DNA of 57,675 nt from contig DATMBG010000057.1 in NCBI GenBank assembly GCA_035559535.1, forward strand, positions 1 through 57,675, given 5' to 3'. Under the pieces are notes generated by a model that was given only the letters and a program-made list of their open reading frames with translations, was not told where the DNA came from and searched no databases. Of the stretch, positions 1-57,675 are shown piece by piece. Every line of letters begins with the position of its first letter. Position 1 is the stretch's first letter. The position numbers and the translations under genes were made by a program. This DNA comes from Candidatus Limnocylindrales bacterium (GTDB lineage: Bacteria > Moduliflexota > Moduliflexia > Moduliflexales > JAUQPW01).

Positions 1-240
1 ACACCGGAAGGTAAAGGTAATGTCACTGAAGTAGATCATTCCATCCGGGCCTGCGGCTACCCCTTCGGTGAGGACGCAACCTCCCTCGAAGAGTTTCTCA
101 AGTTTGGCTCCAGGTGGAATAATACTCGGATCCCCGGTTGGATCAGCGCCCAGAGCAGGAATCTGGGTAAGCACGATCCCCAAAACGACCATTCCCAGCA
201 AATAGAAGCTTTTTGGATAAACACAATAACCTTTTAACAT
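1..240 (-). CDS. SMP-30/gluconolactonase/LRE family protein, N-terminal part (runs off window start)
   Basis: Manual translation MLKGYCVYPKSFYLLGMVVLGIVLTQIPALGADPTGDPSIIPPGAKLEKLFEGGCVLTEGVAAGPDGMIYFSDITF: signal peptide plus the LEKL..G..TEG....DG..YFSD pattern; AAGGAG RBS upstream. Confidence 0.75.
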   Translation of the reverse strand, partial: MLKGYCVYPKSFYLLGMVVLGIVLTQIPALGADPTGDPSIIPPGAKLEKLFEGGCVLTEGVAAGPDGMIYFSDITFTFRC

Positions 241-542
241 GGGCCACTCCTTTCATTTATAGAGTTAAAATGAGTCTAGGTTTACCTGGAGAATACCCTT
301 CCACTAAATTACAGGTGCCATAAAAAGTCAATCAAAAAAGAAATATTTATAAAAAGACATTTTTTTCCCTACTCCTACCGATTCTTTATAGAAATGTGCC
401 ATTGAAAATCCTGCTGAGGGCAGAAACAGGTTTAAGACCGTTTCTACCCGGGCGGGTAAGTTTCAAAAGGGAATGGGGAGAGGAATCGGGCAGGATATCT
501 GTAGACAAACAAGTAGAATTTACCATTTGATTAAGATTAGGG

Positions 543-571
543 TTGATATTGCCTGTGAGGTAAGGTACAAT
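543..571 (+). promoter_or_regulatory. sigma70-type promoter for rubrerythrin-VIT1 gene
   Basis: TTGATA-17 bp-TACAAT; AGGAGG RBS before ATG 650. Confidence 0.5.
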
Positions 572-649
572 GTAATAAATAGAAAAGATTTTTGAAGATG
601 AATTTCAATTCATCTGGACTCTCAATTTTTTAAACAGGAGGAACACAGC

Positions 650-1927
650 ATGGGGAGTAAAACCGATGCTAATCTTCAAGTCGCCCTGGCCGGAGAAGCG
701 GATGCAAATCGTCGCTATATTGCTTATGGAATTCAGGCTTTTACGGAAGGTTATCCGGATATTGCCCAACTCTTCTTTGAGGCAGCCGGTGCAGAAACTA
801 TCCACGCACTGAATCATCTCCACGTTTTAGGTGCGGTCCACTCGACTCGAGAGAATTTGATGGCGGCAGCTTATGGAGAAGATCAGGAGATTGAGGAAAT
901 GTACCCGCGCATGATCCGTGAAGCCGAGGAGGAAGGACGACAGGATGCTGCGGAAGCCTTTCGACTTTCTTTAGACCGGGAGCGCCATCATCGAGAGATG
1001 TTTCGCGCAGCCTTGGAGAAGCTAAATAAAACAACGTCGCCCCGATCTATAGAGTCTTCGTCAGATAAAGAAAGTCCAAAACCCAGAATCCACAGTTCGG
1101 AGTCTAAAGGCAGGAGCCCGGAGGTCAGAAGTCAAAGTCCAGAGTCCCGAGGCCAAAGTCGAACGGATACGGGGGTTAAGATTGGGGATTTAGGATCTAA
1201 ATTAAGAGGTATCGAGGAGTTGGAGACAGAGCCGGCCCGGATCGAACGTCTCTCCAACATTCGGGAAGTCATATTTGGGGCACAGGATGCACTGGTATCA
1301 ACTTTCTCTGTAGTTGCGGGTTTGGCAGCTGCAGAAACCTCGAATCATATTGTACTTTTAGCAGGGGCTATATCGGCTATAGCCGGAATTTTATCCATGT
1401 CGGCAGGCACTTTTTTATCGTCTCGGGCCCAGCGCCAGGTTTACGAAGCTGAACTTGCGAAAGAACGTCGAGAAGTTCGGGAAAAGCCCGGGGAAGAGAT
1501 TGCAGAATTGATGGCAGCCCTTGTAGCCCGGGGTATGTCGCGGAATGATGCGGTAGAGGTAACTCGACGCATAGGTCGTCACCCGGATCTTTTACTGGAA
1601 ATCCTTGCTGTCTTCGAATTAGGGCTTGCTCCACAAAGACTTGGGACTCCTGTTCGGGATGCCCTGATCATGGCAGCGGCCTTTGGAGCTGCCTCTCTCA
1701 TTCCTCTCTTTCCTTTCCTATTCCCCAACATCCATATCGATCTGGCCATATCCGGTCTGTTGACGCTTACAGCCCTTTTTGTCATGGGTGTGGCAAAAGC
1801 AGCTCTGGCCGGATTGGCAAGGATACGATCGGGTATCGAAGTTATGCTAGTAGGAGCCGGATCAGGTTTAATAGGCTATGCCCTGGGACGTTTGGCCTCG
1901 CTACTTTTAGGAGTGAATATAGGATAG
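650..1927 (+). CDS. Rubrerythrin (di-iron four-helix) - VIT1/CCC1 iron transporter fusion
   Basis: N-term AGEADANRRY..EGY..IAQLF..AETIH..GEDQE..MYP..ERHH; C-term IREVIFGAQDALVS..SMSAGTFLS VIT1 pattern with TM helices; low-complexity Ser/Glu/Pro linker. Confidence 0.85.
   Translation: MGSKTDANLQVALAGEADANRRYIAYGIQAFTEGYPDIAQLFFEAAGAETIHALNHLHVLGAVHSTRENLMAAAYGEDQEIEEMYPRMIREAEEEGRQDAAEAFRLSLDRERHHREMFRAALEKLNKTTSPRSIESSSDKESPKPRIHSSESKGRSPEVRSQSPESRGQSRTDTGVKIGDLGSKLRGIEELETEPARIERLSNIREVIFGAQDALVSTFSVVAGLAAAETSNHIVLLAGAISAIAGILSMSAGTFLSSRAQRQVYEAELAKERREVREKPGEEIAELMAALVARGMSRNDAVEVTRRIGRHPDLLLEILAVFELGLAPQRLGTPVRDALIMAAAFGAASLIPLFPFLFPNIHIDLAISGLLTLTALFVMGVAKAALAGLARIRSGIEVMLVGAGSGLIGYALGRLASLLLGVNIG
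1072..1162 (+). repeat. 13-unit degenerate heptamer tandem array (consensus RAGTCCA) inside coding linker
   Basis: aagtcca aaaccca gaatcca cagttcg gagtcta aaggcag gagcccg gaggtca gaagtca aagtcca gagtccc gaggcca aagtcga. Confidence 0.75.
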
Positions 1928-1993
1928 TTCGTGGTCTGTTGTCCGCCGTTTGTTGGTTAAAGACTACGGGCTCCAGACTACGGATCAATAATT

Positions 1994-4705
1994 ATGGAAA
2001 CCCGTAAACTGAACTCTTTCGGTACCAAGTCTGTATTGAAAGTGGACGAGCAGTCCTTCGATTTTTTCTCTCTAGAAGCATTGGAACGTGCCGGTGTAGG
2101 TCAGATTTCCAGACTTCCTTTTTCTCTGAAGATTATGCTTGAAAATTTGCTGCGCCATGAGGATGGGCGGGCGGTAACCCGGGATGATATTGAAATTCTT
2201 AGTCGTTCGGCATCTCAGGCCTGGGTTGAAGAGGAAATCGCCTTTCAACCAGCCCGGGTGTTAATGCAGGATTTCACCGGTGTGCCTGCTCTTGTGGATC
2301 TGGCCGTTATGCGAGATGTCATCCAACAGTTTGGTGGGGATCCAAAAAAGATTAATCCCTTGCAACCTGTTGATCTGGTCATCGACCATTCGGTACAGGT
2401 CGATCAATTTGGAACGGCAACCGCTTTCAATTACAATGCCGAGCTCGAGTTTCAGCGTAACAGAGAACGCTATGTCTTTTTAAAGTGGGGACAGAACGCA
2501 TTTAAAAACTTTCGAACCCTTCCCCCTGATATGGGTATTGTCCACCAGGTGAACCTTGAATATCTGGCCCAGGTTGTTTTTAGAGAAGAAAAAGATGGAC
2601 GTATCCTGGTTTACCCTGATACCCTGGTAGGTACAGACTCCCACACCACCATGATTAACGGTATGGGAGTGGTTGGATGGGGAGTTGGTGGGATCGAGGC
2701 GGAGGCAGCCATGTTAGGGCAACCCCTTTCTATGTTAATCCCCCAAGTTGTCGGGTTCAGACTTTCTGGGGAACTACCTCCCGGGGCCACCGCAACGGAC
2801 GTAGTCCTGACGGTTACTCAGATGCTTCGGGCAAAAGGGGTGGTAGGAAAGTTTGTTGAGTTCTATGGCCCCGGAGTGAGTCGGTTAAGCCTCGCAGATC
2901 GGGCTACCATTGCCAATATGGCTCCGGAATACGGAGCCACCATCGGATTCTTCCCGGTGGATGAAGAGACTTTAAACTATCTTCGTCTGACAGGACGGGA
3001 TCCGAACCTTATCAAACTGGTGGAGGCCTATACTAAAGCCCAGGGCCTATTCCGTACCGATCAGACCCCTGACCCGGTCTTCCTGGATACCATCGAGTTA
3101 GATTTAAGTACCGTACAGCCCTGTCTGGCCGGACCCCGGCGACCCCAAGATCGGGTACCACTTACGGAGGCCAAATCCGAATTTCAACGGGCCTTGGCTT
3201 CCATGTTGGGGGGCTCATTCCCAGGGACCAAAAATGGGCGAGTTGTTGTAGAGATGAATAACGAGCGTTTTGAATTAAGCCATGGCTCTGTAGCCATTGC
3301 CGCGATTACCAGTTGTACCAATACTTCCAATCCTTCCGTTATGATTGGAGCAGGTATATTGGCCAAGAAAGCAGTTGAGAAAGGTCTCAAAGTTAAACCC
3401 TGGGTTAAAACAAGCCTGGCCCCGGGGTCCCGGGTGGTAACAGATTACCTGAAAGAAGCAGGATTGATGCCTTACCTGGAAGCGCTACGTTTCCACCTGG
3501 TGGGATACGGCTGTACAACCTGTATTGGTAATAGCGGACCGTTACCTCAACCCATTGCAGAGGCAATACGTGAAGCCAAACTTGTTGTGGCAGCTGTTCT
3601 TAGCGGAAATCGTAATTTTGAAGGACGAATCAATCCCCTGGTACGGGCCAACTATCTCGCCTCCCCCCCTTTGGTCGTCGCCTATGCCATTGCAGGACAT
3701 ATGAATATCGATCTATACCACGAACCCTTGGGGTATAGTCCCAGTGGGGAACCTGTTTATTTGAAGGATATCTGGCCATCCCAAAGGGAAATTCAAGAAG
3801 CCATCCAAACTGCAGTTCAAACCAGAATGTTTCATAAAGTGTATGAGGAGGCTTTCAAAGGAGATGAACGATGGAGGGCTCTTGAGGCTCCTATGGGAGA
3901 CCTCTTCCAGTGGGATCCCCATTCGACCTATGTTAAACGACCTCCTTACTTCGAGGGTATGACCCTGGAAGTTCCGCCCCTCAAAAACATTTATAACGCC
4001 CGGGTATTGGCAGTGTTAGGGGATTCGGTCACAACCGATCATATCTCGCCGGCCGGCTCTATTGGGGTGGATACTCCGGCAGGTAAGTATCTTATAAGCC
4101 TTGGGGTAGATCCTAAAGACTTCAATTCTTACGGAGCCCGTCGGGGTAACCATGAGGTCATGATGCGCGGAACCTTTGCCAACATCCGCCTGCGTAATCT
4201 CATGGTACCGGGAACAGAAGGTGGCTGGACGGTTCATCTACCAGACGGTGAAAAGATGACCATTTACGAGGCGTCCGAAAAATATCGGAACGAGGGAGTA
4301 CCTCTGATTGTTATGGCAGGTAAAGAATATGGATCCGGCTCTTCCCGAGACTGGGCTGCTAAGGGCCCCTATTTGCTGGGGATAAAAGCCATCATCGCCG
4401 AAAGCTTCGAGCGTATCCACCGGAGCAATTTGATCGGTTTTGGAGTTCTTCCCCTCCAGTTTAAAGAGGGTGAAAATCGAGAAACCTTGGGACTTACCGG
4501 ATTCGAAACCTATAGCCTGGAAGGAATCGCCGATGGGCTTAAACCCCATCAAATAATTCCGGTCAGAGTCAAGAAAAAGGATGGAACGGAAAGGATCTTT
4601 GAAACCATCGCCCGTATCGATACGCCCATCGAAGTTCAATATTATCGACATGGAGGAATACTTCACTATGTGCTGAGGCAAATAATCCAACAGAAAAACT
4701 CTTAG
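1994..4705 (+). CDS. acnA: Aconitate hydratase A
   Basis: [50 protein letters not shown] motifs; 903 aa. Confidence 0.97.
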
Positions 4706-4776
4706 AGAACAGTAGAGAGAGCGATGGGCAGTAGGCAAAAGATAGGATGAGGTCTTATGGACTTACTCACTTGGCA

Positions 4777-5040
4777 AGGTTAAAGGGGGTTTTGCTCCCG
4801 GGAAGTTACCGGGTATAGGTCGGGGGGTAACTCCTATATGCCTTAAGCTAATGCCCCCTTCCTGACCTTTCCCCGCTTCCCAGGGGAAGGGACTTTGAAG
4901 CGAAAGTTCCCTCCTCTGTGAAAACGGGATAAGGTGGAGATGCCCTCTAGTAGGGTTTTATGAAACTTAGCTTGATGCGTATAGGGGTAACCCCCTGAAG
5001 GATCTTTCCGAAATTTGACAGAATCAACCCACTTAACCTT
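4777..5040. mobile_element. Nested palindromic MITE/REPIN-like element
   Basis: Outer arms aaggttaaaggggg / cccacttaacctt; inner ~30 bp arms ggggggtaactcctatatgccttaagctaa (4822-4851) / ttagcttgatgcgtataggggtaaccccct (4967-4996); central ttcccc..ggggaa hairpin. Confidence 0.55.
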
Positions 5041-5090
5041 CCCGGTGGCTTCCCTTACGTACTGCCCATGGTCTTCTGTAGGTCTGTACA

Positions 5091-5363
5091 ATGGACTGGA
5101 AAACTTTTTGGACTGTTTTTGGAACCATTTTCCTGGCCGAATTGGGAGATAAAACCCAGCTTACCACCCTGACCTATGCAGCGTCCAGCAAAGCCGGTTT
5201 TTCTGTTTTTCTGGGAGCAGCTCTGGCCCTGGTCTTAACTTCTTTGATAGGTGTTATCCTGGGACAGATAATTCCACGTTATGTTCCAACTTATTATATT
5301 CGAATCTTAGCGGGAGGTTTCTTTATCTTTATGGGAATCTGGATATTGGTGAGCAGAAACTAG
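5091..5363 (+). CDS. TMEM165/GDT1 (UPF0016) family Mn/Ca transporter, single-domain
   Basis: FLAELGDKTQL motif, three hydrophobic segments, 90 aa. Confidence 0.9.
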   Translation: MDWKTFWTVFGTIFLAELGDKTQLTTLTYAASSKAGFSVFLGAALALVLTSLIGVILGQIIPRYVPTYYIRILAGGFFIFMGIWILVSRN

Positions 5364-5619
5364 GACAGAAGTAAAACGGTAGGTAAAGACCTGGGAGTAT
5401 GCGTTTTTCGCTTGAATATAATTCAAAAGAGGGTTAACCTAAATGTCAAGAACCCGGGTTGTGAACAAATCCCCTGAAGTCTTTACAAATTCGTAAGGAT
5501 TATTCTTGACGTAGATTGGCGGAGTCAACAGATTCCTGAGTTGGATTTGCCTCAACACCTGGGGATCTTGGAATTCATCTACTCCGAAAATCTGCGGTTT
5601 CAAAAATTCTATTTGAGCT

Positions 5620-6318
5620 ATGATCTCGCTGAAATCCTCGACACCTTCGGTCTTAAAGACCTCCATTATTAGGAAAATAGTCACAGGTTTAACCGGATTG
5701 GGGCTTTTCATCTTTGTTATTTTTCATCTGTTAGGTAACCTTTTGCTGTTTAACAAGGATCCCGCTCCCTATAACAAATATTCCCATACGTTGGTCAGTT
5801 TGGGATGGATTCTTATTGTATTGGAGTTGGGATTGTTGGCGTTTTTCATTTTACATATTGTCTATGCCATATCTATCCGGTTAAGCGGGAAAAAAGCCCG
5901 ACCGGTTGGATATTATAAAATAAAGAGTGCTGGAAAACCCGGCCGGAAAACCATTGCTTCTACCAACATGTTGATAACCGGCGTGGTTATCCTGGTCTTT
6001 ACCGTTATTCACCTGAAGACTTTTAAATTTGGGCCGGAATATAAAACCGTGGTGGATGGAATCGAAATGAGAGATTTACACCGATTGGTTGTAGAAGTTT
6101 TCCAAAAGCCGGGGTACGTCCTCTGGTATGTGGTGGCCATGGTCTTCCTGGGATATCATTTGAGCTTTGGTTTTTGGAGTGCTTTTCAATCTTTAGGTAT
6201 TCATCATCCACGTTGGACACCGGCCCTCTATACCCTCGGTTATGTGCTGGCTATCCTGCTTGCGGCGGGATATATAGGCATACCGATTTGGATTTATTTT
6301 ATGGGAGGTACTCAATGA
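5620..6318 (+). CDS. sdhC: Succinate dehydrogenase/fumarate reductase cytochrome b subunit
   Basis: [16 protein letters not shown], several TM helices with His ligands; ATGA overlap with sdhA. Confidence 0.9.
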
Positions 6319-8228
6319 CACTCGATGCCAGAATTCCCAGTGGTCCTATTCAAGAAAAATGGGACCGACGTAAATTCGAAGTAAAGTTGGTTAATCCGGC
6401 CAATAAGCGTAAATATACCCTTTTGGTTGTAGGTACCGGGCTGGCCGGGGCGTCTGCGGCAGCTTCCCTGGCAGAGTTGGGTTATAATGTTAAAAGCTTC
6501 TTTTTTCACGATTCACCCCGAAGAGCCCATAGCATCGCAGCTCAGGGGGGTATCAATGCGGCTAAAAATTACCGAAACGATGGGGATAGCGTTTGGAGAC
6601 TCTTCTACGATACCATCAAGGGAGGCGACTATCGCTCCCGGGAAGCCAATGTTTATCGACTCGCCCAGTTAAGTTGCAACATCATTGATCAGTGTGTGGC
6701 ACAAGGAGTTCCCTTTGCACGGGAATACGGAGGGCTTCTTGATACCAGATCTTTTGGAGGGGCGCAGGTTTCCCGTACCTTTTATGCCCGTGGACAGACC
6801 GGTCAACAACTCTTATTGGGGGCTTATGGAGCCTTGATGCGCCAGGTTGATGCCGGACGAGTAACCCTGTATCCCCGGCGGGAAATGCTGGATCTGGTTG
6901 TGATTAACGGAAAAGCCCGGGGAATTGTAGCCCGAAACCTCATCACCGGAGATATCGAATCCTATGTGGGAGATGCTGTTGTGCTGGCGACGGGTGGTTA
7001 TGGAAATATCTATTACCTCTCCACCAATGCTAAAAACTCCAACGCAACCGCCATCTGGCGATGTTACAAGCGGGGAGCGTTTTTTGCAAATCCCTGCTTT
7101 ACCCAAATTCATCCTACTTGTATTCCGGTTTCCGGGGAGTATCAGTCCAAGTTGACCCTCATGAGCGAAAGTTTGCGAAATGATGGTCGGGTCTGGGTAC
7201 CGAAAAAAAGAGGGGATAAACGCCCACCTAACCAAATCCCCGAAGAAGAACGAGATTATTTTCTGGAAAGAAAATATCCCAGCTTTGGTAACCTGGTCCC
7301 ACGGGATGTAGCTTCTCGTAGCATCAAGGCCGTATGCGACGAAGGTCGTGGCGTTGGAGAGACGGGCCTTGCGGTTTATTTGGATTTTGCCGATGCGATT
7401 AAGCGGCTGGGCCTGGAAGTCATTAAAGATAAATACGGTAACCTCTTCGAAATGTATCAGCGGATTACCAACGAAAACCCCTATGAAGTCCCCATGCGTA
7501 TCTATCCTGCAGTTCACTATACCATGGGCGGTTTATGGGTCGATTACAATTTGATGAGCACGATTCCGGGTCTATTTGTATTGGGAGAGGCAAACTTCTC
7601 CGATCATGGTGCTAACCGCCTGGGAGCCAGTGCTCTGATGCAGGGTCTCGCAGATGGGTATTTTATCATTCCCTACACCCTGGGAGATTATCTGGCCGGT
7701 ACTGAACTACCCAAGATCAGTACAGATCATCCAGCCTTTAAGGAAGCAGAAGCACAGGTTAAGAATCAGGTATCTCGACTTCTCTCTATTAAAGGTAAAA
7801 AGACTGTGCTCGAATTCCACCGGGAGCTTGGAAAAATTATGTGGGACTACGTAGGTATGTCCCGAAACGAAGCCGGTCTCAAGCATGCCCTGGAAGTCAT
7901 TCCCAAGCTCCGTGAAGAATTTTGGCAAAACGTGCTGATTCCGGGTGATTCGGATAGCTTAAACAAAAACCTGGAATTTGCTGGGCGGGTGGCCGACTTC
8001 TTAGAATTGGGTGAGCTGATGGCCTTGGATGCTTTGCATCGTAAAGAATCCTGTGGGAGCCATTTCCGTGAAGAATATCAGACCAAAGACGGAGAAGCCT
8101 TACGGGACGATGAAAATTTCATGTACGTAGCTGCGTGGGAATACACAGGTCCAGATAAAGCCCCGCAGCTTCACAAAGAACCTCTGGTATTTGAGAATGT
8201 GAAGGTTAGTCAACGAAGTTACAAGTAG
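6315..8228 (+). CDS. sdhA: Succinate dehydrogenase/fumarate reductase flavoprotein
   Basis: [38 protein letters not shown]; start reset to ATG 6315 (GGAGG RBS, overlap with sdhC stop) instead of 6174. Confidence 0.95.
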
Positions 8229-8252
8229 ATAAATTCTCTCGCTCCAGTTTTT

Positions 8253-8548
8253 AAACACGAAGAACCACGAAGATCACGAAGATTCCAGCTATATACAACC
8301 TCTTCCCTGTGAAAAGGTTGCCCAAAGGTCAGGCGACCCCTCTAAAGGGTCAACGGTATTAAGCTCAGGAGGGGAGTCCCTGTCGAAGATATCTTCCTGC
8401 TTCTCAGGGAAGGGAGATCCTGGTGTTCCCCTCTGCGATAGTCTGGGAAGTCAGGATCAGATAACAGGGCTCCTATCCGTTAGGGGGGGACCCTGACCGG
8501 GAGATGATAGAAAATCTCCTTCGTGCTCTTTGGGATCTTTGTGGTTTC
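8253..8548. repeat. Nested inverted-repeat element between sdhA and sdhB
   Basis: Outer arms aaacacgaagaaccacgaagatcacgaag / cttcgtgctctttgggatctttgtggttt; inner arms ggtcaggcgacccctctaa / ttagggggggaccctgacc. Confidence 0.6.
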
Positions 8549-8571
8549 TATTTCTTTACATGCAAAGGAAG

Positions 8572-9321
8572 ATGACATTCAATTTGCTTGTCTGGCGCCA
8601 GGCGAATGCCGAAAGCCCCGGTAAGTTGGTTCCTTATACCGCCAGAGATATTTCTCCGGATATGTCTTTTCTTGAAATGCTGGATGTAGTCAACGAAGAT
8701 CTCCTGAAGCGAGGGGAAGATCCCATTGAATTCGACAGCGATTGTCGAGAAGGAATTTGCGGCTCGTGTGGAATGGTGATTAACGGAATTGCCCATGGCC
8801 CTCTCCGGGCTACTGCAGCCTGTCAACTTCATATGCGGCATTTTAAAGATGGAGATACCATCACCATTGAACCTTTCCGGGCGAGTGCCTTTCCCATTAT
8901 AAAGGATCTGGTGGTCAATCGAAGCGCCTTTGATCGAATTATGGCTGCAGGAGGTTATATCTCAGTTAACGTAGGCGGCGCCCCCGATGCCAATACTATT
9001 TTGGTTCCCAAAGAAAATGCCGATCAGGCCATGGATTCGGCTTCATGTATTGCCTGTGGGGCCTGTGTGGCAGCCTGTCCCAATGCATCGGCCGCACTAT
9101 TTACGGCGGCTAAAATAACCCATCTCGCCCTTTTACCTCAAGGTCATCCGGAAAGAAAGCGGCGGGTAATACGCATGGTTCAACAAATGGACGCCGAAGG
9201 TTTTGGCGATTGCTCAAATTATGCCGAATGCGAAGCGGTATGCCCAAAATCTATTTCGATTTCCAACATTGCAAAAATGCGACGAGAATATCTCAAAGCG
9301 ATCCTGGACTTATCAAAATAA
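8572..9321 (+). CDS. sdhB: Succinate dehydrogenase/fumarate reductase iron-sulfur subunit
   Basis: [34 protein letters not shown]; start probably ATG 8572 (aaggaag upstream) or 8560. Confidence 0.95.
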
Positions 9322-9347
9322 ATAGGGAACCGGTTCCATAAAAAATT

Positions 9348-10232
9348 ATGAACCAAACTTCTTCCATCTCAGCTTATGATCTTTACCAACGGCAGCGTGT
9401 GACGGTGTTGAACACCCAGATGGCTTATATTGATACCGGCCAGGGGGCCCCCATTGTTTTCCTGCATGGAAATCCGACGTACTCCTATCTGTGGCGGAAT
9501 GTAATCCCCTATGTGGAGGAGCGAGGTCGTTGCCTTGCTCCGGATCTGGTTGGGATGGGAGATTCCGGTAAGGCTCCGGACGGTTCTTATCGTTTTGTCG
9601 ATCATGCCCGTTATCTGGATGCCTGGTTCCAGGCGCTGGACCTTCGGGAGAAGGTTATCCTGGTAGGACATGACTGGGGGGGAGCCCTTGCCTTCTATTG
9701 GGCCTACCGATATCCGGAACGGGTCAGAGCGATAGTTTATATGGAAACAATTGTAAGACCTCTGACCTGGAGCGAATGGCCGGAGGTAGCCCGTAATATC
9801 TTTAAAGGTTTGCGATCCTCCGCCGGTGAAGAAATGATTCTCCAGAAGAATCTCTTCATTGAGCGGATTCTTCCGGCCAGTATCCTTCGACAACTCACAG
9901 AGGAGGAAATGAATGCGTACCGTCGGCCTTACCTGGAGCCCGGGGAGTCTCGGCGGCCTATGCTCACATGGCCTCGAGAAATACCCTTAGATGGAGAGCC
10001 CGAAGAGGTCACGCGGATTGTAAATCACTATGCTACCTGGCTTGCAACCAGTAAAATCCCCAAGCTGTTCATTAATGCAGAACCCGGTTCCATTCTGGTA
10101 GGCGCTCAGCGAGAATTTTGCCGAACCTGGCCGAATCAGCAGGAAATTACCGTCAAAGGAATCCATTTCATCCAGGAAGATTCACCGGCTGAGATTGGAC
10201 AAATCATCGCGGCTTTTATGGCATTGACTTAA
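9348..10232 (+). CDS. Haloalkane dehalogenase (alpha/beta hydrolase, HLD-II like)
   Basis: FLHGNPTYSYLWRN, GHDWGG nucleophile, WPREIP, GIHFIQED. Confidence 0.9.
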   Translation: MNQTSSISAYDLYQRQRVTVLNTQMAYIDTGQGAPIVFLHGNPTYSYLWRNVIPYVEERGRCLAPDLVGMGDSGKAPDGSYRFVDHARYLDAWFQALDLREKVILVGHDWGGALAFYWAYRYPERVRAIVYMETIVRPLTWSEWPEVARNIFKGLRSSAGEEMILQKNLFIERILPASILRQLTEEEMNAYRRPYLEPGESRRPMLTWPREIPLDGEPEEVTRIVNHYATWLATSKIPKLFINAEPGSILVGAQREFCRTWPNQQEITVKGIHFIQEDSPAEIGQIIAAFMALT

Positions 10233-10237
10233 AGTAC

Positions 10238-11125
10238 TTATTGAAGCAAGTACATGAGCTTGAAAGAACGCCCTTCTGCCATTTGAGAGGATAAATGGGT
10301 TATTCCTTCTACTAACTGTTCTAAAATAGAGAGTCGTTTCTTCTTAGGCTCGATCACCTCGGGTTTGCCTTCAATATTTCCCAATTGGGCAGCTTTTTCC
10401 AGGGCATCCTGGAAATTACCCAATTCATCTACCAACCCATACTCTTTCGCCTGGCTTCCTGTAAAAACCCTTCCATCCGCAATGGATCTTAAAGTTTCTT
10501 TGTTGATATTCCTACGACCCTGAACGATGGCATCTAAAAATTGCTCGTAAACTTCATCGATCATTGCCTGTAGAAGTTTTTTTTCATCTTCGGTCATCTC
10601 CCGATCCGGGGAGAAAATATCTTTATATTTACCGCTTTTAACAACCATGGTCTTCACGCCGATTTTCTTGAACAACTCTTCCATATTCATACCTTGAAGG
10701 ATAACTCCAATACTACCCGTCAAAGTCCCCGGATTGGCAATGATCCAATCTGCTGCACTGGCAATGTAATAGCCTCCGGAAGCTGCAAGGGAGCCCATGG
10801 AAACAACGATCTTTTTCTTTTCTCGAAGTTTCAGGATTTCTTTGTAAATTTCCTGGGAAGGTCCTACACCCCCGCCGGGGCTATCGATTCTCAGGAGAAT
10901 GGCAGGAACTGCTTCGTTATCTCGAAGTTGATGGAGATGCTCGATGATTTCTTTGGAATCTAAAATAACCCCTTCAATCTTAACGAGCCCCACTTTTTTA
11001 ACCGAGCTGACAAAACCCGGCTTTTCTTCCTTTAAAACCAGATAAATCCCAACGGCCACAAAGCCCAGAAAAATGAAAACTACCAGACATATTAAAAAAC
11101 TTAGTATGAAGGTTCGCTTTTTCAT
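10238..11125 (-). CDS. sppA: Signal peptide peptidase SppA, 36K type
   Basis: RIDSPGG, AASGGYY, TGSIGV, KSGKYKD, ADGRVFTG. Confidence 0.93.
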   Translation of the reverse strand: MKKRTFILSFLICLVVFIFLGFVAVGIYLVLKEEKPGFVSSVKKVGLVKIEGVILDSKEIIEHLHQLRDNEAVPAILLRIDSPGGGVGPSQEIYKEILKLREKKKIVVSMGSLAASGGYYIASAADWIIANPGTLTGSIGVILQGMNMEELFKKIGVKTMVVKSGKYKDIFSPDREMTEDEKKLLQAMIDEVYEQFLDAIVQGRRNINKETLRSIADGRVFTGSQAKEYGLVDELGNFQDALEKAAQLGNIEGKPEVIEPKKKRLSILEQLVEGITHLSSQMAEGRSFKLMYLLQ

Positions 11126-11240
11126 GGAAGGATTAAAGAAAACAGCAAGGTATACGATATAGTCTCCTTGCTGCTATTCAGGTAACAGCAAAGTTTGCTT
11201 TAATTTTGAAACGCTGGAAGGCTCCGACAAACAAAAAATT

Positions 11241-11275
11241 AAGAAACCCGCCTTCCTGGAGAAAACGGGTTTCTT
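11241..11275 (-). terminator. Hairpin after rpsA (putative terminator/attenuator)
   Basis: aagaaacccg / cgggtttctt 10-bp stem; T-rich tract follows on minus strand. Confidence 0.5.
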
Positions 11276-11293
11276 GGGCTAACCTCTTCAAGT

Positions 11294-13129
11294 CTAAGTT
11301 TCTTGGGCGGGCTTATCTTCAGAAGATTCGGCTTCGGTTTGAGCTTGTGGGACTTCTGCTTCATGGCCGGTCGATTCCGTTTCCTCATCCTGTTCGGTTT
11401 CTCCAACCTCCTCTTTATAGGCCTTAATGCTTAAGCCGATGCGACGATTTGCTTCATCCAGTTTAATCACCTTGGCCATAATTTCCTGTCCTTCAGATAA
11501 AACATCAGAAGGTTTTTTGATGCGTTTTTTACTGATCTCAGAGACATGAAGTAGCCCTTCAACTCCATTTTCAAGTTCTACGAACGCACCAAAATCGGTC
11601 AACCGAACAACCTTTCCTTTTACGTTAGCTCCCACCAAAATTTGGTTACTGATTCCCTGCCAGGGATCGGGTTGAAGTTGTTTAAATCCTAAGGATAATC
11701 GCTCTTTTTCAACATCTATTCCCAGCACCACCGCCTCCACAACATCTCCCTTTTTGACGATTTCAGAAGGATGCTTCACCCGACTCGTCCAGGACATATC
11801 CGATATATGAACAAGACCGTCGATACCCTCTTCCAGTTCGACAAAGGCTCCAAAGTCTGTAAGATTTCGTACTGTACCTCGTACCACACTACCTACCGGG
11901 TATTTCTCGGCTACTACCGTCCAGGGATTCGGTTCCATTTGTTTCAGCCCAAGCGAAATCCTTCGATTGGCCTTATCTAAATCCAAAACCACAGCTTCTA
12001 CCATGTCCCCGACGTTGGCTATTTTAGAGGGGTGTTTCACCTTTTTTGTCCAGGACATTTCTGAGATGTGAACGAGTCCTTCAACACCAGGTTCCAGCTC
12101 TACAAAAGCCCCATAATCGGTTACACTCACGACTTTCCCCCGGACTTTAGAACCAACCGGATACTTTTGATCTGCAGTTTCCCAGGGATCCGGATACTTT
12201 TGTTTGAGGCCTAAAGAGACTTTTTCCTTCTCCCGGTCAAATTTCAGGACCTTTACTTCGATCTCCGATCCTACGGTCAAGATCTCTGAAGGATGATTAA
12301 TACGGCCCCAAGACATATCGGTGATATGAAGCAGACCATCAATACCACCTAGATCTATAAAAGCTCCGTATTCAGTTACATTTTTAACAATACCCTTAAG
12401 GATCTTACCTTCTTCAATTTGCTGAAGCGTTTGCTTACGAAGCGCTCCACGTTCTTCCTCTAAAATTGCTCGACGAGAGAGTACAATATTACCTCGCCGT
12501 CTATTGAGTTTAATAATTTTAGCCTTAATCGTCTGACCTATAAAGGATTCTAAATTTTTAACCGGACGTAAATCGACCTGGGAACCCGGAAGGAAAGAGC
12601 GAACCCCAATATCCACCGTCAGGCCACCCTTGATCTTTTCCACTACTACTCCCTCTACCACTCTATTCTCCTCATGGGCTTTAGCCATTTGATCCCAGAT
12701 TTGAATCCGATCTGCTTTTTCTTTAGAGAGAACCACCAATCCTTCCTCATCTTCAGTACTCTCCAGATAGACGTCTATCTGATCTCCGATTTTGATCTCC
12801 ATGGGGGCTCCAGTGACCGTTTTAAATTCCCTTAAAGGAATCGTCCCTTCAGATTTATATCCAATATCGATAAGAACTTCTGTATCCGTAATTTGAACGA
12901 TGGAGCCACGTACAATACTTCCTTCCTCAATATCTGCAAGGGTTTCCTCGTAGAGACGGGCTAACTCAGGATCTGGCTTCTCAGCTTCATCCTCCAAATC
13001 GAAATCCTCCTCTTGAGGAATATCTGGATTACCCCGGGAAGATGCGTTTACCTCTTTAGAATCCTCCTTTTTTTCATTTTTAATTTCACCGTTAAAATCT
13101 TTATCAGGTGAGGTTACGTCTTGAACCAT
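11294..13129 (-). CDS. rpsA: 30S ribosomal protein S1
   Basis: Six S1 repeats (YGAFIDLGGIDGLLHITDMSW etc.); AGGAGG RBS. Confidence 0.97.
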   Translation of the reverse strand: MVQDVTSPDKDFNGEIKNEKKEDSKEVNASSRGNPDIPQEEDFDLEDEAEKPDPELARLYEETLADIEEGSIVRGSIVQITDTEVLIDIGYKSEGTIPLREFKTVTGAPMEIKIGDQIDVYLESTEDEEGLVVLSKEKADRIQIWDQMAKAHEENRVVEGVVVEKIKGGLTVDIGVRSFLPGSQVDLRPVKNLESFIGQTIKAKIIKLNRRRGNIVLSRRAILEEERGALRKQTLQQIEEGKILKGIVKNVTEYGAFIDLGGIDGLLHITDMSWGRINHPSEILTVGSEIEVKVLKFDREKEKVSLGLKQKYPDPWETADQKYPVGSKVRGKVVSVTDYGAFVELEPGVEGLVHISEMSWTKKVKHPSKIANVGDMVEAVVLDLDKANRRISLGLKQMEPNPWTVVAEKYPVGSVVRGTVRNLTDFGAFVELEEGIDGLVHISDMSWTSRVKHPSEIVKKGDVVEAVVLGIDVEKERLSLGFKQLQPDPWQGISNQILVGANVKGKVVRLTDFGAFVELENGVEGLLHVSEISKKRIKKPSDVLSEGQEIMAKVIKLDEANRRIGLSIKAYKEEVGETEQDEETESTGHEAEVPQAQTEAESSEDKPAQET

Positions 13130-13190
13130 GTAATTGTTTACCTCCTAGTTTTCATAAAATTTTTATGTGTAGCAACTCTATAACCTAAAC

Positions 13191-13820
13191 CTATCTTTTA
13201 TTTTCGTCAAGAACTTCTTGCTTCAGTTCTCTGATTTTCTCCATAATTAGAGTACTTACCTTGATATACAGTTCTTTTGAAGGGCCCTCATGGGTTATCT
13301 GATCTATATAAATGGGTTTTCCAAACTTGATGAGAACCCTATTCAATCTGGGAAATCTTTTTCCCCTGGGAAGAATTTTATCGGTCCCCTGAATCAGGGT
13401 TGGAATTATCACCCCCTTGGATTTAACTGCTATCATACCGACTCCCAATTTCCCTTCCTGTAACTCTCCCGTGGAGCTTCGAGTCCCCTCCGGAAACATT
13501 AGAAGGACTTCCCCTTGAAGAACGATTTCAATCGCTTTTTTTAAAGCGGCTCGATCCATCCCTCCGCGCTTTACAGGAAAGGCCTGCCATCGGGTTATAA
13601 AGAACCGAAGGACCGGATGTCGGAAGAGTTCTTCCTTGGCCATATAGTGGACCCGACGCCAGATCGAACAGCCAATAATGGGTGGATCCAGATAACTGAT
13701 ATGATTCGAAGCGAGGATAACGCCTCCTTTCTTGGGAATATTGGAACGCCCTATGACTTTAAGACGAAAACAAAGGGTGGATACTATAAAGAATAAACCG
13801 TGAAAGAAGGCGTAAAACAT
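13191..13820 (-). CDS. plsC: 1-acyl-sn-glycerol-3-phosphate acyltransferase
   Basis: NHISYLD and FPEGTRS motifs. Confidence 0.9.
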   Translation of the reverse strand: MFYAFFHGLFFIVSTLCFRLKVIGRSNIPKKGGVILASNHISYLDPPIIGCSIWRRVHYMAKEELFRHPVLRFFITRWQAFPVKRGGMDRAALKKAIEIVLQGEVLLMFPEGTRSSTGELQEGKLGVGMIAVKSKGVIIPTLIQGTDKILPRGKRFPRLNRVLIKFGKPIYIDQITHEGPSKELYIKVSTLIMEKIRELKQEVLDENKR

Positions 13821-13868
13821 GGTTCATGACTCGCTGTAGGTAGTCCGTCATCTTATGCCCATCAGGGA

Positions 13869-14549
13869 CTACGGATTACAGCGCCTAGATAATTTTTTCT
13901 CTACCTCCGATAACATTTTTTCCACCACTTCTTCAACAGAAAGTCCTGTTGAATCAATATAAATCGCATCCTTTGCTTTCCTTAAGGGGGCTACTGCCCG
14001 GGTCATATCCTGGGCATCACGCTGGATAATCTCTTCAGTAAGTTTATCCAGATCAACCGAAATCCCCTTACCTTGCAATTCAAGCCATCTTCGTTTGGCC
14101 CGTTCCTCTGGAGAAGCATCCAGATAAAATTTAATATCCGCCTCTGGAAAAATCACCGTGCCGATATCCCGACCATCCAGGACTACATTTCCTTTAGATC
14201 CTAAGTCCCGTTGGAGGGGTATAAGATTCTCTCGTACCTCCGAAATAGCCGATACGGCAGAAGCCAGGTTTCCCACCTCCTGGGAATATAAAACGGAAGT
14301 TACTTCCACCCCATCCACATAGACTTCATAAGATCCATTTTTACCCCGCCGGATATCTAGCCGGGTTCTCTTCATCAAGTCTAAAAGCCTGGGAACATCG
14401 GTGAAAGGAATTCCTTCTTGGGCCGCTTTCCATCCAATGGCACGGTACAGAGCTCCTGTACTAATATGTACGAATCCTAACTTTTCGGCCAGTAACTTTC
14501 CCACGGTACTTTTCCCCGACCCGGCCGGACCATCAATGGCAATAATCAT
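13869..14549 (-). CDS. cmk: Cytidylate kinase
   Basis: IAIDGPAGSGKST, DGRDIGTVIFP; ATG 14549 preferred over TTG 14561. Confidence 0.95.
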   Translation of the reverse strand: MIIAIDGPAGSGKSTVGKLLAEKLGFVHISTGALYRAIGWKAAQEGIPFTDVPRLLDLMKRTRLDIRRGKNGSYEVYVDGVEVTSVLYSQEVGNLASAVSAISEVRENLIPLQRDLGSKGNVVLDGRDIGTVIFPEADIKFYLDASPEERAKRRWLELQGKGISVDLDKLTEEIIQRDAQDMTRAVAPLRKAKDAIYIDSTGLSVEEVVEKMLSEVEKKLSRRCNP

Positions 14550-14602
14550 CTGAAGGCTCAAGGTTTGAGACCGGTTTTGGATCTCCGGTCCTTTACCCTT
14601 TA

Positions 14603-15682
14603 TTAAAGTTTATCGAATCGACTTACTTTATTCCGTAACCAGTGATCCACCAGAACAAGGGCTACCATGGCCTCTGCTACAGGAACCGCCCTTGGACAGA
14701 GACAGGGATCATGCCGACCTTCTACCCGGATCTCCGCCGGATGACCAAAAATATCCACCGTGGGTTGGGTTTTAAGGATTGAAGAGGTCGGTTTGACCAC
14801 CATGCGAACGATAATATCTTCCCCGTTGGAGATACCCCCTAGAATTCCGCCCGCATGATTTCGAGTCGTTCGAATCTTTCCGTCGATCACGGTAAAAGGA
14901 TCGTTATGTTCGGAACCCATCATTTCGGCGGCAGCAAATCCGGTACCGATCTCGACACCTTTTACAGCAGGTATACTCATCAAAGCCTTAGCCAGATCCG
15001 CATCTAATTTATCAAATACCGGTTCTCCAAGACCAGGAGGCACATGTTGGGCAACAACTTCCACGATGCCTCCCAGGGAATCTCCCTGTTTCCGTGCCTG
15101 CACAATGGCCTCTTCCATCTGTTTAGCCACCTCCGGATCCGGACATCGGACTAGGTTCTGCTCAATTTGACTGAAATCGATTTTTTGGGCTTTAAAACGC
15201 CCCACCTGTTTTGTGTAACCGATAATACGGATTTGTTCCTTCTCCCACAAAATCTTTTTCGCGATGGCTCCGGCAGCTACCCGACCTACCGTTTCCCGGG
15301 CACTGGCCCGTGCTCCCCCTCGATAGTCCCGAAGACCATATTTCATCTGATAGGTATAATCGGCATGCCCTGGGCGAAAAAGATGCTTAATGGGTTCATA
15401 TTTGCTGGAATCTACATCTTTGTTATAAACGATCATGGAGATAGGAGCTCCGGTAGTTTTACCCTCAAAGATACCGGATAAAATCTCAACCCGATCCTCT
15501 TCCTTCCGCTGGGAAGTCACCCGACTTTGACCCACACGACGACGATCCAGCTCTTTTTGAATATCTTCTTCTTTCAGGTCAAGTCCTGCAGGACATCCAT
15601 CGACTACAACCCCTATAGCCTTTCCGTGAGACTCTCCCCACGTGGTCAGGACAAAGAGGTTTCCAAAACTACTTCCAGCCAT
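14603..15682 (-). CDS. aroC: Chorismate synthase
   Basis: GESHG, RPGHAD, RASARET, GRHDPC. Confidence 0.97.
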
Positions 15683-16212
15683 TCTAAAATTTTCCTTACG
15701 GCATTTTCGATTCCCATCGTCGAATTATCAATCACCAAATCGGCCAGCCTTTCATACACCGGAATTCTCTCCTCCAACAGCCTCTGAAAGGATTCGTAAG
15801 GCCGATCGGGTTGAAAAAAAGCCGGTATTCCCCGGGCGATAATCCGACGATAGAGAACTTCAGGATTTACTTTAAGGTAAATAACCTTGGAATTTTTCCT
15901 TAAAGGAATCGAAAGAGAATTATAAATGAACGTACCCCCCCCGGTGGATAGAACACAGCAATTTATGTGCTCCAGCCTTTCAAGGGCCTGTTTTTCTAAG
16001 CCTCGAAAGTAGGATTCCCCATGATTTTTGAATATCTCTCGCGAAGATAATTTCTGTCCGTGCTTTTCCCTATAGAGGGATTCCACAACATGGTCTAAAT
16101 CTATAAACCGCCATTTAAGCCGATAGGCCAGCTCTTTACCGATAACTGTTTTACCACAAGATTTAAAACCGATTAAAATGAGATTAATAAAAATCCAGGG
16201 TCCAAAATCCAA
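15646..16212 (-). CDS. aroK: Shikimate kinase (start uncertain)
   Basis: [11 protein letters not shown]-loop, GESYFR, STGGG; only upstream start is a TTG within a heptamer array. Confidence 0.85.
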
Positions 16213-16258
16213 AACCCAAAGTAACCTGTTAAAAACCGGTGAACTCCGGGCTCCGAAT
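16191..16258. repeat. Inverted heptamer tandem array
   Basis: aaatcca gggtcca aaatcca aaaccca ... tgaactc cgggctc cgaat. Confidence 0.6.
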
Positions 16259-17535
16259 TAGGGACTCTCTAATTGCATATTTGCTCCTAGGGCTCTCATG
16301 GAATCAACAAAACCAGGATAGGTTACCTGAATGGCTTCGGCTGTTGTGATTTCCGTTGTTCCTTTAGCTTTCAGGCCGGCAATTGCCAATGCCATGACCA
16401 CCCGGTGATCCCCATACCCCTGAACCAGGCAGCCTTGAAGCGAGCTTTCTTTTAGGACAAGGCCATCCGGTAATTCCTCCACCTGAGCTCCCAACTGGGT
16501 TAAAACCTCCCGCATGGTGGCAATCCGATCCGTCTCTTTAATTCGAGCATGGGCCACGTTACGCAACTTAGTTACCCCTCGGGCGAAACAGCCCACGACG
16601 GCCATGGCAGGTAAAGCATCGGGTGTATCGTTTAGATCCAACTCTACCCCTTGCAATTCCCCGCCCTGGATTCGGATTCCATCTTCTACCACTTGAATTC
16701 GGGCTCCCATTTCTTTCAGATAAGAAATCACCTTTTTGTCGCCTTGCGAGTCCTCCATATCCAAACCTTTCAAAATCACATCTGATTCTGTGATAGCAGC
16801 GGCGCAAAGGGGAAAAGTAGCAGAGGAGAAATCCCCGGGAATGCGCTGCCGAAAAGGTTGATAAGCCTGACCACCTTTTATCTTAAAATACTCCAATCCC
16901 TCCCGTTCATACCGGATTCCCTGTTTATTCAGCCACCACAGGGTCATTTCCACATAAGGCTTTTCTTGAAGGTGGAGAGGTTGTATTTCAGAATTTTTTT
17001 CGGCTAAAGGAGTACTCAATAAAAGACTGCTCAGATACTGAGAGGTTATTCCTTCGACCTGGGTCCGGCCCCCTTTCAGGGGACCCCGCACGACCACAGG
17101 AGCCAGCCCGTTTCCCCGGGTGGAAAAGGCTTCTGCTCCCAGATTTTTTAAAGCGGTTAGCAATGGTCCTACGGAGCGCCTCCGGGTCTGGGAGTCTCCG
17201 GTAAATACAGTGTATTGCAGGCCATGACAGGCCATCCCCATCACTAAACAAAGGGTGGTCCCAGAGTTTTCGACGTCAATAACGTCATCCGGGGTCTGAA
17301 GGTGTCCTCCGGTTCCTTCTACCATCCATTTCTCTTCCTGCACTTCGATATGGCCTCCCAAGGCCTGACAGGCTTTCCGGCAGGCTATGGCATCGGCTGA
17401 AGTTAAAGGATTTAAAATCTCCGACTTTCCCCCGGCTAACGTGGCAATAACAAGGGCTCGAATGGTATGAGATTTAGAAGCCGGAATCTCTATAAGACCC
17501 TGTAATTTGGGTGTTGGTTGAACCTTTAGACGCAT
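16258..17535 (-). CDS. aroA: 3-phosphoshikimate 1-carboxyvinyltransferase (EPSP synthase)
   Basis: PASKSHTIRA, ENSGTT, SQYLSSLL, RIKETDRI, DHRVVMA. Confidence 0.95.
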   Translation of the reverse strand: MRLKVQPTPKLQGLIEIPASKSHTIRALVIATLAGGKSEILNPLTSADAIACRKACQALGGHIEVQEEKWMVEGTGGHLQTPDDVIDVENSGTTLCLVMGMACHGLQYTVFTGDSQTRRRSVGPLLTALKNLGAEAFSTRGNGLAPVVVRGPLKGGRTQVEGITSQYLSSLLLSTPLAEKNSEIQPLHLQEKPYVEMTLWWLNKQGIRYEREGLEYFKIKGGQAYQPFRQRIPGDFSSATFPLCAAAITESDVILKGLDMEDSQGDKKVISYLKEMGARIQVVEDGIRIQGGELQGVELDLNDTPDALPAMAVVGCFARGVTKLRNVAHARIKETDRIATMREVLTQLGAQVEELPDGLVLKESSLQGCLVQGYGDHRVVMALAIAGLKAKGTTEITTAEAIQVTYPGFVDSMRALGANMQLESP

Positions 17536-17554
17536 GTAAAAGAGAACCTGTGCC

Positions 17555-17618
17555 TAAAGTACCCGAACTGTTTAATGTGTCTTTTACTTTAATTCGCTTC
17601 GGGCACCCTAGCGCACTT
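17555..17618. repeat. Inverted nonamer array
   Basis: gtgcctaaa gtacccgaa ... ttcgggcac cctagcgcac tt. Confidence 0.45.
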
Positions 17619-17625
17619 AAGATAC

Positions 17626-18657
17626 TTAACTTATGGGAACGTAGGGCATCTTCTTCCCTATCGCTTCTGCGACCCTTCGACAGGTCTTCATGAGCTCCAT
17701 GAATACATGGGGATAGGTGGCCTGGGGACCATCGCAGAGGGCTTCAGCCGGGTTTACATGGACTTCGATCATAAGCCCATGGGCACCGGCAGCTACAGCA
17801 GCCAGGGCCATGGCCGGAACGTAATCCCGTTTACCCAGGGCATGACTGGGATCTGCGATAATGGGAAGATGGCTAAGACTCTTTACCACCGGAATGGCAC
17901 TGAGATCGAAGGTGTTTCGGGTTGAATCCTCATAGGTACGGATTCCTCGCTCACAGAGGACAATCTGATTGTTCCCTTCCGATCGAATATACTCTGCAGA
18001 CATGAGAAGTTCCTTAATAGTTCCACTGATCCCCCTCTTTAACAAGACCGGTTTATTCGTCATACCTACCTCTTTGAGCAAGGTAAAGTTTTGTGAGTTA
18101 CGGGCTCCAATTTGAATCATGTCAGAATACTTGGCTACCACATCGATATCTCGAGCATCCATCAACTCGGTTACAACCGGTAATCCGGTCTCTTCCCGGG
18201 CTTTTGCTAAAAGTTTAAGACCTTCTACCCCAAGCCCTTGAAAACTGTAAGGGGAAGTTCTCGGTTTAAAGGCTCCTCCCCTCAATATTCTTCCCCCCGC
18301 CGCCTTGACGGCTAAAGCAGCCTGGATCAATAACTTTTCATTTTCCACCGCACAGGGCCCCGCCATGACAACAACCTCATCTCCACCGATTTCCACATCT
18401 CCAACCTTTACAATGGTATCTTGGGGTTTAAAATCCCGGCTAACCAATTTATATTCTTTTAAAATAAGTACCACTTTTTCTACCATGGGTAAGGCTTCAA
18501 AAATTTCCCTTCTAGAAGGAGCATCTGAACCGATGGCCCCTATGACCGTGCGTTCCGCCCCGGTAGATAAATGGGGAGTTAATCCTACCTGCCTGACTTT
18601 TTCCATAACCTGATGGATTTCTTCTTCAGAAGTATGGGGTTTTAAAACGATAATCAT
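17626..18657 (-). CDS. aroF: DAHP synthase, type I-beta with N-terminal ACT-like domain
   Basis: [45 protein letters not shown] 18657. Confidence 0.93.
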
Positions 18658-18664
18658 AAAACTC

Positions 18665-18742
18665 AAAGTACAAGTACCGTGTACTGAGTACCGGATGGGG
18701 AAAAATTCAGTACCCGGTACCCATTACCCAGTACCCAGCACC
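18665..18742. repeat. Inverted heptamer tandem array (GAGTACC family) overlapping hisC 3' end
   Basis: agtaccg tgtactg agtaccg ... ttcagta cccggta cccatta cccagta cccagca. Confidence 0.65.
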
Positions 18743-19830
18743 TTTTTGAGAGCTTCAATAAATCGTTCATTTTCTTGTTCTGTTCCGATGGTGACCCGCA
18801 GATGATTAGGAAAACCATATCCCTTGACTGGTCGTACGATTACGCCATATCGCAACAGTTTCTCATAAATGGGTCCTGCCTCTTGCCCTACATCGAGCAA
18901 GATGAAATTGGCTTCTGAAGGAACATAGGAAAGTCCCATTTCCTCAAATTTTTTATAAAGGTACTGTTTACCCAACCGATTAATCTCTCGACACTTTGCA
19001 ACATGTTCCCGGTCGTCGATGGCAGCCAGAGCAGCAGCCTGAGCCACGGAATTCACATTAAAGGGCTCTCGAACGCGATTCATAACTTCCACAAATTCCT
19101 CCGGGGCAATTCCATATCCTATGCGCAAACCTGCCAGGCCATAAATTTTAGAGAAGGTTTTAAAAATGACTACCTGTCTGCCTTCCCTCAGATATTTTAA
19201 ACTATCGGGATAATCGGGAGCTTCCACATATTCATCATAGGCTTCATCAATAGCCACAATGACCCGTTCAGGAATGCTGTTCATAAATTTATCAAACAGC
19301 TCTTGACCGACCATGGTTCCTGTAGGGTTGTTGGGATTTGCAATGAAAACCATCTTGGTTTTAGGGGTTATAGCCGCCGCCATAGCCAGTACATCATGGG
19401 TGTAATTCTTCATAGGGACGAAAATCCCTTTTCCACCGATGGCCTGCAAGACCAGGGGATAAACTACGAAGGCATGCTTTGAGATAACGGCCTCATCTCC
19501 GGGTTGAAGGAAGGTTCGCATCAAGATTTCAATGACTTCATTGGAGCCATTTCCCAAAATAATCTGGTCCGGACTCACCCGGTGTTTTTGGGCCAACTTC
19601 TGTTTTAAATAAAATCCGCTCCCTTCGGGATACCGGTGAATATCATGCAACATGCGAGAGATGGCCTCCAGGGCTTTGGGTGAAGGACCGATAGGATTCT
19701 CGTTAGAAGCTAATTTAATCGAGTCTTTAATCCCTAACTCCCGCTCCAATTCCTCAATGGGTTTCCCGGGTACGTAAGGAACCAGAGTACGAATATGCTC
19801 CGGAACTAATGAAGTAATATCTCTGCTCAC
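18724..19830 (-). CDS. hisC: Histidinol-phosphate aminotransferase
   Basis: PYVPGKP, KLASNENP, NPNNPTG, TFSKIYGLAGLRIGY. Confidence 0.93.
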   Translation of the reverse strand: MSRDITSLVPEHIRTLVPYVPGKPIEELERELGIKDSIKLASNENPIGPSPKALEAISRMLHDIHRYPEGSGFYLKQKLAQKHRVSPDQIILGNGSNEVIEILMRTFLQPGDEAVISKHAFVVYPLVLQAIGGKGIFVPMKNYTHDVLAMAAAITPKTKMVFIANPNNPTGTMVGQELFDKFMNSIPERVIVAIDEAYDEYVEAPDYPDSLKYLREGRQVVIFKTFSKIYGLAGLRIGYGIAPEEFVEVMNRVREPFNVNSVAQAAALAAIDDREHVAKCREINRLGKQYLYKKFEEMGLSYVPSEANFILLDVGQEAGPIYEKLLRYGVIVRPVKGYGFPNHLRVTIGTEQENERFIEALKKVLGTG

Positions 19831-19838
19831 AAAAATAA

Positions 19839-19907
19839 GAAGTCAGGAGTCAGAGGTCAGGAGTCAAAAACTCTCCTTCCAATTCCTGACTTCTGATTCC
19901 TGACTCC
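19839..19907. repeat. Inverted heptamer tandem array (GGAGTCA family)
   Basis: gaagtca ggagtca gaggtca ggagtca ... tgacttc tgattcc tgactcc. Confidence 0.8.
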
Positions 19908-19911
19908 TTTT

Positions 19912-21012
19912 TTAGGTTTTGGTAGCTGCTTTTGGATAAGATCCCAGGATTTTTAAAAAAATTGTTTCCTTTTCCAATTCCTGAAGGGCCTGCTTGATGT
20001 TTTCATCCTCCAGGTGGCCTTCAAAATCCAGGAAAAAATAGTAATCCCAGGCTTTGTGTCTGGAAGGTCTCGATTCGATTTTAGTTAAATTAATATTATT
20101 TTTAGCAAAAATACCTAGAATCTCAAACAAAATTCCTACACGATCCTTCACAGAAAAAATGATGGAAGTTTTATCGGAACCTGTTTTTTCCCGGATTTTA
20201 TTTCCTATGACCAAAAACCGGGTGAGATTATTCGGATTATCTTGAATATTTCCTCGAATAATTCTCAAATTGTAGAGTTCGGCTGCCAGCTTGCTGGCAA
20301 TAGCGCCGCAGGATGGGTCTTCACTGGCTATTTCCGCCGCTTTGGCGGTACTTTCCACCTCTATCAGGGGAATAGCAGGAACATTCCGTTCTAACCAATC
20401 TCGACACTGAGCCAGAGCCTGAGGGTGAGAACAGATTCTCCGGATCTTGTCCAATTCCCCTGTTTTAGAAAGAAGGTTCTGGGAGATTTCTAAACGGATT
20501 TCTCCGCAGATTTTCAAGGGAGATTCTATAAAAAGATCCAGCGTATGGGTTACAACCCCTTCGGTGGAATTTTCTATAGGAACCACTCCAAAGTCAGCTT
20601 CCTTGACCTCGACCAATCTAAAAACTTGCTTGATACTTTCCGTTGGAATATATTGGACCGAAAAGCCGAAATACTCCGTGCAGGCCTGATGGGTAAATGT
20701 TGCCTTTGGACCCAGGTAAGTTACCCGAACAGGTTTTTCCAGAGCCAGGGAGGCCGATAAAATCTCCTTGAAAATATTCCGAATAGCTTCATTGGGAAAA
20801 ACTCCCGGATTTAATTTTTCTAATCGTTCATAAATTTCCCGTTCCCGCTCCGGTGCATACCAATCCCAATTTGCTTTTCTTTTGAGTTCCCCGACTCGAA
20901 TGACCATTTCTGCCCGTTTGGTTAGCAGAGCAAGGATTTCGTTATCGATTTTATCAATTTCTTTGCGCAGATTTATAATTTCATCCATGGATTTTCTAAT
21001 CGCTCCCATCAT
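19912..21012 (-). CDS. pheA: Chorismate mutase/prephenate dehydratase (P-protein)
   Basis: LRKEIDKID CM domain, PIENSTEG, SHPQALAQC, TRF, LTKIESRP; start may be 20988. Confidence 0.95.
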   Translation of the reverse strand: MMGAIRKSMDEIINLRKEIDKIDNEILALLTKRAEMVIRVGELKRKANWDWYAPEREREIYERLEKLNPGVFPNEAIRNIFKEILSASLALEKPVRVTYLGPKATFTHQACTEYFGFSVQYIPTESIKQVFRLVEVKEADFGVVPIENSTEGVVTHTLDLFIESPLKICGEIRLEISQNLLSKTGELDKIRRICSHPQALAQCRDWLERNVPAIPLIEVESTAKAAEIASEDPSCGAIASKLAAELYNLRIIRGNIQDNPNNLTRFLVIGNKIREKTGSDKTSIIFSVKDRVGILFEILGIFAKNNINLTKIESRPSRHKAWDYYFFLDFEGHLEDENIKQALQELEKETIFLKILGSYPKAATKT

Positions 21013-21169
21013 CTGTTAAAAGTGCTAAATTTTTATTTAAAAGAGAGTTGGAATAAAAGTCAAGAGGAAAAGAAGTTTTAGAGGAGAATTTTTTCTTGCC
21101 AAACCGGTTGGGTCCCTGTAGCCTGATATCCAGTTCCTTTAGAAAGACGGAGCTTTTAAGGATTTATCA

Positions 21170-21485
21170 AGGTTAACTTTACAAGGTCATAATACATTGT
21201 TTATTTAATTTTGACCTTCTGGAGCTGCTTTCACTCCCCAACTCTCCTCTTCTACAGCGTGGGAGAGGAGCCGGGGGTGAGGGTTGCTTAAAAGTTAAGC
21301 AAAACTAAGTGTGAAGTTAATTCCGGGTAACTCTCTGTCCCCACCGCCAACCCCTCTCCCGAAGTTTCAGGAGAAGGGGCGCTGGGGGAGTTGATTAGGA
21401 GATTTGCTGGCTTCCTTTGTAGGAGAAGAGGAGCTGGGGGTGAGGGCAGAAAGGGTTATTCAAACTTAACTTTACAGAGTAATAA
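21170..21485. repeat. Cluster of REP-like CCCCTCTCC..GGAGAGGGG hairpins with TTAACTTTACA motifs
   Basis: ctccccaactctcctc..gggagaggagccgggggtgaggg, cccctctcccg..caggagaagggg, and gaagaggagctgggggtgaggg; ttaactttaca at about 21173 and 21466, inverted tgtgaagttaa at 21310. Confidence 0.55.
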
Positions 21486-21492
21486 TTAATTT

Positions 21493-22779
21493 ATGTATGA
21501 CCCCTCTATAACCCGCCGCCAGTTTATGAAAAAAGCCGCCGGTACTGCCCTGGGCTTATCCAGCTTTTCTATCTTTCAGCCCTCCCGGGTCACATCGGCC
21601 ACTCCCGAGTTGACGGTACTAAGTTGGAACCATTTTGTACCAACTTCTGATGATAAGTTGAGGGAACAAGCCGCCAGATTTGCTAAAGAACACGGCGTTA
21701 TCGTTCGGATAGATACCATAGCCCATCTGCAAATCCCTGTTAAATTGGCCGCAGAAATCCATGCTCAGACCGGACATGACATTGTCTGGCTATTTAGAGC
21801 TGCTCCCTGGCTCTACCAGGAACAGTTAATCGATGTAGATGAGGTCATCGAAGATCTGGGTGAAAAACACGGAGGATGGTATCCCTTTGTCAGGGAAGCG
21901 TCCTTTGTTAAAGCTTCCTGGAAAGCGGTTCCCTGGTTTTGGATATCTGCACCGGGCTTATATCGGGAAGATCTGTTTGGTCAGGCCGGACTCCAGGTTC
22001 CCCAGCGTTGGGAGGATGTTTTAAATGTCGGACGGATCTTGAAGAAAGAAGGACATCCCGTTGGAATCCCCATCAGTCAGTGTAACGACGCTATCGGTTC
22101 CTTCTGGTCTATTCTATGGGGATTTGGGGGAAAGGTTCTGGAACCAGACGGGAAAACCCTGGCCTTGAGTTCTCCTGAAACAGAAGCAACTCTGGCATAT
22201 TATAAAAGTCTGTACGAGGAAGCCATGGAACCAGAGGTTCTTTCCTGGGATGATGCCAGCAATAACCGATTTCTGCTGTCCGGAAAAGGTTGCTGGATCC
22301 ATAATCCTATCAGTGCCTATGCAACGGCTGTTGAAAAGAAAATGGCTATTGCCGATAAAATCGGAATTCATTCGGCATTGGCCGGACCGGCGGGAAAATA
22401 TGGGGTAGTGGGAACCGCCGGTTTAGGAATCTGGAAGTTTTCAAAGAATCAAGAGCTGGCTAAAACCTTTATCAAATATCTCCTGCAACCCGAAAATTAC
22501 ACCGAATGGATTGTGGCAAGCCGTGGATTTAACCATGGTCCCCTTCGGATGTATGAGAATCACCCTATCTGGACGGAGCATCCGAAAATGAAGATTTTAC
22601 CCGGAGAAGCTCAATTTGCCCATATCCCGGGCTGGCCTTCTCCTCCAAATGCCCATATGGAACGCATTAACGAACTGTTCATCCTACCCAATATGGTTGC
22701 CAGGGTGGTCACGGGAACACCTATTAAAACGGCTATAACCTGGGCAGAGGAGCAGATCAGAAATGTTCTGGAGAGTTAG
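21493..22779 (+). CDS. Tat-exported extracellular solute-binding protein (family 1, sugar ABC type)
   Basis: SITRRQFMK twin-arginine signal; SWDDASNN, YREDLF..AG; no permease adjacent. Confidence 0.85.
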   Translation: MYDPSITRRQFMKKAAGTALGLSSFSIFQPSRVTSATPELTVLSWNHFVPTSDDKLREQAARFAKEHGVIVRIDTIAHLQIPVKLAAEIHAQTGHDIVWLFRAAPWLYQEQLIDVDEVIEDLGEKHGGWYPFVREASFVKASWKAVPWFWISAPGLYREDLFGQAGLQVPQRWEDVLNVGRILKKEGHPVGIPISQCNDAIGSFWSILWGFGGKVLEPDGKTLALSSPETEATLAYYKSLYEEAMEPEVLSWDDASNNRFLLSGKGCWIHNPISAYATAVEKKMAIADKIGIHSALAGPAGKYGVVGTAGLGIWKFSKNQELAKTFIKYLLQPENYTEWIVASRGFNHGPLRMYENHPIWTEHPKMKILPGEAQFAHIPGWPSPPNAHMERINELFILPNMVARVVTGTPIKTAITWAEEQIRNVLES

Positions 22780-22966
22780 AAAACTTAATCCGACTTCTCT
22801 TTAGAGACCGGGTTTTGTAAAAGTGAGGAGTAGACTGATCTTGTGGTTGACAAGTCTGCATTTGAGGCCTATCGTTTAAAAACAAGAATTTATTATTTCC
22901 AAAGCGAGTCATGTTGCTAACCGTACTGAAAGAATGGGGACTCATTTAATGGAGGATCGCTTTGAG

Positions 22967-22989
22967 GTAGGTCAAACGTCCCGTTTGAT
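22967..22989 (+). repeat. GTAG-type REP copy 1
   Basis: GTAGGTCAAACGTCCCGTTTGAT; related copies at 27286-27308 and 57000-57022. Confidence 0.65.
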
Positions 22990-22996
22990 GGAAGAG

Positions 22997-23029
22997 AACC
23001 TTTCCAAGATTCCGAACCCTGGAAAGGTT
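22997..23029. terminator. Hairpin between convergent SBP and lysA genes
   Basis: aacctttcca / tggaaaggtt 10-bp stem. Confidence 0.5.
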
Positions 23030-23043
23030 ACAGAGTCTTTTTC

Positions 23044-24303
23044 CTACACTTTGTGAAATTGGGGAATTTCCTCCCCTGCTATCAGATCTTCGTATCGTTC
23101 CCGCCGTCGCACAATATGAAAAGAGTCTCCGTCAACCAGGACTTCTGGAACCCGAGGTCTAGAGTTGTAATTTGAAGACATGACAAAGCCGTAAGCTCCT
23201 GCGCTCATAAGTGCCAATAATTCACCGGGTTGAACATCTGGAAGTTCGCGGTTTTTTGCCATGAAGTCGCCGGATTCGCAGATGGGACCTACTACATCAG
23301 CCTTAATGAGAGGTCGCTCTCTTTTTACCACCGGAATGATCTCGTGATAGGAACCGTACAAACTCGGACGAACCAGATCGTTCATGGCAACATCGACAAT
23401 CTTAAAGTGTTTTCCTTCATTGATTTTGTCGTACAGAACCCGGGTGACCAGGATTCCTGCATTCCCCACAATGACTCGACCCGGCTCAAAGATGAAAGTA
23501 TAGGGGGCTTTTTTCATCATGGGAACCAAAACTTCTCCCAGTTCTCTGGGATGGGGAGGAGATTCATCCCGGTACCGGATTCCCAGACCACCTCCGATAT
23601 CCATATATTTGATGTCAAGACCCATATTTCGAACTTCTTCCACAAAGGAAAGAAGCTTCTCTAGGGCATCCAGGAAAGGTTGAATTTTGGTAATTTGAGA
23701 GCCGATATGGGAAGAAACTCCCACCACCTGGATATTTGGATAATCCTTGATAGACTTTAACATATCCAGGGCGACCGACATGGAGATCCCGAATTTATTT
23801 TCTCGCAGCCCTGTTGAGATATAGGGATGGGTTTTCGGATCTACATCGGGATTAATGCGAGGGGAGATAGGAGCCTTCCGGTGGAATTCTCCAGCTATTT
23901 GGTCGATAAAAGCCAGTTCTTGTGGAGATTCCACGTTAAAACTCAGAATCCCTGCCTGAAGGGCCTCTTCAATTTCCTTACGGGTTTTACCGACCCCAGA
24001 AAAAACGATCTTTGAGGCGGGAATCCCGGCTTTCAAACACCTGTATAACTCGCCCCCTGAGACGATATCGGCCCCGGAACCCTCATCGGCCAGAACCTTC
24101 AAGACGGCTAAATTAGAATTTGCCTTCATGGCAAAACAGACCATATGGGGAACTTCTTGAAAAGCCGAATCAAAGGCCCGATAATGCCGGATTAGAGTCC
24201 GACGACTGTAAATGTAAACCGGGGTGCCAACTGCTTCAACAATCTTTTCAATGGGAACCTCTTCGCCATAGAGGATATTATTCTTATACTCGAAATAGTG
24301 CAT
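23044..24303 (-). CDS. lysA: Diaminopimelate decarboxylase
   Basis: FAMKANSN, HPYISTG..KFG, HIGSQ, EPGR, GPICESGD, AGAYG; start reset to MHYFEY (24303) because the longer ORF reads through a repeat. Confidence 0.95.
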   Translation of the reverse strand: MHYFEYKNNILYGEEVPIEKIVEAVGTPVYIYSRRTLIRHYRAFDSAFQEVPHMVCFAMKANSNLAVLKVLADEGSGADIVSGGELYRCLKAGIPASKIVFSGVGKTRKEIEEALQAGILSFNVESPQELAFIDQIAGEFHRKAPISPRINPDVDPKTHPYISTGLRENKFGISMSVALDMLKSIKDYPNIQVVGVSSHIGSQITKIQPFLDALEKLLSFVEEVRNMGLDIKYMDIGGGLGIRYRDESPPHPRELGEVLVPMMKKAPYTFIFEPGRVIVGNAGILVTRVLYDKINEGKHFKIVDVAMNDLVRPSLYGSYHEIIPVVKRERPLIKADVVGPICESGDFMAKNRELPDVQPGELLALMSAGAYGFVMSSNYNSRPRVPEVLVDGDSFHIVRRRERYEDLIAGEEIPQFHKV

Positions 24304-24312
24304 AGGTTTAAG

Positions 24313-24432
24313 ATGTAGGGGAGTGTGGGAGTAGGGGAGTGTGGGGGTATGGGGGTGTGGAGGCATAGGTAAGTCCCCCTCACTTCCATACTTCCATACT
24401 TCCATACCCCCACACCCCCGTACTTCTACACT
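24313..24432. repeat. Inverted octamer tandem array (GGAGTRTG family)
   Basis: ggagtgtg ggagtagg ggagtgtg ggggtatg ggggtgtg ... cttccata cttccata cttccata cccccaca cccccgta cttctaca. Confidence 0.85.
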
Positions 24433-24438
24433 CTTCTT

Positions 24439-27225
24439 TCATTCTTCAGGTGTGGTATTGATTTCCAAAATATTTGAATCCTTACTTTCATTGGGTGGTG
24501 AGGCATTATCTACAGCAGTCACTTTATAGTAGTAGATTTTATTTCGTTCAACATTAAAATCCCGATAAGAAGCCTGAGGAAAGGGCTCATCGTTTAATTG
24601 AACGTAGCCATCTTCCCGGGGGGTTAGCAGGCGGCAGATACCTGTCCGAGCATCGGGTAAGTACCATTTACAAAAGGTCAGAGCCAGAAGGTCTAAGGAT
24701 AAATTTGATTTAGACTGTTTTCTAAGTAGAATCTCCTCTGGAGTCGCGCGGTAAATATTGTACCCAATAAAATCTCTCTCTCGATTTGGGTTCCAATATA
24801 AGCGTACAGAATCTTCTAGAAAGGTACCGCTAAGTCCGGTCGGAGGGGCCGGAGGAATAAGATCTCGTGGAGTTGCCTGCACTTCCCGGGAATTAGCACT
24901 CTCATGGGGAGGATTTCCAGGCTCACTGACCGTTCTAATTACGTAATAATAAGTTTGTCCGTTTTGGAGAGGAGCGTCTGTCCACTCAGTGTCCGTGAGA
25001 AGAGTTGTATTAACGGGTTTATCTGGATATTGACCCGATGTCGTAGATCGATAAACATTGTAACCTGCCAAAGACCTGAGCTTAAAACCGTCCTTGGTAA
25101 AAAAAACTGGCTGCCATTGAAGAATTACCTTCCCATCATCGGCTTTAGCCATAACTCTGGACGGTGGGGCAGGATCTCTCGAGATCTGAACGGTAACCAG
25201 ATTGGATTTATCGCTCAGCTTTCGTTTACCTAAAGTGCTTATAACATAATACTCATACTTTGCTTGAGGTTTTACCTCAATATCTGGAAGCTGTTTTCTT
25301 TCTGAATCCCCTATCATTTTTTTGATAAGATCTTTCAATTCTACATGGACCAATTGCCCGGTATCTATAAATTTAACCCGACCTTTTTCAATACGAGCGG
25401 GTTCCGGGCGGTCCAGATGAATGACGGCAAGTTTAATGGGATCCAGACTCTTCTCTTTACCTTCCGGTAAGGCTTCATAGGAGACAAAGGTCGAGGTAGA
25501 TCCCGAATCTGTTTCCGAGGCCTGTTTAGTGAGAACTGCCTCTCGTATTTCTTGATCTGACGGCGTTGTACTCTCTTTAGAGGAAGATACCATGGTTAAA
25601 AATTTTGGAGAAACGGTTTTACCAGGTGAAGGAGACGAAGGGAAGGTTTCCGTATCCCGATCCGGTTTCTGATCCTCATCCTGGGAGAACTTATCTGCGA
25701 AGGTCATGGAACCATCAACTGGAAGATTGGAGGTTGAAGACAAGGGTTGAATATAATCTATAAATACTTCTCGCTCACCTTTCACAGGGGGAAAGAGCAG
25801 ACCGATTCGTCTGACCTTTCCGGTCCAACCTGGTAAGGTAGACAGGTTAAACCGATAAATTACATAAGTATTCAGATGAGGAATAGAAAACTGAATCCGA
25901 TGGGGTGTGACCAGGGTGGAAAACTCCTTATTGTAGGAGGTATAAACTGCCGGAACATATTGCTGCTGCAAATCCAAATCCCATTGAGAAGCATTCTCCG
26001 GCTGAAACATCAAGTAACCCTCTCCTCCCTGGCTTACTTTCAGGCGGATTTCGATTTGATCGAATTTACTCGTATCTAAAGCGATTCCATCCCGGGAAGT
26101 CAAGAATATGGGAGTATTTTGAGACTTCGCATAGAGAAAACCTTTAGCCGCCCCGAAGACGATAGGTTGGAGAGGCGACTGGTCGGTCGCCCGTACCAGG
26201 GAGTCTGAGGGACCGGGAGATCCTTGAAGATTTTCATACTGCCGTTCTCCCACAGGAATAAGCTTACAGCAAGGGGATCCTTCCACGGGTTGGACAGACC
26301 AGCCCTCTTCATCTTCTATAAAGAGCCAGGGAGGTCGTTCATACGGAGTTGCCAATGGCTCTTTACCTTGATCGGTACGAATGTAATCGATCTCGATTTC
26401 TCGATCCCCATTTGGAGGAGATAGGGCAGTTATTTCCCTTTTCGCCTCTTCTCCCCTTCTTCCTTTTTCCTTTTCCTTCTTTTCCCTGGCTTTGGTGGAT
26501 AAGAGTTCGGTCGTAAGAGTTTCCTCTGGCTGGGGTTCGCGGGAATAGACCAACAACAGACCAACTTGAGTGATATTTCCTGTCCAGGCAGGAACCGTAC
26601 TCATATCCAGCGTATACTCATGAAAATAAGGATCATCGGCTAGTATAAACTTCTTTTGCTTAAGAGGAGCCAAATTTGATGAATAGGTTGCAAAGGAAGT
26701 ATAAACCGAGGGAATATACTCTCGATTAATATCTAAATCCCATACCTTATCTGCTTCTGTAATAAACAGAAAATATCCTTCCAGGCTATTCCTGGCTCTT
26801 AATCGAATCCGGATATACTTTGTAGTTGTTGCATCGATTAGAGGTTTACCTTCTCTAGAAACCATGAAAGCGCGGTTGCCTTCTCTTAATACGGTCCGCA
26901 AAATTCCTTCATGAACCTTAAAAGGGGCCAGGGATCCTTTAGGAGTCCATCCTTCGGGATCTTTGGAAAATTCCCAGGGTGGAAAAGGAGGGATCTCCCT
27001 TCGATATACCTCAAAGGTTTTAAGGCCACGGAGCTCTCGACCCTTAGTATCCACGGTCGGAATAGTCCATTCCAGTTGAACGTGCCCATCTTGAACCACT
27101 GCAGTAAGATCTGTAATATTCGCCGGTACGACAGGTGCCGGCGCCTTTGGTGGCCCTGCCCGACCACAGCTTATATTTATTAAGCTTACAAAAAATACTA
27201 AAATACCAATAAGCCGCAAATCCAC
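24439..27225 (-). CDS. Large lipoprotein with fibronectin type III domains and two duplicated jelly-roll-like domains
   Basis: Lipobox NISC20 followed by GRAGPPKAP; FN3 patterns (LQWQP..GYNVYRS..YYYVI; YWNP..GYNIYR..YYYKVTAVD); internal duplication. Confidence 0.8.
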   Translation of the reverse strand: MDLRLIGILVFFVSLINISCGRAGPPKAPAPVVPANITDLTAVVQDGHVQLEWTIPTVDTKGRELRGLKTFEVYRREIPPFPPWEFSKDPEGWTPKGSLAPFKVHEGILRTVLREGNRAFMVSREGKPLIDATTTKYIRIRLRARNSLEGYFLFITEADKVWDLDINREYIPSVYTSFATYSSNLAPLKQKKFILADDPYFHEYTLDMSTVPAWTGNITQVGLLLVYSREPQPEETLTTELLSTKAREKKEKEKGRRGEEAKREITALSPPNGDREIEIDYIRTDQGKEPLATPYERPPWLFIEDEEGWSVQPVEGSPCCKLIPVGERQYENLQGSPGPSDSLVRATDQSPLQPIVFGAAKGFLYAKSQNTPIFLTSRDGIALDTSKFDQIEIRLKVSQGGEGYLMFQPENASQWDLDLQQQYVPAVYTSYNKEFSTLVTPHRIQFSIPHLNTYVIYRFNLSTLPGWTGKVRRIGLLFPPVKGEREVFIDYIQPLSSTSNLPVDGSMTFADKFSQDEDQKPDRDTETFPSSPSPGKTVSPKFLTMVSSSKESTTPSDQEIREAVLTKQASETDSGSTSTFVSYEALPEGKEKSLDPIKLAVIHLDRPEPARIEKGRVKFIDTGQLVHVELKDLIKKMIGDSERKQLPDIEVKPQAKYEYYVISTLGKRKLSDKSNLVTVQISRDPAPPSRVMAKADDGKVILQWQPVFFTKDGFKLRSLAGYNVYRSTTSGQYPDKPVNTTLLTDTEWTDAPLQNGQTYYYVIRTVSEPGNPPHESANSREVQATPRDLIPPAPPTGLSGTFLEDSVRLYWNPNRERDFIGYNIYRATPEEILLRKQSKSNLSLDLLALTFCKWYLPDARTGICRLLTPREDGYVQLNDEPFPQASYRDFNVERNKIYYYKVTAVDNASPPNESKDSNILEINTTPEE

Positions 27226-27285
27226 TTAAACCCAAACCGATGGAAAAACAGGAGGGCAGGAAATAGAGTATGTCATTTTCTATAC

Positions 27286-27308
27286 ATTAAATGAGACGTT
27301 TGACCTAC
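27286..27308 (-). repeat. GTAG-type REP copy 2
   Basis: Minus strand GTAGGTCAAACGTCTCATTTAAT. Confidence 0.55.
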
Positions 27309-27327
27309 TCCCCCATTTCCCCATCTT

Positions 27328-28731
27328 TTATTCCCTGTGCTTCTGTCTCTCCAGGTCTCCCAGCCGCTTTTTGGCCTCTTCAATGGCCTTTACGACACAC
27401 TCCCGAGCCGTACCTCCCCGGCTCTTTCGGCTGTTGATAGATTCTGAAACTTGAATGACCTGGAGGATATCAGAATCAAAATCCTTGGAAAACTTGTGAA
27501 ATTCTTCTAGATCTAAATCTAGAAGCTTTTTCCCCTGCTCCAGGCAGTAGCGGATAAGGTTTCCGGTAATTTCGTGGGCTACCCGGAAGGGAATACCTTT
27601 TCGAACCAGATAATCTGCCACATCGGTGGCGGTAGAAAATCCATCGTTTGCCGCCTGAAAGGTTCTGGATCGATTCACTTTGATTTCTAAAAGAAGTTCA
27701 GAAAGAATTTGTAAAGAAGCTTTTACGGTATCGATCACTTCGAAGATGGGTTCCTTATCTTCCTGCATATCCCTGTTATAGGCTAAAGGGAGAGACTTCA
27801 TGGTCGTTAAGAGGGAGATGAGAGCTCCATAGACCCTTCCGGTTTTCCCCCGGATGAGTTCAGGTACGTCCGGGTTTTTCTTTTGAGGCATGATACTACT
27901 TCCCGTACAGAAGGCATCACTCAATTCGATAAAACCAAACTCGGCAGAGGACCATAAAACCAACTCTTCACAGAGTCGACTCAAGTGCATCATCACCAGG
28001 GAGGCGGCCGAAGCTGTCTCAATAACAAAATCCCGATCACTCACCGCATCAATACTGTTTCTGGAAACTTCTTGAAATCCCAACTCCCAGGCCACAAACT
28101 CCCGGTCAATAGGAAAAGAAGTACCGGCCAATGCGGCGGAACCTAAAGGTAACACATTCACTCGCTTTTGACAATCTTGAAAGCGCTCCTTATCCCGTTC
28201 CAGCATCTCAAAGTAGGCCATTACATGATGGGCAAAAAGGATGGGTTGTGCTCTCTGCAGGTGGGTATAACCCGGCAGGATGACCTCTAAATTATTTTCG
28301 GCTAACGTCAGCAGGGAAAGCTGAGTTTGTTGAATGAGATCAATGAGTTGCTGGATTTCCTCTCTTAGATAAAGTCTGAGATCCAGGGCGACTTGATCAT
28401 TTCGGCTTCTGGCGGTATGAAGCTTACCACCTACCTCTCCGATTTTCTCGATAAGGCGTCTTTCAATAGCCATATGGATATCTTCTAATTCTGTCAAAAA
28501 GGCAAACTCACCCCGCTGGATTTCGGCCAGTATTTCTTCCAGGCCTTGAACGATCTGTTTAGATTCGGCTTCCGTAATAATCCCGCATTTTCCCAGCATC
28601 CTGGCATGGGCAATGCTTCCCTGGATGTCCTGTTTGTAAAGCCGTTTATCGAAATGGATGGAAGCCGTAAATTCTTCGACGATTTTAGAAGTGTCCCGGG
28701 TAAATCGTCCCCCCCATGGTTTTTGAGACAA
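27328..28731 (-). CDS. argH: Argininosuccinate lyase
   Basis: [37 protein letters not shown]. Confidence 0.97.
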
Positions 28732-28739
28732 GTTAGAGA

Positions 28740-28800
28740 AAGTACCGGGTACTGAGTGCTGAGTTTTTCTATCCTGCTCAGGACTCCGTACTCAGTACTT
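28740..28800. repeat. Inverted heptamer tandem array
   Basis: aagtacc gggtact gagtgct gag ... ctcagga ctccgta ctcagta ctt. Confidence 0.7.
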
Positions 28801-28805
28801 AATGG

Positions 28806-29474
28806 TTAAACTATCCAGTTTTCTTCTCGATAACACATTTCCCAAAACATATATTCATAGCGGCTGCTGACGAGGAATTGTTCTTCCATTCTGGCCAGAT
28901 TCTTTTCTTTCTCCCCTTCTGCCAGGGTATTCATCAGATCAGAGAGTCCCTGTGCCAGCGCCCCAAACTCTTGGGAAGAATACATCTGAATCCATTCCTG
29001 GTAAAGAGGTTGAAGGGGAGGTTTTCCGGTTTGGGCGAGATGGTTGCCGATCTCCCAATATCCCAGTTGGCAGGGAAGAATTGCAGAAATTAAATCTCCC
29101 AGGGTTCCTGTTTCGGCCACGTGTAATAAGTGACGGGTATAAGCGTGGGTAGTGGGCGCCATGGAAGTGCATTCTAATTCCTCGGGAGTGATTCCGAATT
29201 TCCTGGCATATCCCCGATGGAGATCCATCTCCACGGTAAGGGTTGCGTGTAAAAGCTGTGCGAACTTTCCCATCGTAGGAAGATCTGGGGCTTTAGCCAC
29301 GGCTAAGGCGAAAACCCTACAATACTCGATGAGGAAGAGGTAATCCTGACCCATATAAAACTTGAATTTTTCCACGGGCAAAGTTCCATCGCCGATTCCC
29401 TTAACAAAGGGATGTTGCAACTCCTTTTCCCAGATAGGGGCTGCTTTTTGTCGGAGTCTATCGGTAAAAAGCAT
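28806..29474 (-). CDS. tenA: Thiaminase II / TenA
   Basis: HPFVKGIGDGTLP, FYMGQDYLFL, LPC, YQEWIQMY, SSRYEYMFW; ATG 29474. Confidence 0.92.
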   Translation of the reverse strand: MLFTDRLRQKAAPIWEKELQHPFVKGIGDGTLPVEKFKFYMGQDYLFLIEYCRVFALAVAKAPDLPTMGKFAQLLHATLTVEMDLHRGYARKFGITPEELECTSMAPTTHAYTRHLLHVAETGTLGDLISAILPCQLGYWEIGNHLAQTGKPPLQPLYQEWIQMYSSQEFGALAQGLSDLMNTLAEGEKEKNLARMEEQFLVSSRYEYMFWEMCYREENWIV

Positions 29475-29486
29475 GGGGTTAGAATC

Positions 29487-29540
29487 CAAGGTCAGAAGCC
29501 GAAAATTAGAAGTTTTTTACTCTGATTTCCGGCCTCTGAC
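29487..29540. repeat. Inverted heptamer array
   Basis: aaggtca gaagccg aaaatta gaag ... ctctga tttccgg cctctga c. Confidence 0.55.
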
Positions 29541-29556
29541 GGGCTTCTACTTTTGT

Positions 29557-30654
29557 TTAATCCGGTACCAGTGCTACTCGAATGACCTGACGCTGAAAGG
29601 CCTTTTCAAACGCCTGGTTGATATCGGTTAGCTTGAACTTATGAGAAATGATCTTTTGATAGGGGTATTTATGAAGTGTTCTCTTCAGAAAACCCAGGGT
29701 ACGTGGAATGACCCAGGGTTCGTAAACAATGACACCCAGAATGGTTTTAGCCCCCCGTACGGCCTGAGCCGGGTCTATTTCTCCTTTAAGTCCCAGGTTA
29801 ATATTTCCGATCCAAAGATATCTTCCGCCGGGTCGAAGCATTTCCAGGCCTTCTTCGAGGACTACGGGAGATCCTACGAGTTCGGCCACCACATCTGCTC
29901 CGATATTTCGGGTGAGGTTTTTAATTTCGGCCACCCGGCTCTTACTATCTGTTTCATCGGCATTAATCACATGATCTGCTCCGAACTCCCTGGCCAGTTC
30001 TAAGCGATCCTTCAACTTATCGATCACGATGACCTGTCCGGCTCCCATTTCTTTGGCAATTGCAGTAGCGTAAAGTCCCAGACCTCCGGCACCCTGAACA
30101 ACCACTGTATCCCCCAGCACCACACCTATTTTATAAAGACCATAGACGAGTTGAGCAAAGGCACAGTTAATAGGGGATACCACCTCATCAGGTAATTCAT
30201 CGGGTACTTTAAAAAATACCTGACCCGGTCCCATATAGTAATACTCTCCAAAAGCCCCCACGAAATGAGGGGGTTCCTCACAGGATACTCCCAGCCAATG
30301 TTTATAACGGTTGGGGCATCCTGGTTGTCCGGTTAAACAGGCCCAGCATTTACCACAGGGACGGAAGTAAGAGTAAACCACGCGGTCTCCGACTTTAACA
30401 GGCTCTCCCAGACTGTCGGTTTTAACATTTTCACCCAACGCATAGATCCTACCCGTCATTTCATGCCCCAGGATCTGGGGAATACCACTTGGAATTCCGG
30501 GTCCCAATCCTTTCAGGAAGTGCAGATCAGAACCACAGATGTTGGCCATGGTAATTTTTAATACAAGGGAATTGGGATCTGGAGTAGGCACGGGATATTC
30601 TCGAATTTCTAAAGGTTTTCCTACTCCTGTAAAAACGGCGGCTTTACCTTTCAT
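29557..30654 (-). CDS. Zinc-dependent medium-chain alcohol dehydrogenase
   Basis: ICGSD, LGHE, CGKCWAC..C structural Zn, GAGGLG. Confidence 0.9.
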   Translation of the reverse strand: MKGKAAVFTGVGKPLEIREYPVPTPDPNSLVLKITMANICGSDLHFLKGLGPGIPSGIPQILGHEMTGRIYALGENVKTDSLGEPVKVGDRVVYSYFRPCGKCWACLTGQPGCPNRYKHWLGVSCEEPPHFVGAFGEYYYMGPGQVFFKVPDELPDEVVSPINCAFAQLVYGLYKIGVVLGDTVVVQGAGGLGLYATAIAKEMGAGQVIVIDKLKDRLELAREFGADHVINADETDSKSRVAEIKNLTRNIGADVVAELVGSPVVLEEGLEMLRPGGRYLWIGNINLGLKGEIDPAQAVRGAKTILGVIVYEPWVIPRTLGFLKRTLHKYPYQKIISHKFKLTDINQAFEKAFQRQVIRVALVPD

Positions 30655-30662
30655 TTCAAAAA

Positions 30663-30731
30663 AAATCCAAAGTCCAGAATCCAGAGTCTAAAGTTCCGAA
30701 GAACCGGAAACTTTGGACTCCGAACTTTAGA
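30663..30731. repeat. Inverted heptamer tandem array
   Basis: aaatcca aagtcca gaatcca gagtcta aagttcc ... actttgg actccga actttag. Confidence 0.75.
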
Positions 30732-30744
30732 ATGATTTTTAGAT

Positions 30745-32514
30745 TTATTGTCTTCTCAGCGCTTCGATGTATCTTTGATGAAAGTACTGTGCATTTTTTG
30801 CTTGAACACAGGGGTCCCGGCGAGTGTCAGGGACGGGAAATAGTTCCCGGCGGGTATCAGGAATAAGGGAGCGCTCCTGGCGGGTACCAGGAACAGGAGT
30901 TTGATCACAGGGTGCCTGACAAATGAGAAATTCTTCGAATTCTCGGGCAGAGTCCGGGGATACTCCCAGAAAGTCTCCAAAGATCATGCCTCTAGAGTCA
31001 CGAATTCTTTCTCTAGGTCGAACATTTCTATGTCCGGTTGGTCTTTCCGGGCGTCTCTCCCGGGTAGGCTTTTCTCGCGTAATACCTCGGGTTCCTGTCT
31101 CCGGGGTCGGAGTGGGCAGGGGGGGGATAGGGGTTGGGAAAATCGTCACGGTTTCTACGACCGGAAGTCTCGGTCGAATGTTAAGATATAAAAATCCCAG
31201 ATGAAAGTGGGCCGGGGCATAGGTACACTCCTGACCCCCCTGTCTGGCTAAAGCTACAACCTCTTTGAAGGCTTTGATGGCCAAATCATTATTTTTACAG
31301 ACCCGTTCATGAAGTAAGCCCAATGCCATAGTTAAATCAATATTATTGGGAGTAGCCTGAACCTGTTTGGTTAACGTACGAATTGCCTGTTCATAACGAT
31401 CCTCGGCAGGTCGTAAGAGATCATAGTTGAGGTAAATTTCTGCAACGACGGTATCGGCAAAGGCTTTCTGTAAAAGATTTCCACTTAAACTCGCCTGAAG
31501 ATCAATTTCCTCAATAATCTGGGGATAAGAAAGGGCTTTTCTTCTACTTTTATCTAAACCTCTCTCTTCTGAACGAGAGGTAGCAGGTGGTTCCCTCTCA
31601 TTAGATGGCTTTCGACCTATAGCCTCCAACATCATCTTCTGAAACCAATCTCCCTCTTTGTTTCCAGGAACGGGAGGATATTGACCGGACCTGTTTAAAT
31701 AAGCCAATAGCTCTGTGGTAAAATCCCTGGAATCATCTACCGGAAATTCTTGTAGTTGTCGGCATGCCTGGATGGCCGCTTCATAACCTTCCAACGTGTG
31801 GTCATTAAAATTCTCAACAATATATTCAATCCTTTGAACCAAGGGGGTAGGATCACTACATCCCAAAACCCGGGCTCGAGGTACACAAACCCGAATAGCC
31901 TGCAGGGTTTGTTTCTCCAGAGTTTCCCAGTATAAACTCTCAACCCGCCACCAGTTAGGTCCCAGACACCAATCATACCCCTGCCACCAGGCCCTAACCC
32001 CTCCTCCCGCCGTAGGTGTCGGAGTTGGTATAGGACGACTAAAACAGGCGGCTCCAGGGCCTCTTGCAAACCCACCTTCTCGTTTTAATCTCTCAATGAG
32101 AGCTTTGACTTCATCCATGTTATATCCGATCTTTTCAGCATAATCGATCCGCGCCTCCATATCGGCAGCCCAATTCTCGCCCCCTTCGATGGGTTCCAGA
32201 GGAATCCTTCCCCTTTCCCGCAGATTAGGACAGACTTCCCAGAGAGTTCTGAGAACATCCTGAATCTTACCGGTAATATTATCGGTTACCTCTCTCACCC
32301 AGCGGCCTAAATCCCGGCTGATCGCTACGATTCGATCTATAAGCCTATCCAGGAAATCCAGAATTTTTGGAGTAACCGGAGCAGTTGGAGGAAGTATCGG
32401 CCTTGTTAGAAGTACATCGTATAGGGCAATCAATAGGATTAAAGCCGCCACAACAATCAGTAGATTCCTGATGAGAGAAATCCCTCTTTCTGAGCCCAGT
32501 AAGGTACGTTTCAT
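30745..32514 (-). CDS. Hypothetical membrane-anchored protein with prepilin-like N-terminus and TPR-like region
   Basis: ERG-ISLIRNLLIVVAALILL N-terminus; AEDRYEQAI..MALGLLH..AIKAFKEVV..AHFHLGFLY TPR-like; Cys/Trp rich; PTPTP linkers. Confidence 0.65.
   Translation of the reverse strand: MKRTLLGSERGISLIRNLLIVVAALILLIALYDVLLTRPILPPTAPVTPKILDFLDRLIDRIVAISRDLGRWVREVTDNITGKIQDVLRTLWEVCPNLRERGRIPLEPIEGGENWAADMEARIDYAEKIGYNMDEVKALIERLKREGGFARGPGAACFSRPIPTPTPTAGGGVRAWWQGYDWCLGPNWWRVESLYWETLEKQTLQAIRVCVPRARVLGCSDPTPLVQRIEYIVENFNDHTLEGYEAAIQACRQLQEFPVDDSRDFTTELLAYLNRSGQYPPVPGNKEGDWFQKMMLEAIGRKPSNEREPPATSRSEERGLDKSRRKALSYPQIIEEIDLQASLSGNLLQKAFADTVVAEIYLNYDLLRPAEDRYEQAIRTLTKQVQATPNNIDLTMALGLLHERVCKNNDLAIKAFKEVVALARQGGQECTYAPAHFHLGFLYLNIRPRLPVVETVTIFPTPIPPLPTPTPETGTRGITREKPTRERRPERPTGHRNVRPRERIRDSRGMIFGDFLGVSPDSAREFEEFLICQAPCDQTPVPGTRQERSLIPDTRRELFPVPDTRRDPCVQAKNAQYFHQRYIEALRRQ
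30815..30900 (-). repeat. 3x ~30-bp coding tandem repeat
   Basis: Encodes PVPGTRQERS LIPDTRRELF PVPDTRRD. Confidence 0.6.
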
Positions 32515-32619
32515 AGATCCGGATACTATATAGAAGGAGTTTGTAGACCCTATCGACTCCCCTATATAAAACGGTCCTTATGTGTTGAACCTCCCGGCGA
32601 TAGCATAAATTATTTATTG

Positions 32620-32649
32620 AATTTACACGGTTTATGACTTAGCTGTCAA
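32620..32649 (-). promoter_or_regulatory. Possible sigma70 promoter of the 589-aa gene
   Basis: Minus strand TTGACA-18 bp-TAAATT. Confidence 0.35.
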
Positions 32650-32785
32650 GCAGGAATAGCATTATCTCTTTCTACCTGTGAAGTCCCTATGCTCCCACGA
32701 AATCCTCCAGGAAAGTTCCTTCCAGAGGCCACTATCTGGATGTCCTCTCAACTTTTCTGGGAAGCCAGGATAGATCAGTTTCAAA

Positions 32786-35065
32786 CTACTGGACTTTGAT
32801 ATTCTTGGCCTCCAGGGTAGTCCCCATAGCTCTTTGCAAATTGGCCAAAGATTTATTATAATCTGTTATGGCTCGAACTTCGTTACTTACGGCTGTGGCA
32901 AGATCACTTTGAAATTGAAGCACGTTAAAGTTGGTTGACAGACCTTCGTTGAATTTTTTCTGCTCGGCATCTAATTGTTTTTCGGCAAGCTCCCGAGCTA
33001 TCCGGGTTGACTCGACGCGTTTAATATTCGTACGAATTTGCCGAACTGCCTGACGAACATCGAGGATAATTTGTTGTTCGAGATTCTTAATGGTAACCTC
33101 GGCCTGTTCTGCCGCCAGCTTGGCAACGGCATAGTTACTTTTGGCAGCTCTGTTTCCCAGGGGAAACTCGAAATTAATCCCGGCCTGCCAGGTATAGAAA
33201 TCACCGCTGGTTAATTCATTGAGATTATCCCCGTAGCTGGCCCCCAAACCGTTAAGTCCTAAAGCTCCCTGGAAATTGAGAGCAGGTAATATTTGATTTC
33301 GGTTGGTTAAGACATCAATATTCCGGTTTTTTAAGTTAATTCGAGCCTGCACCAGTTCAGGACGTTTTTGAAGGGCTATTTTAATACTTTCTTCCACAGA
33401 TACATCCCGAATCTCGAAAGGCGGTTTATCCAGCGGCACGATCGAAACATCCCAAAATTTCCTATCCCCTGCCTGGAGATTGAGAATCCTTTTTAAATTA
33501 TCTTCGGTATCTCGTAGGGTTTCTTCAGCAACGAGAACTCCTTCCTCTCTGGCTGCGGCACTGGCTTCAGCCTGCAAGACCTCAATGGGAGCCAGAGTTC
33601 CTACTTCTACCTGAGCCCTATTAATTCTTATAAGATCCTGGGCCAATTTCAAGGCAAGCCGTTTGGCATCCAAATCACCAATGGCAAAAACCAGATCCCA
33701 ATATGCATTCTGAACATCGGTGATAACTTGAATAACCCGACCCTCCAGGACGCTTACGGAAATATCACGGTTGTTTCTGGCAATATAGATAGGGGCCTTA
33801 TTGACGGCCGTTCCAAACCCCCTGAGAAGCGGCTGGGTGACCGTCAACAACCCGTTGGATCCATAAGCAGGATTAATAATAGCCAATGGACTATTCGTTT
33901 GCCGCCAAGAATTATTAAAGGCAAAGGAATATGAGGTACCTGGACTTAGAGTTTGTTGAATCCCGGCATTAAAATTTCGCGTTTCTTCTTCTGAGCCGGT
34001 AGTCTGGCTGGCTGCCGGAGTCAGACTTTTGGAGGCGCTGCCATTAGCTACTACCGTAGGATCGAATTTAGCTTCTGCTACAGTAATTCTTTCGTTGTTA
34101 ATTTTTGGATTGAATCTTTCAATGGCAATATCAAAGTTGTTAACCAAGGCCAGATTAATCGCTTCCTCCAGGGACAGGAAGACTTTGGGAAGTTCTTCTC
34201 CGGGCTTAGCCGATGGAGGGGAAGGTTGTTGGGTCGTAGGGGAAGGAGTAGTTGTTGGAGCTTGAGGGGTTCCAGTTGAAGGGGCTGGTTGGGTAGTTGC
34301 CGGGACCTGAGGTTTCCCGGTTGTTGTAGCCGGAGTCTGCGGCCTTCGAGTCGAAGGGGTCGGCGATGGAGTTATGGGGGCCTGAGGTTTCCCGGCTGCA
34401 GGTGCCGGAGCTTGCGGCTTTCGAGTCGATGGAACCGGTTGGGTGGTTGCAGGGGCTTGAGAACTCCCCGTTGAAGGCGCCGGTTGGGTAACCGCTGGAG
34501 TCTGGGAAGCTCCTGGGGATGGAACTGGTTGGGTAGTTGCGGGGACTTGAGAACTCCCCGTTGAAGGCGCCGGTTGAGTCGTTGCAGGAGCTTGAGGAGA
34601 CTCTGTTGAAGGTGCGGGCTGAGAAGTCGTCGAGGCCTTGGATTTCTTTGTTCGAGAACCGGGCCTGGAGGGTGTTACCTGGGATTTTTTAGGGGACAGC
34701 GGTATTGGGGTCGGTGTTGGAGAAGATTCCGGAGGTGGAATCGGGGGATTAGACCCAGGAACCTGGTCTGTTGAGGGGGTAGGAGAGGGATTTTGAGTCG
34801 AAGGGGTGGATTCTGCCCCTTGAGAAGTATCAGCTGGAGAAGGATTCGCCGGAGTCTCCTGCGTAGCAGCAAGTATTAAGGACTGTGGGATTTCACTTCC
34901 TGGAGGGGGGAAAGAGGCCGGGTTTTGAAGATAATTTACTAAGATGGCTTTAGCCCGAAGTTGATCCCGGACTGTAATGGAAGAATTGCCTCCTTCGGTT
35001 GGAATAAATAAAAAAACAGTGGTCACTCCAATATAAATCAACAATCTATTCACTCTATATTTCAA
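32786..35065 (-). CDS. TolC-family outer membrane factor with long Pro/Thr/Ser-rich N-terminal extension
   Basis: C-terminal ~460 aa LSLEEAINLALVNN..QPLLRGFG..AYWDL..EVGTLAPIEVLQAE..RPEL..GLSTNFNVLQ; TTG start overlaps rlmB stop. Confidence 0.85.
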   Translation of the reverse strand: MKYRVNRLLIYIGVTTVFLFIPTEGGNSSITVRDQLRAKAILVNYLQNPASFPPPGSEIPQSLILAATQETPANPSPADTSQGAESTPSTQNPSPTPSTDQVPGSNPPIPPPESSPTPTPIPLSPKKSQVTPSRPGSRTKKSKASTTSQPAPSTESPQAPATTQPAPSTGSSQVPATTQPVPSPGASQTPAVTQPAPSTGSSQAPATTQPVPSTRKPQAPAPAAGKPQAPITPSPTPSTRRPQTPATTTGKPQVPATTQPAPSTGTPQAPTTTPSPTTQQPSPPSAKPGEELPKVFLSLEEAINLALVNNFDIAIERFNPKINNERITVAEAKFDPTVVANGSASKSLTPAASQTTGSEEETRNFNAGIQQTLSPGTSYSFAFNNSWRQTNSPLAIINPAYGSNGLLTVTQPLLRGFGTAVNKAPIYIARNNRDISVSVLEGRVIQVITDVQNAYWDLVFAIGDLDAKRLALKLAQDLIRINRAQVEVGTLAPIEVLQAEASAAAREEGVLVAEETLRDTEDNLKRILNLQAGDRKFWDVSIVPLDKPPFEIRDVSVEESIKIALQKRPELVQARINLKNRNIDVLTNRNQILPALNFQGALGLNGLGASYGDNLNELTSGDFYTWQAGINFEFPLGNRAAKSNYAVAKLAAEQAEVTIKNLEQQIILDVRQAVRQIRTNIKRVESTRIARELAEKQLDAEQKKFNEGLSTNFNVLQFQSDLATAVSNEVRAITDYNKSLANLQRAMGTTLEAKNIKVQ
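34230..34625 (-). repeat. 45-bp/15-aa coding tandem repeats
   Basis: QAPATTQPAPSTGSS QVPATTQPVPSPGAS QTPAVTQPAPSTGSS QAPATTQPVPSTRKP ... with interspersed 10-aa units. Confidence 0.85.
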
Positions 35066-35916
35066 CGTGTAACCTCCTTTTTTTCCCGTTGCTGCCGAAC
35101 CTCGAACATGAGGAGGGCAGCAGCAACAGAAGCATTAAGGGAAGCAATTTTACCGTATAAGGGAATAGAGATAAGAAAATCACACTTCTTTAACGTTAAG
35201 TTTTTAAGACCTTTAGATTCTCCTCCGATAACCAGGGCTACAGGTCCTTTAAGATCTACACAGTAATAAGCCTTTCCAACTTTAGGTACCGCTCCATAAA
35301 TCCAGAGACCATAATCTTTAAGCCGATCCAGGGCCGAAGCCAGATTAGAAACCCGACAAACCGGAAGATACTCGAGGGCCCCGGCTGAAGTTTTAACAAC
35401 GGTAGGGGTAAGTCCCACGGATCTCCGCTTGGGCAGAATAATCCCATGGACTCCGGCTCCTTCTGCAGAGCGCAAAATAGCCCCTAAGTTATGGGGGTCT
35501 TCAATGCCGTCTAAAAGGACGATAAAGGGAGGTTCGGTTTTTCTTTGAACTTCTTCCCATAATTCTTCCAGGGAATGGTACCGGTAAGGAGATGCGATTC
35601 CTAACACCCCTTGGGTATGAGGGGGAGGAGGGGGGGAGGGGCGGGAGTGTGAGAGGGATTCATCCGTACCTTCATATTCCCATACCCCCATACTCCCAGA
35701 CAGTCTTTCCCTCTCCTGAGCCCGTCGAGCGATCTGCTCAATTCGTTCCCTGGATTCAAATCGAATTTCAATTCCCCGGGACCGGGCCAGGTTTAGAATC
35801 TCCTGGATAGGTTTGCCCTTCCGGCCCGAGGCTATGTAGATCCTTTCAAAAGAGCGATCTGCACGAAGGGCTTCCAGTATGGGATTAACTCCCATGATTA
35901 TATTTTCTTCTCCCAA
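35062..35916 (-). CDS. rlmB: 23S rRNA (guanosine-2'-O)-methyltransferase RlmB, with internal insertion
   Basis: GVNPILEAL, LDGIEDPHNLGAILRSA, IGGESKGL, SLNASVAA; cysS-rlmB synteny. Confidence 0.93.
   Translation of the reverse strand: MGEENIIMGVNPILEALRADRSFERIYIASGRKGKPIQEILNLARSRGIEIRFESRERIEQIARRAQERERLSGSMGVWEYEGTDESLSHSRPSPPPPPHTQGVLGIASPYRYHSLEELWEEVQRKTEPPFIVLLDGIEDPHNLGAILRSAEGAGVHGIILPKRRSVGLTPTVVKTSAGALEYLPVCRVSNLASALDRLKDYGLWIYGAVPKVGKAYYCVDLKGPVALVIGGESKGLKNLTLKKCDFLISIPLYGKIASLNASVAAALLMFEVRQQREKKEVTR
35613..35698. repeat. Inverted octamer array in frame within rlmB
   Basis: Coding strand gggagtatgggggtatgggaatatgaaggtacgga ... cctctcacactcccgcccctccccccctcctccccctcataccc; same family as 24313-24432. 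Confidence 0.7.
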
Positions 35917-37421
35917 CTTGTCTCACCCCCCGGATGGTCTTTTAAAATAATGTTGAGCCGGGCTAATTGATCCCGGATCTGATCGGCCAATTTCCAGTTC
36001 TTGTCCCTTCGAGCCTGCTTACGAACTTCGATTAAAATCTCGATCAATTTATTTATCAATTCCTTATCTTCCGCTCCCGCAGTTACATCCTGTCGGGATC
36101 CTTCGCCCCCTTCCTGAGAGAATAGACCCAAAATCTGTCCCAGCGATTTAATAAGGGAAATAGCCTCTACCAAAGGTATAAGGGCCGATTCTTCATATTT
36201 TTCTTCTGCGCGAACTCTGGCTATCACCACATTAACCTGTTTGACCATTTCGAAGAGATACCCCAGCGCATCGGCGGTATTAAAGTCATCATCCATCGCT
36301 GCTTCAAAATCCTTTTTTAAGTTGAAGGAATGGATACTCAAATTTTTTAATTCAGCTTCGAGTTCTTCAGAACTTCCAGGGGCCAATTTCCACTCTGATT
36401 CTGGAACAAGTTGGCGCTTTTTTGCCAGGGTTTGAAGTGCCTCCACATCGTTAAAGGTATTATAAAACCTTTCTAAAGCTCTTGTAGCTTCTTCTAAACG
36501 ATCTTCTGAGAAGTCGATGGGACTTCGATAATGGGTCGAGAGGAGGAAAAACTTTACCGCTTCCGGTTTATATTTCTTCAAAATTTCCCGAATGGTAAAA
36601 AAATTCCCCAGGGACTTGGACATCTTTTCTCGATGGATGGTCACAAACCCATTATGCAACCAGTACCGGGCGAAAAGCTTTCCCGTGTAACCGGTCGACT
36701 GAGCGATTTCATTTTCATGATGGGGAAAAATAAGATCCTGGCCTCCTCCATGGATATCAAAGGTTTCTCCCAGATATTTCATGGACATGGCCGAGCATTC
36801 AATGTGCCATCCGGGACGTCCTTTTCCCCATGGACTCTCCCAAAAAGGTTCTCCGGGTTTGGAGCTTTTCCATAGTACAAAATCTAAAGGACTTCGCTTT
36901 CGCTCGTCTATTTCTACCCGGGCTCCCGCTATCATCTCTTCTAACTTCCTGCCCGAGAGTTTTCCATAATTTTTAAACTTCTCCACCTCAAAGTATACAT
37001 CCCCGTTGACCCTATAGGCTAATCCCTTTTCCATCAGACCCTGGATAAGGGCTATCATCTCTGGAATATGCTCGGTAGCTCTGGGTTCAACAGAAGCCCT
37101 TTTAATTCCCAGAGCCTTCATATCCCGATAGAACTCCTGGATGTATCGCTCGGCGATTTCTTGGGAACTAACCCCTTCTTCTTGAGCCCGCTGGATAATC
37201 TTGTCATCTACATCGGTAAAATTTCTTACAAATCGGACCTTAAAACCTTTATACTCCAGGTAATTCACTATGACATCAAAGGTAAGCATTAACCGCGCAT
37301 GACCTAAATGACAGAGATCATAAACGGTCATACCACAGACATACATCCCGACTTTTCCAGGTTCAAGGGGAATAAACTCTTCTTTTTGTTTCGTTAAAGT
37401 ATTATAAACCCTTAAAGCCAA
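35898..37421 (-). CDS. cysS: Cysteine-tRNA ligase
   Basis: YVCGMTVYD..HLGH, PGWHIECSAM, FPHHENE, KMSKS. Confidence 0.97.
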   Translation of the reverse strand: MALRVYNTLTKQKEEFIPLEPGKVGMYVCGMTVYDLCHLGHARLMLTFDVIVNYLEYKGFKVRFVRNFTDVDDKIIQRAQEEGVSSQEIAERYIQEFYRDMKALGIKRASVEPRATEHIPEMIALIQGLMEKGLAYRVNGDVYFEVEKFKNYGKLSGRKLEEMIAGARVEIDERKRSPLDFVLWKSSKPGEPFWESPWGKGRPGWHIECSAMSMKYLGETFDIHGGGQDLIFPHHENEIAQSTGYTGKLFARYWLHNGFVTIHREKMSKSLGNFFTIREILKKYKPEAVKFFLLSTHYRSPIDFSEDRLEEATRALERFYNTFNDVEALQTLAKKRQLVPESEWKLAPGSSEELEAELKNLSIHSFNLKKDFEAAMDDDFNTADALGYLFEMVKQVNVVIARVRAEEKYEESALIPLVEAISLIKSLGQILGLFSQEGGEGSRQDVTAGAEDKELINKLIEILIEVRKQARRDKNWKLADQIRDQLARLNIILKDHPGGETSWEKKI

Positions 37422-37431
37422 AAAACTATTC

Positions 37432-37581
37432 TTTATCTGTTGTCCGCGATCTGTTATGAATTTGAAGGGGTGATCTCTATAAAGGGCATCTTAAGCCCTT
37501 CGACAAACTCAAAACAGGTTGATGGATCAACTTCCCTATCTTCAAATTAACAAGTAACAGATAACGGACAATAGACAACTA
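37432..37581. repeat. Nested palindromic element with heptamer outer arms
   Basis: tctgttg tccgcga tctgtta / taacaag taacaga taacgga caataga; middle aatttgaag / cttcaaatt; central cccttcgacaaactca. Confidence 0.6.
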
Positions 37582-37588
37582 AGCTATC

Positions 37589-37639
37589 AAAAAAAGAAAA
37601 TATCGCTTCGCCTTTGGATTTTTATGCGATATTCTTTTT
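37589..37639 (-). terminator. Possible intrinsic terminator after cupin gene
   Basis: aatatcgc / gcgatatt stem flanked by A and T runs. Confidence 0.4.
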
Positions 37640-37805
37640 AATTTGTATCGATCGTAAGAAACGCTGGGAATTTTACCTGCTGCCTCAGGATAGTCCAGGG
37701 AAGGAAGCAAAATACCGGAATCGGGGTGTTGAGATAAAACGGATAAGCTGGTTCTGGGACTCTGCTCCCTCCGCTCATTCCTTTTGCTTAAACCCTTTTT
37801 CACAC

Positions 37806-38129
37806 CTATCTGTACTCTTCTCTGGGCGGAGAGAAGATATCCATAGCGACTGCCGGTTTATCCAGAACTCTTACTCCGTGCATAACCCCTCCTGGAATGA
37901 TGTAGGTATCTCCTTTCTTGCAAATGCGCGTCTCATTTCCGATGGTAAACTCCATCTCACCTTCCAGGATGATCCCAACCTGTTCATGGGGATGATTATG
38001 TAAGGGAACCTCGGAGTGAGGGGCCAAGGTCACATAGGAAATCATCATCTTCTCTCCCGAGATAGTTCGAATCTTAACATTTGGAGCAATCTCTTTTTCC
38101 TTTAGTTCATCCAGTCCGAAAAAGTACAT
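37806..38129 (-). CDS. Cupin domain protein
   Basis: PLHNHPHEQ..ILEG and IPGGVMHG cupin motifs, DIFSPPREEY; ATG 38129 preferred. Confidence 0.88.
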   Translation of the reverse strand: MYFFGLDELKEKEIAPNVKIRTISGEKMMISYVTLAPHSEVPLHNHPHEQVGIILEGEMEFTIGNETRICKKGDTYIIPGGVMHGVRVLDKPAVAMDIFSPPREEYR

Positions 38130-38283
38130 AATTTCTTTATCCTTTACCTGTAGTCCATTGTTTTTTGCGATTTTGTGTAGCCATTTTCTAACAAATTCCA
38201 CAGGGATTTTCACTTTCTATCCGTACCCTGAGACTCCGTTACTATCAAAATACAGCCAACAAAGGACAACAGACAAAGGATAA

Positions 38284-38790
38284 TTACAGTTTAGCCAGTT
38301 CCTTTGCTTCTTTAGTCGATAAAATTTTATTAAAATCTAAAATGATCAGTAAACGATTCTCTAGTTTACTAACCCCTGCAATATATTCAGAATCCACCCC
38401 GGCTACCACCTCGGGGGGCGGTTCGATAATACTGGTTGGAATACGTAATACCTGGGATACGGCATCTACAATGAAACCTGTGATTTTACCCTCCAGCCGA
38501 ACGACCATAATCCGGGTATTCCGGCTGGATGCCTGGTCACTCTTCACATTAAGCCTTTTTCTCAAATCAATGACCGGAATAACTTTTCCCCGTAGATTAA
38601 TAATTCCTTCTACAAAATGGGGAGCATTGGGAACCCGCGTAATAGGCACCATGCGAATAATTTCCTGAATCATCAAAATATCTGCACCAAACTCTTCGTT
38701 CCCTAAGAGGAAACTTACCACCTGGAGTTCTTCCACTTTTTCACCGGTTTTCAAAGGTTGAAGTCCATCATACTTTTCCGGTTTGTTCAT
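38284..38790 (-). CDS. cheW: Chemotaxis coupling protein CheW
   Basis: VVSFLLGNEEFG, ITRVPNAPHFVEGIINLRGKVIPVIDLR, GFIVDAV. Confidence 0.95.
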   Translation of the reverse strand: MNKPEKYDGLQPLKTGEKVEELQVVSFLLGNEEFGADILMIQEIIRMVPITRVPNAPHFVEGIINLRGKVIPVIDLRKRLNVKSDQASSRNTRIMVVRLEGKITGFIVDAVSQVLRIPTSIIEPPPEVVAGVDSEYIAGVSKLENRLLIILDFNKILSTKEAKELAKL

Positions 38791-38901
38791 ATTAACAGAT
38801 GGTGAGGGCGTGAGGAAGAAAGCCTGCCATGCCCCCTGCTCTTGCCCTCTCCTCCTCCTACTCCCTTACGCCTTTACGGTAAATTACAGACAACCGATTG
38901 C

Positions 38902-39732
38902 TTACTCTTTCATATATACCAAAGAATTCTTAAATTTAACCAGTTTAAAAATTGCCGTAATTCGATAAAGAGACTCTGAATGCCCCAGAAATAGATACCC
39001 CCCTTTATTAAGACTGTCATAAAAAGCATTCACTACTTTTTTACAACTTTCCGGGTTAAAATATATCAGCACATTTCGGCAAAAAATAACATCTATATTA
39101 CGCAAGGACTTCATCTGTTCGGTGTCGACTAAATTTAAGGTCGCAAAGCTGACCATATCTTTAATTTTCTCTTTAATGAAATATTTTTTATCCTTGAAAT
39201 GAAAATATTGTAAGGTATATTGAGAAGGCATTTCTCGGATAGATCGATAATCGTAGACTCCTTCTTTAGCCCGTTCCAGGACCTGGGTATTAATATCGGT
39301 TCCCAGAATTTGGATTTTCCATTGATAAATATCGGGAATGACCTCTAAAAGGAGCATAGCGAGGGTATAAGGTTCCTCCCCGGTCGAACAGCCGGCACTC
39401 CAGATTCTTAACTCATAATCCCGAATCTTCCGCTTTCGGGATATTATCAGAGGAAGGACTTCCTCTTTAAAAGCCATAAGTTGAGGGATATTTCTAAAAA
39501 AATAGGTCTCATTCGTTGTTACGACATTAAAGAGGTTAATGAGTTCTTTGCCCGACGTATCGTATTTTAAGAACCGGTAATAATCTAAAAGCGTTTCACA
39601 ACCCAAAGTCCTCATGCGATTTTCCAGGCGCCTGATCAGATAATGCTTTTTCTCATCATCAAAAAAGATCCCGGTTTTCTCACAAATCAGATCCCGCAGG
39701 TATTTGAACTCCTGAGTTGCCAGATCCTTCAT
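38902..39732 (-). CDS. cheR: Chemotaxis protein-glutamate methyltransferase
   Basis: TTNETYFFR, IWSAGCSTGEEPYT, IFCRNVLIYF, LFLGHSES. Confidence 0.95.
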   Translation of the reverse strand: MKDLATQEFKYLRDLICEKTGIFFDDEKKHYLIRRLENRMRTLGCETLLDYYRFLKYDTSGKELINLFNVVTTNETYFFRNIPQLMAFKEEVLPLIISRKRKIRDYELRIWSAGCSTGEEPYTLAMLLLEVIPDIYQWKIQILGTDINTQVLERAKEGVYDYRSIREMPSQYTLQYFHFKDKKYFIKEKIKDMVSFATLNLVDTEQMKSLRNIDVIFCRNVLIYFNPESCKKVVNAFYDSLNKGGYLFLGHSESLYRITAIFKLVKFKNSLVYMKE

Positions 39733-41654
39733 ACCCTTGATGTCAGAATTTTAATGGCCTGGGTTGCTTCCTTAACCAGATCCGGGTCCTGCATCCTTAC
39801 TAACTGACGAAGCGGTTCAAGGGCTTCAACGGCTTTAAAATGACAGAGAGTTTCAATAGCTGCTAATTGAACCATGCCGCTACGATCCTGCAAGCATTCT
39901 ATAAGCTTGGGAATAATACAAGGATGATTAAAATTTTTTAACTGTTTACATATTTCGTAACGAACCCGTGGATCCGGATCTTTCAGTTGAGATAGGAGCA
40001 CTTCAACGGTCTGATTTCCCGGAAAACGGGCTATAGCTTTAACCACCATGACACGAACCTGAGAATTTTCGTCTTCTAATAGGGGAAGTAAAAACTTATT
40101 AACTTCCGGATTTGTAAGAGAACCTAAAGCCCGTACGGCTCCTTCTCGAACTTTCCAACTGGAGTCTCTTAAACATTGGAAGTAAAGGGGGAATAACTTT
40201 TCTCCGGCTATATGAAATAAAGTCTGAAGGGCCAGTACTCTGACCTCGTCTCTATCCTCATTTAGCAAGGGTTGAATCCATCGGATCTTTTCTTCAGAAG
40301 GCAGGCCTTGAATTTTCACTATGGCCTCAGAAGCCGCCATTCGGACATCTGGATAGGGATCCTTGAGGATTTCAACTAAAGGGATTAAGGCCCTTGGATC
40401 TCCCATGGCGCCAAGTGAGGAGGCCGCAGCACGCCGGACATGCCCAAAACTATCTTGAAGCCGTCTGATTAGAGGGTCCACCGCCATAGAAGATCGAATC
40501 TGTCCTAGAGCCTTGGCTGCAGCTACTCTAACTTCTTCATGGGAATTCTCCAGGGCTTGAAGAAGAATAGGAACCGAAGCTTCCTTTCCGATTCTTCCTA
40601 AAACTTCCAGGACAATCGTCTTGATTCGAAGGGACTCCATAGATAAAGCCCGATGGATAGCCTCCAATTCCTGATCTCCAATGGCCACTAAAGCATCCAC
40701 CGACCGCTCCAGAAGCTCTTCGTCCTCTTCAAATTCAATCAAACCAATTAACGGCACGATAGCCTCTTTAAGACGAAGTTTTTCCAAAAAACGAAGGGCA
40801 CTCCGTCGGATGGCTACCTTATGACTCCTCAACAGGGGAATTACATCTGTCCAGTTGGCCTTAGCTTCCCTGACTTTTTCGTAAATCTCATCCCCCAGTT
40901 TCTCGCTTAACTTCTCCAAGGCCTGAATCACCGGAACCACGAATCTGGGATGGTATTTCAAAGCGGAAAGAAGGTAAGGTAAACAACGCTCATCCTGCAG
41001 GTTTCCTAAGGTCCGGATAACCATGAAGGTTACCATCAAGTTTTCTTCAAAGGGAATTTGCATTAAGGGTTCCAGAACCCGAAGATCTCCTATTTTCCCT
41101 AAAGCCTCTATCCCGGCACACCGAACCCAGGTAGGTCCTTTCAAACTCTGGAGAAGATAAGGCACTGCCTGAGGGTCTCCGATTTGCCCTAAAGCTTCCG
41201 CAGCTCCCATAGCAACCAGGACATGGGGGCTCTGCAAACAGAGGATTAAATGGGGAATACTTTCCGGATCCCCCAGGGCTCCTAGAATTTCACAATAAGT
41301 TTTTTTAATGAAAGGATCCTGAGCTTCGTGAAGGCCTGTGAAGAGGACATCGGGAGCATCTCCACCGATATGCTTGAGGACTTCCAGGGCCAAATTACGG
41401 GCCGTAAGATTGGTTTCCGCAAGAACAGGAACCAGGGCCGTAACAACCTCCCGTCCCCGGATCTGGATCAAGGCATCTACCACAGCTTCTTGTACAGCCC
41501 GGACAGGGTCCTGGAACAAGTTTATCAACCGGGGAATAGAGCGCTTATCCTTGAGTTCTCCTAACTTGAGAATAGCCCGTCTTCTTTCATCTGGATCTTC
41601 ATGGGAAAGATTCTTTAAAACCCTTTGGATATCCGAAACATCGTTTAAGTACAT
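39729..41654 (-). CDS. HEAT/PBS-lyase repeat protein
   Basis: Many VR..AA.ALG.IGD..AV..LI..L.D repeats across 641 aa; ATGA overlap with cheR. Confidence 0.9.
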   Translation of the reverse strand: MYLNDVSDIQRVLKNLSHEDPDERRRAILKLGELKDKRSIPRLINLFQDPVRAVQEAVVDALIQIRGREVVTALVPVLAETNLTARNLALEVLKHIGGDAPDVLFTGLHEAQDPFIKKTYCEILGALGDPESIPHLILCLQSPHVLVAMGAAEALGQIGDPQAVPYLLQSLKGPTWVRCAGIEALGKIGDLRVLEPLMQIPFEENLMVTFMVIRTLGNLQDERCLPYLLSALKYHPRFVVPVIQALEKLSEKLGDEIYEKVREAKANWTDVIPLLRSHKVAIRRSALRFLEKLRLKEAIVPLIGLIEFEEDEELLERSVDALVAIGDQELEAIHRALSMESLRIKTIVLEVLGRIGKEASVPILLQALENSHEEVRVAAAKALGQIRSSMAVDPLIRRLQDSFGHVRRAAASSLGAMGDPRALIPLVEILKDPYPDVRMAASEAIVKIQGLPSEEKIRWIQPLLNEDRDEVRVLALQTLFHIAGEKLFPLYFQCLRDSSWKVREGAVRALGSLTNPEVNKFLLPLLEDENSQVRVMVVKAIARFPGNQTVEVLLSQLKDPDPRVRYEICKQLKNFNHPCIIPKLIECLQDRSGMVQLAAIETLCHFKAVEALEPLRQLVRMQDPDLVKEATQAIKILTSRV

Positions 41655-41694
41655 AACTGTTATTCCTTGAAGCAGGTAAATCCGTTTTTGGTTA

Positions 41695-42060
41695 TCAACT
41701 TTGATCCAGTATCTGGCTCACCTGACGAATTAGATGTTCGGGTTCTATCAATTCAGATAAATATAGCGGACCACTATCCGGGAATTCTTCTGGATCTACG
41801 GGCTCCCCCTTGGTCATTAACAAAATGGGTAAGTTCTTATAGTGCTCAACCTTGCGTATCTCTTGGATTATTTCGTAGCCGGAAAGCCCGGGTAAATCCC
41901 CACCGATAATGGCAAGATGATAAGGACTTGAATGAATTTTTTCTAATCCTTCGGTTCCCTGGGCCGTCGTATGGACTTTAAAACCCTCTGATTCCAGGAA
42001 GAATTCCAGAATTGTCCTTACGACGGAAGAGGATTCTATGACCAAGATAGATTTTTTCAT
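41695..42060 (-). CDS. Single-domain receiver (CheY-like), degenerate/pseudo-receiver
   Basis: Receiver pattern ILVI..EGFKV..A..G.EGL..LPGLSG.E....IR..LPILLMT, but phospho-Asp, acidic pocket and Lys are altered. Confidence 0.8.
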   Translation of the reverse strand: MKKSILVIESSSVVRTILEFFLESEGFKVHTTAQGTEGLEKIHSSPYHLAIIGGDLPGLSGYEIIQEIRKVEHYKNLPILLMTKGEPVDPEEFPDSGPLYLSELIEPEHLIRQVSQILDQS

Positions 42061-42281
42061 AAAGTCAGGAGTAGAAATTATCTCTCTGGGAGAATAAATA
42101 ATTTTATTCTATCATAAGTTAATTATTAAGCAAGAAAAAAGTATAGAGAAAATTTATCGCAACGAATTTCTATAAGACTATTCATTTATTCTGGATTAGG
42201 AGAAAGAAATATAGAACGTAAATTTCTTATTTCGGACCGTCCGAACAGTTTACGTTTTATATTTTTTACATTTACCCTGGG

Positions 42282-43376
42282 ATGCAAGATATTCATGGCG
42301 GTAATATTTGGAAATGGCGGGAAGCTCTCAACATTCACCTTCTGGACTTTAGTGCCAGTATCAATCCCCTGGGTCCTCCTCAAGGGGTTTTCCGGGTTAT
42401 TACCGAGAATCTATCAAACCTGGTTCATTATCCAGATCCTGAGAATCAAAAAGCCTGTCAGGCCCTTTCAGAGTATCACGGCATCGATTCCTCCCATATC
42501 ATTTTTGGAAATGGAGCCATGGAACTCTTATACCTTCTCCCCCGTGCCCTTCTTCTCCAAAGTGCTTTAATCCCCATTCCTACTTTCAGTGGCTATGAAA
42601 AGGTTCTATTTTACCATGCTGTGCAGGCTAAGTTTGTAAGCTGGTGGGTCCGGGAAGAAGGGAAAAAGGACCACCTCCCATCTCCTTCCCCTTTAGCTCT
42701 CCTGTCTTCAGCAGCAAAGGAGGTTCAGGGAGTTTTTATCTGCCATCCCAATAATCCAACGGGAGAAGTGCTGGAAAAAGGGTTTCTTTTGAACCTCCTG
42801 GATTTTTGTGAAGAACAAAAGATCTGGTTGATTCTGGATGAGGCTTTCATAGATTTTCTGGATCAACCCGATGCCTATTCCCTGATTCAGGAAGCAGTCT
42901 CTTCAACCCGATTGGTGGTTATCCGTTCTTTAACTAAGTTCTTTGCTTTACCGGGTCTTCGATTAGGTTATGGGGTGGGCCCTCAAGCTATCATTCAAAG
43001 ACTCAAGCAGGTGCAAACCCCCTGGAGTGTTAATGTTCTAGCCCAACAGATCGTTAACGAAATTCTGAAAGATGAAGCCTATGCCAGAAATTCGAGAAAA
43101 TTCATCCAATCGGAAAGGGTTTTTTTGCTTAACGCTTTATCTGAAATGGAAGGAATTCAGCCTGTATCCGGATCAGTTAATTTTTTGCTGTGTCGACTGA
43201 CCCGTCCGGGATGGACTTCCCCTCAACTCACCACGAAATTAGTCCAATTCGGTATTCTCATTCGAGATTGCAGTACCTTGCGAGGGCTTAATGAGCGGTA
43301 TTTCCGGATTGCCGTGAGAACCCGAGAAGAAAACAGGAAGCTCCTCTCCACGCTTCAAGAAGTCTTATCCGAATAA
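42282..43376 (+). CDS. cobD: L-threonine-O-3-phosphate decarboxylase (PLP)
   Basis: HGGN, LDFSASINPLG, HYPDP, PNNPTG, DEAFIDF, RSLTKFFALPGLRLGY. Confidence 0.85.
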   Translation: MQDIHGGNIWKWREALNIHLLDFSASINPLGPPQGVFRVITENLSNLVHYPDPENQKACQALSEYHGIDSSHIIFGNGAMELLYLLPRALLLQSALIPIPTFSGYEKVLFYHAVQAKFVSWWVREEGKKDHLPSPSPLALLSSAAKEVQGVFICHPNNPTGEVLEKGFLLNLLDFCEEQKIWLILDEAFIDFLDQPDAYSLIQEAVSSTRLVVIRSLTKFFALPGLRLGYGVGPQAIIQRLKQVQTPWSVNVLAQQIVNEILKDEAYARNSRKFIQSERVFLLNALSEMEGIQPVSGSVNFLLCRLTRPGWTSPQLTTKLVQFGILIRDCSTLRGLNERYFRIAVRTREENRKLLSTLQEVLSE

Positions 43377-43645
43377 AAGGGTAGTATAATCTTTGAATAG
43401 CTATCTTTAATAAAGTCATTTTATCGTATTAAGAAAATTATTTTAACGCAAGCTTCCTGAAAGGTAAGAGAATTTCTCCTTAATAAATTTCTTGACCTTT
43501 TGTTTAGAAAAGGTATTAATTAAACAAATAAAGAGATTTTGTGGTCAGAGACCGGATTTAGATCTTGAAGTCTCAATTCAGTCATCACGTTGAGCTTAAA
43601 GAGCCGATGGAAGAAGCGTGTGATGACCAAAAGGAGGTTGTTAAT

Positions 43646-43909
43646 ATGGAGCCGGAGGAGCCGCGACAAGAACAACTCCGCACAAGTGAAAGATTATATG
43701 AAAAAAAATGGTACCTTTATCAAGTATCTCAATGTAATAGTATGTTCGATTTTGTCATGAACCGGGCTATTATTGAAACGACTTGTGCGGCCTTTGTATG
43801 CTTTCATGATAATGGCTATTTACCCTACACCTGCAACAAAAACCGCTGTATCGGAGTTGAACTCTATTGTAGACAAAAAGCCGAGGAAGAAAACCAGGAG
43901 CTCGTTTAA
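43646..43909 (+). CDS. Small Cys-rich hypothetical protein (87 aa)
   Basis: AAGGAGG RBS before ATG 43646; six Cys; TTGACC..TATTAA promoter-like sequence at 43492-43519. Confidence 0.55.
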   Translation: MEPEEPRQEQLRTSERLYEKKWYLYQVSQCNSMFDFVMNRAIIETTCAAFVCFHDNGYLPYTCNKNRCIGVELYCRQKAEEENQELV

Positions 43910-44170
43910 ACTGAAAGAGGCTGTGAGCGGACCTTAGATTTGAAGAGCCGCTGAAGTTCCCGGTGAGGACGCTTGGTTTTAAACGAATCCAAAACGAATT
44001 TCACCTCAACGATGACTGTCCCTTACCGAAGTAGGAGAAGGATCCGAGAGGAGGAGGTTTATATCTCACCACCTTCTAAGAAAACTACCCCCTGAAGGGG
44101 TTTAATCCCCGGGCCTCTTGCAAAGGCATGAGGGGAGAGGCAAGGAACTTTTTAACGAAGACTTCCCGGT

Positions 44171-45640
44171 CTATGCCTTTGCAAGCTGTAGTGCAAGGTC
44201 CAGCCGTTTTAAACATTCCTCTTTACCGAGAATATCCATGAGTTGATATAATTCAGGACCGTGGGTTTGTCCGGTTAAAGCGGCCCGAACAGGCAGGTAG
44301 AGATTTTTACCCCCGCTTCCTGTTTTTGCTTTTAGGTAAGCCAGGAGATTCTTAAACGTATCCGGAGTTATTTCCTTCATTCCTTGAAGTTCCTCCCGCA
44401 GGACTTCGATAACCCTTTGGGCAGAATCGGTTTTCAAAATTTCTTTAGCCTCCTCACTCCATTCTAGCCAGGAAGTGTAAAAAATCCTGGCATGTTCCGG
44501 AAGTTGAGCGAGGGTTTCCACATACCCCCGGGTGACTTGGATGACCCTTTCCAGTTTAGAGAGCTCTTCTGAAGTAGGCTGGTTAGATACCATCCCTGCC
44601 CTTTGATAATAAGGAAGAGCCAGAGAACTCAGCTTTTTAATATCTTCGTTTCGAATATAATTCCCACTCATCCAGTTTAGCTTTTTTATATCAAAAATGG
44701 CCGCACTTTTCGATACCCGTTTAAGGGAGAATTGACGGATCATCTCCTCCCGGGAGATAATCTCTTGTCCGGATTCCGGAGTCCATCCCAGTAAGGCCAG
44801 GTAATTGATTAAGGCCTCCGGTAGATAGCCTGCTTCTCGATATTGAGCCACAGAGGTAGCTCCATGCCGTTTACTCAGCCGGGTATGATCAGGACCCAGG
44901 ATCATGGAAAGATGGGCAAATTGAGGGGGTTGAAATCCCAGGGCTTCATACAGGAGGAGTTGTCGGGGTGTGTTGGAGATATGATCCTCTCCCCGAATAA
45001 CATGGGTAATCTGCATCAAGGCATCGTCGATAACCACTGCAAAGTTATAGGGAGCTATACCATCGGAGCGAAGAATGACAAAGTCTCCAATATATTGCTT
45101 TTCAAAAACGACTTCACCCCGAACCCAATCCTGAAATCCTACACTTCCCCAAGGGTCGACTTTAAAACGCAGGGCAAAAGGGATCCCTGCGGCTTTTCTT
45201 TCTTCAACCTCTTTTGGGCTTAAATTTCGGCATTTTCCACCATATACCGGCATCCGGCCGGCTGCCAGCAACTTTTGTTTTTCGGCTTCCAGCTCTTCCT
45301 CTGTACAAAAACAAGGATAGGCTTTCCCGGCATCTACGAGTTTTTGGGCATACTCCCGATACAGGTGAAGCCGCATAGACTGCCGGTAGGGACCGAAGGC
45401 GCCCCCTTTATCTGGCCCTTCATCATAATCCAAGCCCAACCACTTCATGTCTTCTAAAATCAACCGATCTGACTCCTGAGTTGAGCGTTCGATATCGGTA
45501 TCCTCAATACGGAGAATAAAAGTTCCGTGATGATGCCGGGCAAATAACCAGTTGAAAAGCGCCGTCCTGGCATTTCCAATATGTAAATAGCCGGTAGGGC
45601 TGGGAGCGAAACGGACTCGAACCGGATTGATTACAGACAT
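44171..45640 (-). CDS. gltX: Glutamate-tRNA ligase
   Basis: VRVRFAPSPTGYLHIGN, LRIEDTD, IRGEDH, RLSKR; ATG 45640. Confidence 0.96.
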   Translation of the reverse strand: MSVINPVRVRFAPSPTGYLHIGNARTALFNWLFARHHHGTFILRIEDTDIERSTQESDRLILEDMKWLGLDYDEGPDKGGAFGPYRQSMRLHLYREYAQKLVDAGKAYPCFCTEEELEAEKQKLLAAGRMPVYGGKCRNLSPKEVEERKAAGIPFALRFKVDPWGSVGFQDWVRGEVVFEKQYIGDFVILRSDGIAPYNFAVVIDDALMQITHVIRGEDHISNTPRQLLLYEALGFQPPQFAHLSMILGPDHTRLSKRHGATSVAQYREAGYLPEALINYLALLGWTPESGQEIISREEMIRQFSLKRVSKSAAIFDIKKLNWMSGNYIRNEDIKKLSSLALPYYQRAGMVSNQPTSEELSKLERVIQVTRGYVETLAQLPEHARIFYTSWLEWSEEAKEILKTDSAQRVIEVLREELQGMKEITPDTFKNLLAYLKAKTGSGGKNLYLPVRAALTGQTHGPELYQLMDILGKEECLKRLDLALQLAKA

Positions 45641-46184
45641 AAGACAGGACTCTTTATCTGGGTTAAAATCACCAGGAAGTCCAGAACCCAAAAGTTAACC
45701 CCATATTTTCCCCCTCTATTAAGTTTCATCTGTCTTCTGGGATTCCTCAAGACAAGTTCCTTCCTATCTTGTATTCGGTGAATCATGGGTTATCTCTGGG
45801 TCTGTTTTCCTTCTCCAATTGAAGAGTTAAGAATTTTTTTATTTCTGATAACAAATTACTTGAAAGACCCTTCTTTTGCAAAAATTTTAAACCTTCCTAA
45901 TCCTTTGGTTGCTTTATGGCCCGGTGGTGGGGAAACTTTAGACTTCGGGCTGAGGATTCCCAGGCAGGCCAAAATAAAATTATTTTAAACCGCTTATCTG
46001 GAAAATAATAATTGACACCATCCGCAGGTTATGATTTTATGATCTAACATAAGAGCTGTCTGTGTATTTCCTAATTTTTGCGAATAAGCAGGTTCATTTT
46101 GAATAGCTTTAATAGAAAAACCCTGATTTTCCTTTTAAATCTCCCAGGATCAAAACCTTTTTTAAACCCGAGGAGGTGAAGAGA

Positions 46185-46655
46185 ATGAAACAAGTTATCC
46201 AGGTTACGATAAACGGCAAGCCTCGTCAGGATGAGGTGGAACCCAGACTCCTGTTGGTTCATTACCTTCGGGACGTTGTAGGATTAACGGGAACCCATAT
46301 TGGTTGTGAAACGAGTATCTGTGGAGCTTGTACGGTCTTATTAAATGGAGTTGCGGTTAAGTCCTGTACGATATTGACGGTACAGGCAAACAATGGAGAG
46401 GTCGTGACCATCGAAGGATTGGCTACCGATGGTAAGTTACATCCGGTTCAGGAAGGATTCTGGGAACGCCATGGGTTACAGTGTGGTTTCTGCACACCTG
46501 GGATGATCATGGCCGGTGTCCAAATTCTTCAAAGAAATCCAAATCCGACCGAGGAGCAGATCCGAGAAGGTTTAGAGGGTAATCTCTGCAGATGTACCGG
46601 ATATCAGCATATTGTCGAGGCTATCCAGTATGCTGCACAAAAGATGAGAACCTAA
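46185..46655 (+). CDS. coxS: Molybdenum hydroxylase small [2Fe-2S] subunit (CoxS-like)
   Basis: [35 protein letters not shown] before ATG 46185. Confidence 0.9.
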
Positions 46656-46671
46656 AAAGGAGGGATAAAAT

Positions 46672-49005
46672 ATGGCTACGAAACTTATTGGGGAAAGAAT
46701 TAAACGAAAAGAAGATCCCCGACTTATTACAGGAACTGCAAGTTATGTAGATGATATCAAGTTGCCAAATATCCATCATGTGGCCTTCCTCCGAAGCATC
46801 TATGGTCATGCAAAAATTAACAAGATTGATGTATCAGAGGCCCGTAAGCTTCCCGGGGTTGTGGCAGTCCTGACCCATGATGACATTAAAGGGGTTTTGA
46901 AACCCATGCCCTGTGTAGGGGGGGTTCCGGACATGCATCTACCGGAGCATTATCCCCTGAGCGGGGGAAAGGTCCGATTTGTCGGAGAGGCTATTGCCGC
47001 CGTGGTAGCCAACGACCGTTATGTGGCCCGGGATGCCCTGGATTTGATCAATGTAGATTATGAACCCTTACCCGTGGTGGTGGATATGGAAAAGGCCCTG
47101 GAAAAAGGAGCTCCTCTTCTCTACGAGGAGTACGGTGAGAATCGGGGTTTTACCTGGAAAATTAGTGGAGGGGATATAGATAAAGCTTTTCAGGAGGCCG
47201 ATCGTATTGTTAAGCTTCGATTGGTTAATCAACGGGTTGCTCCCATCCCTTTGGAGACCCGGGCCGTGTTAGCCCAATACCAGGATCGTGGAGTCGAAGG
47301 GGAGTTAACGGTATGGACTTCTACACAAATTCCTCATGGAATCCGCACTTCAATTGCCAGCATGCTCAATCTCCCCGAACATCGAGTTCGGGTTATTGCA
47401 CCCGAGGTGGGTGGTGGATTTGGTTGCAAGGTTGATTTCTACGGAGAAGAAGTTTTGATTCCTTATCTGGCCATGAAGCTCAAAGTTCCGGTCAAATGGG
47501 TGGAAGGACGACGGGAGAATATCCAGGCCACAGACCATGGACGGGATCAAATTAATTATATCGAAGCCGCAGTTAAAAATGATGGAACCGTGGTAGGATT
47601 AAGGGTCAAAGTGCTGGCAGATATGGGGGCTTATTACCAACTTTTATCCCCGGCTATTCCTACCCTCACAGGCCTCATGATGTGCGGTCCTTACAAAATT
47701 CCCAACGTATCTATGGAGGTTCTGGGGGTTTTCACAAATAAAATGACCACCGATGCTTACCGGGGAGCCGGACGACCGGAAGCCACCTACCTCCTGGAGC
47801 GTACCATGGATGCCATTGCGGCTGAGCTGAATCTGGACCCTGTAGAGGTAAGGATGAAGAACTTTATCCAGCCCCAAGAATTTCCTTACAAAACGGCTAC
47901 AGGCCTTGTTTACGATAGTGGTAATTATCAGGCCGCTTTGCAGAAAGCATTAGATCATGTTGGATACAAGAAGTTACGGGAAGAACAGAAAAAACTCCGA
48001 GAGCAGGGCCAATACATGGGAATCGGGATTTCCAGCTATGTCGAGATTTGTGCTTTTGGTCCTTCTGCAGCCACGGCAACCGGTGGCTGGGAAAGTGCTA
48101 CCGTCCGTATCGAACCTACCGGTAAGGTTACGGTGTTGACAGGATCTTCTCCCCATGGTCAAGGACAAGAGACCACCTTCGCACAAATCGTTGCGGATGG
48201 GTTAGGATTAACCATGGAGGATGTAACCGTTCAGCACGGGGATACTGCTGTGGTTCAGTACGGAATCGGAACCTTTGGAAGTCGGGCCACCGCGGTGGGA
48301 GGAACGGCGGTTTATCTGGCCCTCCAGAAAGTTAAGGAAAAGGCAAGTAAGTTTGCGGCTCATATGTTGAAGGTAGATCCGAAAGGCCTGGTTTTTAAAG
48401 ACGGAAAGATCTTCCCGGAAAATAATCCGGAGAAATCGGTCACCTTAACCGAGGTCGGATTGGCGGCTTATCTGGCTAAGGATCTTCCCCCGGACACAGA
48501 ACCCGGACTGGTAGCTACAGCTTTTTACGAACCCAAGAACTTTACTTATCCTTTTGGAACCCATATCGCAGTCGTAGATATAGATCCGGAGACCGGCCAG
48601 ATTAAATTCCGTCGTTATGTAGCCGTAGACGATTGCGGTAATATTATCAATATGTTGACAGTCCATGGTCAGGTGCACGGCGGAATCGCCCAGGGGTTAG
48701 GCCAGGCATTGTATGAAGAGATCGTCTACGATGAAAACGGACAGCTCTTGACCGGTTCCTTTATGGACTACTGCATCCCCAAGGCCCATCATCTTCCAAA
48801 ATTCGAACTGGATTACACGGTCACTCCCACCGATGTAAACCCGTTGGGAGCTAAAGGAGTCGGAGAAGCAGGAACGATTGGCTCTACGCCTGCTATTGTC
48901 AATGCGGTTGTAGATGCCCTGGCCCATCTTGGGGTACGAAATATCGATATGCCCTTAAAGCCGGAAAAAATTTGGAAGGCTATCCGAGATCATGCAAAGA
49001 AATAA
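46672..49005 (+). CDS. coxL: Molybdenum hydroxylase large subunit (form II CoxL-like / aldehyde oxidoreductase)
   Basis: RKEDPRLITG, VGGGFG, AYRGAGR active-site loop, HGQGQET, AKGVGE. Confidence 0.88.
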   Translation: MATKLIGERIKRKEDPRLITGTASYVDDIKLPNIHHVAFLRSIYGHAKINKIDVSEARKLPGVVAVLTHDDIKGVLKPMPCVGGVPDMHLPEHYPLSGGKVRFVGEAIAAVVANDRYVARDALDLINVDYEPLPVVVDMEKALEKGAPLLYEEYGENRGFTWKISGGDIDKAFQEADRIVKLRLVNQRVAPIPLETRAVLAQYQDRGVEGELTVWTSTQIPHGIRTSIASMLNLPEHRVRVIAPEVGGGFGCKVDFYGEEVLIPYLAMKLKVPVKWVEGRRENIQATDHGRDQINYIEAAVKNDGTVVGLRVKVLADMGAYYQLLSPAIPTLTGLMMCGPYKIPNVSMEVLGVFTNKMTTDAYRGAGRPEATYLLERTMDAIAAELNLDPVEVRMKNFIQPQEFPYKTATGLVYDSGNYQAALQKALDHVGYKKLREEQKKLREQGQYMGIGISSYVEICAFGPSAATATGGWESATVRIEPTGKVTVLTGSSPHGQGQETTFAQIVADGLGLTMEDVTVQHGDTAVVQYGIGTFGSRATAVGGTAVYLALQKVKEKASKFAAHMLKVDPKGLVFKDGKIFPENNPEKSVTLTEVGLAAYLAKDLPPDTEPGLVATAFYEPKNFTYPFGTHIAVVDIDPETGQIKFRRYVAVDDCGNIINMLTVHGQVHGGIAQGLGQALYEEIVYDENGQLLTGSFMDYCIPKAHHLPKFELDYTVTPTDVNPLGAKGVGEAGTIGSTPAIVNAVVDALAHLGVRNIDMPLKPEKIWKAIRDHAKK

Positions 49006-49009
49006 CTTT

Positions 49010-49074
49010 GTCTTGAACTCGAAGTCCGGTATCTAAAGAAAACCCCGGATACCAGACTGAGAGACCCAGGACTA
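49010..49074. repeat. Inverted heptamer-like hairpin
   Basis: agtccggtatct / ggataccagact with flanking gtcttga / ccaggac. Confidence 0.5.
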
Positions 49075-49075
49075 A

Positions 49076-49942
49076 ATGAAAATGATTCCAGTTGCGTTTG
49101 AATATTTAGCCCCCACGACCCTAGATGAAGCTTTATCTGCGCTCTCGACCTATACCGATGCTAAGATACTGGCCGGTGGGCATAGCTTGATTCCCGCCAT
49201 GAAATTAAGGCTGGCCTCTCCCAAATATCTCATTGACATCAGCCGAATTTCAGATCTGAACTATATCCGGGAGTCCGGAGGTCAAATTTTGATCGGTGCT
49301 GGTACCACCCACTATCAGATCGAAAGCTCAACGCTTCTTAAGGAAAAATGCCCTTTGCTGACTGAAACGGCTCCCTACATTGGAGATGTTCAGGTTCGTA
49401 ACCGGGGAACCCTGGGTGGAAGCCTGGCCCACGCAGATCCGGCGGCCGACTGGCCTGCGGCTATACTGGCTGTTGGAGCCGAAATTAAGGTGAGAAATTC
49501 CCGAGGAGAGCGGACCCTTAAGGCTGAAGATTTCTTTGTGGATATGATGACCACGGCGCTTCAACCCAACGAAATCTTAACCGAAATTCGGATTCCTATA
49601 CCTCCCCAGCGTACCGGAAGTGCCTATGAAAAGGTTAAACAACCGGCTTCCGGTTTTGCTTTGGTGGGGGTGGCCGTCCAGATTACCCTTGATACCAACC
49701 GGACCTGTCAGCAGGTTCAAGTGGGTATTACCGGGCTTGCACCAAAGCCTTTTCGGGCTACAGGAGTTGAAAATATGCTGAAAGGTAAGGTTATTAATGA
49801 TCAACTCCTCGCCCAGGCAGCCGAGAAAGCTGCCGATGGCGTAGATCCACTCTCGGATATCCATGCCTCAGCAGAGTATCGTTCGCATCTGGCGCGGGTT
49901 CATACAAAGAGAGCTTTACAACGAGCTGTAAGTCGAATCTAA
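49076..49942 (+). CDS. coxM: Molybdenum hydroxylase FAD subunit (CoxM-like)
   Basis: LAGGHSLIPAMKLR, QVRNRGTLGGSLAHADPAAD, DIHASAEYR. Confidence 0.9.
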   Translation: MKMIPVAFEYLAPTTLDEALSALSTYTDAKILAGGHSLIPAMKLRLASPKYLIDISRISDLNYIRESGGQILIGAGTTHYQIESSTLLKEKCPLLTETAPYIGDVQVRNRGTLGGSLAHADPAADWPAAILAVGAEIKVRNSRGERTLKAEDFFVDMMTTALQPNEILTEIRIPIPPQRTGSAYEKVKQPASGFALVGVAVQITLDTNRTCQQVQVGITGLAPKPFRATGVENMLKGKVINDQLLAQAAEKAADGVDPLSDIHASAEYRSHLARVHTKRALQRAVSRI

Positions 49943-49970
49943 AGGATCCTACAACCAAATCATGAGGGAT

Positions 49971-49998
49971 ATAAGGGCGGGTTTGACCCCGCCCTTAT
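49971..49998. repeat. REP-like hairpin between coxM and coxG
   Basis: ataagggcggg-tttgac-cccgcccttat perfect 11-bp stem. Confidence 0.6.
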
Positions 49999-50028
49999 CC
50001 TTTATACTCATGGAGTAGTAGCATTTTT

Positions 50029-50598
50029 ATGAGAATAGAGGGAAATCATACCTTAAAAGGAAAACCAGAAAAAGTCTGGAACACCTTGACCGATCCGGAG
50101 ATTCTTGCTAAATGTATCCCGGGTTGCGAGAAATTAGAGAAGACCGACGAGGATACCTATAAAGCAACCCTTAATATGGGAATTGGATCTATAAAAGGTA
50201 CCTATACCGGACAGGTCAAGCTGGTGGATAAGCAACCTTATTCCAGCTTTAAAATGATTGTTGAAGGAAAAGGAGGACCCGGCTTTGTTAAAGGAGAAGG
50301 GGTCTTGAATCTACAAGAGCAAAACGGTCACACCCTGATTACCTATCAGGGAGATGCTCAGGTGGGCGGCACCATTGCCAGTGTAGGACAACGCATGATC
50401 CAGGCTTCGGCTAAAATGATCATCGGCCAGTTCTTTACTGCCCTGGATATGCTCCAGGAACAACAACCTCCCTCCTCTGAGACCTCCTCAGGAGGAGCCC
50501 CTTCAGGAAGTTCGTCTCCTCCATCGAGTTTTTTTTTTAAAGTCACCCTCCGATACCTTTGGAATGAGCTAAAGAAAATCCTCGGAATTAAAATTTAA
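50029..50598 (+). CDS. coxG: CoxG (SRPBCC) accessory protein
   Basis: VWNTLTDPEILAKCIPGCE, VGGTIASVGQRMI; C-terminal amphipathic tail. Confidence 0.88.
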   Translation: MRIEGNHTLKGKPEKVWNTLTDPEILAKCIPGCEKLEKTDEDTYKATLNMGIGSIKGTYTGQVKLVDKQPYSSFKMIVEGKGGPGFVKGEGVLNLQEQNGHTLITYQGDAQVGGTIASVGQRMIQASAKMIIGQFFTALDMLQEQQPPSSETSSGGAPSGSSSPPSSFFFKVTLRYLWNELKKILGIKI

Positions 50599-50781
50599 CT
50601 TCCATTCCCCGTCTCCCCTCTCCTTAAAGGAAAGGAGAGACGGTGCCAGACTTTGATTCCTTCCCTGTCTTCCTGAAAAGGGGGCTTAAAGGATCAGGTA
50701 ACCTCAAGGAATCCATCCAACAGGACATCCCCATAGGGAAGTAAAAGAGGATCTTTTCTATCTTTCTTTTCTTTAAAATTT

Positions 50782-50860
50782 AGTTAGGATCTTGACATTT
50801 TACTTCTTAACCATATATTAGTCTCATATGGTTCGTATCTTAATAATTAAGTTCTTAACT
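50782..50860 (+). promoter_or_regulatory. sigma70 promoter overlapped by three putative MarR operator sites
   Basis: TTGACA 50792 and TATATT 50814; related 16-mers agttaggatcttgaca, ggttcgtatcttaata, aattaagttcttaact. Confidence 0.55.
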
Positions 50861-50915
50861 ATTTTAAACCGTAAAAAGGGTTATAAATTTCTTCTTCATC
50901 GGCCTTGATTTTTAT

Positions 50916-51500
50916 ATGAGCCAGACATCCCAGGTCCGGTTGGACAAACGTAAGTATTATTCTCAAGACCAAATCATTCGACATGCCCAAAAGTATCCGG
51001 CGTTTCATTGGCCTACCACGGAGTTACTTTTGAATCTAGTATATGCCTACGACCTTATTGCTACTTATATTGCCCGAATTCTCAACAGATATCATCTCTC
51101 CCTTTCAGCTTTTAATTTGTTGATTATCCTGGCTCGTAGTGAAGGTAAAGGACTTCCTCTCCACGAGATAGGGGAAGCGTTGTTAGTGAGTCGGGCAAAT
51201 GTAACGGGATTGGTGGATTGTCTTGAGCGGAGAGGTTTAGTAGAACGCGTGGCCCATGCAGAGGATCGGCGTGTACGGATTGTACGGATTACCCAGAGTG
51301 GTGAGGGGCTCTTAGAATCCATACTACCCGGTTATCATGGAGAAGTCAGAGAATTGGTAAACGAGTTGAGCGATGAGGAAAAGGCTCAGCTAAACCGGCT
51401 TCTGTTAAAATTGCAAGATAGCATTCTCCATACAGTTGAGAAAAAATCCAAGAAACGAGAAGATGGCCTCATGATGGATAATATGGGTAATGGAGGGTAG
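50916..51500 (+). CDS. MarR-family transcriptional regulator (EmrR-like)
   Basis: VSRANVTGLVDCLERRGLVER...EDRRV..V.IT..G. Confidence 0.92.
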   Translation: MSQTSQVRLDKRKYYSQDQIIRHAQKYPAFHWPTTELLLNLVYAYDLIATYIARILNRYHLSLSAFNLLIILARSEGKGLPLHEIGEALLVSRANVTGLVDCLERRGLVERVAHAEDRRVRIVRITQSGEGLLESILPGYHGEVRELVNELSDEEKAQLNRLLLKLQDSILHTVEKKSKKREDGLMMDNMGNGG

Positions 51501-51677
51501 AATTCATAATGCTATAGTCTTCATCCTTTCTCCCCTCTTTCACAGTATAGGAGAAGGGTTGATGAGGGGGATGGGGGAAGTCGTGAGTACCATATCGAGA
51601 GTGAGCTGACGAACTTGTTTTACTGAATTGGAAACAAGTTAAACGTAAAGCCCACTCCAATATGGGAAAAGAATATC

Positions 51678-53156
51678 ATGGACGAGGTTGAAATTTTAAA
51701 TTCATCCACCCAGGTCCAGTCTTCCAGGCTGAGTAAAGTGGATCAAACTATTACAGATCTGCCGGAAACGGTGCACGAGGAAAAGAACTTACCTGGGACC
51801 TCTTCAGCGGTAGCGGCGCCTAAGATCGTCCCAGAGGAAGATGGCCAAATCAAGAGACCTTTTTATCGGCGCCCTCGGATACTGATAGCCATAGCAGGGC
51901 TATTCATAGGGGGAATTCTCCTGGGTTTACCTTATTACAACCATGTCATATCCTACGAATCGACCGATGATGCGTTTATTGAAGGGCGCATCATCCAGAT
52001 CAGTCCAAAAGTATCTGGGCACATCTCGAAGGTATATGTGATCGATAACCAACAAGTCAAGGAAGGTGATTTACTGGTTGAGCTGGATCCCCGTGATTTT
52101 GAAGCACGGCTCGAGAATTCAAAAGCTTTACTACAACAGGCTATTTCAAAACAGAAAGCGGCTCAATTGAATGTGGATTTGACGGATGTTACCTCTCAGG
52201 CCAACGTCCAACAAGCCTATTCAGGGGTACAATTGGCTAAATCCGGTTTACAAACGGCAAATGCAGAATTAATAGCGGCACGCAATCGGCTCGAGCAGGC
52301 TCGAGCCCAGGTTAAGACGGCTATAGCCAATGCTGAACAGGCCCAGGCACAGGTGGCAGAGGCTGAAGCTGAAGCGACGCGGGCCAACACCGACGCACAA
52401 CGTTACCAACATCTTTATGAGCAAGATGGAATTATATCGCGTCAGCAACTGGATTATGCTTTGTCTGCTGCCCGTAAAGCAACCGCCCAACTGGAAGCTG
52501 CTCGTAAGCAGGCTGCAGCAGCCCAAGCCAGAGTTGCTGAAGCCCGGGCTGCGGAGCAAGTAGCCGTTGAAGGTCTTCACCAGGCTGAGGCCCAGGTAGC
52601 AGAAGCCCAGGCACGGGTTGGAGAAGCCCAAGCACGTCTAGCTTCGGCCAATACAGCTCCCAAGCAGGTAGCCATTAGTAGCTCTCAGGCTGAAGCAATT
52701 CAAGCTGAAATCGAGCAGGCCCAGGCGATGGTCAAGCAGGATCAATTGCAACTCTCTTACACAAAAATCTATGCGCCGGAATCTGGACGTGTAACCCGCA
52801 AAATGATCGAAGAAGGTGCCTTTGTACAGGTTGGACAGGCTTTGATGGCGATTGTCCCCGATGAATTTTGGGTTATAGCCAACTTCAAAGAGACTCAACT
52901 TGCCAGCATACGCCCAGGACAACCTGTCCATATTAAAGTGGATGCTTACCCCGATAAGATTTTCAAGGGTCATGTAGATAGTATTCAAGCAGGTACGGGA
53001 GCGCGTTTCAGTTTGCTACCCCCTGAGAATGCAACGGGTAACTTTGTTAAAGTAGTGCAGCGGGTTCCGGTTAAAATTGTTTTTGATGAGAAACCAGATT
53101 CAACCCATCCCTTAGGTCCAGGTATGTCGGTTGTACCGGAGGTAAAAGTAAAATGA
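51678..53156 (+). CDS. emrA: EmrA/HlyD family membrane fusion protein
   Basis: ESTDDAFI, ANFKETQL, FSLLPPENATGNFVKVVQRVPVKI; long Ala/Gln coiled coil. Confidence 0.92.
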   Translation: MDEVEILNSSTQVQSSRLSKVDQTITDLPETVHEEKNLPGTSSAVAAPKIVPEEDGQIKRPFYRRPRILIAIAGLFIGGILLGLPYYNHVISYESTDDAFIEGRIIQISPKVSGHISKVYVIDNQQVKEGDLLVELDPRDFEARLENSKALLQQAISKQKAAQLNVDLTDVTSQANVQQAYSGVQLAKSGLQTANAELIAARNRLEQARAQVKTAIANAEQAQAQVAEAEAEATRANTDAQRYQHLYEQDGIISRQQLDYALSAARKATAQLEAARKQAAAAQARVAEARAAEQVAVEGLHQAEAQVAEAQARVGEAQARLASANTAPKQVAISSSQAEAIQAEIEQAQAMVKQDQLQLSYTKIYAPESGRVTRKMIEEGAFVQVGQALMAIVPDEFWVIANFKETQLASIRPGQPVHIKVDAYPDKIFKGHVDSIQAGTGARFSLLPPENATGNFVKVVQRVPVKIVFDEKPDSTHPLGPGMSVVPEVKVK

Positions 53157-54763
53157 CGGCCAATCCAGCAAAAAAGAGTTCGGTCCGAGGAGCCAACATG
53201 GGTAATTTTACCCAAAGCTGGCAACCCAGCGCCAATCCCTGGCTTATCGCGGTGTCTGTTATGTTGGCTACCTTTATGGAGGTTCTGGATACCTCCATTG
53301 CCAATGTGGCATTACCCCATATTGCAGGCAATCTCTCAGCCAGCATCGATGAATCCATGTGGGTCTTAACCAGTTACCTGGTCTCCAATGCGATTATCTT
53401 GCCGGCAACGGGTTGGTTAAGTAATTTCTTCGGCCGCAAGCGGTTCTTAATGGCCTGTATAGTTCTGTTTACGCTTTCCTCTTTAGCTTGTGGTTTTGCA
53501 ATAAATTTGGGGATGCTGGTCTTTGCACGGATCCTTCAAGGGGCCGGGGGAGGTGCTTTACAGCCCATTGCCCAGGCTGTTTTATTGGAAAGCTTTCCAC
53601 CGGCCAGGCGTGGAGCAGCTATGGCGGTATTCGGCTTGGGGGTCGTAGTGGCACCGATTATCGGTCCGACTCTGGGAGGATGGATTACAGATAATTATTC
53701 GTGGCGATGGGTTTTTTATATCAATTTCCCGGTTGGAGTCCTGGCCATCCTGATGACCCAGGCGTTTGTCGAGGACCCTCCTTATATCAAGAAATCGGTC
53801 CATGGCCGAATCGATTATGTCGGTTTCGGACTCATGGCCATCTGGCTGGCGACCCTTCAAATTCTACTGGATAAGGGACAGCAAGAAGACTGGTTCGCAG
53901 CCGCGTGGATTCGTTGGTTTGCCTTCATCTCTGTTATTTCAATGATTGCCTTTATCCTTTGGGAGCTTCGATCCAAAGAGCCCATCGTTAACCTGCGTAT
54001 CTTGACCAATCGTAACTTTGCCTTTGGTACGTTATTGATAACGATTGTAGGCATGGTGCTTTACAGTACACTTGCATTGCTACCTCTGTTTTTACAAAAT
54101 TTGATGGGCTACCCGGCCCTTCAAAGCGGTATGGCTATAAGCCCACGGGGACTCGGTGCCATGTTATCTATGATCATTGTAGGCCGCGTCATAGGTCTCG
54201 TAGACAACCGATTCCTTATCGGTGGGGGCTTCGCAATACTTGCTTTTTCGGTATTTTCGCTCGGTCATATTAACCTGGATATCGGAATGGCAAGTGTAGT
54301 ATGGCCGAATATCATAAACGGTTTAGCCATGGGCTTTATTTTTGTTCCGCTATCCACAATGGCCATGGGAACTTTACCCAACGAGCAAATTGGCAACGCA
54401 ACAGGCATTTTTAATTTGATGCGTAATATTGGAGGCAGTATTGGGATTTCGGCTGTGACCACATTACTTTCACGTAGCGCCCAAATTCACCAGGCGATGT
54501 TGGTTTCTCATCTGACGCCCTATGATCCGGAGTTCCAGCAGCGGCTTCATGTCCTTCAAGGAACCCTTACCTCCCAGGTGGGTCCGGTTGCGGCAGTTCA
54601 AGGGGCCTATGGCATGATCTATGGAACTCTCATCAAGCAGGCTACGTTACTGGCATTTGTAGATAATTTCCGGCTGATGAGCTTACTGTGCCTTTTCTGT
54701 ATCCCCCTGGTTTTGCTCCTTAAAAAGGTCGGTAGGAGAAGCGGCCCGGCAGCTCTACACTAG
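53153..54763 (+). CDS. emrB: DHA2 MFS efflux permease
   Basis: MEVLDTSIANVALP, WVLTSYL, GPTLGGWITDNYSWRW, LDKGQQEDWF, NLMRNIGGS. Confidence 0.93.
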   Translation: MTANPAKKSSVRGANMGNFTQSWQPSANPWLIAVSVMLATFMEVLDTSIANVALPHIAGNLSASIDESMWVLTSYLVSNAIILPATGWLSNFFGRKRFLMACIVLFTLSSLACGFAINLGMLVFARILQGAGGGALQPIAQAVLLESFPPARRGAAMAVFGLGVVVAPIIGPTLGGWITDNYSWRWVFYINFPVGVLAILMTQAFVEDPPYIKKSVHGRIDYVGFGLMAIWLATLQILLDKGQQEDWFAAAWIRWFAFISVISMIAFILWELRSKEPIVNLRILTNRNFAFGTLLITIVGMVLYSTLALLPLFLQNLMGYPALQSGMAISPRGLGAMLSMIIVGRVIGLVDNRFLIGGGFAILAFSVFSLGHINLDIGMASVVWPNIINGLAMGFIFVPLSTMAMGTLPNEQIGNATGIFNLMRNIGGSIGISAVTTLLSRSAQIHQAMLVSHLTPYDPEFQQRLHVLQGTLTSQVGPVAAVQGAYGMIYGTLIKQATLLAFVDNFRLMSLLCLFCIPLVLLLKKVGRRSGPAALH

Positions 54764-54836
54764 ACTTCTCCAACTAGATCCTCACAATCCCCGGTTCAAT
54801 CTGGATCAGATACCCTTCCCTGGCGAACAACTCTCA

Positions 54837-54860
54837 CGCCTGCCTGCCGGCAGATAGGCG
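54837..54860. repeat. Short palindrome downstream of emrB
   Basis: cgcctgcctgcc|ggcagataggcg (10/12 paired). Confidence 0.4.
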
Positions 54861-55089
54861 TAAACCCCTTAAGCTAAATCAAACCAACGGTTTCTATTAT
54901 CCAAAATAAATATATCTGGTATTAAATTTGCCAAATCCCATAACCGGATTGATAGAGCCTGGCTTTTTTAGGTACCTGCTAAAGGCCTGTTCTGAAGTAC
55001 CTCCCTTACCGAATCATACGGATATTATCCCATGTATTCAACTCTCCCCCCCCCCTTCTTATTTTTTAATGCCGATAACCACTTTAGAT

Positions 55090-55506
55090 TTAATGGTTAT
55101 GAATATGCACGGTGGTAGCAACATTCTGACCATTCACTACTTTGTACTTTACATTCACATGCTCTCCGACTTTAATATCTGCAATGGTTCCTGGCCGATT
55201 ATTGTTACCTATAAAGATATGGGTCTGATTGGTAACCAGGATAGAAACATCATTACCGGAAGTTTTATCTCTCACACTGATGGTCAGTGTACCATCCGGG
55301 TTGGGTGTGACTGCGTCAATAACTCCTTTCACAGACTGGGATTTAAAACTTTCTGTAAAGCTTTCAATGGGGATATCCTCTCCCTGGGAAGTAAGCAGGC
55401 TCTCTGGATTCCTGGGAGCGGTTGGGCTATTGTTCGAACAACTGACTGCCATAAAGATAAAAGTTAGAATAACGGTTAAATTCCTGACGGAGGATTTTCT
55501 TATCAT
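55090..55506 (-). CDS. Lipoprotein with small OB-like beta domain (DUF5666-like)
   Basis: Lipobox AVSC; VKGVIDAV..LTISV..VTNQTHI..IADIKVGEHVNVKY..ATTVHI pattern. Confidence 0.6.
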   Translation of the reverse strand: MIRKSSVRNLTVILTFIFMAVSCSNNSPTAPRNPESLLTSQGEDIPIESFTESFKSQSVKGVIDAVTPNPDGTLTISVRDKTSGNDVSILVTNQTHIFIGNNNRPGTIADIKVGEHVNVKYKVVNGQNVATTVHIHNH

Positions 55507-56094
55507 AATATTTTCTTTACATAGGTTTCGACTCAACACAGATAAAGAAATAGGTTGTCTACTTTCTGATTGATTCGTCCTATTTTATAGGTTTTTTTGA
55601 GCATTCATATCTCATTTGTCAGCAGACCAGATCTACGTCTCTTGATGCCAAAGAAAGAGTAAAGAAGATCAACGGCAAAGCTAAACTAAAAAATGATAAG
55701 ATTTGTAATTGTTAACACCTTAGGAAGGGATATAGGAAAATTTTGGTACGAATCTTCGCCCATCTTTATCTTTCTCTAAATGAAAAAGGGTATTCACGGG
55801 AAAGCTATCCACGTAACTCCTTTTTTGTTTTTAAAATCTTCTCTCCTGGAGTACCTATAATGCCTGATACTTAGGGTTTAGTGCAGAATCCTGCTCTTTG
55901 AACGGCACCTATCGCCACTGCTGTTCTCCTGTGTTTGGCATAGGCACGTTGGGTATTATTTATTACCCACGGAAATTAACTTATCTAAGGCAAGCTGGGA
56001 TGGATAAACACAGAGGAAGGTAAGCAGGCAAGGATCCCTGGTCCACCCCTCTTACTGAACTGGTGTATGAAAGACCTTCCCTCTTACACCATTA

Positions 56095-56110
56095 AGCAAG
56101 AGCGGTACCA
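56095..56110 (-). promoter_or_regulatory. sigma54 (-24/-12) promoter
   Basis: Minus strand TGGTAC-CGCTC-TTGCT. Confidence 0.55.
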
Positions 56111-56174
56111 TAGAACTCCTGGAGCAGGGATTATCAAGAACGTATGGAAATGGGGGCTATATTCTCAGGTCTTG

Positions 56175-56284
56175 CTGTCATAGTTCCATGACAATTCACC
56201 TGGCATCTAAGTAAGATTCCCCTTGGAACCTAAGGAAATAGAAGCTGTAATTTTTTAAGTCCTGTTGTCATAGTTCAATGACAA
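56175..56284. promoter_or_regulatory. Two palindromic operator/enhancer sites 90 bp apart
   Basis: ctgtcatagttccatgacaa (56175) and ttgtcatagttcaatgacaa (56265): TGTCAT-N6-ATGACA. Confidence 0.6.
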
Positions 56285-56409
56285 AAGAATTAAAATTAAA
56301 TAGTTAATTTTGAAGATTTTTCCATCAGGTCTGGTACAAAGCTTGTACTCTTATAACAGGATAGGCAAAAATATCCTTCAAAACTTATGAACTGGATAGA
56401 TTTTACAAG

Positions 56410-56748
56410 TTACGAACAACCTGGACCTTTAACTTCCCTTGCCGCCGTATCGGCAGGAAGAAGACCTGCCAGGAACCCTTGGGGGTCTGCCTGATACGCA
56501 TCGATAAAGGTTTGAAGTTGTTTAAGAACCTTCTCCCGGGTGGAGAGTCCATATCGATAAATATCCATGGGGCCTATGAGCTTGAGATAATAATGATTAC
56601 CTGCATCATATTGGGTGGAACAGGCACTGGGTTTATGGGCAATGCTGAGCAGGTTACCAAAGGTTGCTGCAAATTTGGCAAGCACAGGTTCCTTGTGAAG
56701 ATCACGGGGAATTTCCGGAAATCTGGCAATTAATTCCTGAACCGTCAT
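56410..56748 (-). CDS. Hypothetical protein (112 aa)
   Basis: GGAGG RBS, ATG start, plausible composition; KPSACS and C-terminal GPGCS. Confidence 0.65.
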   Translation of the reverse strand: MTVQELIARFPEIPRDLHKEPVLAKFAATFGNLLSIAHKPSACSTQYDAGNHYYLKLIGPMDIYRYGLSTREKVLKQLQTFIDAYQADPQGFLAGLLPADTAAREVKGPGCS

Positions 56749-56901
56749 GCGTGTCCTCCCTTCTGGGCAAAAAGAGCCTTTATTTACTTTTAAAAATTAC
56801 TTACTTATTTTATTTTATCCAGTGTGAGAGAAAAGTCAAGAGTCAGTTAGACTTTTGTAACTGTAACAATTTAGTAGGTGTCACTTTTTCTGTCTGAATA
56901 T

Positions 56902-56978
56902 CCCCTGGCCCCCCTCCAGGGGGGACTTCATCAGCAGCAACCCTATGTCAGTCCCCCCTGGAGGGGGGCCAGAGGGGG
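56902..56978. repeat. Long GC-rich inverted repeat (REP doublet-like)
   Basis: cccctggcccccctccaggggggact / agtcccccctggaggggggccagaggg; each arm is itself a short hairpin. Confidence 0.75.
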
Positions 56979-56999
56979 GTGTTTCTTTTTCTACCTAAA

Positions 57000-57022
57000 G
57001 TCAAACGAGACGTTTAACCTAC
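57000..57022 (-). repeat. GTAG-type REP copy 3
   Basis: Minus strand GTAGGTTAAACGTCTCGTTTGAC. Confidence 0.65.
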
Positions 57023-57099
57023 TAATATTAATACGGATACTAGACTTTCTCAACCTGGAAAGGGTATACGATGATGAAACCTATGAAGGAGTAATTTAT

Positions 57100-57324
57100 A
57101 TGGATTCTTTAGATAAAAATGCAAAACAGAGGGTCAGCATCCTCTACACTAATTATCGGGGTGAAACGGCTGTGAGAAAAATTATACCCCATCAAATCTG
57201 GTTCGGAAAAACCCACTGGCATCCCGAAGAACAATGGTTTTTGGATGCTTTTGATATTGAAAAACAAGCAGAAAGAAAATTTGCAATGAAGGATATAAAA
57301 GCCTGGTTTGTGGAGAAGGAATAA
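57100..57324 (+). CDS. Stand-alone WYL-domain protein (74 aa)
   Basis: AAGGAG RBS; VSILYTNYRGETAVRKIIP..WFLDAFD..KQAERKFAMKDI matches the WYL pattern. Confidence 0.75.
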   Translation: MDSLDKNAKQRVSILYTNYRGETAVRKIIPHQIWFGKTHWHPEEQWFLDAFDIEKQAERKFAMKDIKAWFVEKE

Positions 57325-57532
57325 TTTGTATAGAATCGTTGTTACGGTACGACAGTATTTCGCAGCTTTAATAAGCTATTCCCATTTCCCAGGTTATCTT
57401 GCAACTTCTTCATCATTTGTTTCCATATTGAGCCACGTACGAATCTGGTCCTGTTCGTCAACCAACTCAATTGCCCGATGCGGAGGACCAATGGAACACT
57501 TTGCCAAACATCGGGTTGGGATTGGGTCGCGA

Positions 57533-57675
57533 TCAGGATAACTCGTTAATATCGGTGTAAATCTCCACACCTAACTCTCGGGCCAACTCTTGAGTACCAG
57601 CCTCCACATGGGGCGCAATAATCAACTTGCGGTCCACCTGCCGGCCCGTCTTCCGCATGTAAAAAGCTACCTTCT
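57533..57675 (-). CDS. C-terminal fragment of DUF3782 / PD-(D/E)XK-like protein (runs off window end)
   Basis: Manual translation KVAFYMRKTGRQVDRKLIIAPHVEAGTQELARELGVEIYTDINELS*. Confidence 0.55.
   Translation of the reverse strand, partial: KVAFYMRKTGRQVDRKLIIAPHVEAGTQELARELGVEIYTDINELS

Follow-up and report, generated by a model that had tools for sequence, protein, structure and literature searches.

Hairpins with short tandem-repeat arms between co-directional genes of a KSB3-like bacterium appear conserved as structures in messenger RNA

In the 57,675-nt stretch of DNA that we have analysed (the window), gaps between co-directional genes carry hairpin structures, far beyond chance, many of them with arms built of short tandem repeats; these hairpins stand fixed at corresponding positions in a close relative, evolve more slowly than synonymous sites and have taken up substitutions that preserve pairing on the sense strand only. 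Judging from the sequences, they appear to be conserved as structures in messenger RNA. The host is an uncultured, filamentous-type, KSB3-like (Moduliflexota) bacterium and is not cyanobacterial; by analogy, the architecture matches the short tandemly repeated repetitive (STRR) hairpins of cyanobacteria and the inverted heptamer pairs of Xanthomonas, i.e. a repeat class that has already been described. We consider it probable that the elements are hairpins of this type and that they would be fixed, selected stem-loops of the sense-strand mRNA, acting in cis. An earlier note on this DNA had listed 16 such sites; its observation is largely real and has been partly confirmed.

Hairpins and repeat arrays of the window

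In a typical element, degenerate units of 7 nt (sometimes 8 nt) stand in tandem and the complementary run comes after them. The features are given below with their strand; fold energies (E) are in kcal/mol.

1069..1161, + strand: direct array of 13 heptamer units in ORF 650-1927 (period scan, Pfam, translation), with no proper inverted partner
1925..1990, + strand: 21-pair hairpin (5 G:U) with heptamer arms in the gap of the rubrerythrin-VIT1 gene and acnA; sense E -28.3 (z -3.8) vs antisense -16.1 (z -1.4); best period 7 in both arms (10/18; p 0.035, 0.0035)
8253..8548, + strand: composite between sdhA and sdhB; nonamer arrays at the ends (TRF period 9 at 8256-8283; right-hand array at 8519-8545 in the period scan) pair round a structured core of ~240 nt; E -122.2, z -3.87, outer arms paired
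13830..13885, - strand: short 17-pair hairpin with heptamer arms in the cmk/plsC gap; arm period 7 p 0.0045, 0.045; weak fold, z only -1.6; present in the relative L001
16186..16258, - strand: 26-pair hairpin (6 G:U) with heptamer arms in the aroA/aroK gap; sense-strand fold only, -28.9 (z -4.5) vs antisense -14.1; 1 substitution in 73 nt vs L001
17548..17622, - strand: hairpin between the DAHP synthase gene and aroA; 25 pairs; sense z -3.1 to -5.1; pairing kept by 3/4 paired substitutions vs L001; no tandem periodicity and no nonamer in TRF or the period scan
18660..18745, - strand: hairpin of ~33 pairs with heptamer arms in the gap of hisC and the DAHP synthase gene; TRF period 7, 5 copies; sense -38.4 vs antisense -22.0; pairing kept by 8/8 paired substitutions vs L001, with a 6-nt indel in one arm
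19835..19910, - strand: heptamer-arm hairpin between pheA and hisC; 31 pairs; z -9.2; period 7 in both arms (17/27, 18/27; p 0.0005); TRF arrays at 19841 and 19884
24313..24432, - strand: hairpin with G-rich octamer/16-mer arms between the 928-aa ORF and lysA; 48 pairs; period 8 p 0.0005 in both arms; TRF period 8/16; antisense -86.8 vs sense -70.6
27245..27327, - strand: hairpin between argH and the 928-aa ORF; weak octamer periodicity; a 25-nt mini-element at the apex; sense -30.0 (z -3.8) vs antisense -18.9
28740..28800, - strand: heptamer-arm hairpin between tenA and argH; 21 pairs; period 7 13/17 and 12/17, p 0.0005; z -5.4
29487..29545, - strand: 22-pair hairpin in the gap of the alcohol-dehydrogenase-like gene and tenA; z -5.8; period 7 not significant (p 0.11, 0.14)
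30661..30735, - strand: 28-pair hairpin (6 G:U) with heptamer arms in the gap of the 589-aa ORF and the alcohol-dehydrogenase-like gene; sense -35.2 (z -7.2) vs antisense -21.9; period 7 p 0.013, 0.0005
35613..35698, - strand: G-rich octamer arrays in inverted order within the rlmB ORF, in frame at residues ~74-101, the interdomain linker of RlmB; weak fold, sense z -1.8
37432..37581, - strand: composite that follows the cupin gene and precedes cysS; heptamer arms round a structured core of ~90 nt; E -54.1, z -5.96, outer arms paired
49010..49074, + strand: 20-pair hairpin in the gap of the genes for the large and medium subunits of a molybdenum hydroxylase; z -4.7 to -5.4; period 7 not significant (p 0.40, 0.60); GTC/GAC polarity present

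The 16 sites of the earlier note, described there as hairpins with repeat arms, fall into several classes: seven are hairpins with significantly periodic arms (period 7 at 1925, 16191, 18665, 19839, 28740 and 30663; period 8 at 24313) and two are composites with repeat arms round a long structured core (nonamer arms at 8253-8548, z -3.9; heptamer arms at 37432-37581, z -6.0), while four are clear hairpins whose periodicity is not significant or not seen (29487, 49010, 17555 and 27245), two have periodic arms and a weak fold (13830 and 35613), and 38800-38880 shows neither a hairpin (z -0.6) nor period 7. Accordingly, the octamer examples hold for 24313, with only two units at 27245 and a weak fold at 35613, and the nonamer examples hold for the arms of 8253-8548 and not for 17555.

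The intergenic DNA (7.7 kb) contains eight period-7 arrays (214 nt), where an array is a self-match of at least 75% over three units, low-complexity runs having been taken out, vs a mean of 0.4 arrays (7.8 nt) in dinucleotide shuffles; this is a ~20-fold excess, equalled by none of 100 shuffles. The corresponding numbers are two arrays vs 1.6 expected for period 7 in coding DNA, and two vs 0.5 for period 8; TRF (score 30) recovers only part of the period-7 arrays. A fold of z <= -3 on the transcribed strand is found in 10 of the 17 co-directional gaps of 40-120 nt (60 shuffles). The hairpins are far commoner here than in 79 unrelated loci: with 25 shuffles, the same threshold is reached in 8/17 gaps vs 12/169 in those loci (Fisher p = 5.7e-5), and in 5/17 vs 2/169 (p = 6.6e-5) when a period-7 score of at least 10/14 is added.

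Hairpins occupy 13 of the 27 co-directional gaps and none of the 10 convergent or divergent gaps (Fisher p = 0.007; 8/27 vs 0/10, p = 0.08, for the strict periodic set), in agreement with the earlier placement at gene boundaries within co-directional gene strings; gene starts are the longest-ORF starts, and operon membership is read from gene order alone. Relative to the first base after the stop codon, the stem domain begins at -30 to +9 nt, and relative to the last base before the annotated start codon it ends at -14 to +29 nt; this holds for 11 of 11 gaps.

Most elements are intergenic, as had been claimed for all of them, but two arrays lie in ORFs. The direct array at 1069-1161 is translated within a disordered linker, hypervariable in all homologues, between Rubrerythrin and VIT1 Pfam domains (residues 8-121 and 204-414); the rlmB ORF runs uninterrupted, its Pfam domains span residues 6-67 and 131-271, and the linker between them varies in length in relatives of 66-95% identity and is missing from typical RlmB proteins. 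Since the same units are also translated as linkers in these two ORFs, a role as RNA hairpin is not needed for an array to persist.

The units are not arbitrary. That the unit sequence differs freely from site to site holds only in part: GTC is confined to left arms and GAC to right arms at all seven scorable sites, and there are sub-families, each common to two or three loci. The unit family of 30661-30735 is that of 1069-1161 and 16196 (D4), the right arm of 35613-35698 shares its unit with 24377-24435 (D2), and the left arm of 37432-37581 and that at 1928-1954 share 78% identity (D16). The proposal that shape rather than sequence is conserved was, therefore, overstated. Because the polarity reads identically from either strand, it is left unexplained by a model of RNA shape. 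The heptamer units have no runs of three or more G, and no high-copy near-identical repeat is found in the window (k-mer enrichment at most ~3-5 fold).

Conservation in a relative and on the sense strand

L001, the only close relative in the comparison, is ~94% identical in DNA and covers seven of the sites, and each of these holds an element at the corresponding position. Six retain the fold energy; the exception is 24313 (-25.4 vs -70.6 kcal/mol), where the apical 82 nt are missing in L001 and a 12-bp hairpin of the 24313 unit is retained. Length changes amount to about one unit (6 nt, at 18673) or a whole apex (82 nt, at 24335). Divergence in five heptamer hairpins is 23/357 = 6.4%, vs 373/2284 = 16.3% at four-fold sites (Fisher p = 1.7e-7). 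L039, a distant syntenic locus, has a 4-nt overlap of pheA and hisC.

In comparison with this one relative, pairing in the sense fold is kept by 14 of the 18 substitutions at paired positions, vs 45% expected (p = 0.005), and in the antisense fold by 3 of 10 (p = 0.87). The sense RNA is the more stable one at 10 of the 16 sites, by 12-16 kcal/mol at 1925, 16191, 18665 and 30663; the antisense strand folds better at four (28740, 49010 and the G-rich octamer sites 24313 and 35613). G:U exceeds A.C by 33:11 in the arm alignments of the heptamer class, a subset picked after seeing the data, and the ratio is 48:34 (p = 0.15, not significant) when all 13 aligned hairpins are taken. The low divergence, the sense-only preservation of pairing and the better sense folds fit the suggestion that the hairpins act on operon mRNA.

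The same data lead us to reject recently mobile elements as a candidate: the search for empty orthologous sites, which had been put forward as a check, has found none among the seven sites that L001 covers, so that a mobile population is not supported, and neither is a spread of the REP/REPIN kind, given the full occupancy and the low k-mer enrichment. The statement that the window holds no mobilising enzyme stands, as no transposase-like gene has been found in it.

A separate observation concerns a mini-element of 24-25 nt, of which there are three copies in 57.7 kb and whose presence is polymorphic between the window and L001. Two of the copies are as follows:

27279..27308, - strand: copy in the apex of the 27245 hairpin, missing at this place in L001 (I6)
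22964..22990, + strand: second copy, in a convergent gap, with no counterpart at this position in L001

Small dispersed repeats (SDR) of Nostoc were reportedly described by Elhai and colleagues in 2008. The mini-element alone is like them, i.e. very small, dispersed, present or absent between close genomes and with one copy within a repeat hairpin; the host, however, is not cyanobacterial, and the likeness is drawn from the description of SDR, not from sequence.

Possible action and origin of the hairpins

As the elements lie between co-directional genes, they would be transcribed within polycistronic mRNA, where they may form stem-loops of 17-48 bp, rich in G:U, with the base at the upstream stop codon and the downstream start region. 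Long double-stranded stems are classical substrates of RNase III and block 3'-exonucleases. Acting in cis on the mRNA, the hairpins would most likely serve both as barriers or processing sites, which determine how stable the flanking cistrons are, and as a structure by which downstream initiation is tied to upstream translation. The tandem periodicity may have come from replication slippage, and the arms may be kept matched by selection or by template switching within the hairpin; slippage together with arm matching would let the stems grow or shrink by single units, or through an apex being lost or gained.

The observed shift of about one unit at 18673 and the apex difference at 24335 between close genomes could also mark a neutral by-product, i.e. 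slippage arrays and quasi-palindromes that are perfected by template switching and persist where harmless, with no function; the degeneracy of the units and their occurrence in partnerless direct arrays and translated linkers point the same way, as does the slippage origin of a heptamer excess, a hypothesis quoted in the excerpts of PMC4692102. We regard this explanation as unlikely, since the hairpins diverge far less than four-fold sites, stem substitutions preserve sense-strand pairing above expectation, the ten convergent and divergent gaps are free of hairpins, and a hairpin stands at every orthologous site in L001, with its fold energy at six and as a short stem at 24313. That pairing is preserved on the sense strand only, through G:U, also speaks against elements at the level of DNA, such as cruciforms or single-strand DNA hairpins bound by protein (REP/REPIN-like RAYT targets, nucleoid or replication factors) or, for the G-rich octamers, perhaps quadruplexes. 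The strand-symmetric GTC/GAC polarity is what a signal in duplex DNA or in terminal inverted repeats would be expected to show, two G-rich octamer sites (24313 and 35613) fold better antisense, the mini-element is polymorphic, and quadruplex formation has been shown for G-rich heptamer repeats of Xanthomonas, according to the excerpts of PMC4692102; yet the hairpins themselves have no presence/absence polymorphism, the window holds neither a high-copy identical core nor a transposase or RAYT-like gene, and the heptamer units lack G runs, which makes this reading rather improbable.

It is very improbable, in our judgement, that the hairpins are intrinsic terminators or attenuators, at which part of the transcription would end between the genes of a string. 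U-rich runs do follow 19839 and 30663 on the sense strand and, less clearly, 16191 and 18665, and termination is raised as a possibility for one STRR-type hairpin in the excerpts of PMC2670836; most hairpins, however, have no U tract (e.g. 1925, 13830, 29487 and 49010), ordinary GC-rich terminators exist elsewhere (11241-11275 and the 49943 gap), and neighbouring genes of one biosynthetic string (the aro genes) have hairpins between them. A terminator scan of 11000-30900 gives 32 sites vs 24.6 +/- 4.8 expected; it flags a GC-rich hairpin after rpsA and passes over all heptamer hairpins as wholes, its sole call within them (16217-16198) being a 6-pair stem in the 3' arm of 16186-16258. Classical terminators have accordingly been rejected.

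Comparison with known repeat systems

Hairpins of this kind can be set beside several described systems, here as the excerpts of the cited papers present them. REP/REPIN elements, mobilised by RAYT (HUH) transposases (PMC3116915, PMC3733652), are likewise short extragenic palindromes, REPs can stabilise upstream mRNA, and two arms in the window (1925 and 13830) have units that contain GTAG; the present elements differ in their tandem-repeat arms and in having no high-copy conserved core, no occupancy polymorphism between close genomes and no RAYT gene within the window. The direct repeats of the heptamer TAACTGA in Beggiatoaceae, cyanobacteria and Bacteroidetes (MacGregor 2015, PMC4679880) share the intergenic setting in large or filamentous bacteria, the proximity to start codons, the presence of a few arrays within ORFs and a proposed post-transcriptional role; they are copies of one exact unit in 169 direct sets and only one inverted set, whereas the arrays of the window are predominantly inverted, so as to form hairpins, and built of degenerate units.

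The STRR hairpins of filamentous cyanobacteria, e.g. that between hupS and hupL, consist of 7-bp tandem repeats, with proposed roles in transcript stability, translational coupling or termination (PMC2670836). The present elements are also 7-bp tandem repeats able to form a hairpin between genes of one (here inferred) transcription unit, and the 19839 arm contains a near match (2 mismatches in 15) to a Nostoc repeat listed in PMC2408588, although matches to Nostoc repeat sequences are no commoner in the window than in shuffles; unlike STRR, they occur in a non-cyanobacterial host and include octamer, nonamer and nested composite forms.

Heterocystous cyanobacteria, the precedent named in the earlier note, are not the only one: the inverted-array architecture is also seen in compared loci of Bacteroidota and Bacillota, and inverted arrays have been published for Xanthomonas (Rehm et al. 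2015, PMC4692102), where the intergenic unit is GGGAATC (GGGGA(T/C)T in Nostoc PCC 7120). Tandem heptamers on one strand are followed there by the same repeat on the other, in 70-75 pairs per genome, of which most are intergenic and most have co-directional ORFs on either side; the pairs are transcribed, 83% are at the same place in two species with differing lengths, and the authors left open whether the structures form in DNA or in RNA and assigned no function (PMC4692102). One-strand tandem heptamers with a close inverted copy, the co-directional setting and the retention in place with differences in length all recur in the window, and several of its units (e.g. GGAATCA, AGAATCC) resemble GGGAATC. 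The Xanthomonas unit is a near-uniform, G-rich one per genome, picked for its quadruplex potential, whereas the window has several degenerate families, mostly without G runs; it belongs, moreover, to a different phylum, and adds evidence, from one relative, for constrained pairing of the sense-strand RNA.

Repeat-armed hairpins in the window

The window, which measures 57.7 kb and has a G+C content of about 46%, carries ordinary housekeeping genes, identified with NCBIfam and Pfam:

Window genes: rubrerythrin-VIT1 fusion, acnA, sdhCAB, dehalogenase-like hydrolase
Minus strand, a long string: pheA, hisC, DAHP synthase, aroA, aroK, aroC, cmk, plsC, rpsA, sppA
After the sppA string: lysA, argH, tenA, rlmB, cysS, che genes, gltX, molybdenum hydroxylase, emrAB-like pump

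The encoded RpsA (ribosomal protein S1) is 69-76% identical to its best named relatives, which belong to Ca. Vecturithrix, Ca. Moduliflexus and candidate division KSB3, and no locus with a cyanobacterial title occurs among the best 80 AroA loci; because of these two results, the host is taken, from its protein relationships, to be a KSB3 (Moduliflexota)-like bacterium and not a cyanobacterium. Relatives of 85-99% identity exist at the protein level. In agreement with the earlier note, which had seen no candidate mobilising enzyme, NCBIfam and Pfam show no transposase-like gene and no RAYT gene (the HUH transposase that mobilises REP/REPIN elements) in the 57.7 kb; Rfam, at its gathering thresholds, gives no match in the whole window, and the scan of the window for tRNA and tmRNA genes returns none.

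The check by shuffling that the earlier note had proposed has revealed eight intergenic arrays of period 7 (214 nt) against 0.4 (7.8 nt) expected, an excess of about 20-fold that none of 100 dinucleotide shuffles reaches; in coding DNA, two such arrays stand against 1.6 expected, i.e. there is no enrichment. With respect to folding, 10 of the 17 co-directional gaps of 40-120 nt have z <= -3 (fold energy relative to shuffled sequence) on the transcribed strand, or 8/17 when rerun with fewer shuffles, while the same pipeline finds strong folds in 12 of the 169 such gaps of 79 unrelated loci (Fisher p = 5.7e-5); a strong fold and a period-7 signal occur together in 5/17 window gaps and in 2/169 control gaps. 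The plain period-7 count per locus, 1.73 per 10 kb in the window and 0.73 in the 79 other loci pooled, does not separate the window from AT-rich loci. Two further measures have been set aside: a listing of single-hairpin local folds (at least 14 pairs, E <= -15) is far too permissive, with 676 matches, and an ungapped, Watson-Crick-only detector of an array followed by its complement finds just two window sites, because the stems are degenerate and rich in G:U pairs.

With the arrays enriched and the folds beyond the control, the population of hairpins largely exists, though not at all 16 sites that had been named for it.

Table. The 16 named sites (start positions or ranges), by class.
1925, 16191, 18665, 19839, 28740, 30663 and octamer site 24313: hairpin with significantly periodic arms (7/16)
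8253-8548 and 37432-37581: repeat arms complementary to each other, on either side of a long structured core (2/16)
29487, 49010, 17555 and 27245: good hairpin, periodicity not significant (4/16)
13830 and 35613: periodic arms, weak fold (2/16)
38800: neither hairpin nor periodicity (1/16)

The architecture, which had been described as constant, is thus found at the seven periodic hairpins and the two composite elements, and is incomplete at the four sites without significant periodicity, at the two that fold weakly and at the one that has neither property. Similarly, most of the elements do fill intergenic gaps, with the exception of 1069-1161 and 35613-35698, which are translated. The former is a direct array of 13 heptamer units that belong to the unit family of the hairpins; it is located in frame in the rubrerythrin-VIT1 gene, where it encodes part of the linker that joins the Rubrerythrin and VIT1 domains and is rich in Ser/Pro/Arg/Glu. 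In all aligned homologues, the length and the sequence of this linker are hypervariable, which rules it out as an empty-site test. The latter is an inverted octamer-repeat element, located in frame in rlmB, which encodes residues ~74-101 of the interdomain linker of RlmB; the linker that carries it is of variable length and occurs only in relatives of 66-95% identity, one of which has a His/Pro/Thr repeat, and it is lacking in typical RlmB proteins (245-260 aa) as well as in one RlmB with a KSB3 name.

Two other arrays differ in arrangement from the hairpins. The N-terminal half of a 759-aa TolC-like ORF contains, at 34256-34663, tandem repeats with units of 75 nt (7 copies) and 45 nt (3 copies), 60-79% alike, which therefore represent a repetitive protein region; at 38242-38283, between the cupin gene and cheW, a direct array of three units with a 14-nt period has no inverted partner, and its sequence complements the arm type found at 1934-1955.

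The position of the elements relative to the genes is regular: hairpin-class elements occur in 13 of the 27 co-directional gaps and in none of the 10 convergent or divergent ones (p = 0.007), the corresponding counts for the strictly periodic hairpins alone being 8/27 and 0/10 (p = 0.08). In 11 of 11 gaps, the start of the helix domain falls within a range from 30 nt before to 9 nt after the first base past the upstream stop codon, and its end within a range from 14 nt before to 29 nt after the last base in front of the annotated start codon, with longest-ORF starts used as the putative downstream start codons; therefore, the stop and the next start are located at the base of one stem. A clear Shine-Dalgarno motif is seen in about 8 of 45 genes, with or without a preceding hairpin, and this survey is uninformative for the hairpins.

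Occupancy in relatives and a polymorphic mini-element

In the contig of a close relative (L001, JAUQPW010000037.1), AroA is 97% identical and the DNA is ~90-95% identical over window positions 9858-27590. All seven hairpin sites of the aligned stretch are occupied in this relative, three of them (18665, 24313 and 27245) with a different length, so that a population spread by mobilisation of the REP/REPIN type, a comparison drawn in the earlier note, is not supported. There are 10 indels of at least 5 nt in the 17.7 kb compared, all of them intergenic, and the length changes are confined to the hairpin elements and to other intergenic repeats: at 18673, a 6-nt indel affects one arm, and at 24335 the octamer hairpin differs by the loss or gain of its apical 82 nt, L001 retaining a 12-bp hairpin with the same octamer unit. 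The fold energy is retained at six of the seven sites; at 24313, it is -25.4 kcal/mol in L001 and -70.6 kcal/mol in the window.

Other gaps also differ in length between the two genomes. The divergent gap 21013-21492 contains a hairpin-forming repeat, GAGGAGCYGGGGGTGAGGG, which is unlike the heptamer hairpins and is present twice (21264 and 21427), as well as a duplicated 41-nt segment (21158 and 21451); L001 has one copy only, with 37 + 27 + 164 nt missing. Past the solute-binding-protein gene, the convergent gap at 22873-22904 holds ~315 nt (89 + 145 + 81) in L001 that are absent from the window.

At greater distance, the repeat sites are empty or different: in the syntenic locus L039, which shares eight genes at 42-61% identity, the counterpart of the window's 81-nt hairpin gap is a 4-nt overlap between pheA and hisC, and the RlmB linker is the other such case.

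A separate mini-element of 24-25 nt, with an internal 7-bp palindrome, occurs in three copies in the window, with none expected from 100 shuffles:

22964-22990, plus strand: mini-element
27279-27308, minus strand: mini-element, at the apex of hairpin 27245
56999-57022, minus strand: mini-element

Both copies in the stretch aligned with L001 correspond to exact 25-nt gaps in that genome, the two genomes being ~94% identical, and no other micro-element seen in the window is truly polymorphic. The small dispersed repeats (SDR) of cyanobacteria are 21-27 nt long, have dispersed copies and show insertion polymorphism; the mini-element resembles them in these three properties. The third copy is adjoined by a near-perfect, GC-rich 26-bp hairpin (56896-56985, ~-70 kcal/mol), located where a small ORF with a weak match to a WYL domain starts.

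Unit sequences and the level of action

The unit sequence had been described as different from site to site; it is not arbitrary: repeat families link sites, and a GTC/GAC polarity is common to all seven scorable ones. The families are the following:

D4 repeat family: 1070-1159, 16196, 30668
D2 repeat family: 24377, 35655
D16 repeat family: 1928, 37429

The 78 phased units yield a loose consensus, two purines and then AGTCC, which is biased by the phasing itself; the similarity of units between sites is weak (4.09 matches against 3.90, reached by 80 of 2000 shuffles), and k-mer enrichment reveals no dominant repeat word: the top 6-mers are enriched only ~3-5 fold relative to coding DNA, and the hairpin unit is not among them. 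The heptamer units carry at most GG, with GGGG runs found only in the octamer elements 24313 and 35613. The trinucleotide GTC occurs 15 times in the left arms and never in the right ones, and GAC 13 times in the right arms and never in the left ones (e.g. 19836-19910, 1925-1990 and 49010-49074); this polarity (7/7 sites, p = 0.016) is identical when read from either strand, and neither a pure shape model nor the other explanations offered account for it.

The substitutions between the window and L001 bear on the level at which the hairpins act. In five heptamer hairpins, 23 of 357 positions differ (6.4%), while the four-fold degenerate sites of 13 genes, with the aroK row off frame, differ at 373 of 2284 (16.3%; Fisher p = 1.7e-7). 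At the paired positions of the sense fold, 14 of 18 substitutions retain a standard pair, all of them as transitions through G:U, where the observed transition share predicts a retention of 45% (p = 0.005); in the antisense fold, the pair is retained in 3 of 10 (p = 0.87). The slower evolution relative to synonymous sites, together with the retention of pairs via G:U in the sense fold only, speaks for the mRNA as the level at which the hairpins act, through a signal from one close relative that is small but direct. The elements are fixed, constrained stem-loops of the sense transcript, and not a recently spreading population; most likely, we infer from these comparisons, they act in cis on the polycistronic mRNA.

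Three other readings carry less weight than a cis-acting mRNA stem-loop. That the hairpins are a neutral by-product is to be weighed against the 6.4% divergence, and that they are elements of the DNA against the difference between the two folds. The stability of the two RNAs is divided between the strands: the sense RNA is the more stable at 10 of the 16 named sites, with a margin of 12-16 kcal/mol in four heptamer hairpins, and the antisense RNA at 4 of 16, including the G-rich octamer elements 24313 and 35613. The arm-to-arm alignments of all 13 hairpins contain G:U and A.C oppositions in a ratio of 48:34, which is not significant (p = 0.15); the ratio of 33:11 in eight heptamer-type hairpins comes from a subset picked after seeing the data. 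As for terminators, i.e. short GC-rich stems with a U tract directly after them, a scan of 11000-30900 calls none of the eight listed hairpins as a whole, while it does call the GC-rich hairpin downstream of rpsA (11241-11275); the 32 terminator-like sites of this stretch, against 24.6 +/- 4.8 expected, are not an enrichment.

As a cis-acting mRNA stem-loop, the long, G:U-rich duplex between cistrons would block or direct RNases; as the stem base holds the stop and the next start, initiation downstream may be linked to translation upstream. Slippage, with both arms kept matched, best accounts for the tandem periodicity. If the signal holds genome-wide, it would provide a testable model, in which a stop-to-start stem-loop controls the stability, processing or coupling of the operon.

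Comparison with known repeat systems

Hairpins with heptamer arms and the same architecture also occur in a locus of Marinifilum (Bacteroidota; L049, 2359-2422 and 12652-12735), in two Bacillota MAG loci (L027, 1366-1457; L051, 11270-11387, unit AAGTCAA) and in an unclassified MAG locus (L050, 4364-4500); some of their units are near those of the window (AAGTCAA, AGGAGTC). A broader proposal, to which we give only an outside chance, is that [..GTC..]n-loop-[..GAC..]n heptad stem-loops, which have a core and a polarity in common and units near the GGAATC/GGAGTC type of Xanthomonas and of the Bacillota loci compared, are an operon punctuation shared across phyla, selected in the sense RNA and made or read by a putative heptad-specific factor; they would set inter-cistron processing, stability and translational coupling, with a length tunable by unit, and, in the KSB3-like lineage, a truly mobile 25-nt mini-element would land in them.

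Heptamers are one of the longer simple-repeat classes that are over-represented in many bacterial genomes, and their function, including the question of DNA or RNA structure, has been debated for decades, according to the parts of PMC4692102 and PMC2670836 at hand. Within those same parts, the GGGAATC heptamers of Xanthomonas form 70-75 inverted pairs per genome, mostly between ORFs of the same direction; 83% of the pairs are at the same place in two species, with varying length, they are transcribed, and an origin by slippage is quoted as a hypothesis for the general heptamer excess (PMC4692102). [quoted passage not shown] Direct TAACTGA arrays are reported from Beggiatoaceae, cyanobacteria and Bacteroidetes (PMC4679880). 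For KSB3, heptamer, tandem or intergenic repeats are unmentioned in the genome paper (PMC4312070) and in PMC6390638, and hairpins are unmentioned in PMC4312070. The architecture itself is therefore already published, and what is added here is the comparative evidence for the RNA level, a modest addition, along with the extension of heptamer-repeat hairpins to filamentous bacteria of a candidate phylum.

The elements of the window are unlike REP/REPIN, since they have no near-identical palindromic core in many copies, the top 6-mers reaching ~3-5 fold only, and since their occupancy is the same in the close relative (7/7 in L001). They resemble the cyanobacterial STRR in being tandem heptanucleotides scattered over intergenic regions, in a host that, unlike those of the STRR, is not a filamentous or heterocystous cyanobacterium; three repeats of Nostoc PCC 7120 (PMC2408588), searched with up to 3 mismatches, match 3, 1 and 0 times, where 1.55, 0.74 and 0 are expected, which is not above chance, and three of these four matches fall in hairpin arms. 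With the inverted heptamer pairs of the Xanthomonas/Nostoc type they have the form in common, as a heptamer array has the same array close behind it on the opposite strand (here in seven periodic hairpins and two composite elements). The G-rich, quadruplex-forming units of that type have at least 3 G per unit, where the heptamer units of the window have at most GG. With these pairs, the elements further share the non-coding excess (8 against 0.4), the preference for co-directional gaps (13/27 against 0/10) and the conservation of place in a relative (7/7 in L001), with a length that differs at three sites.
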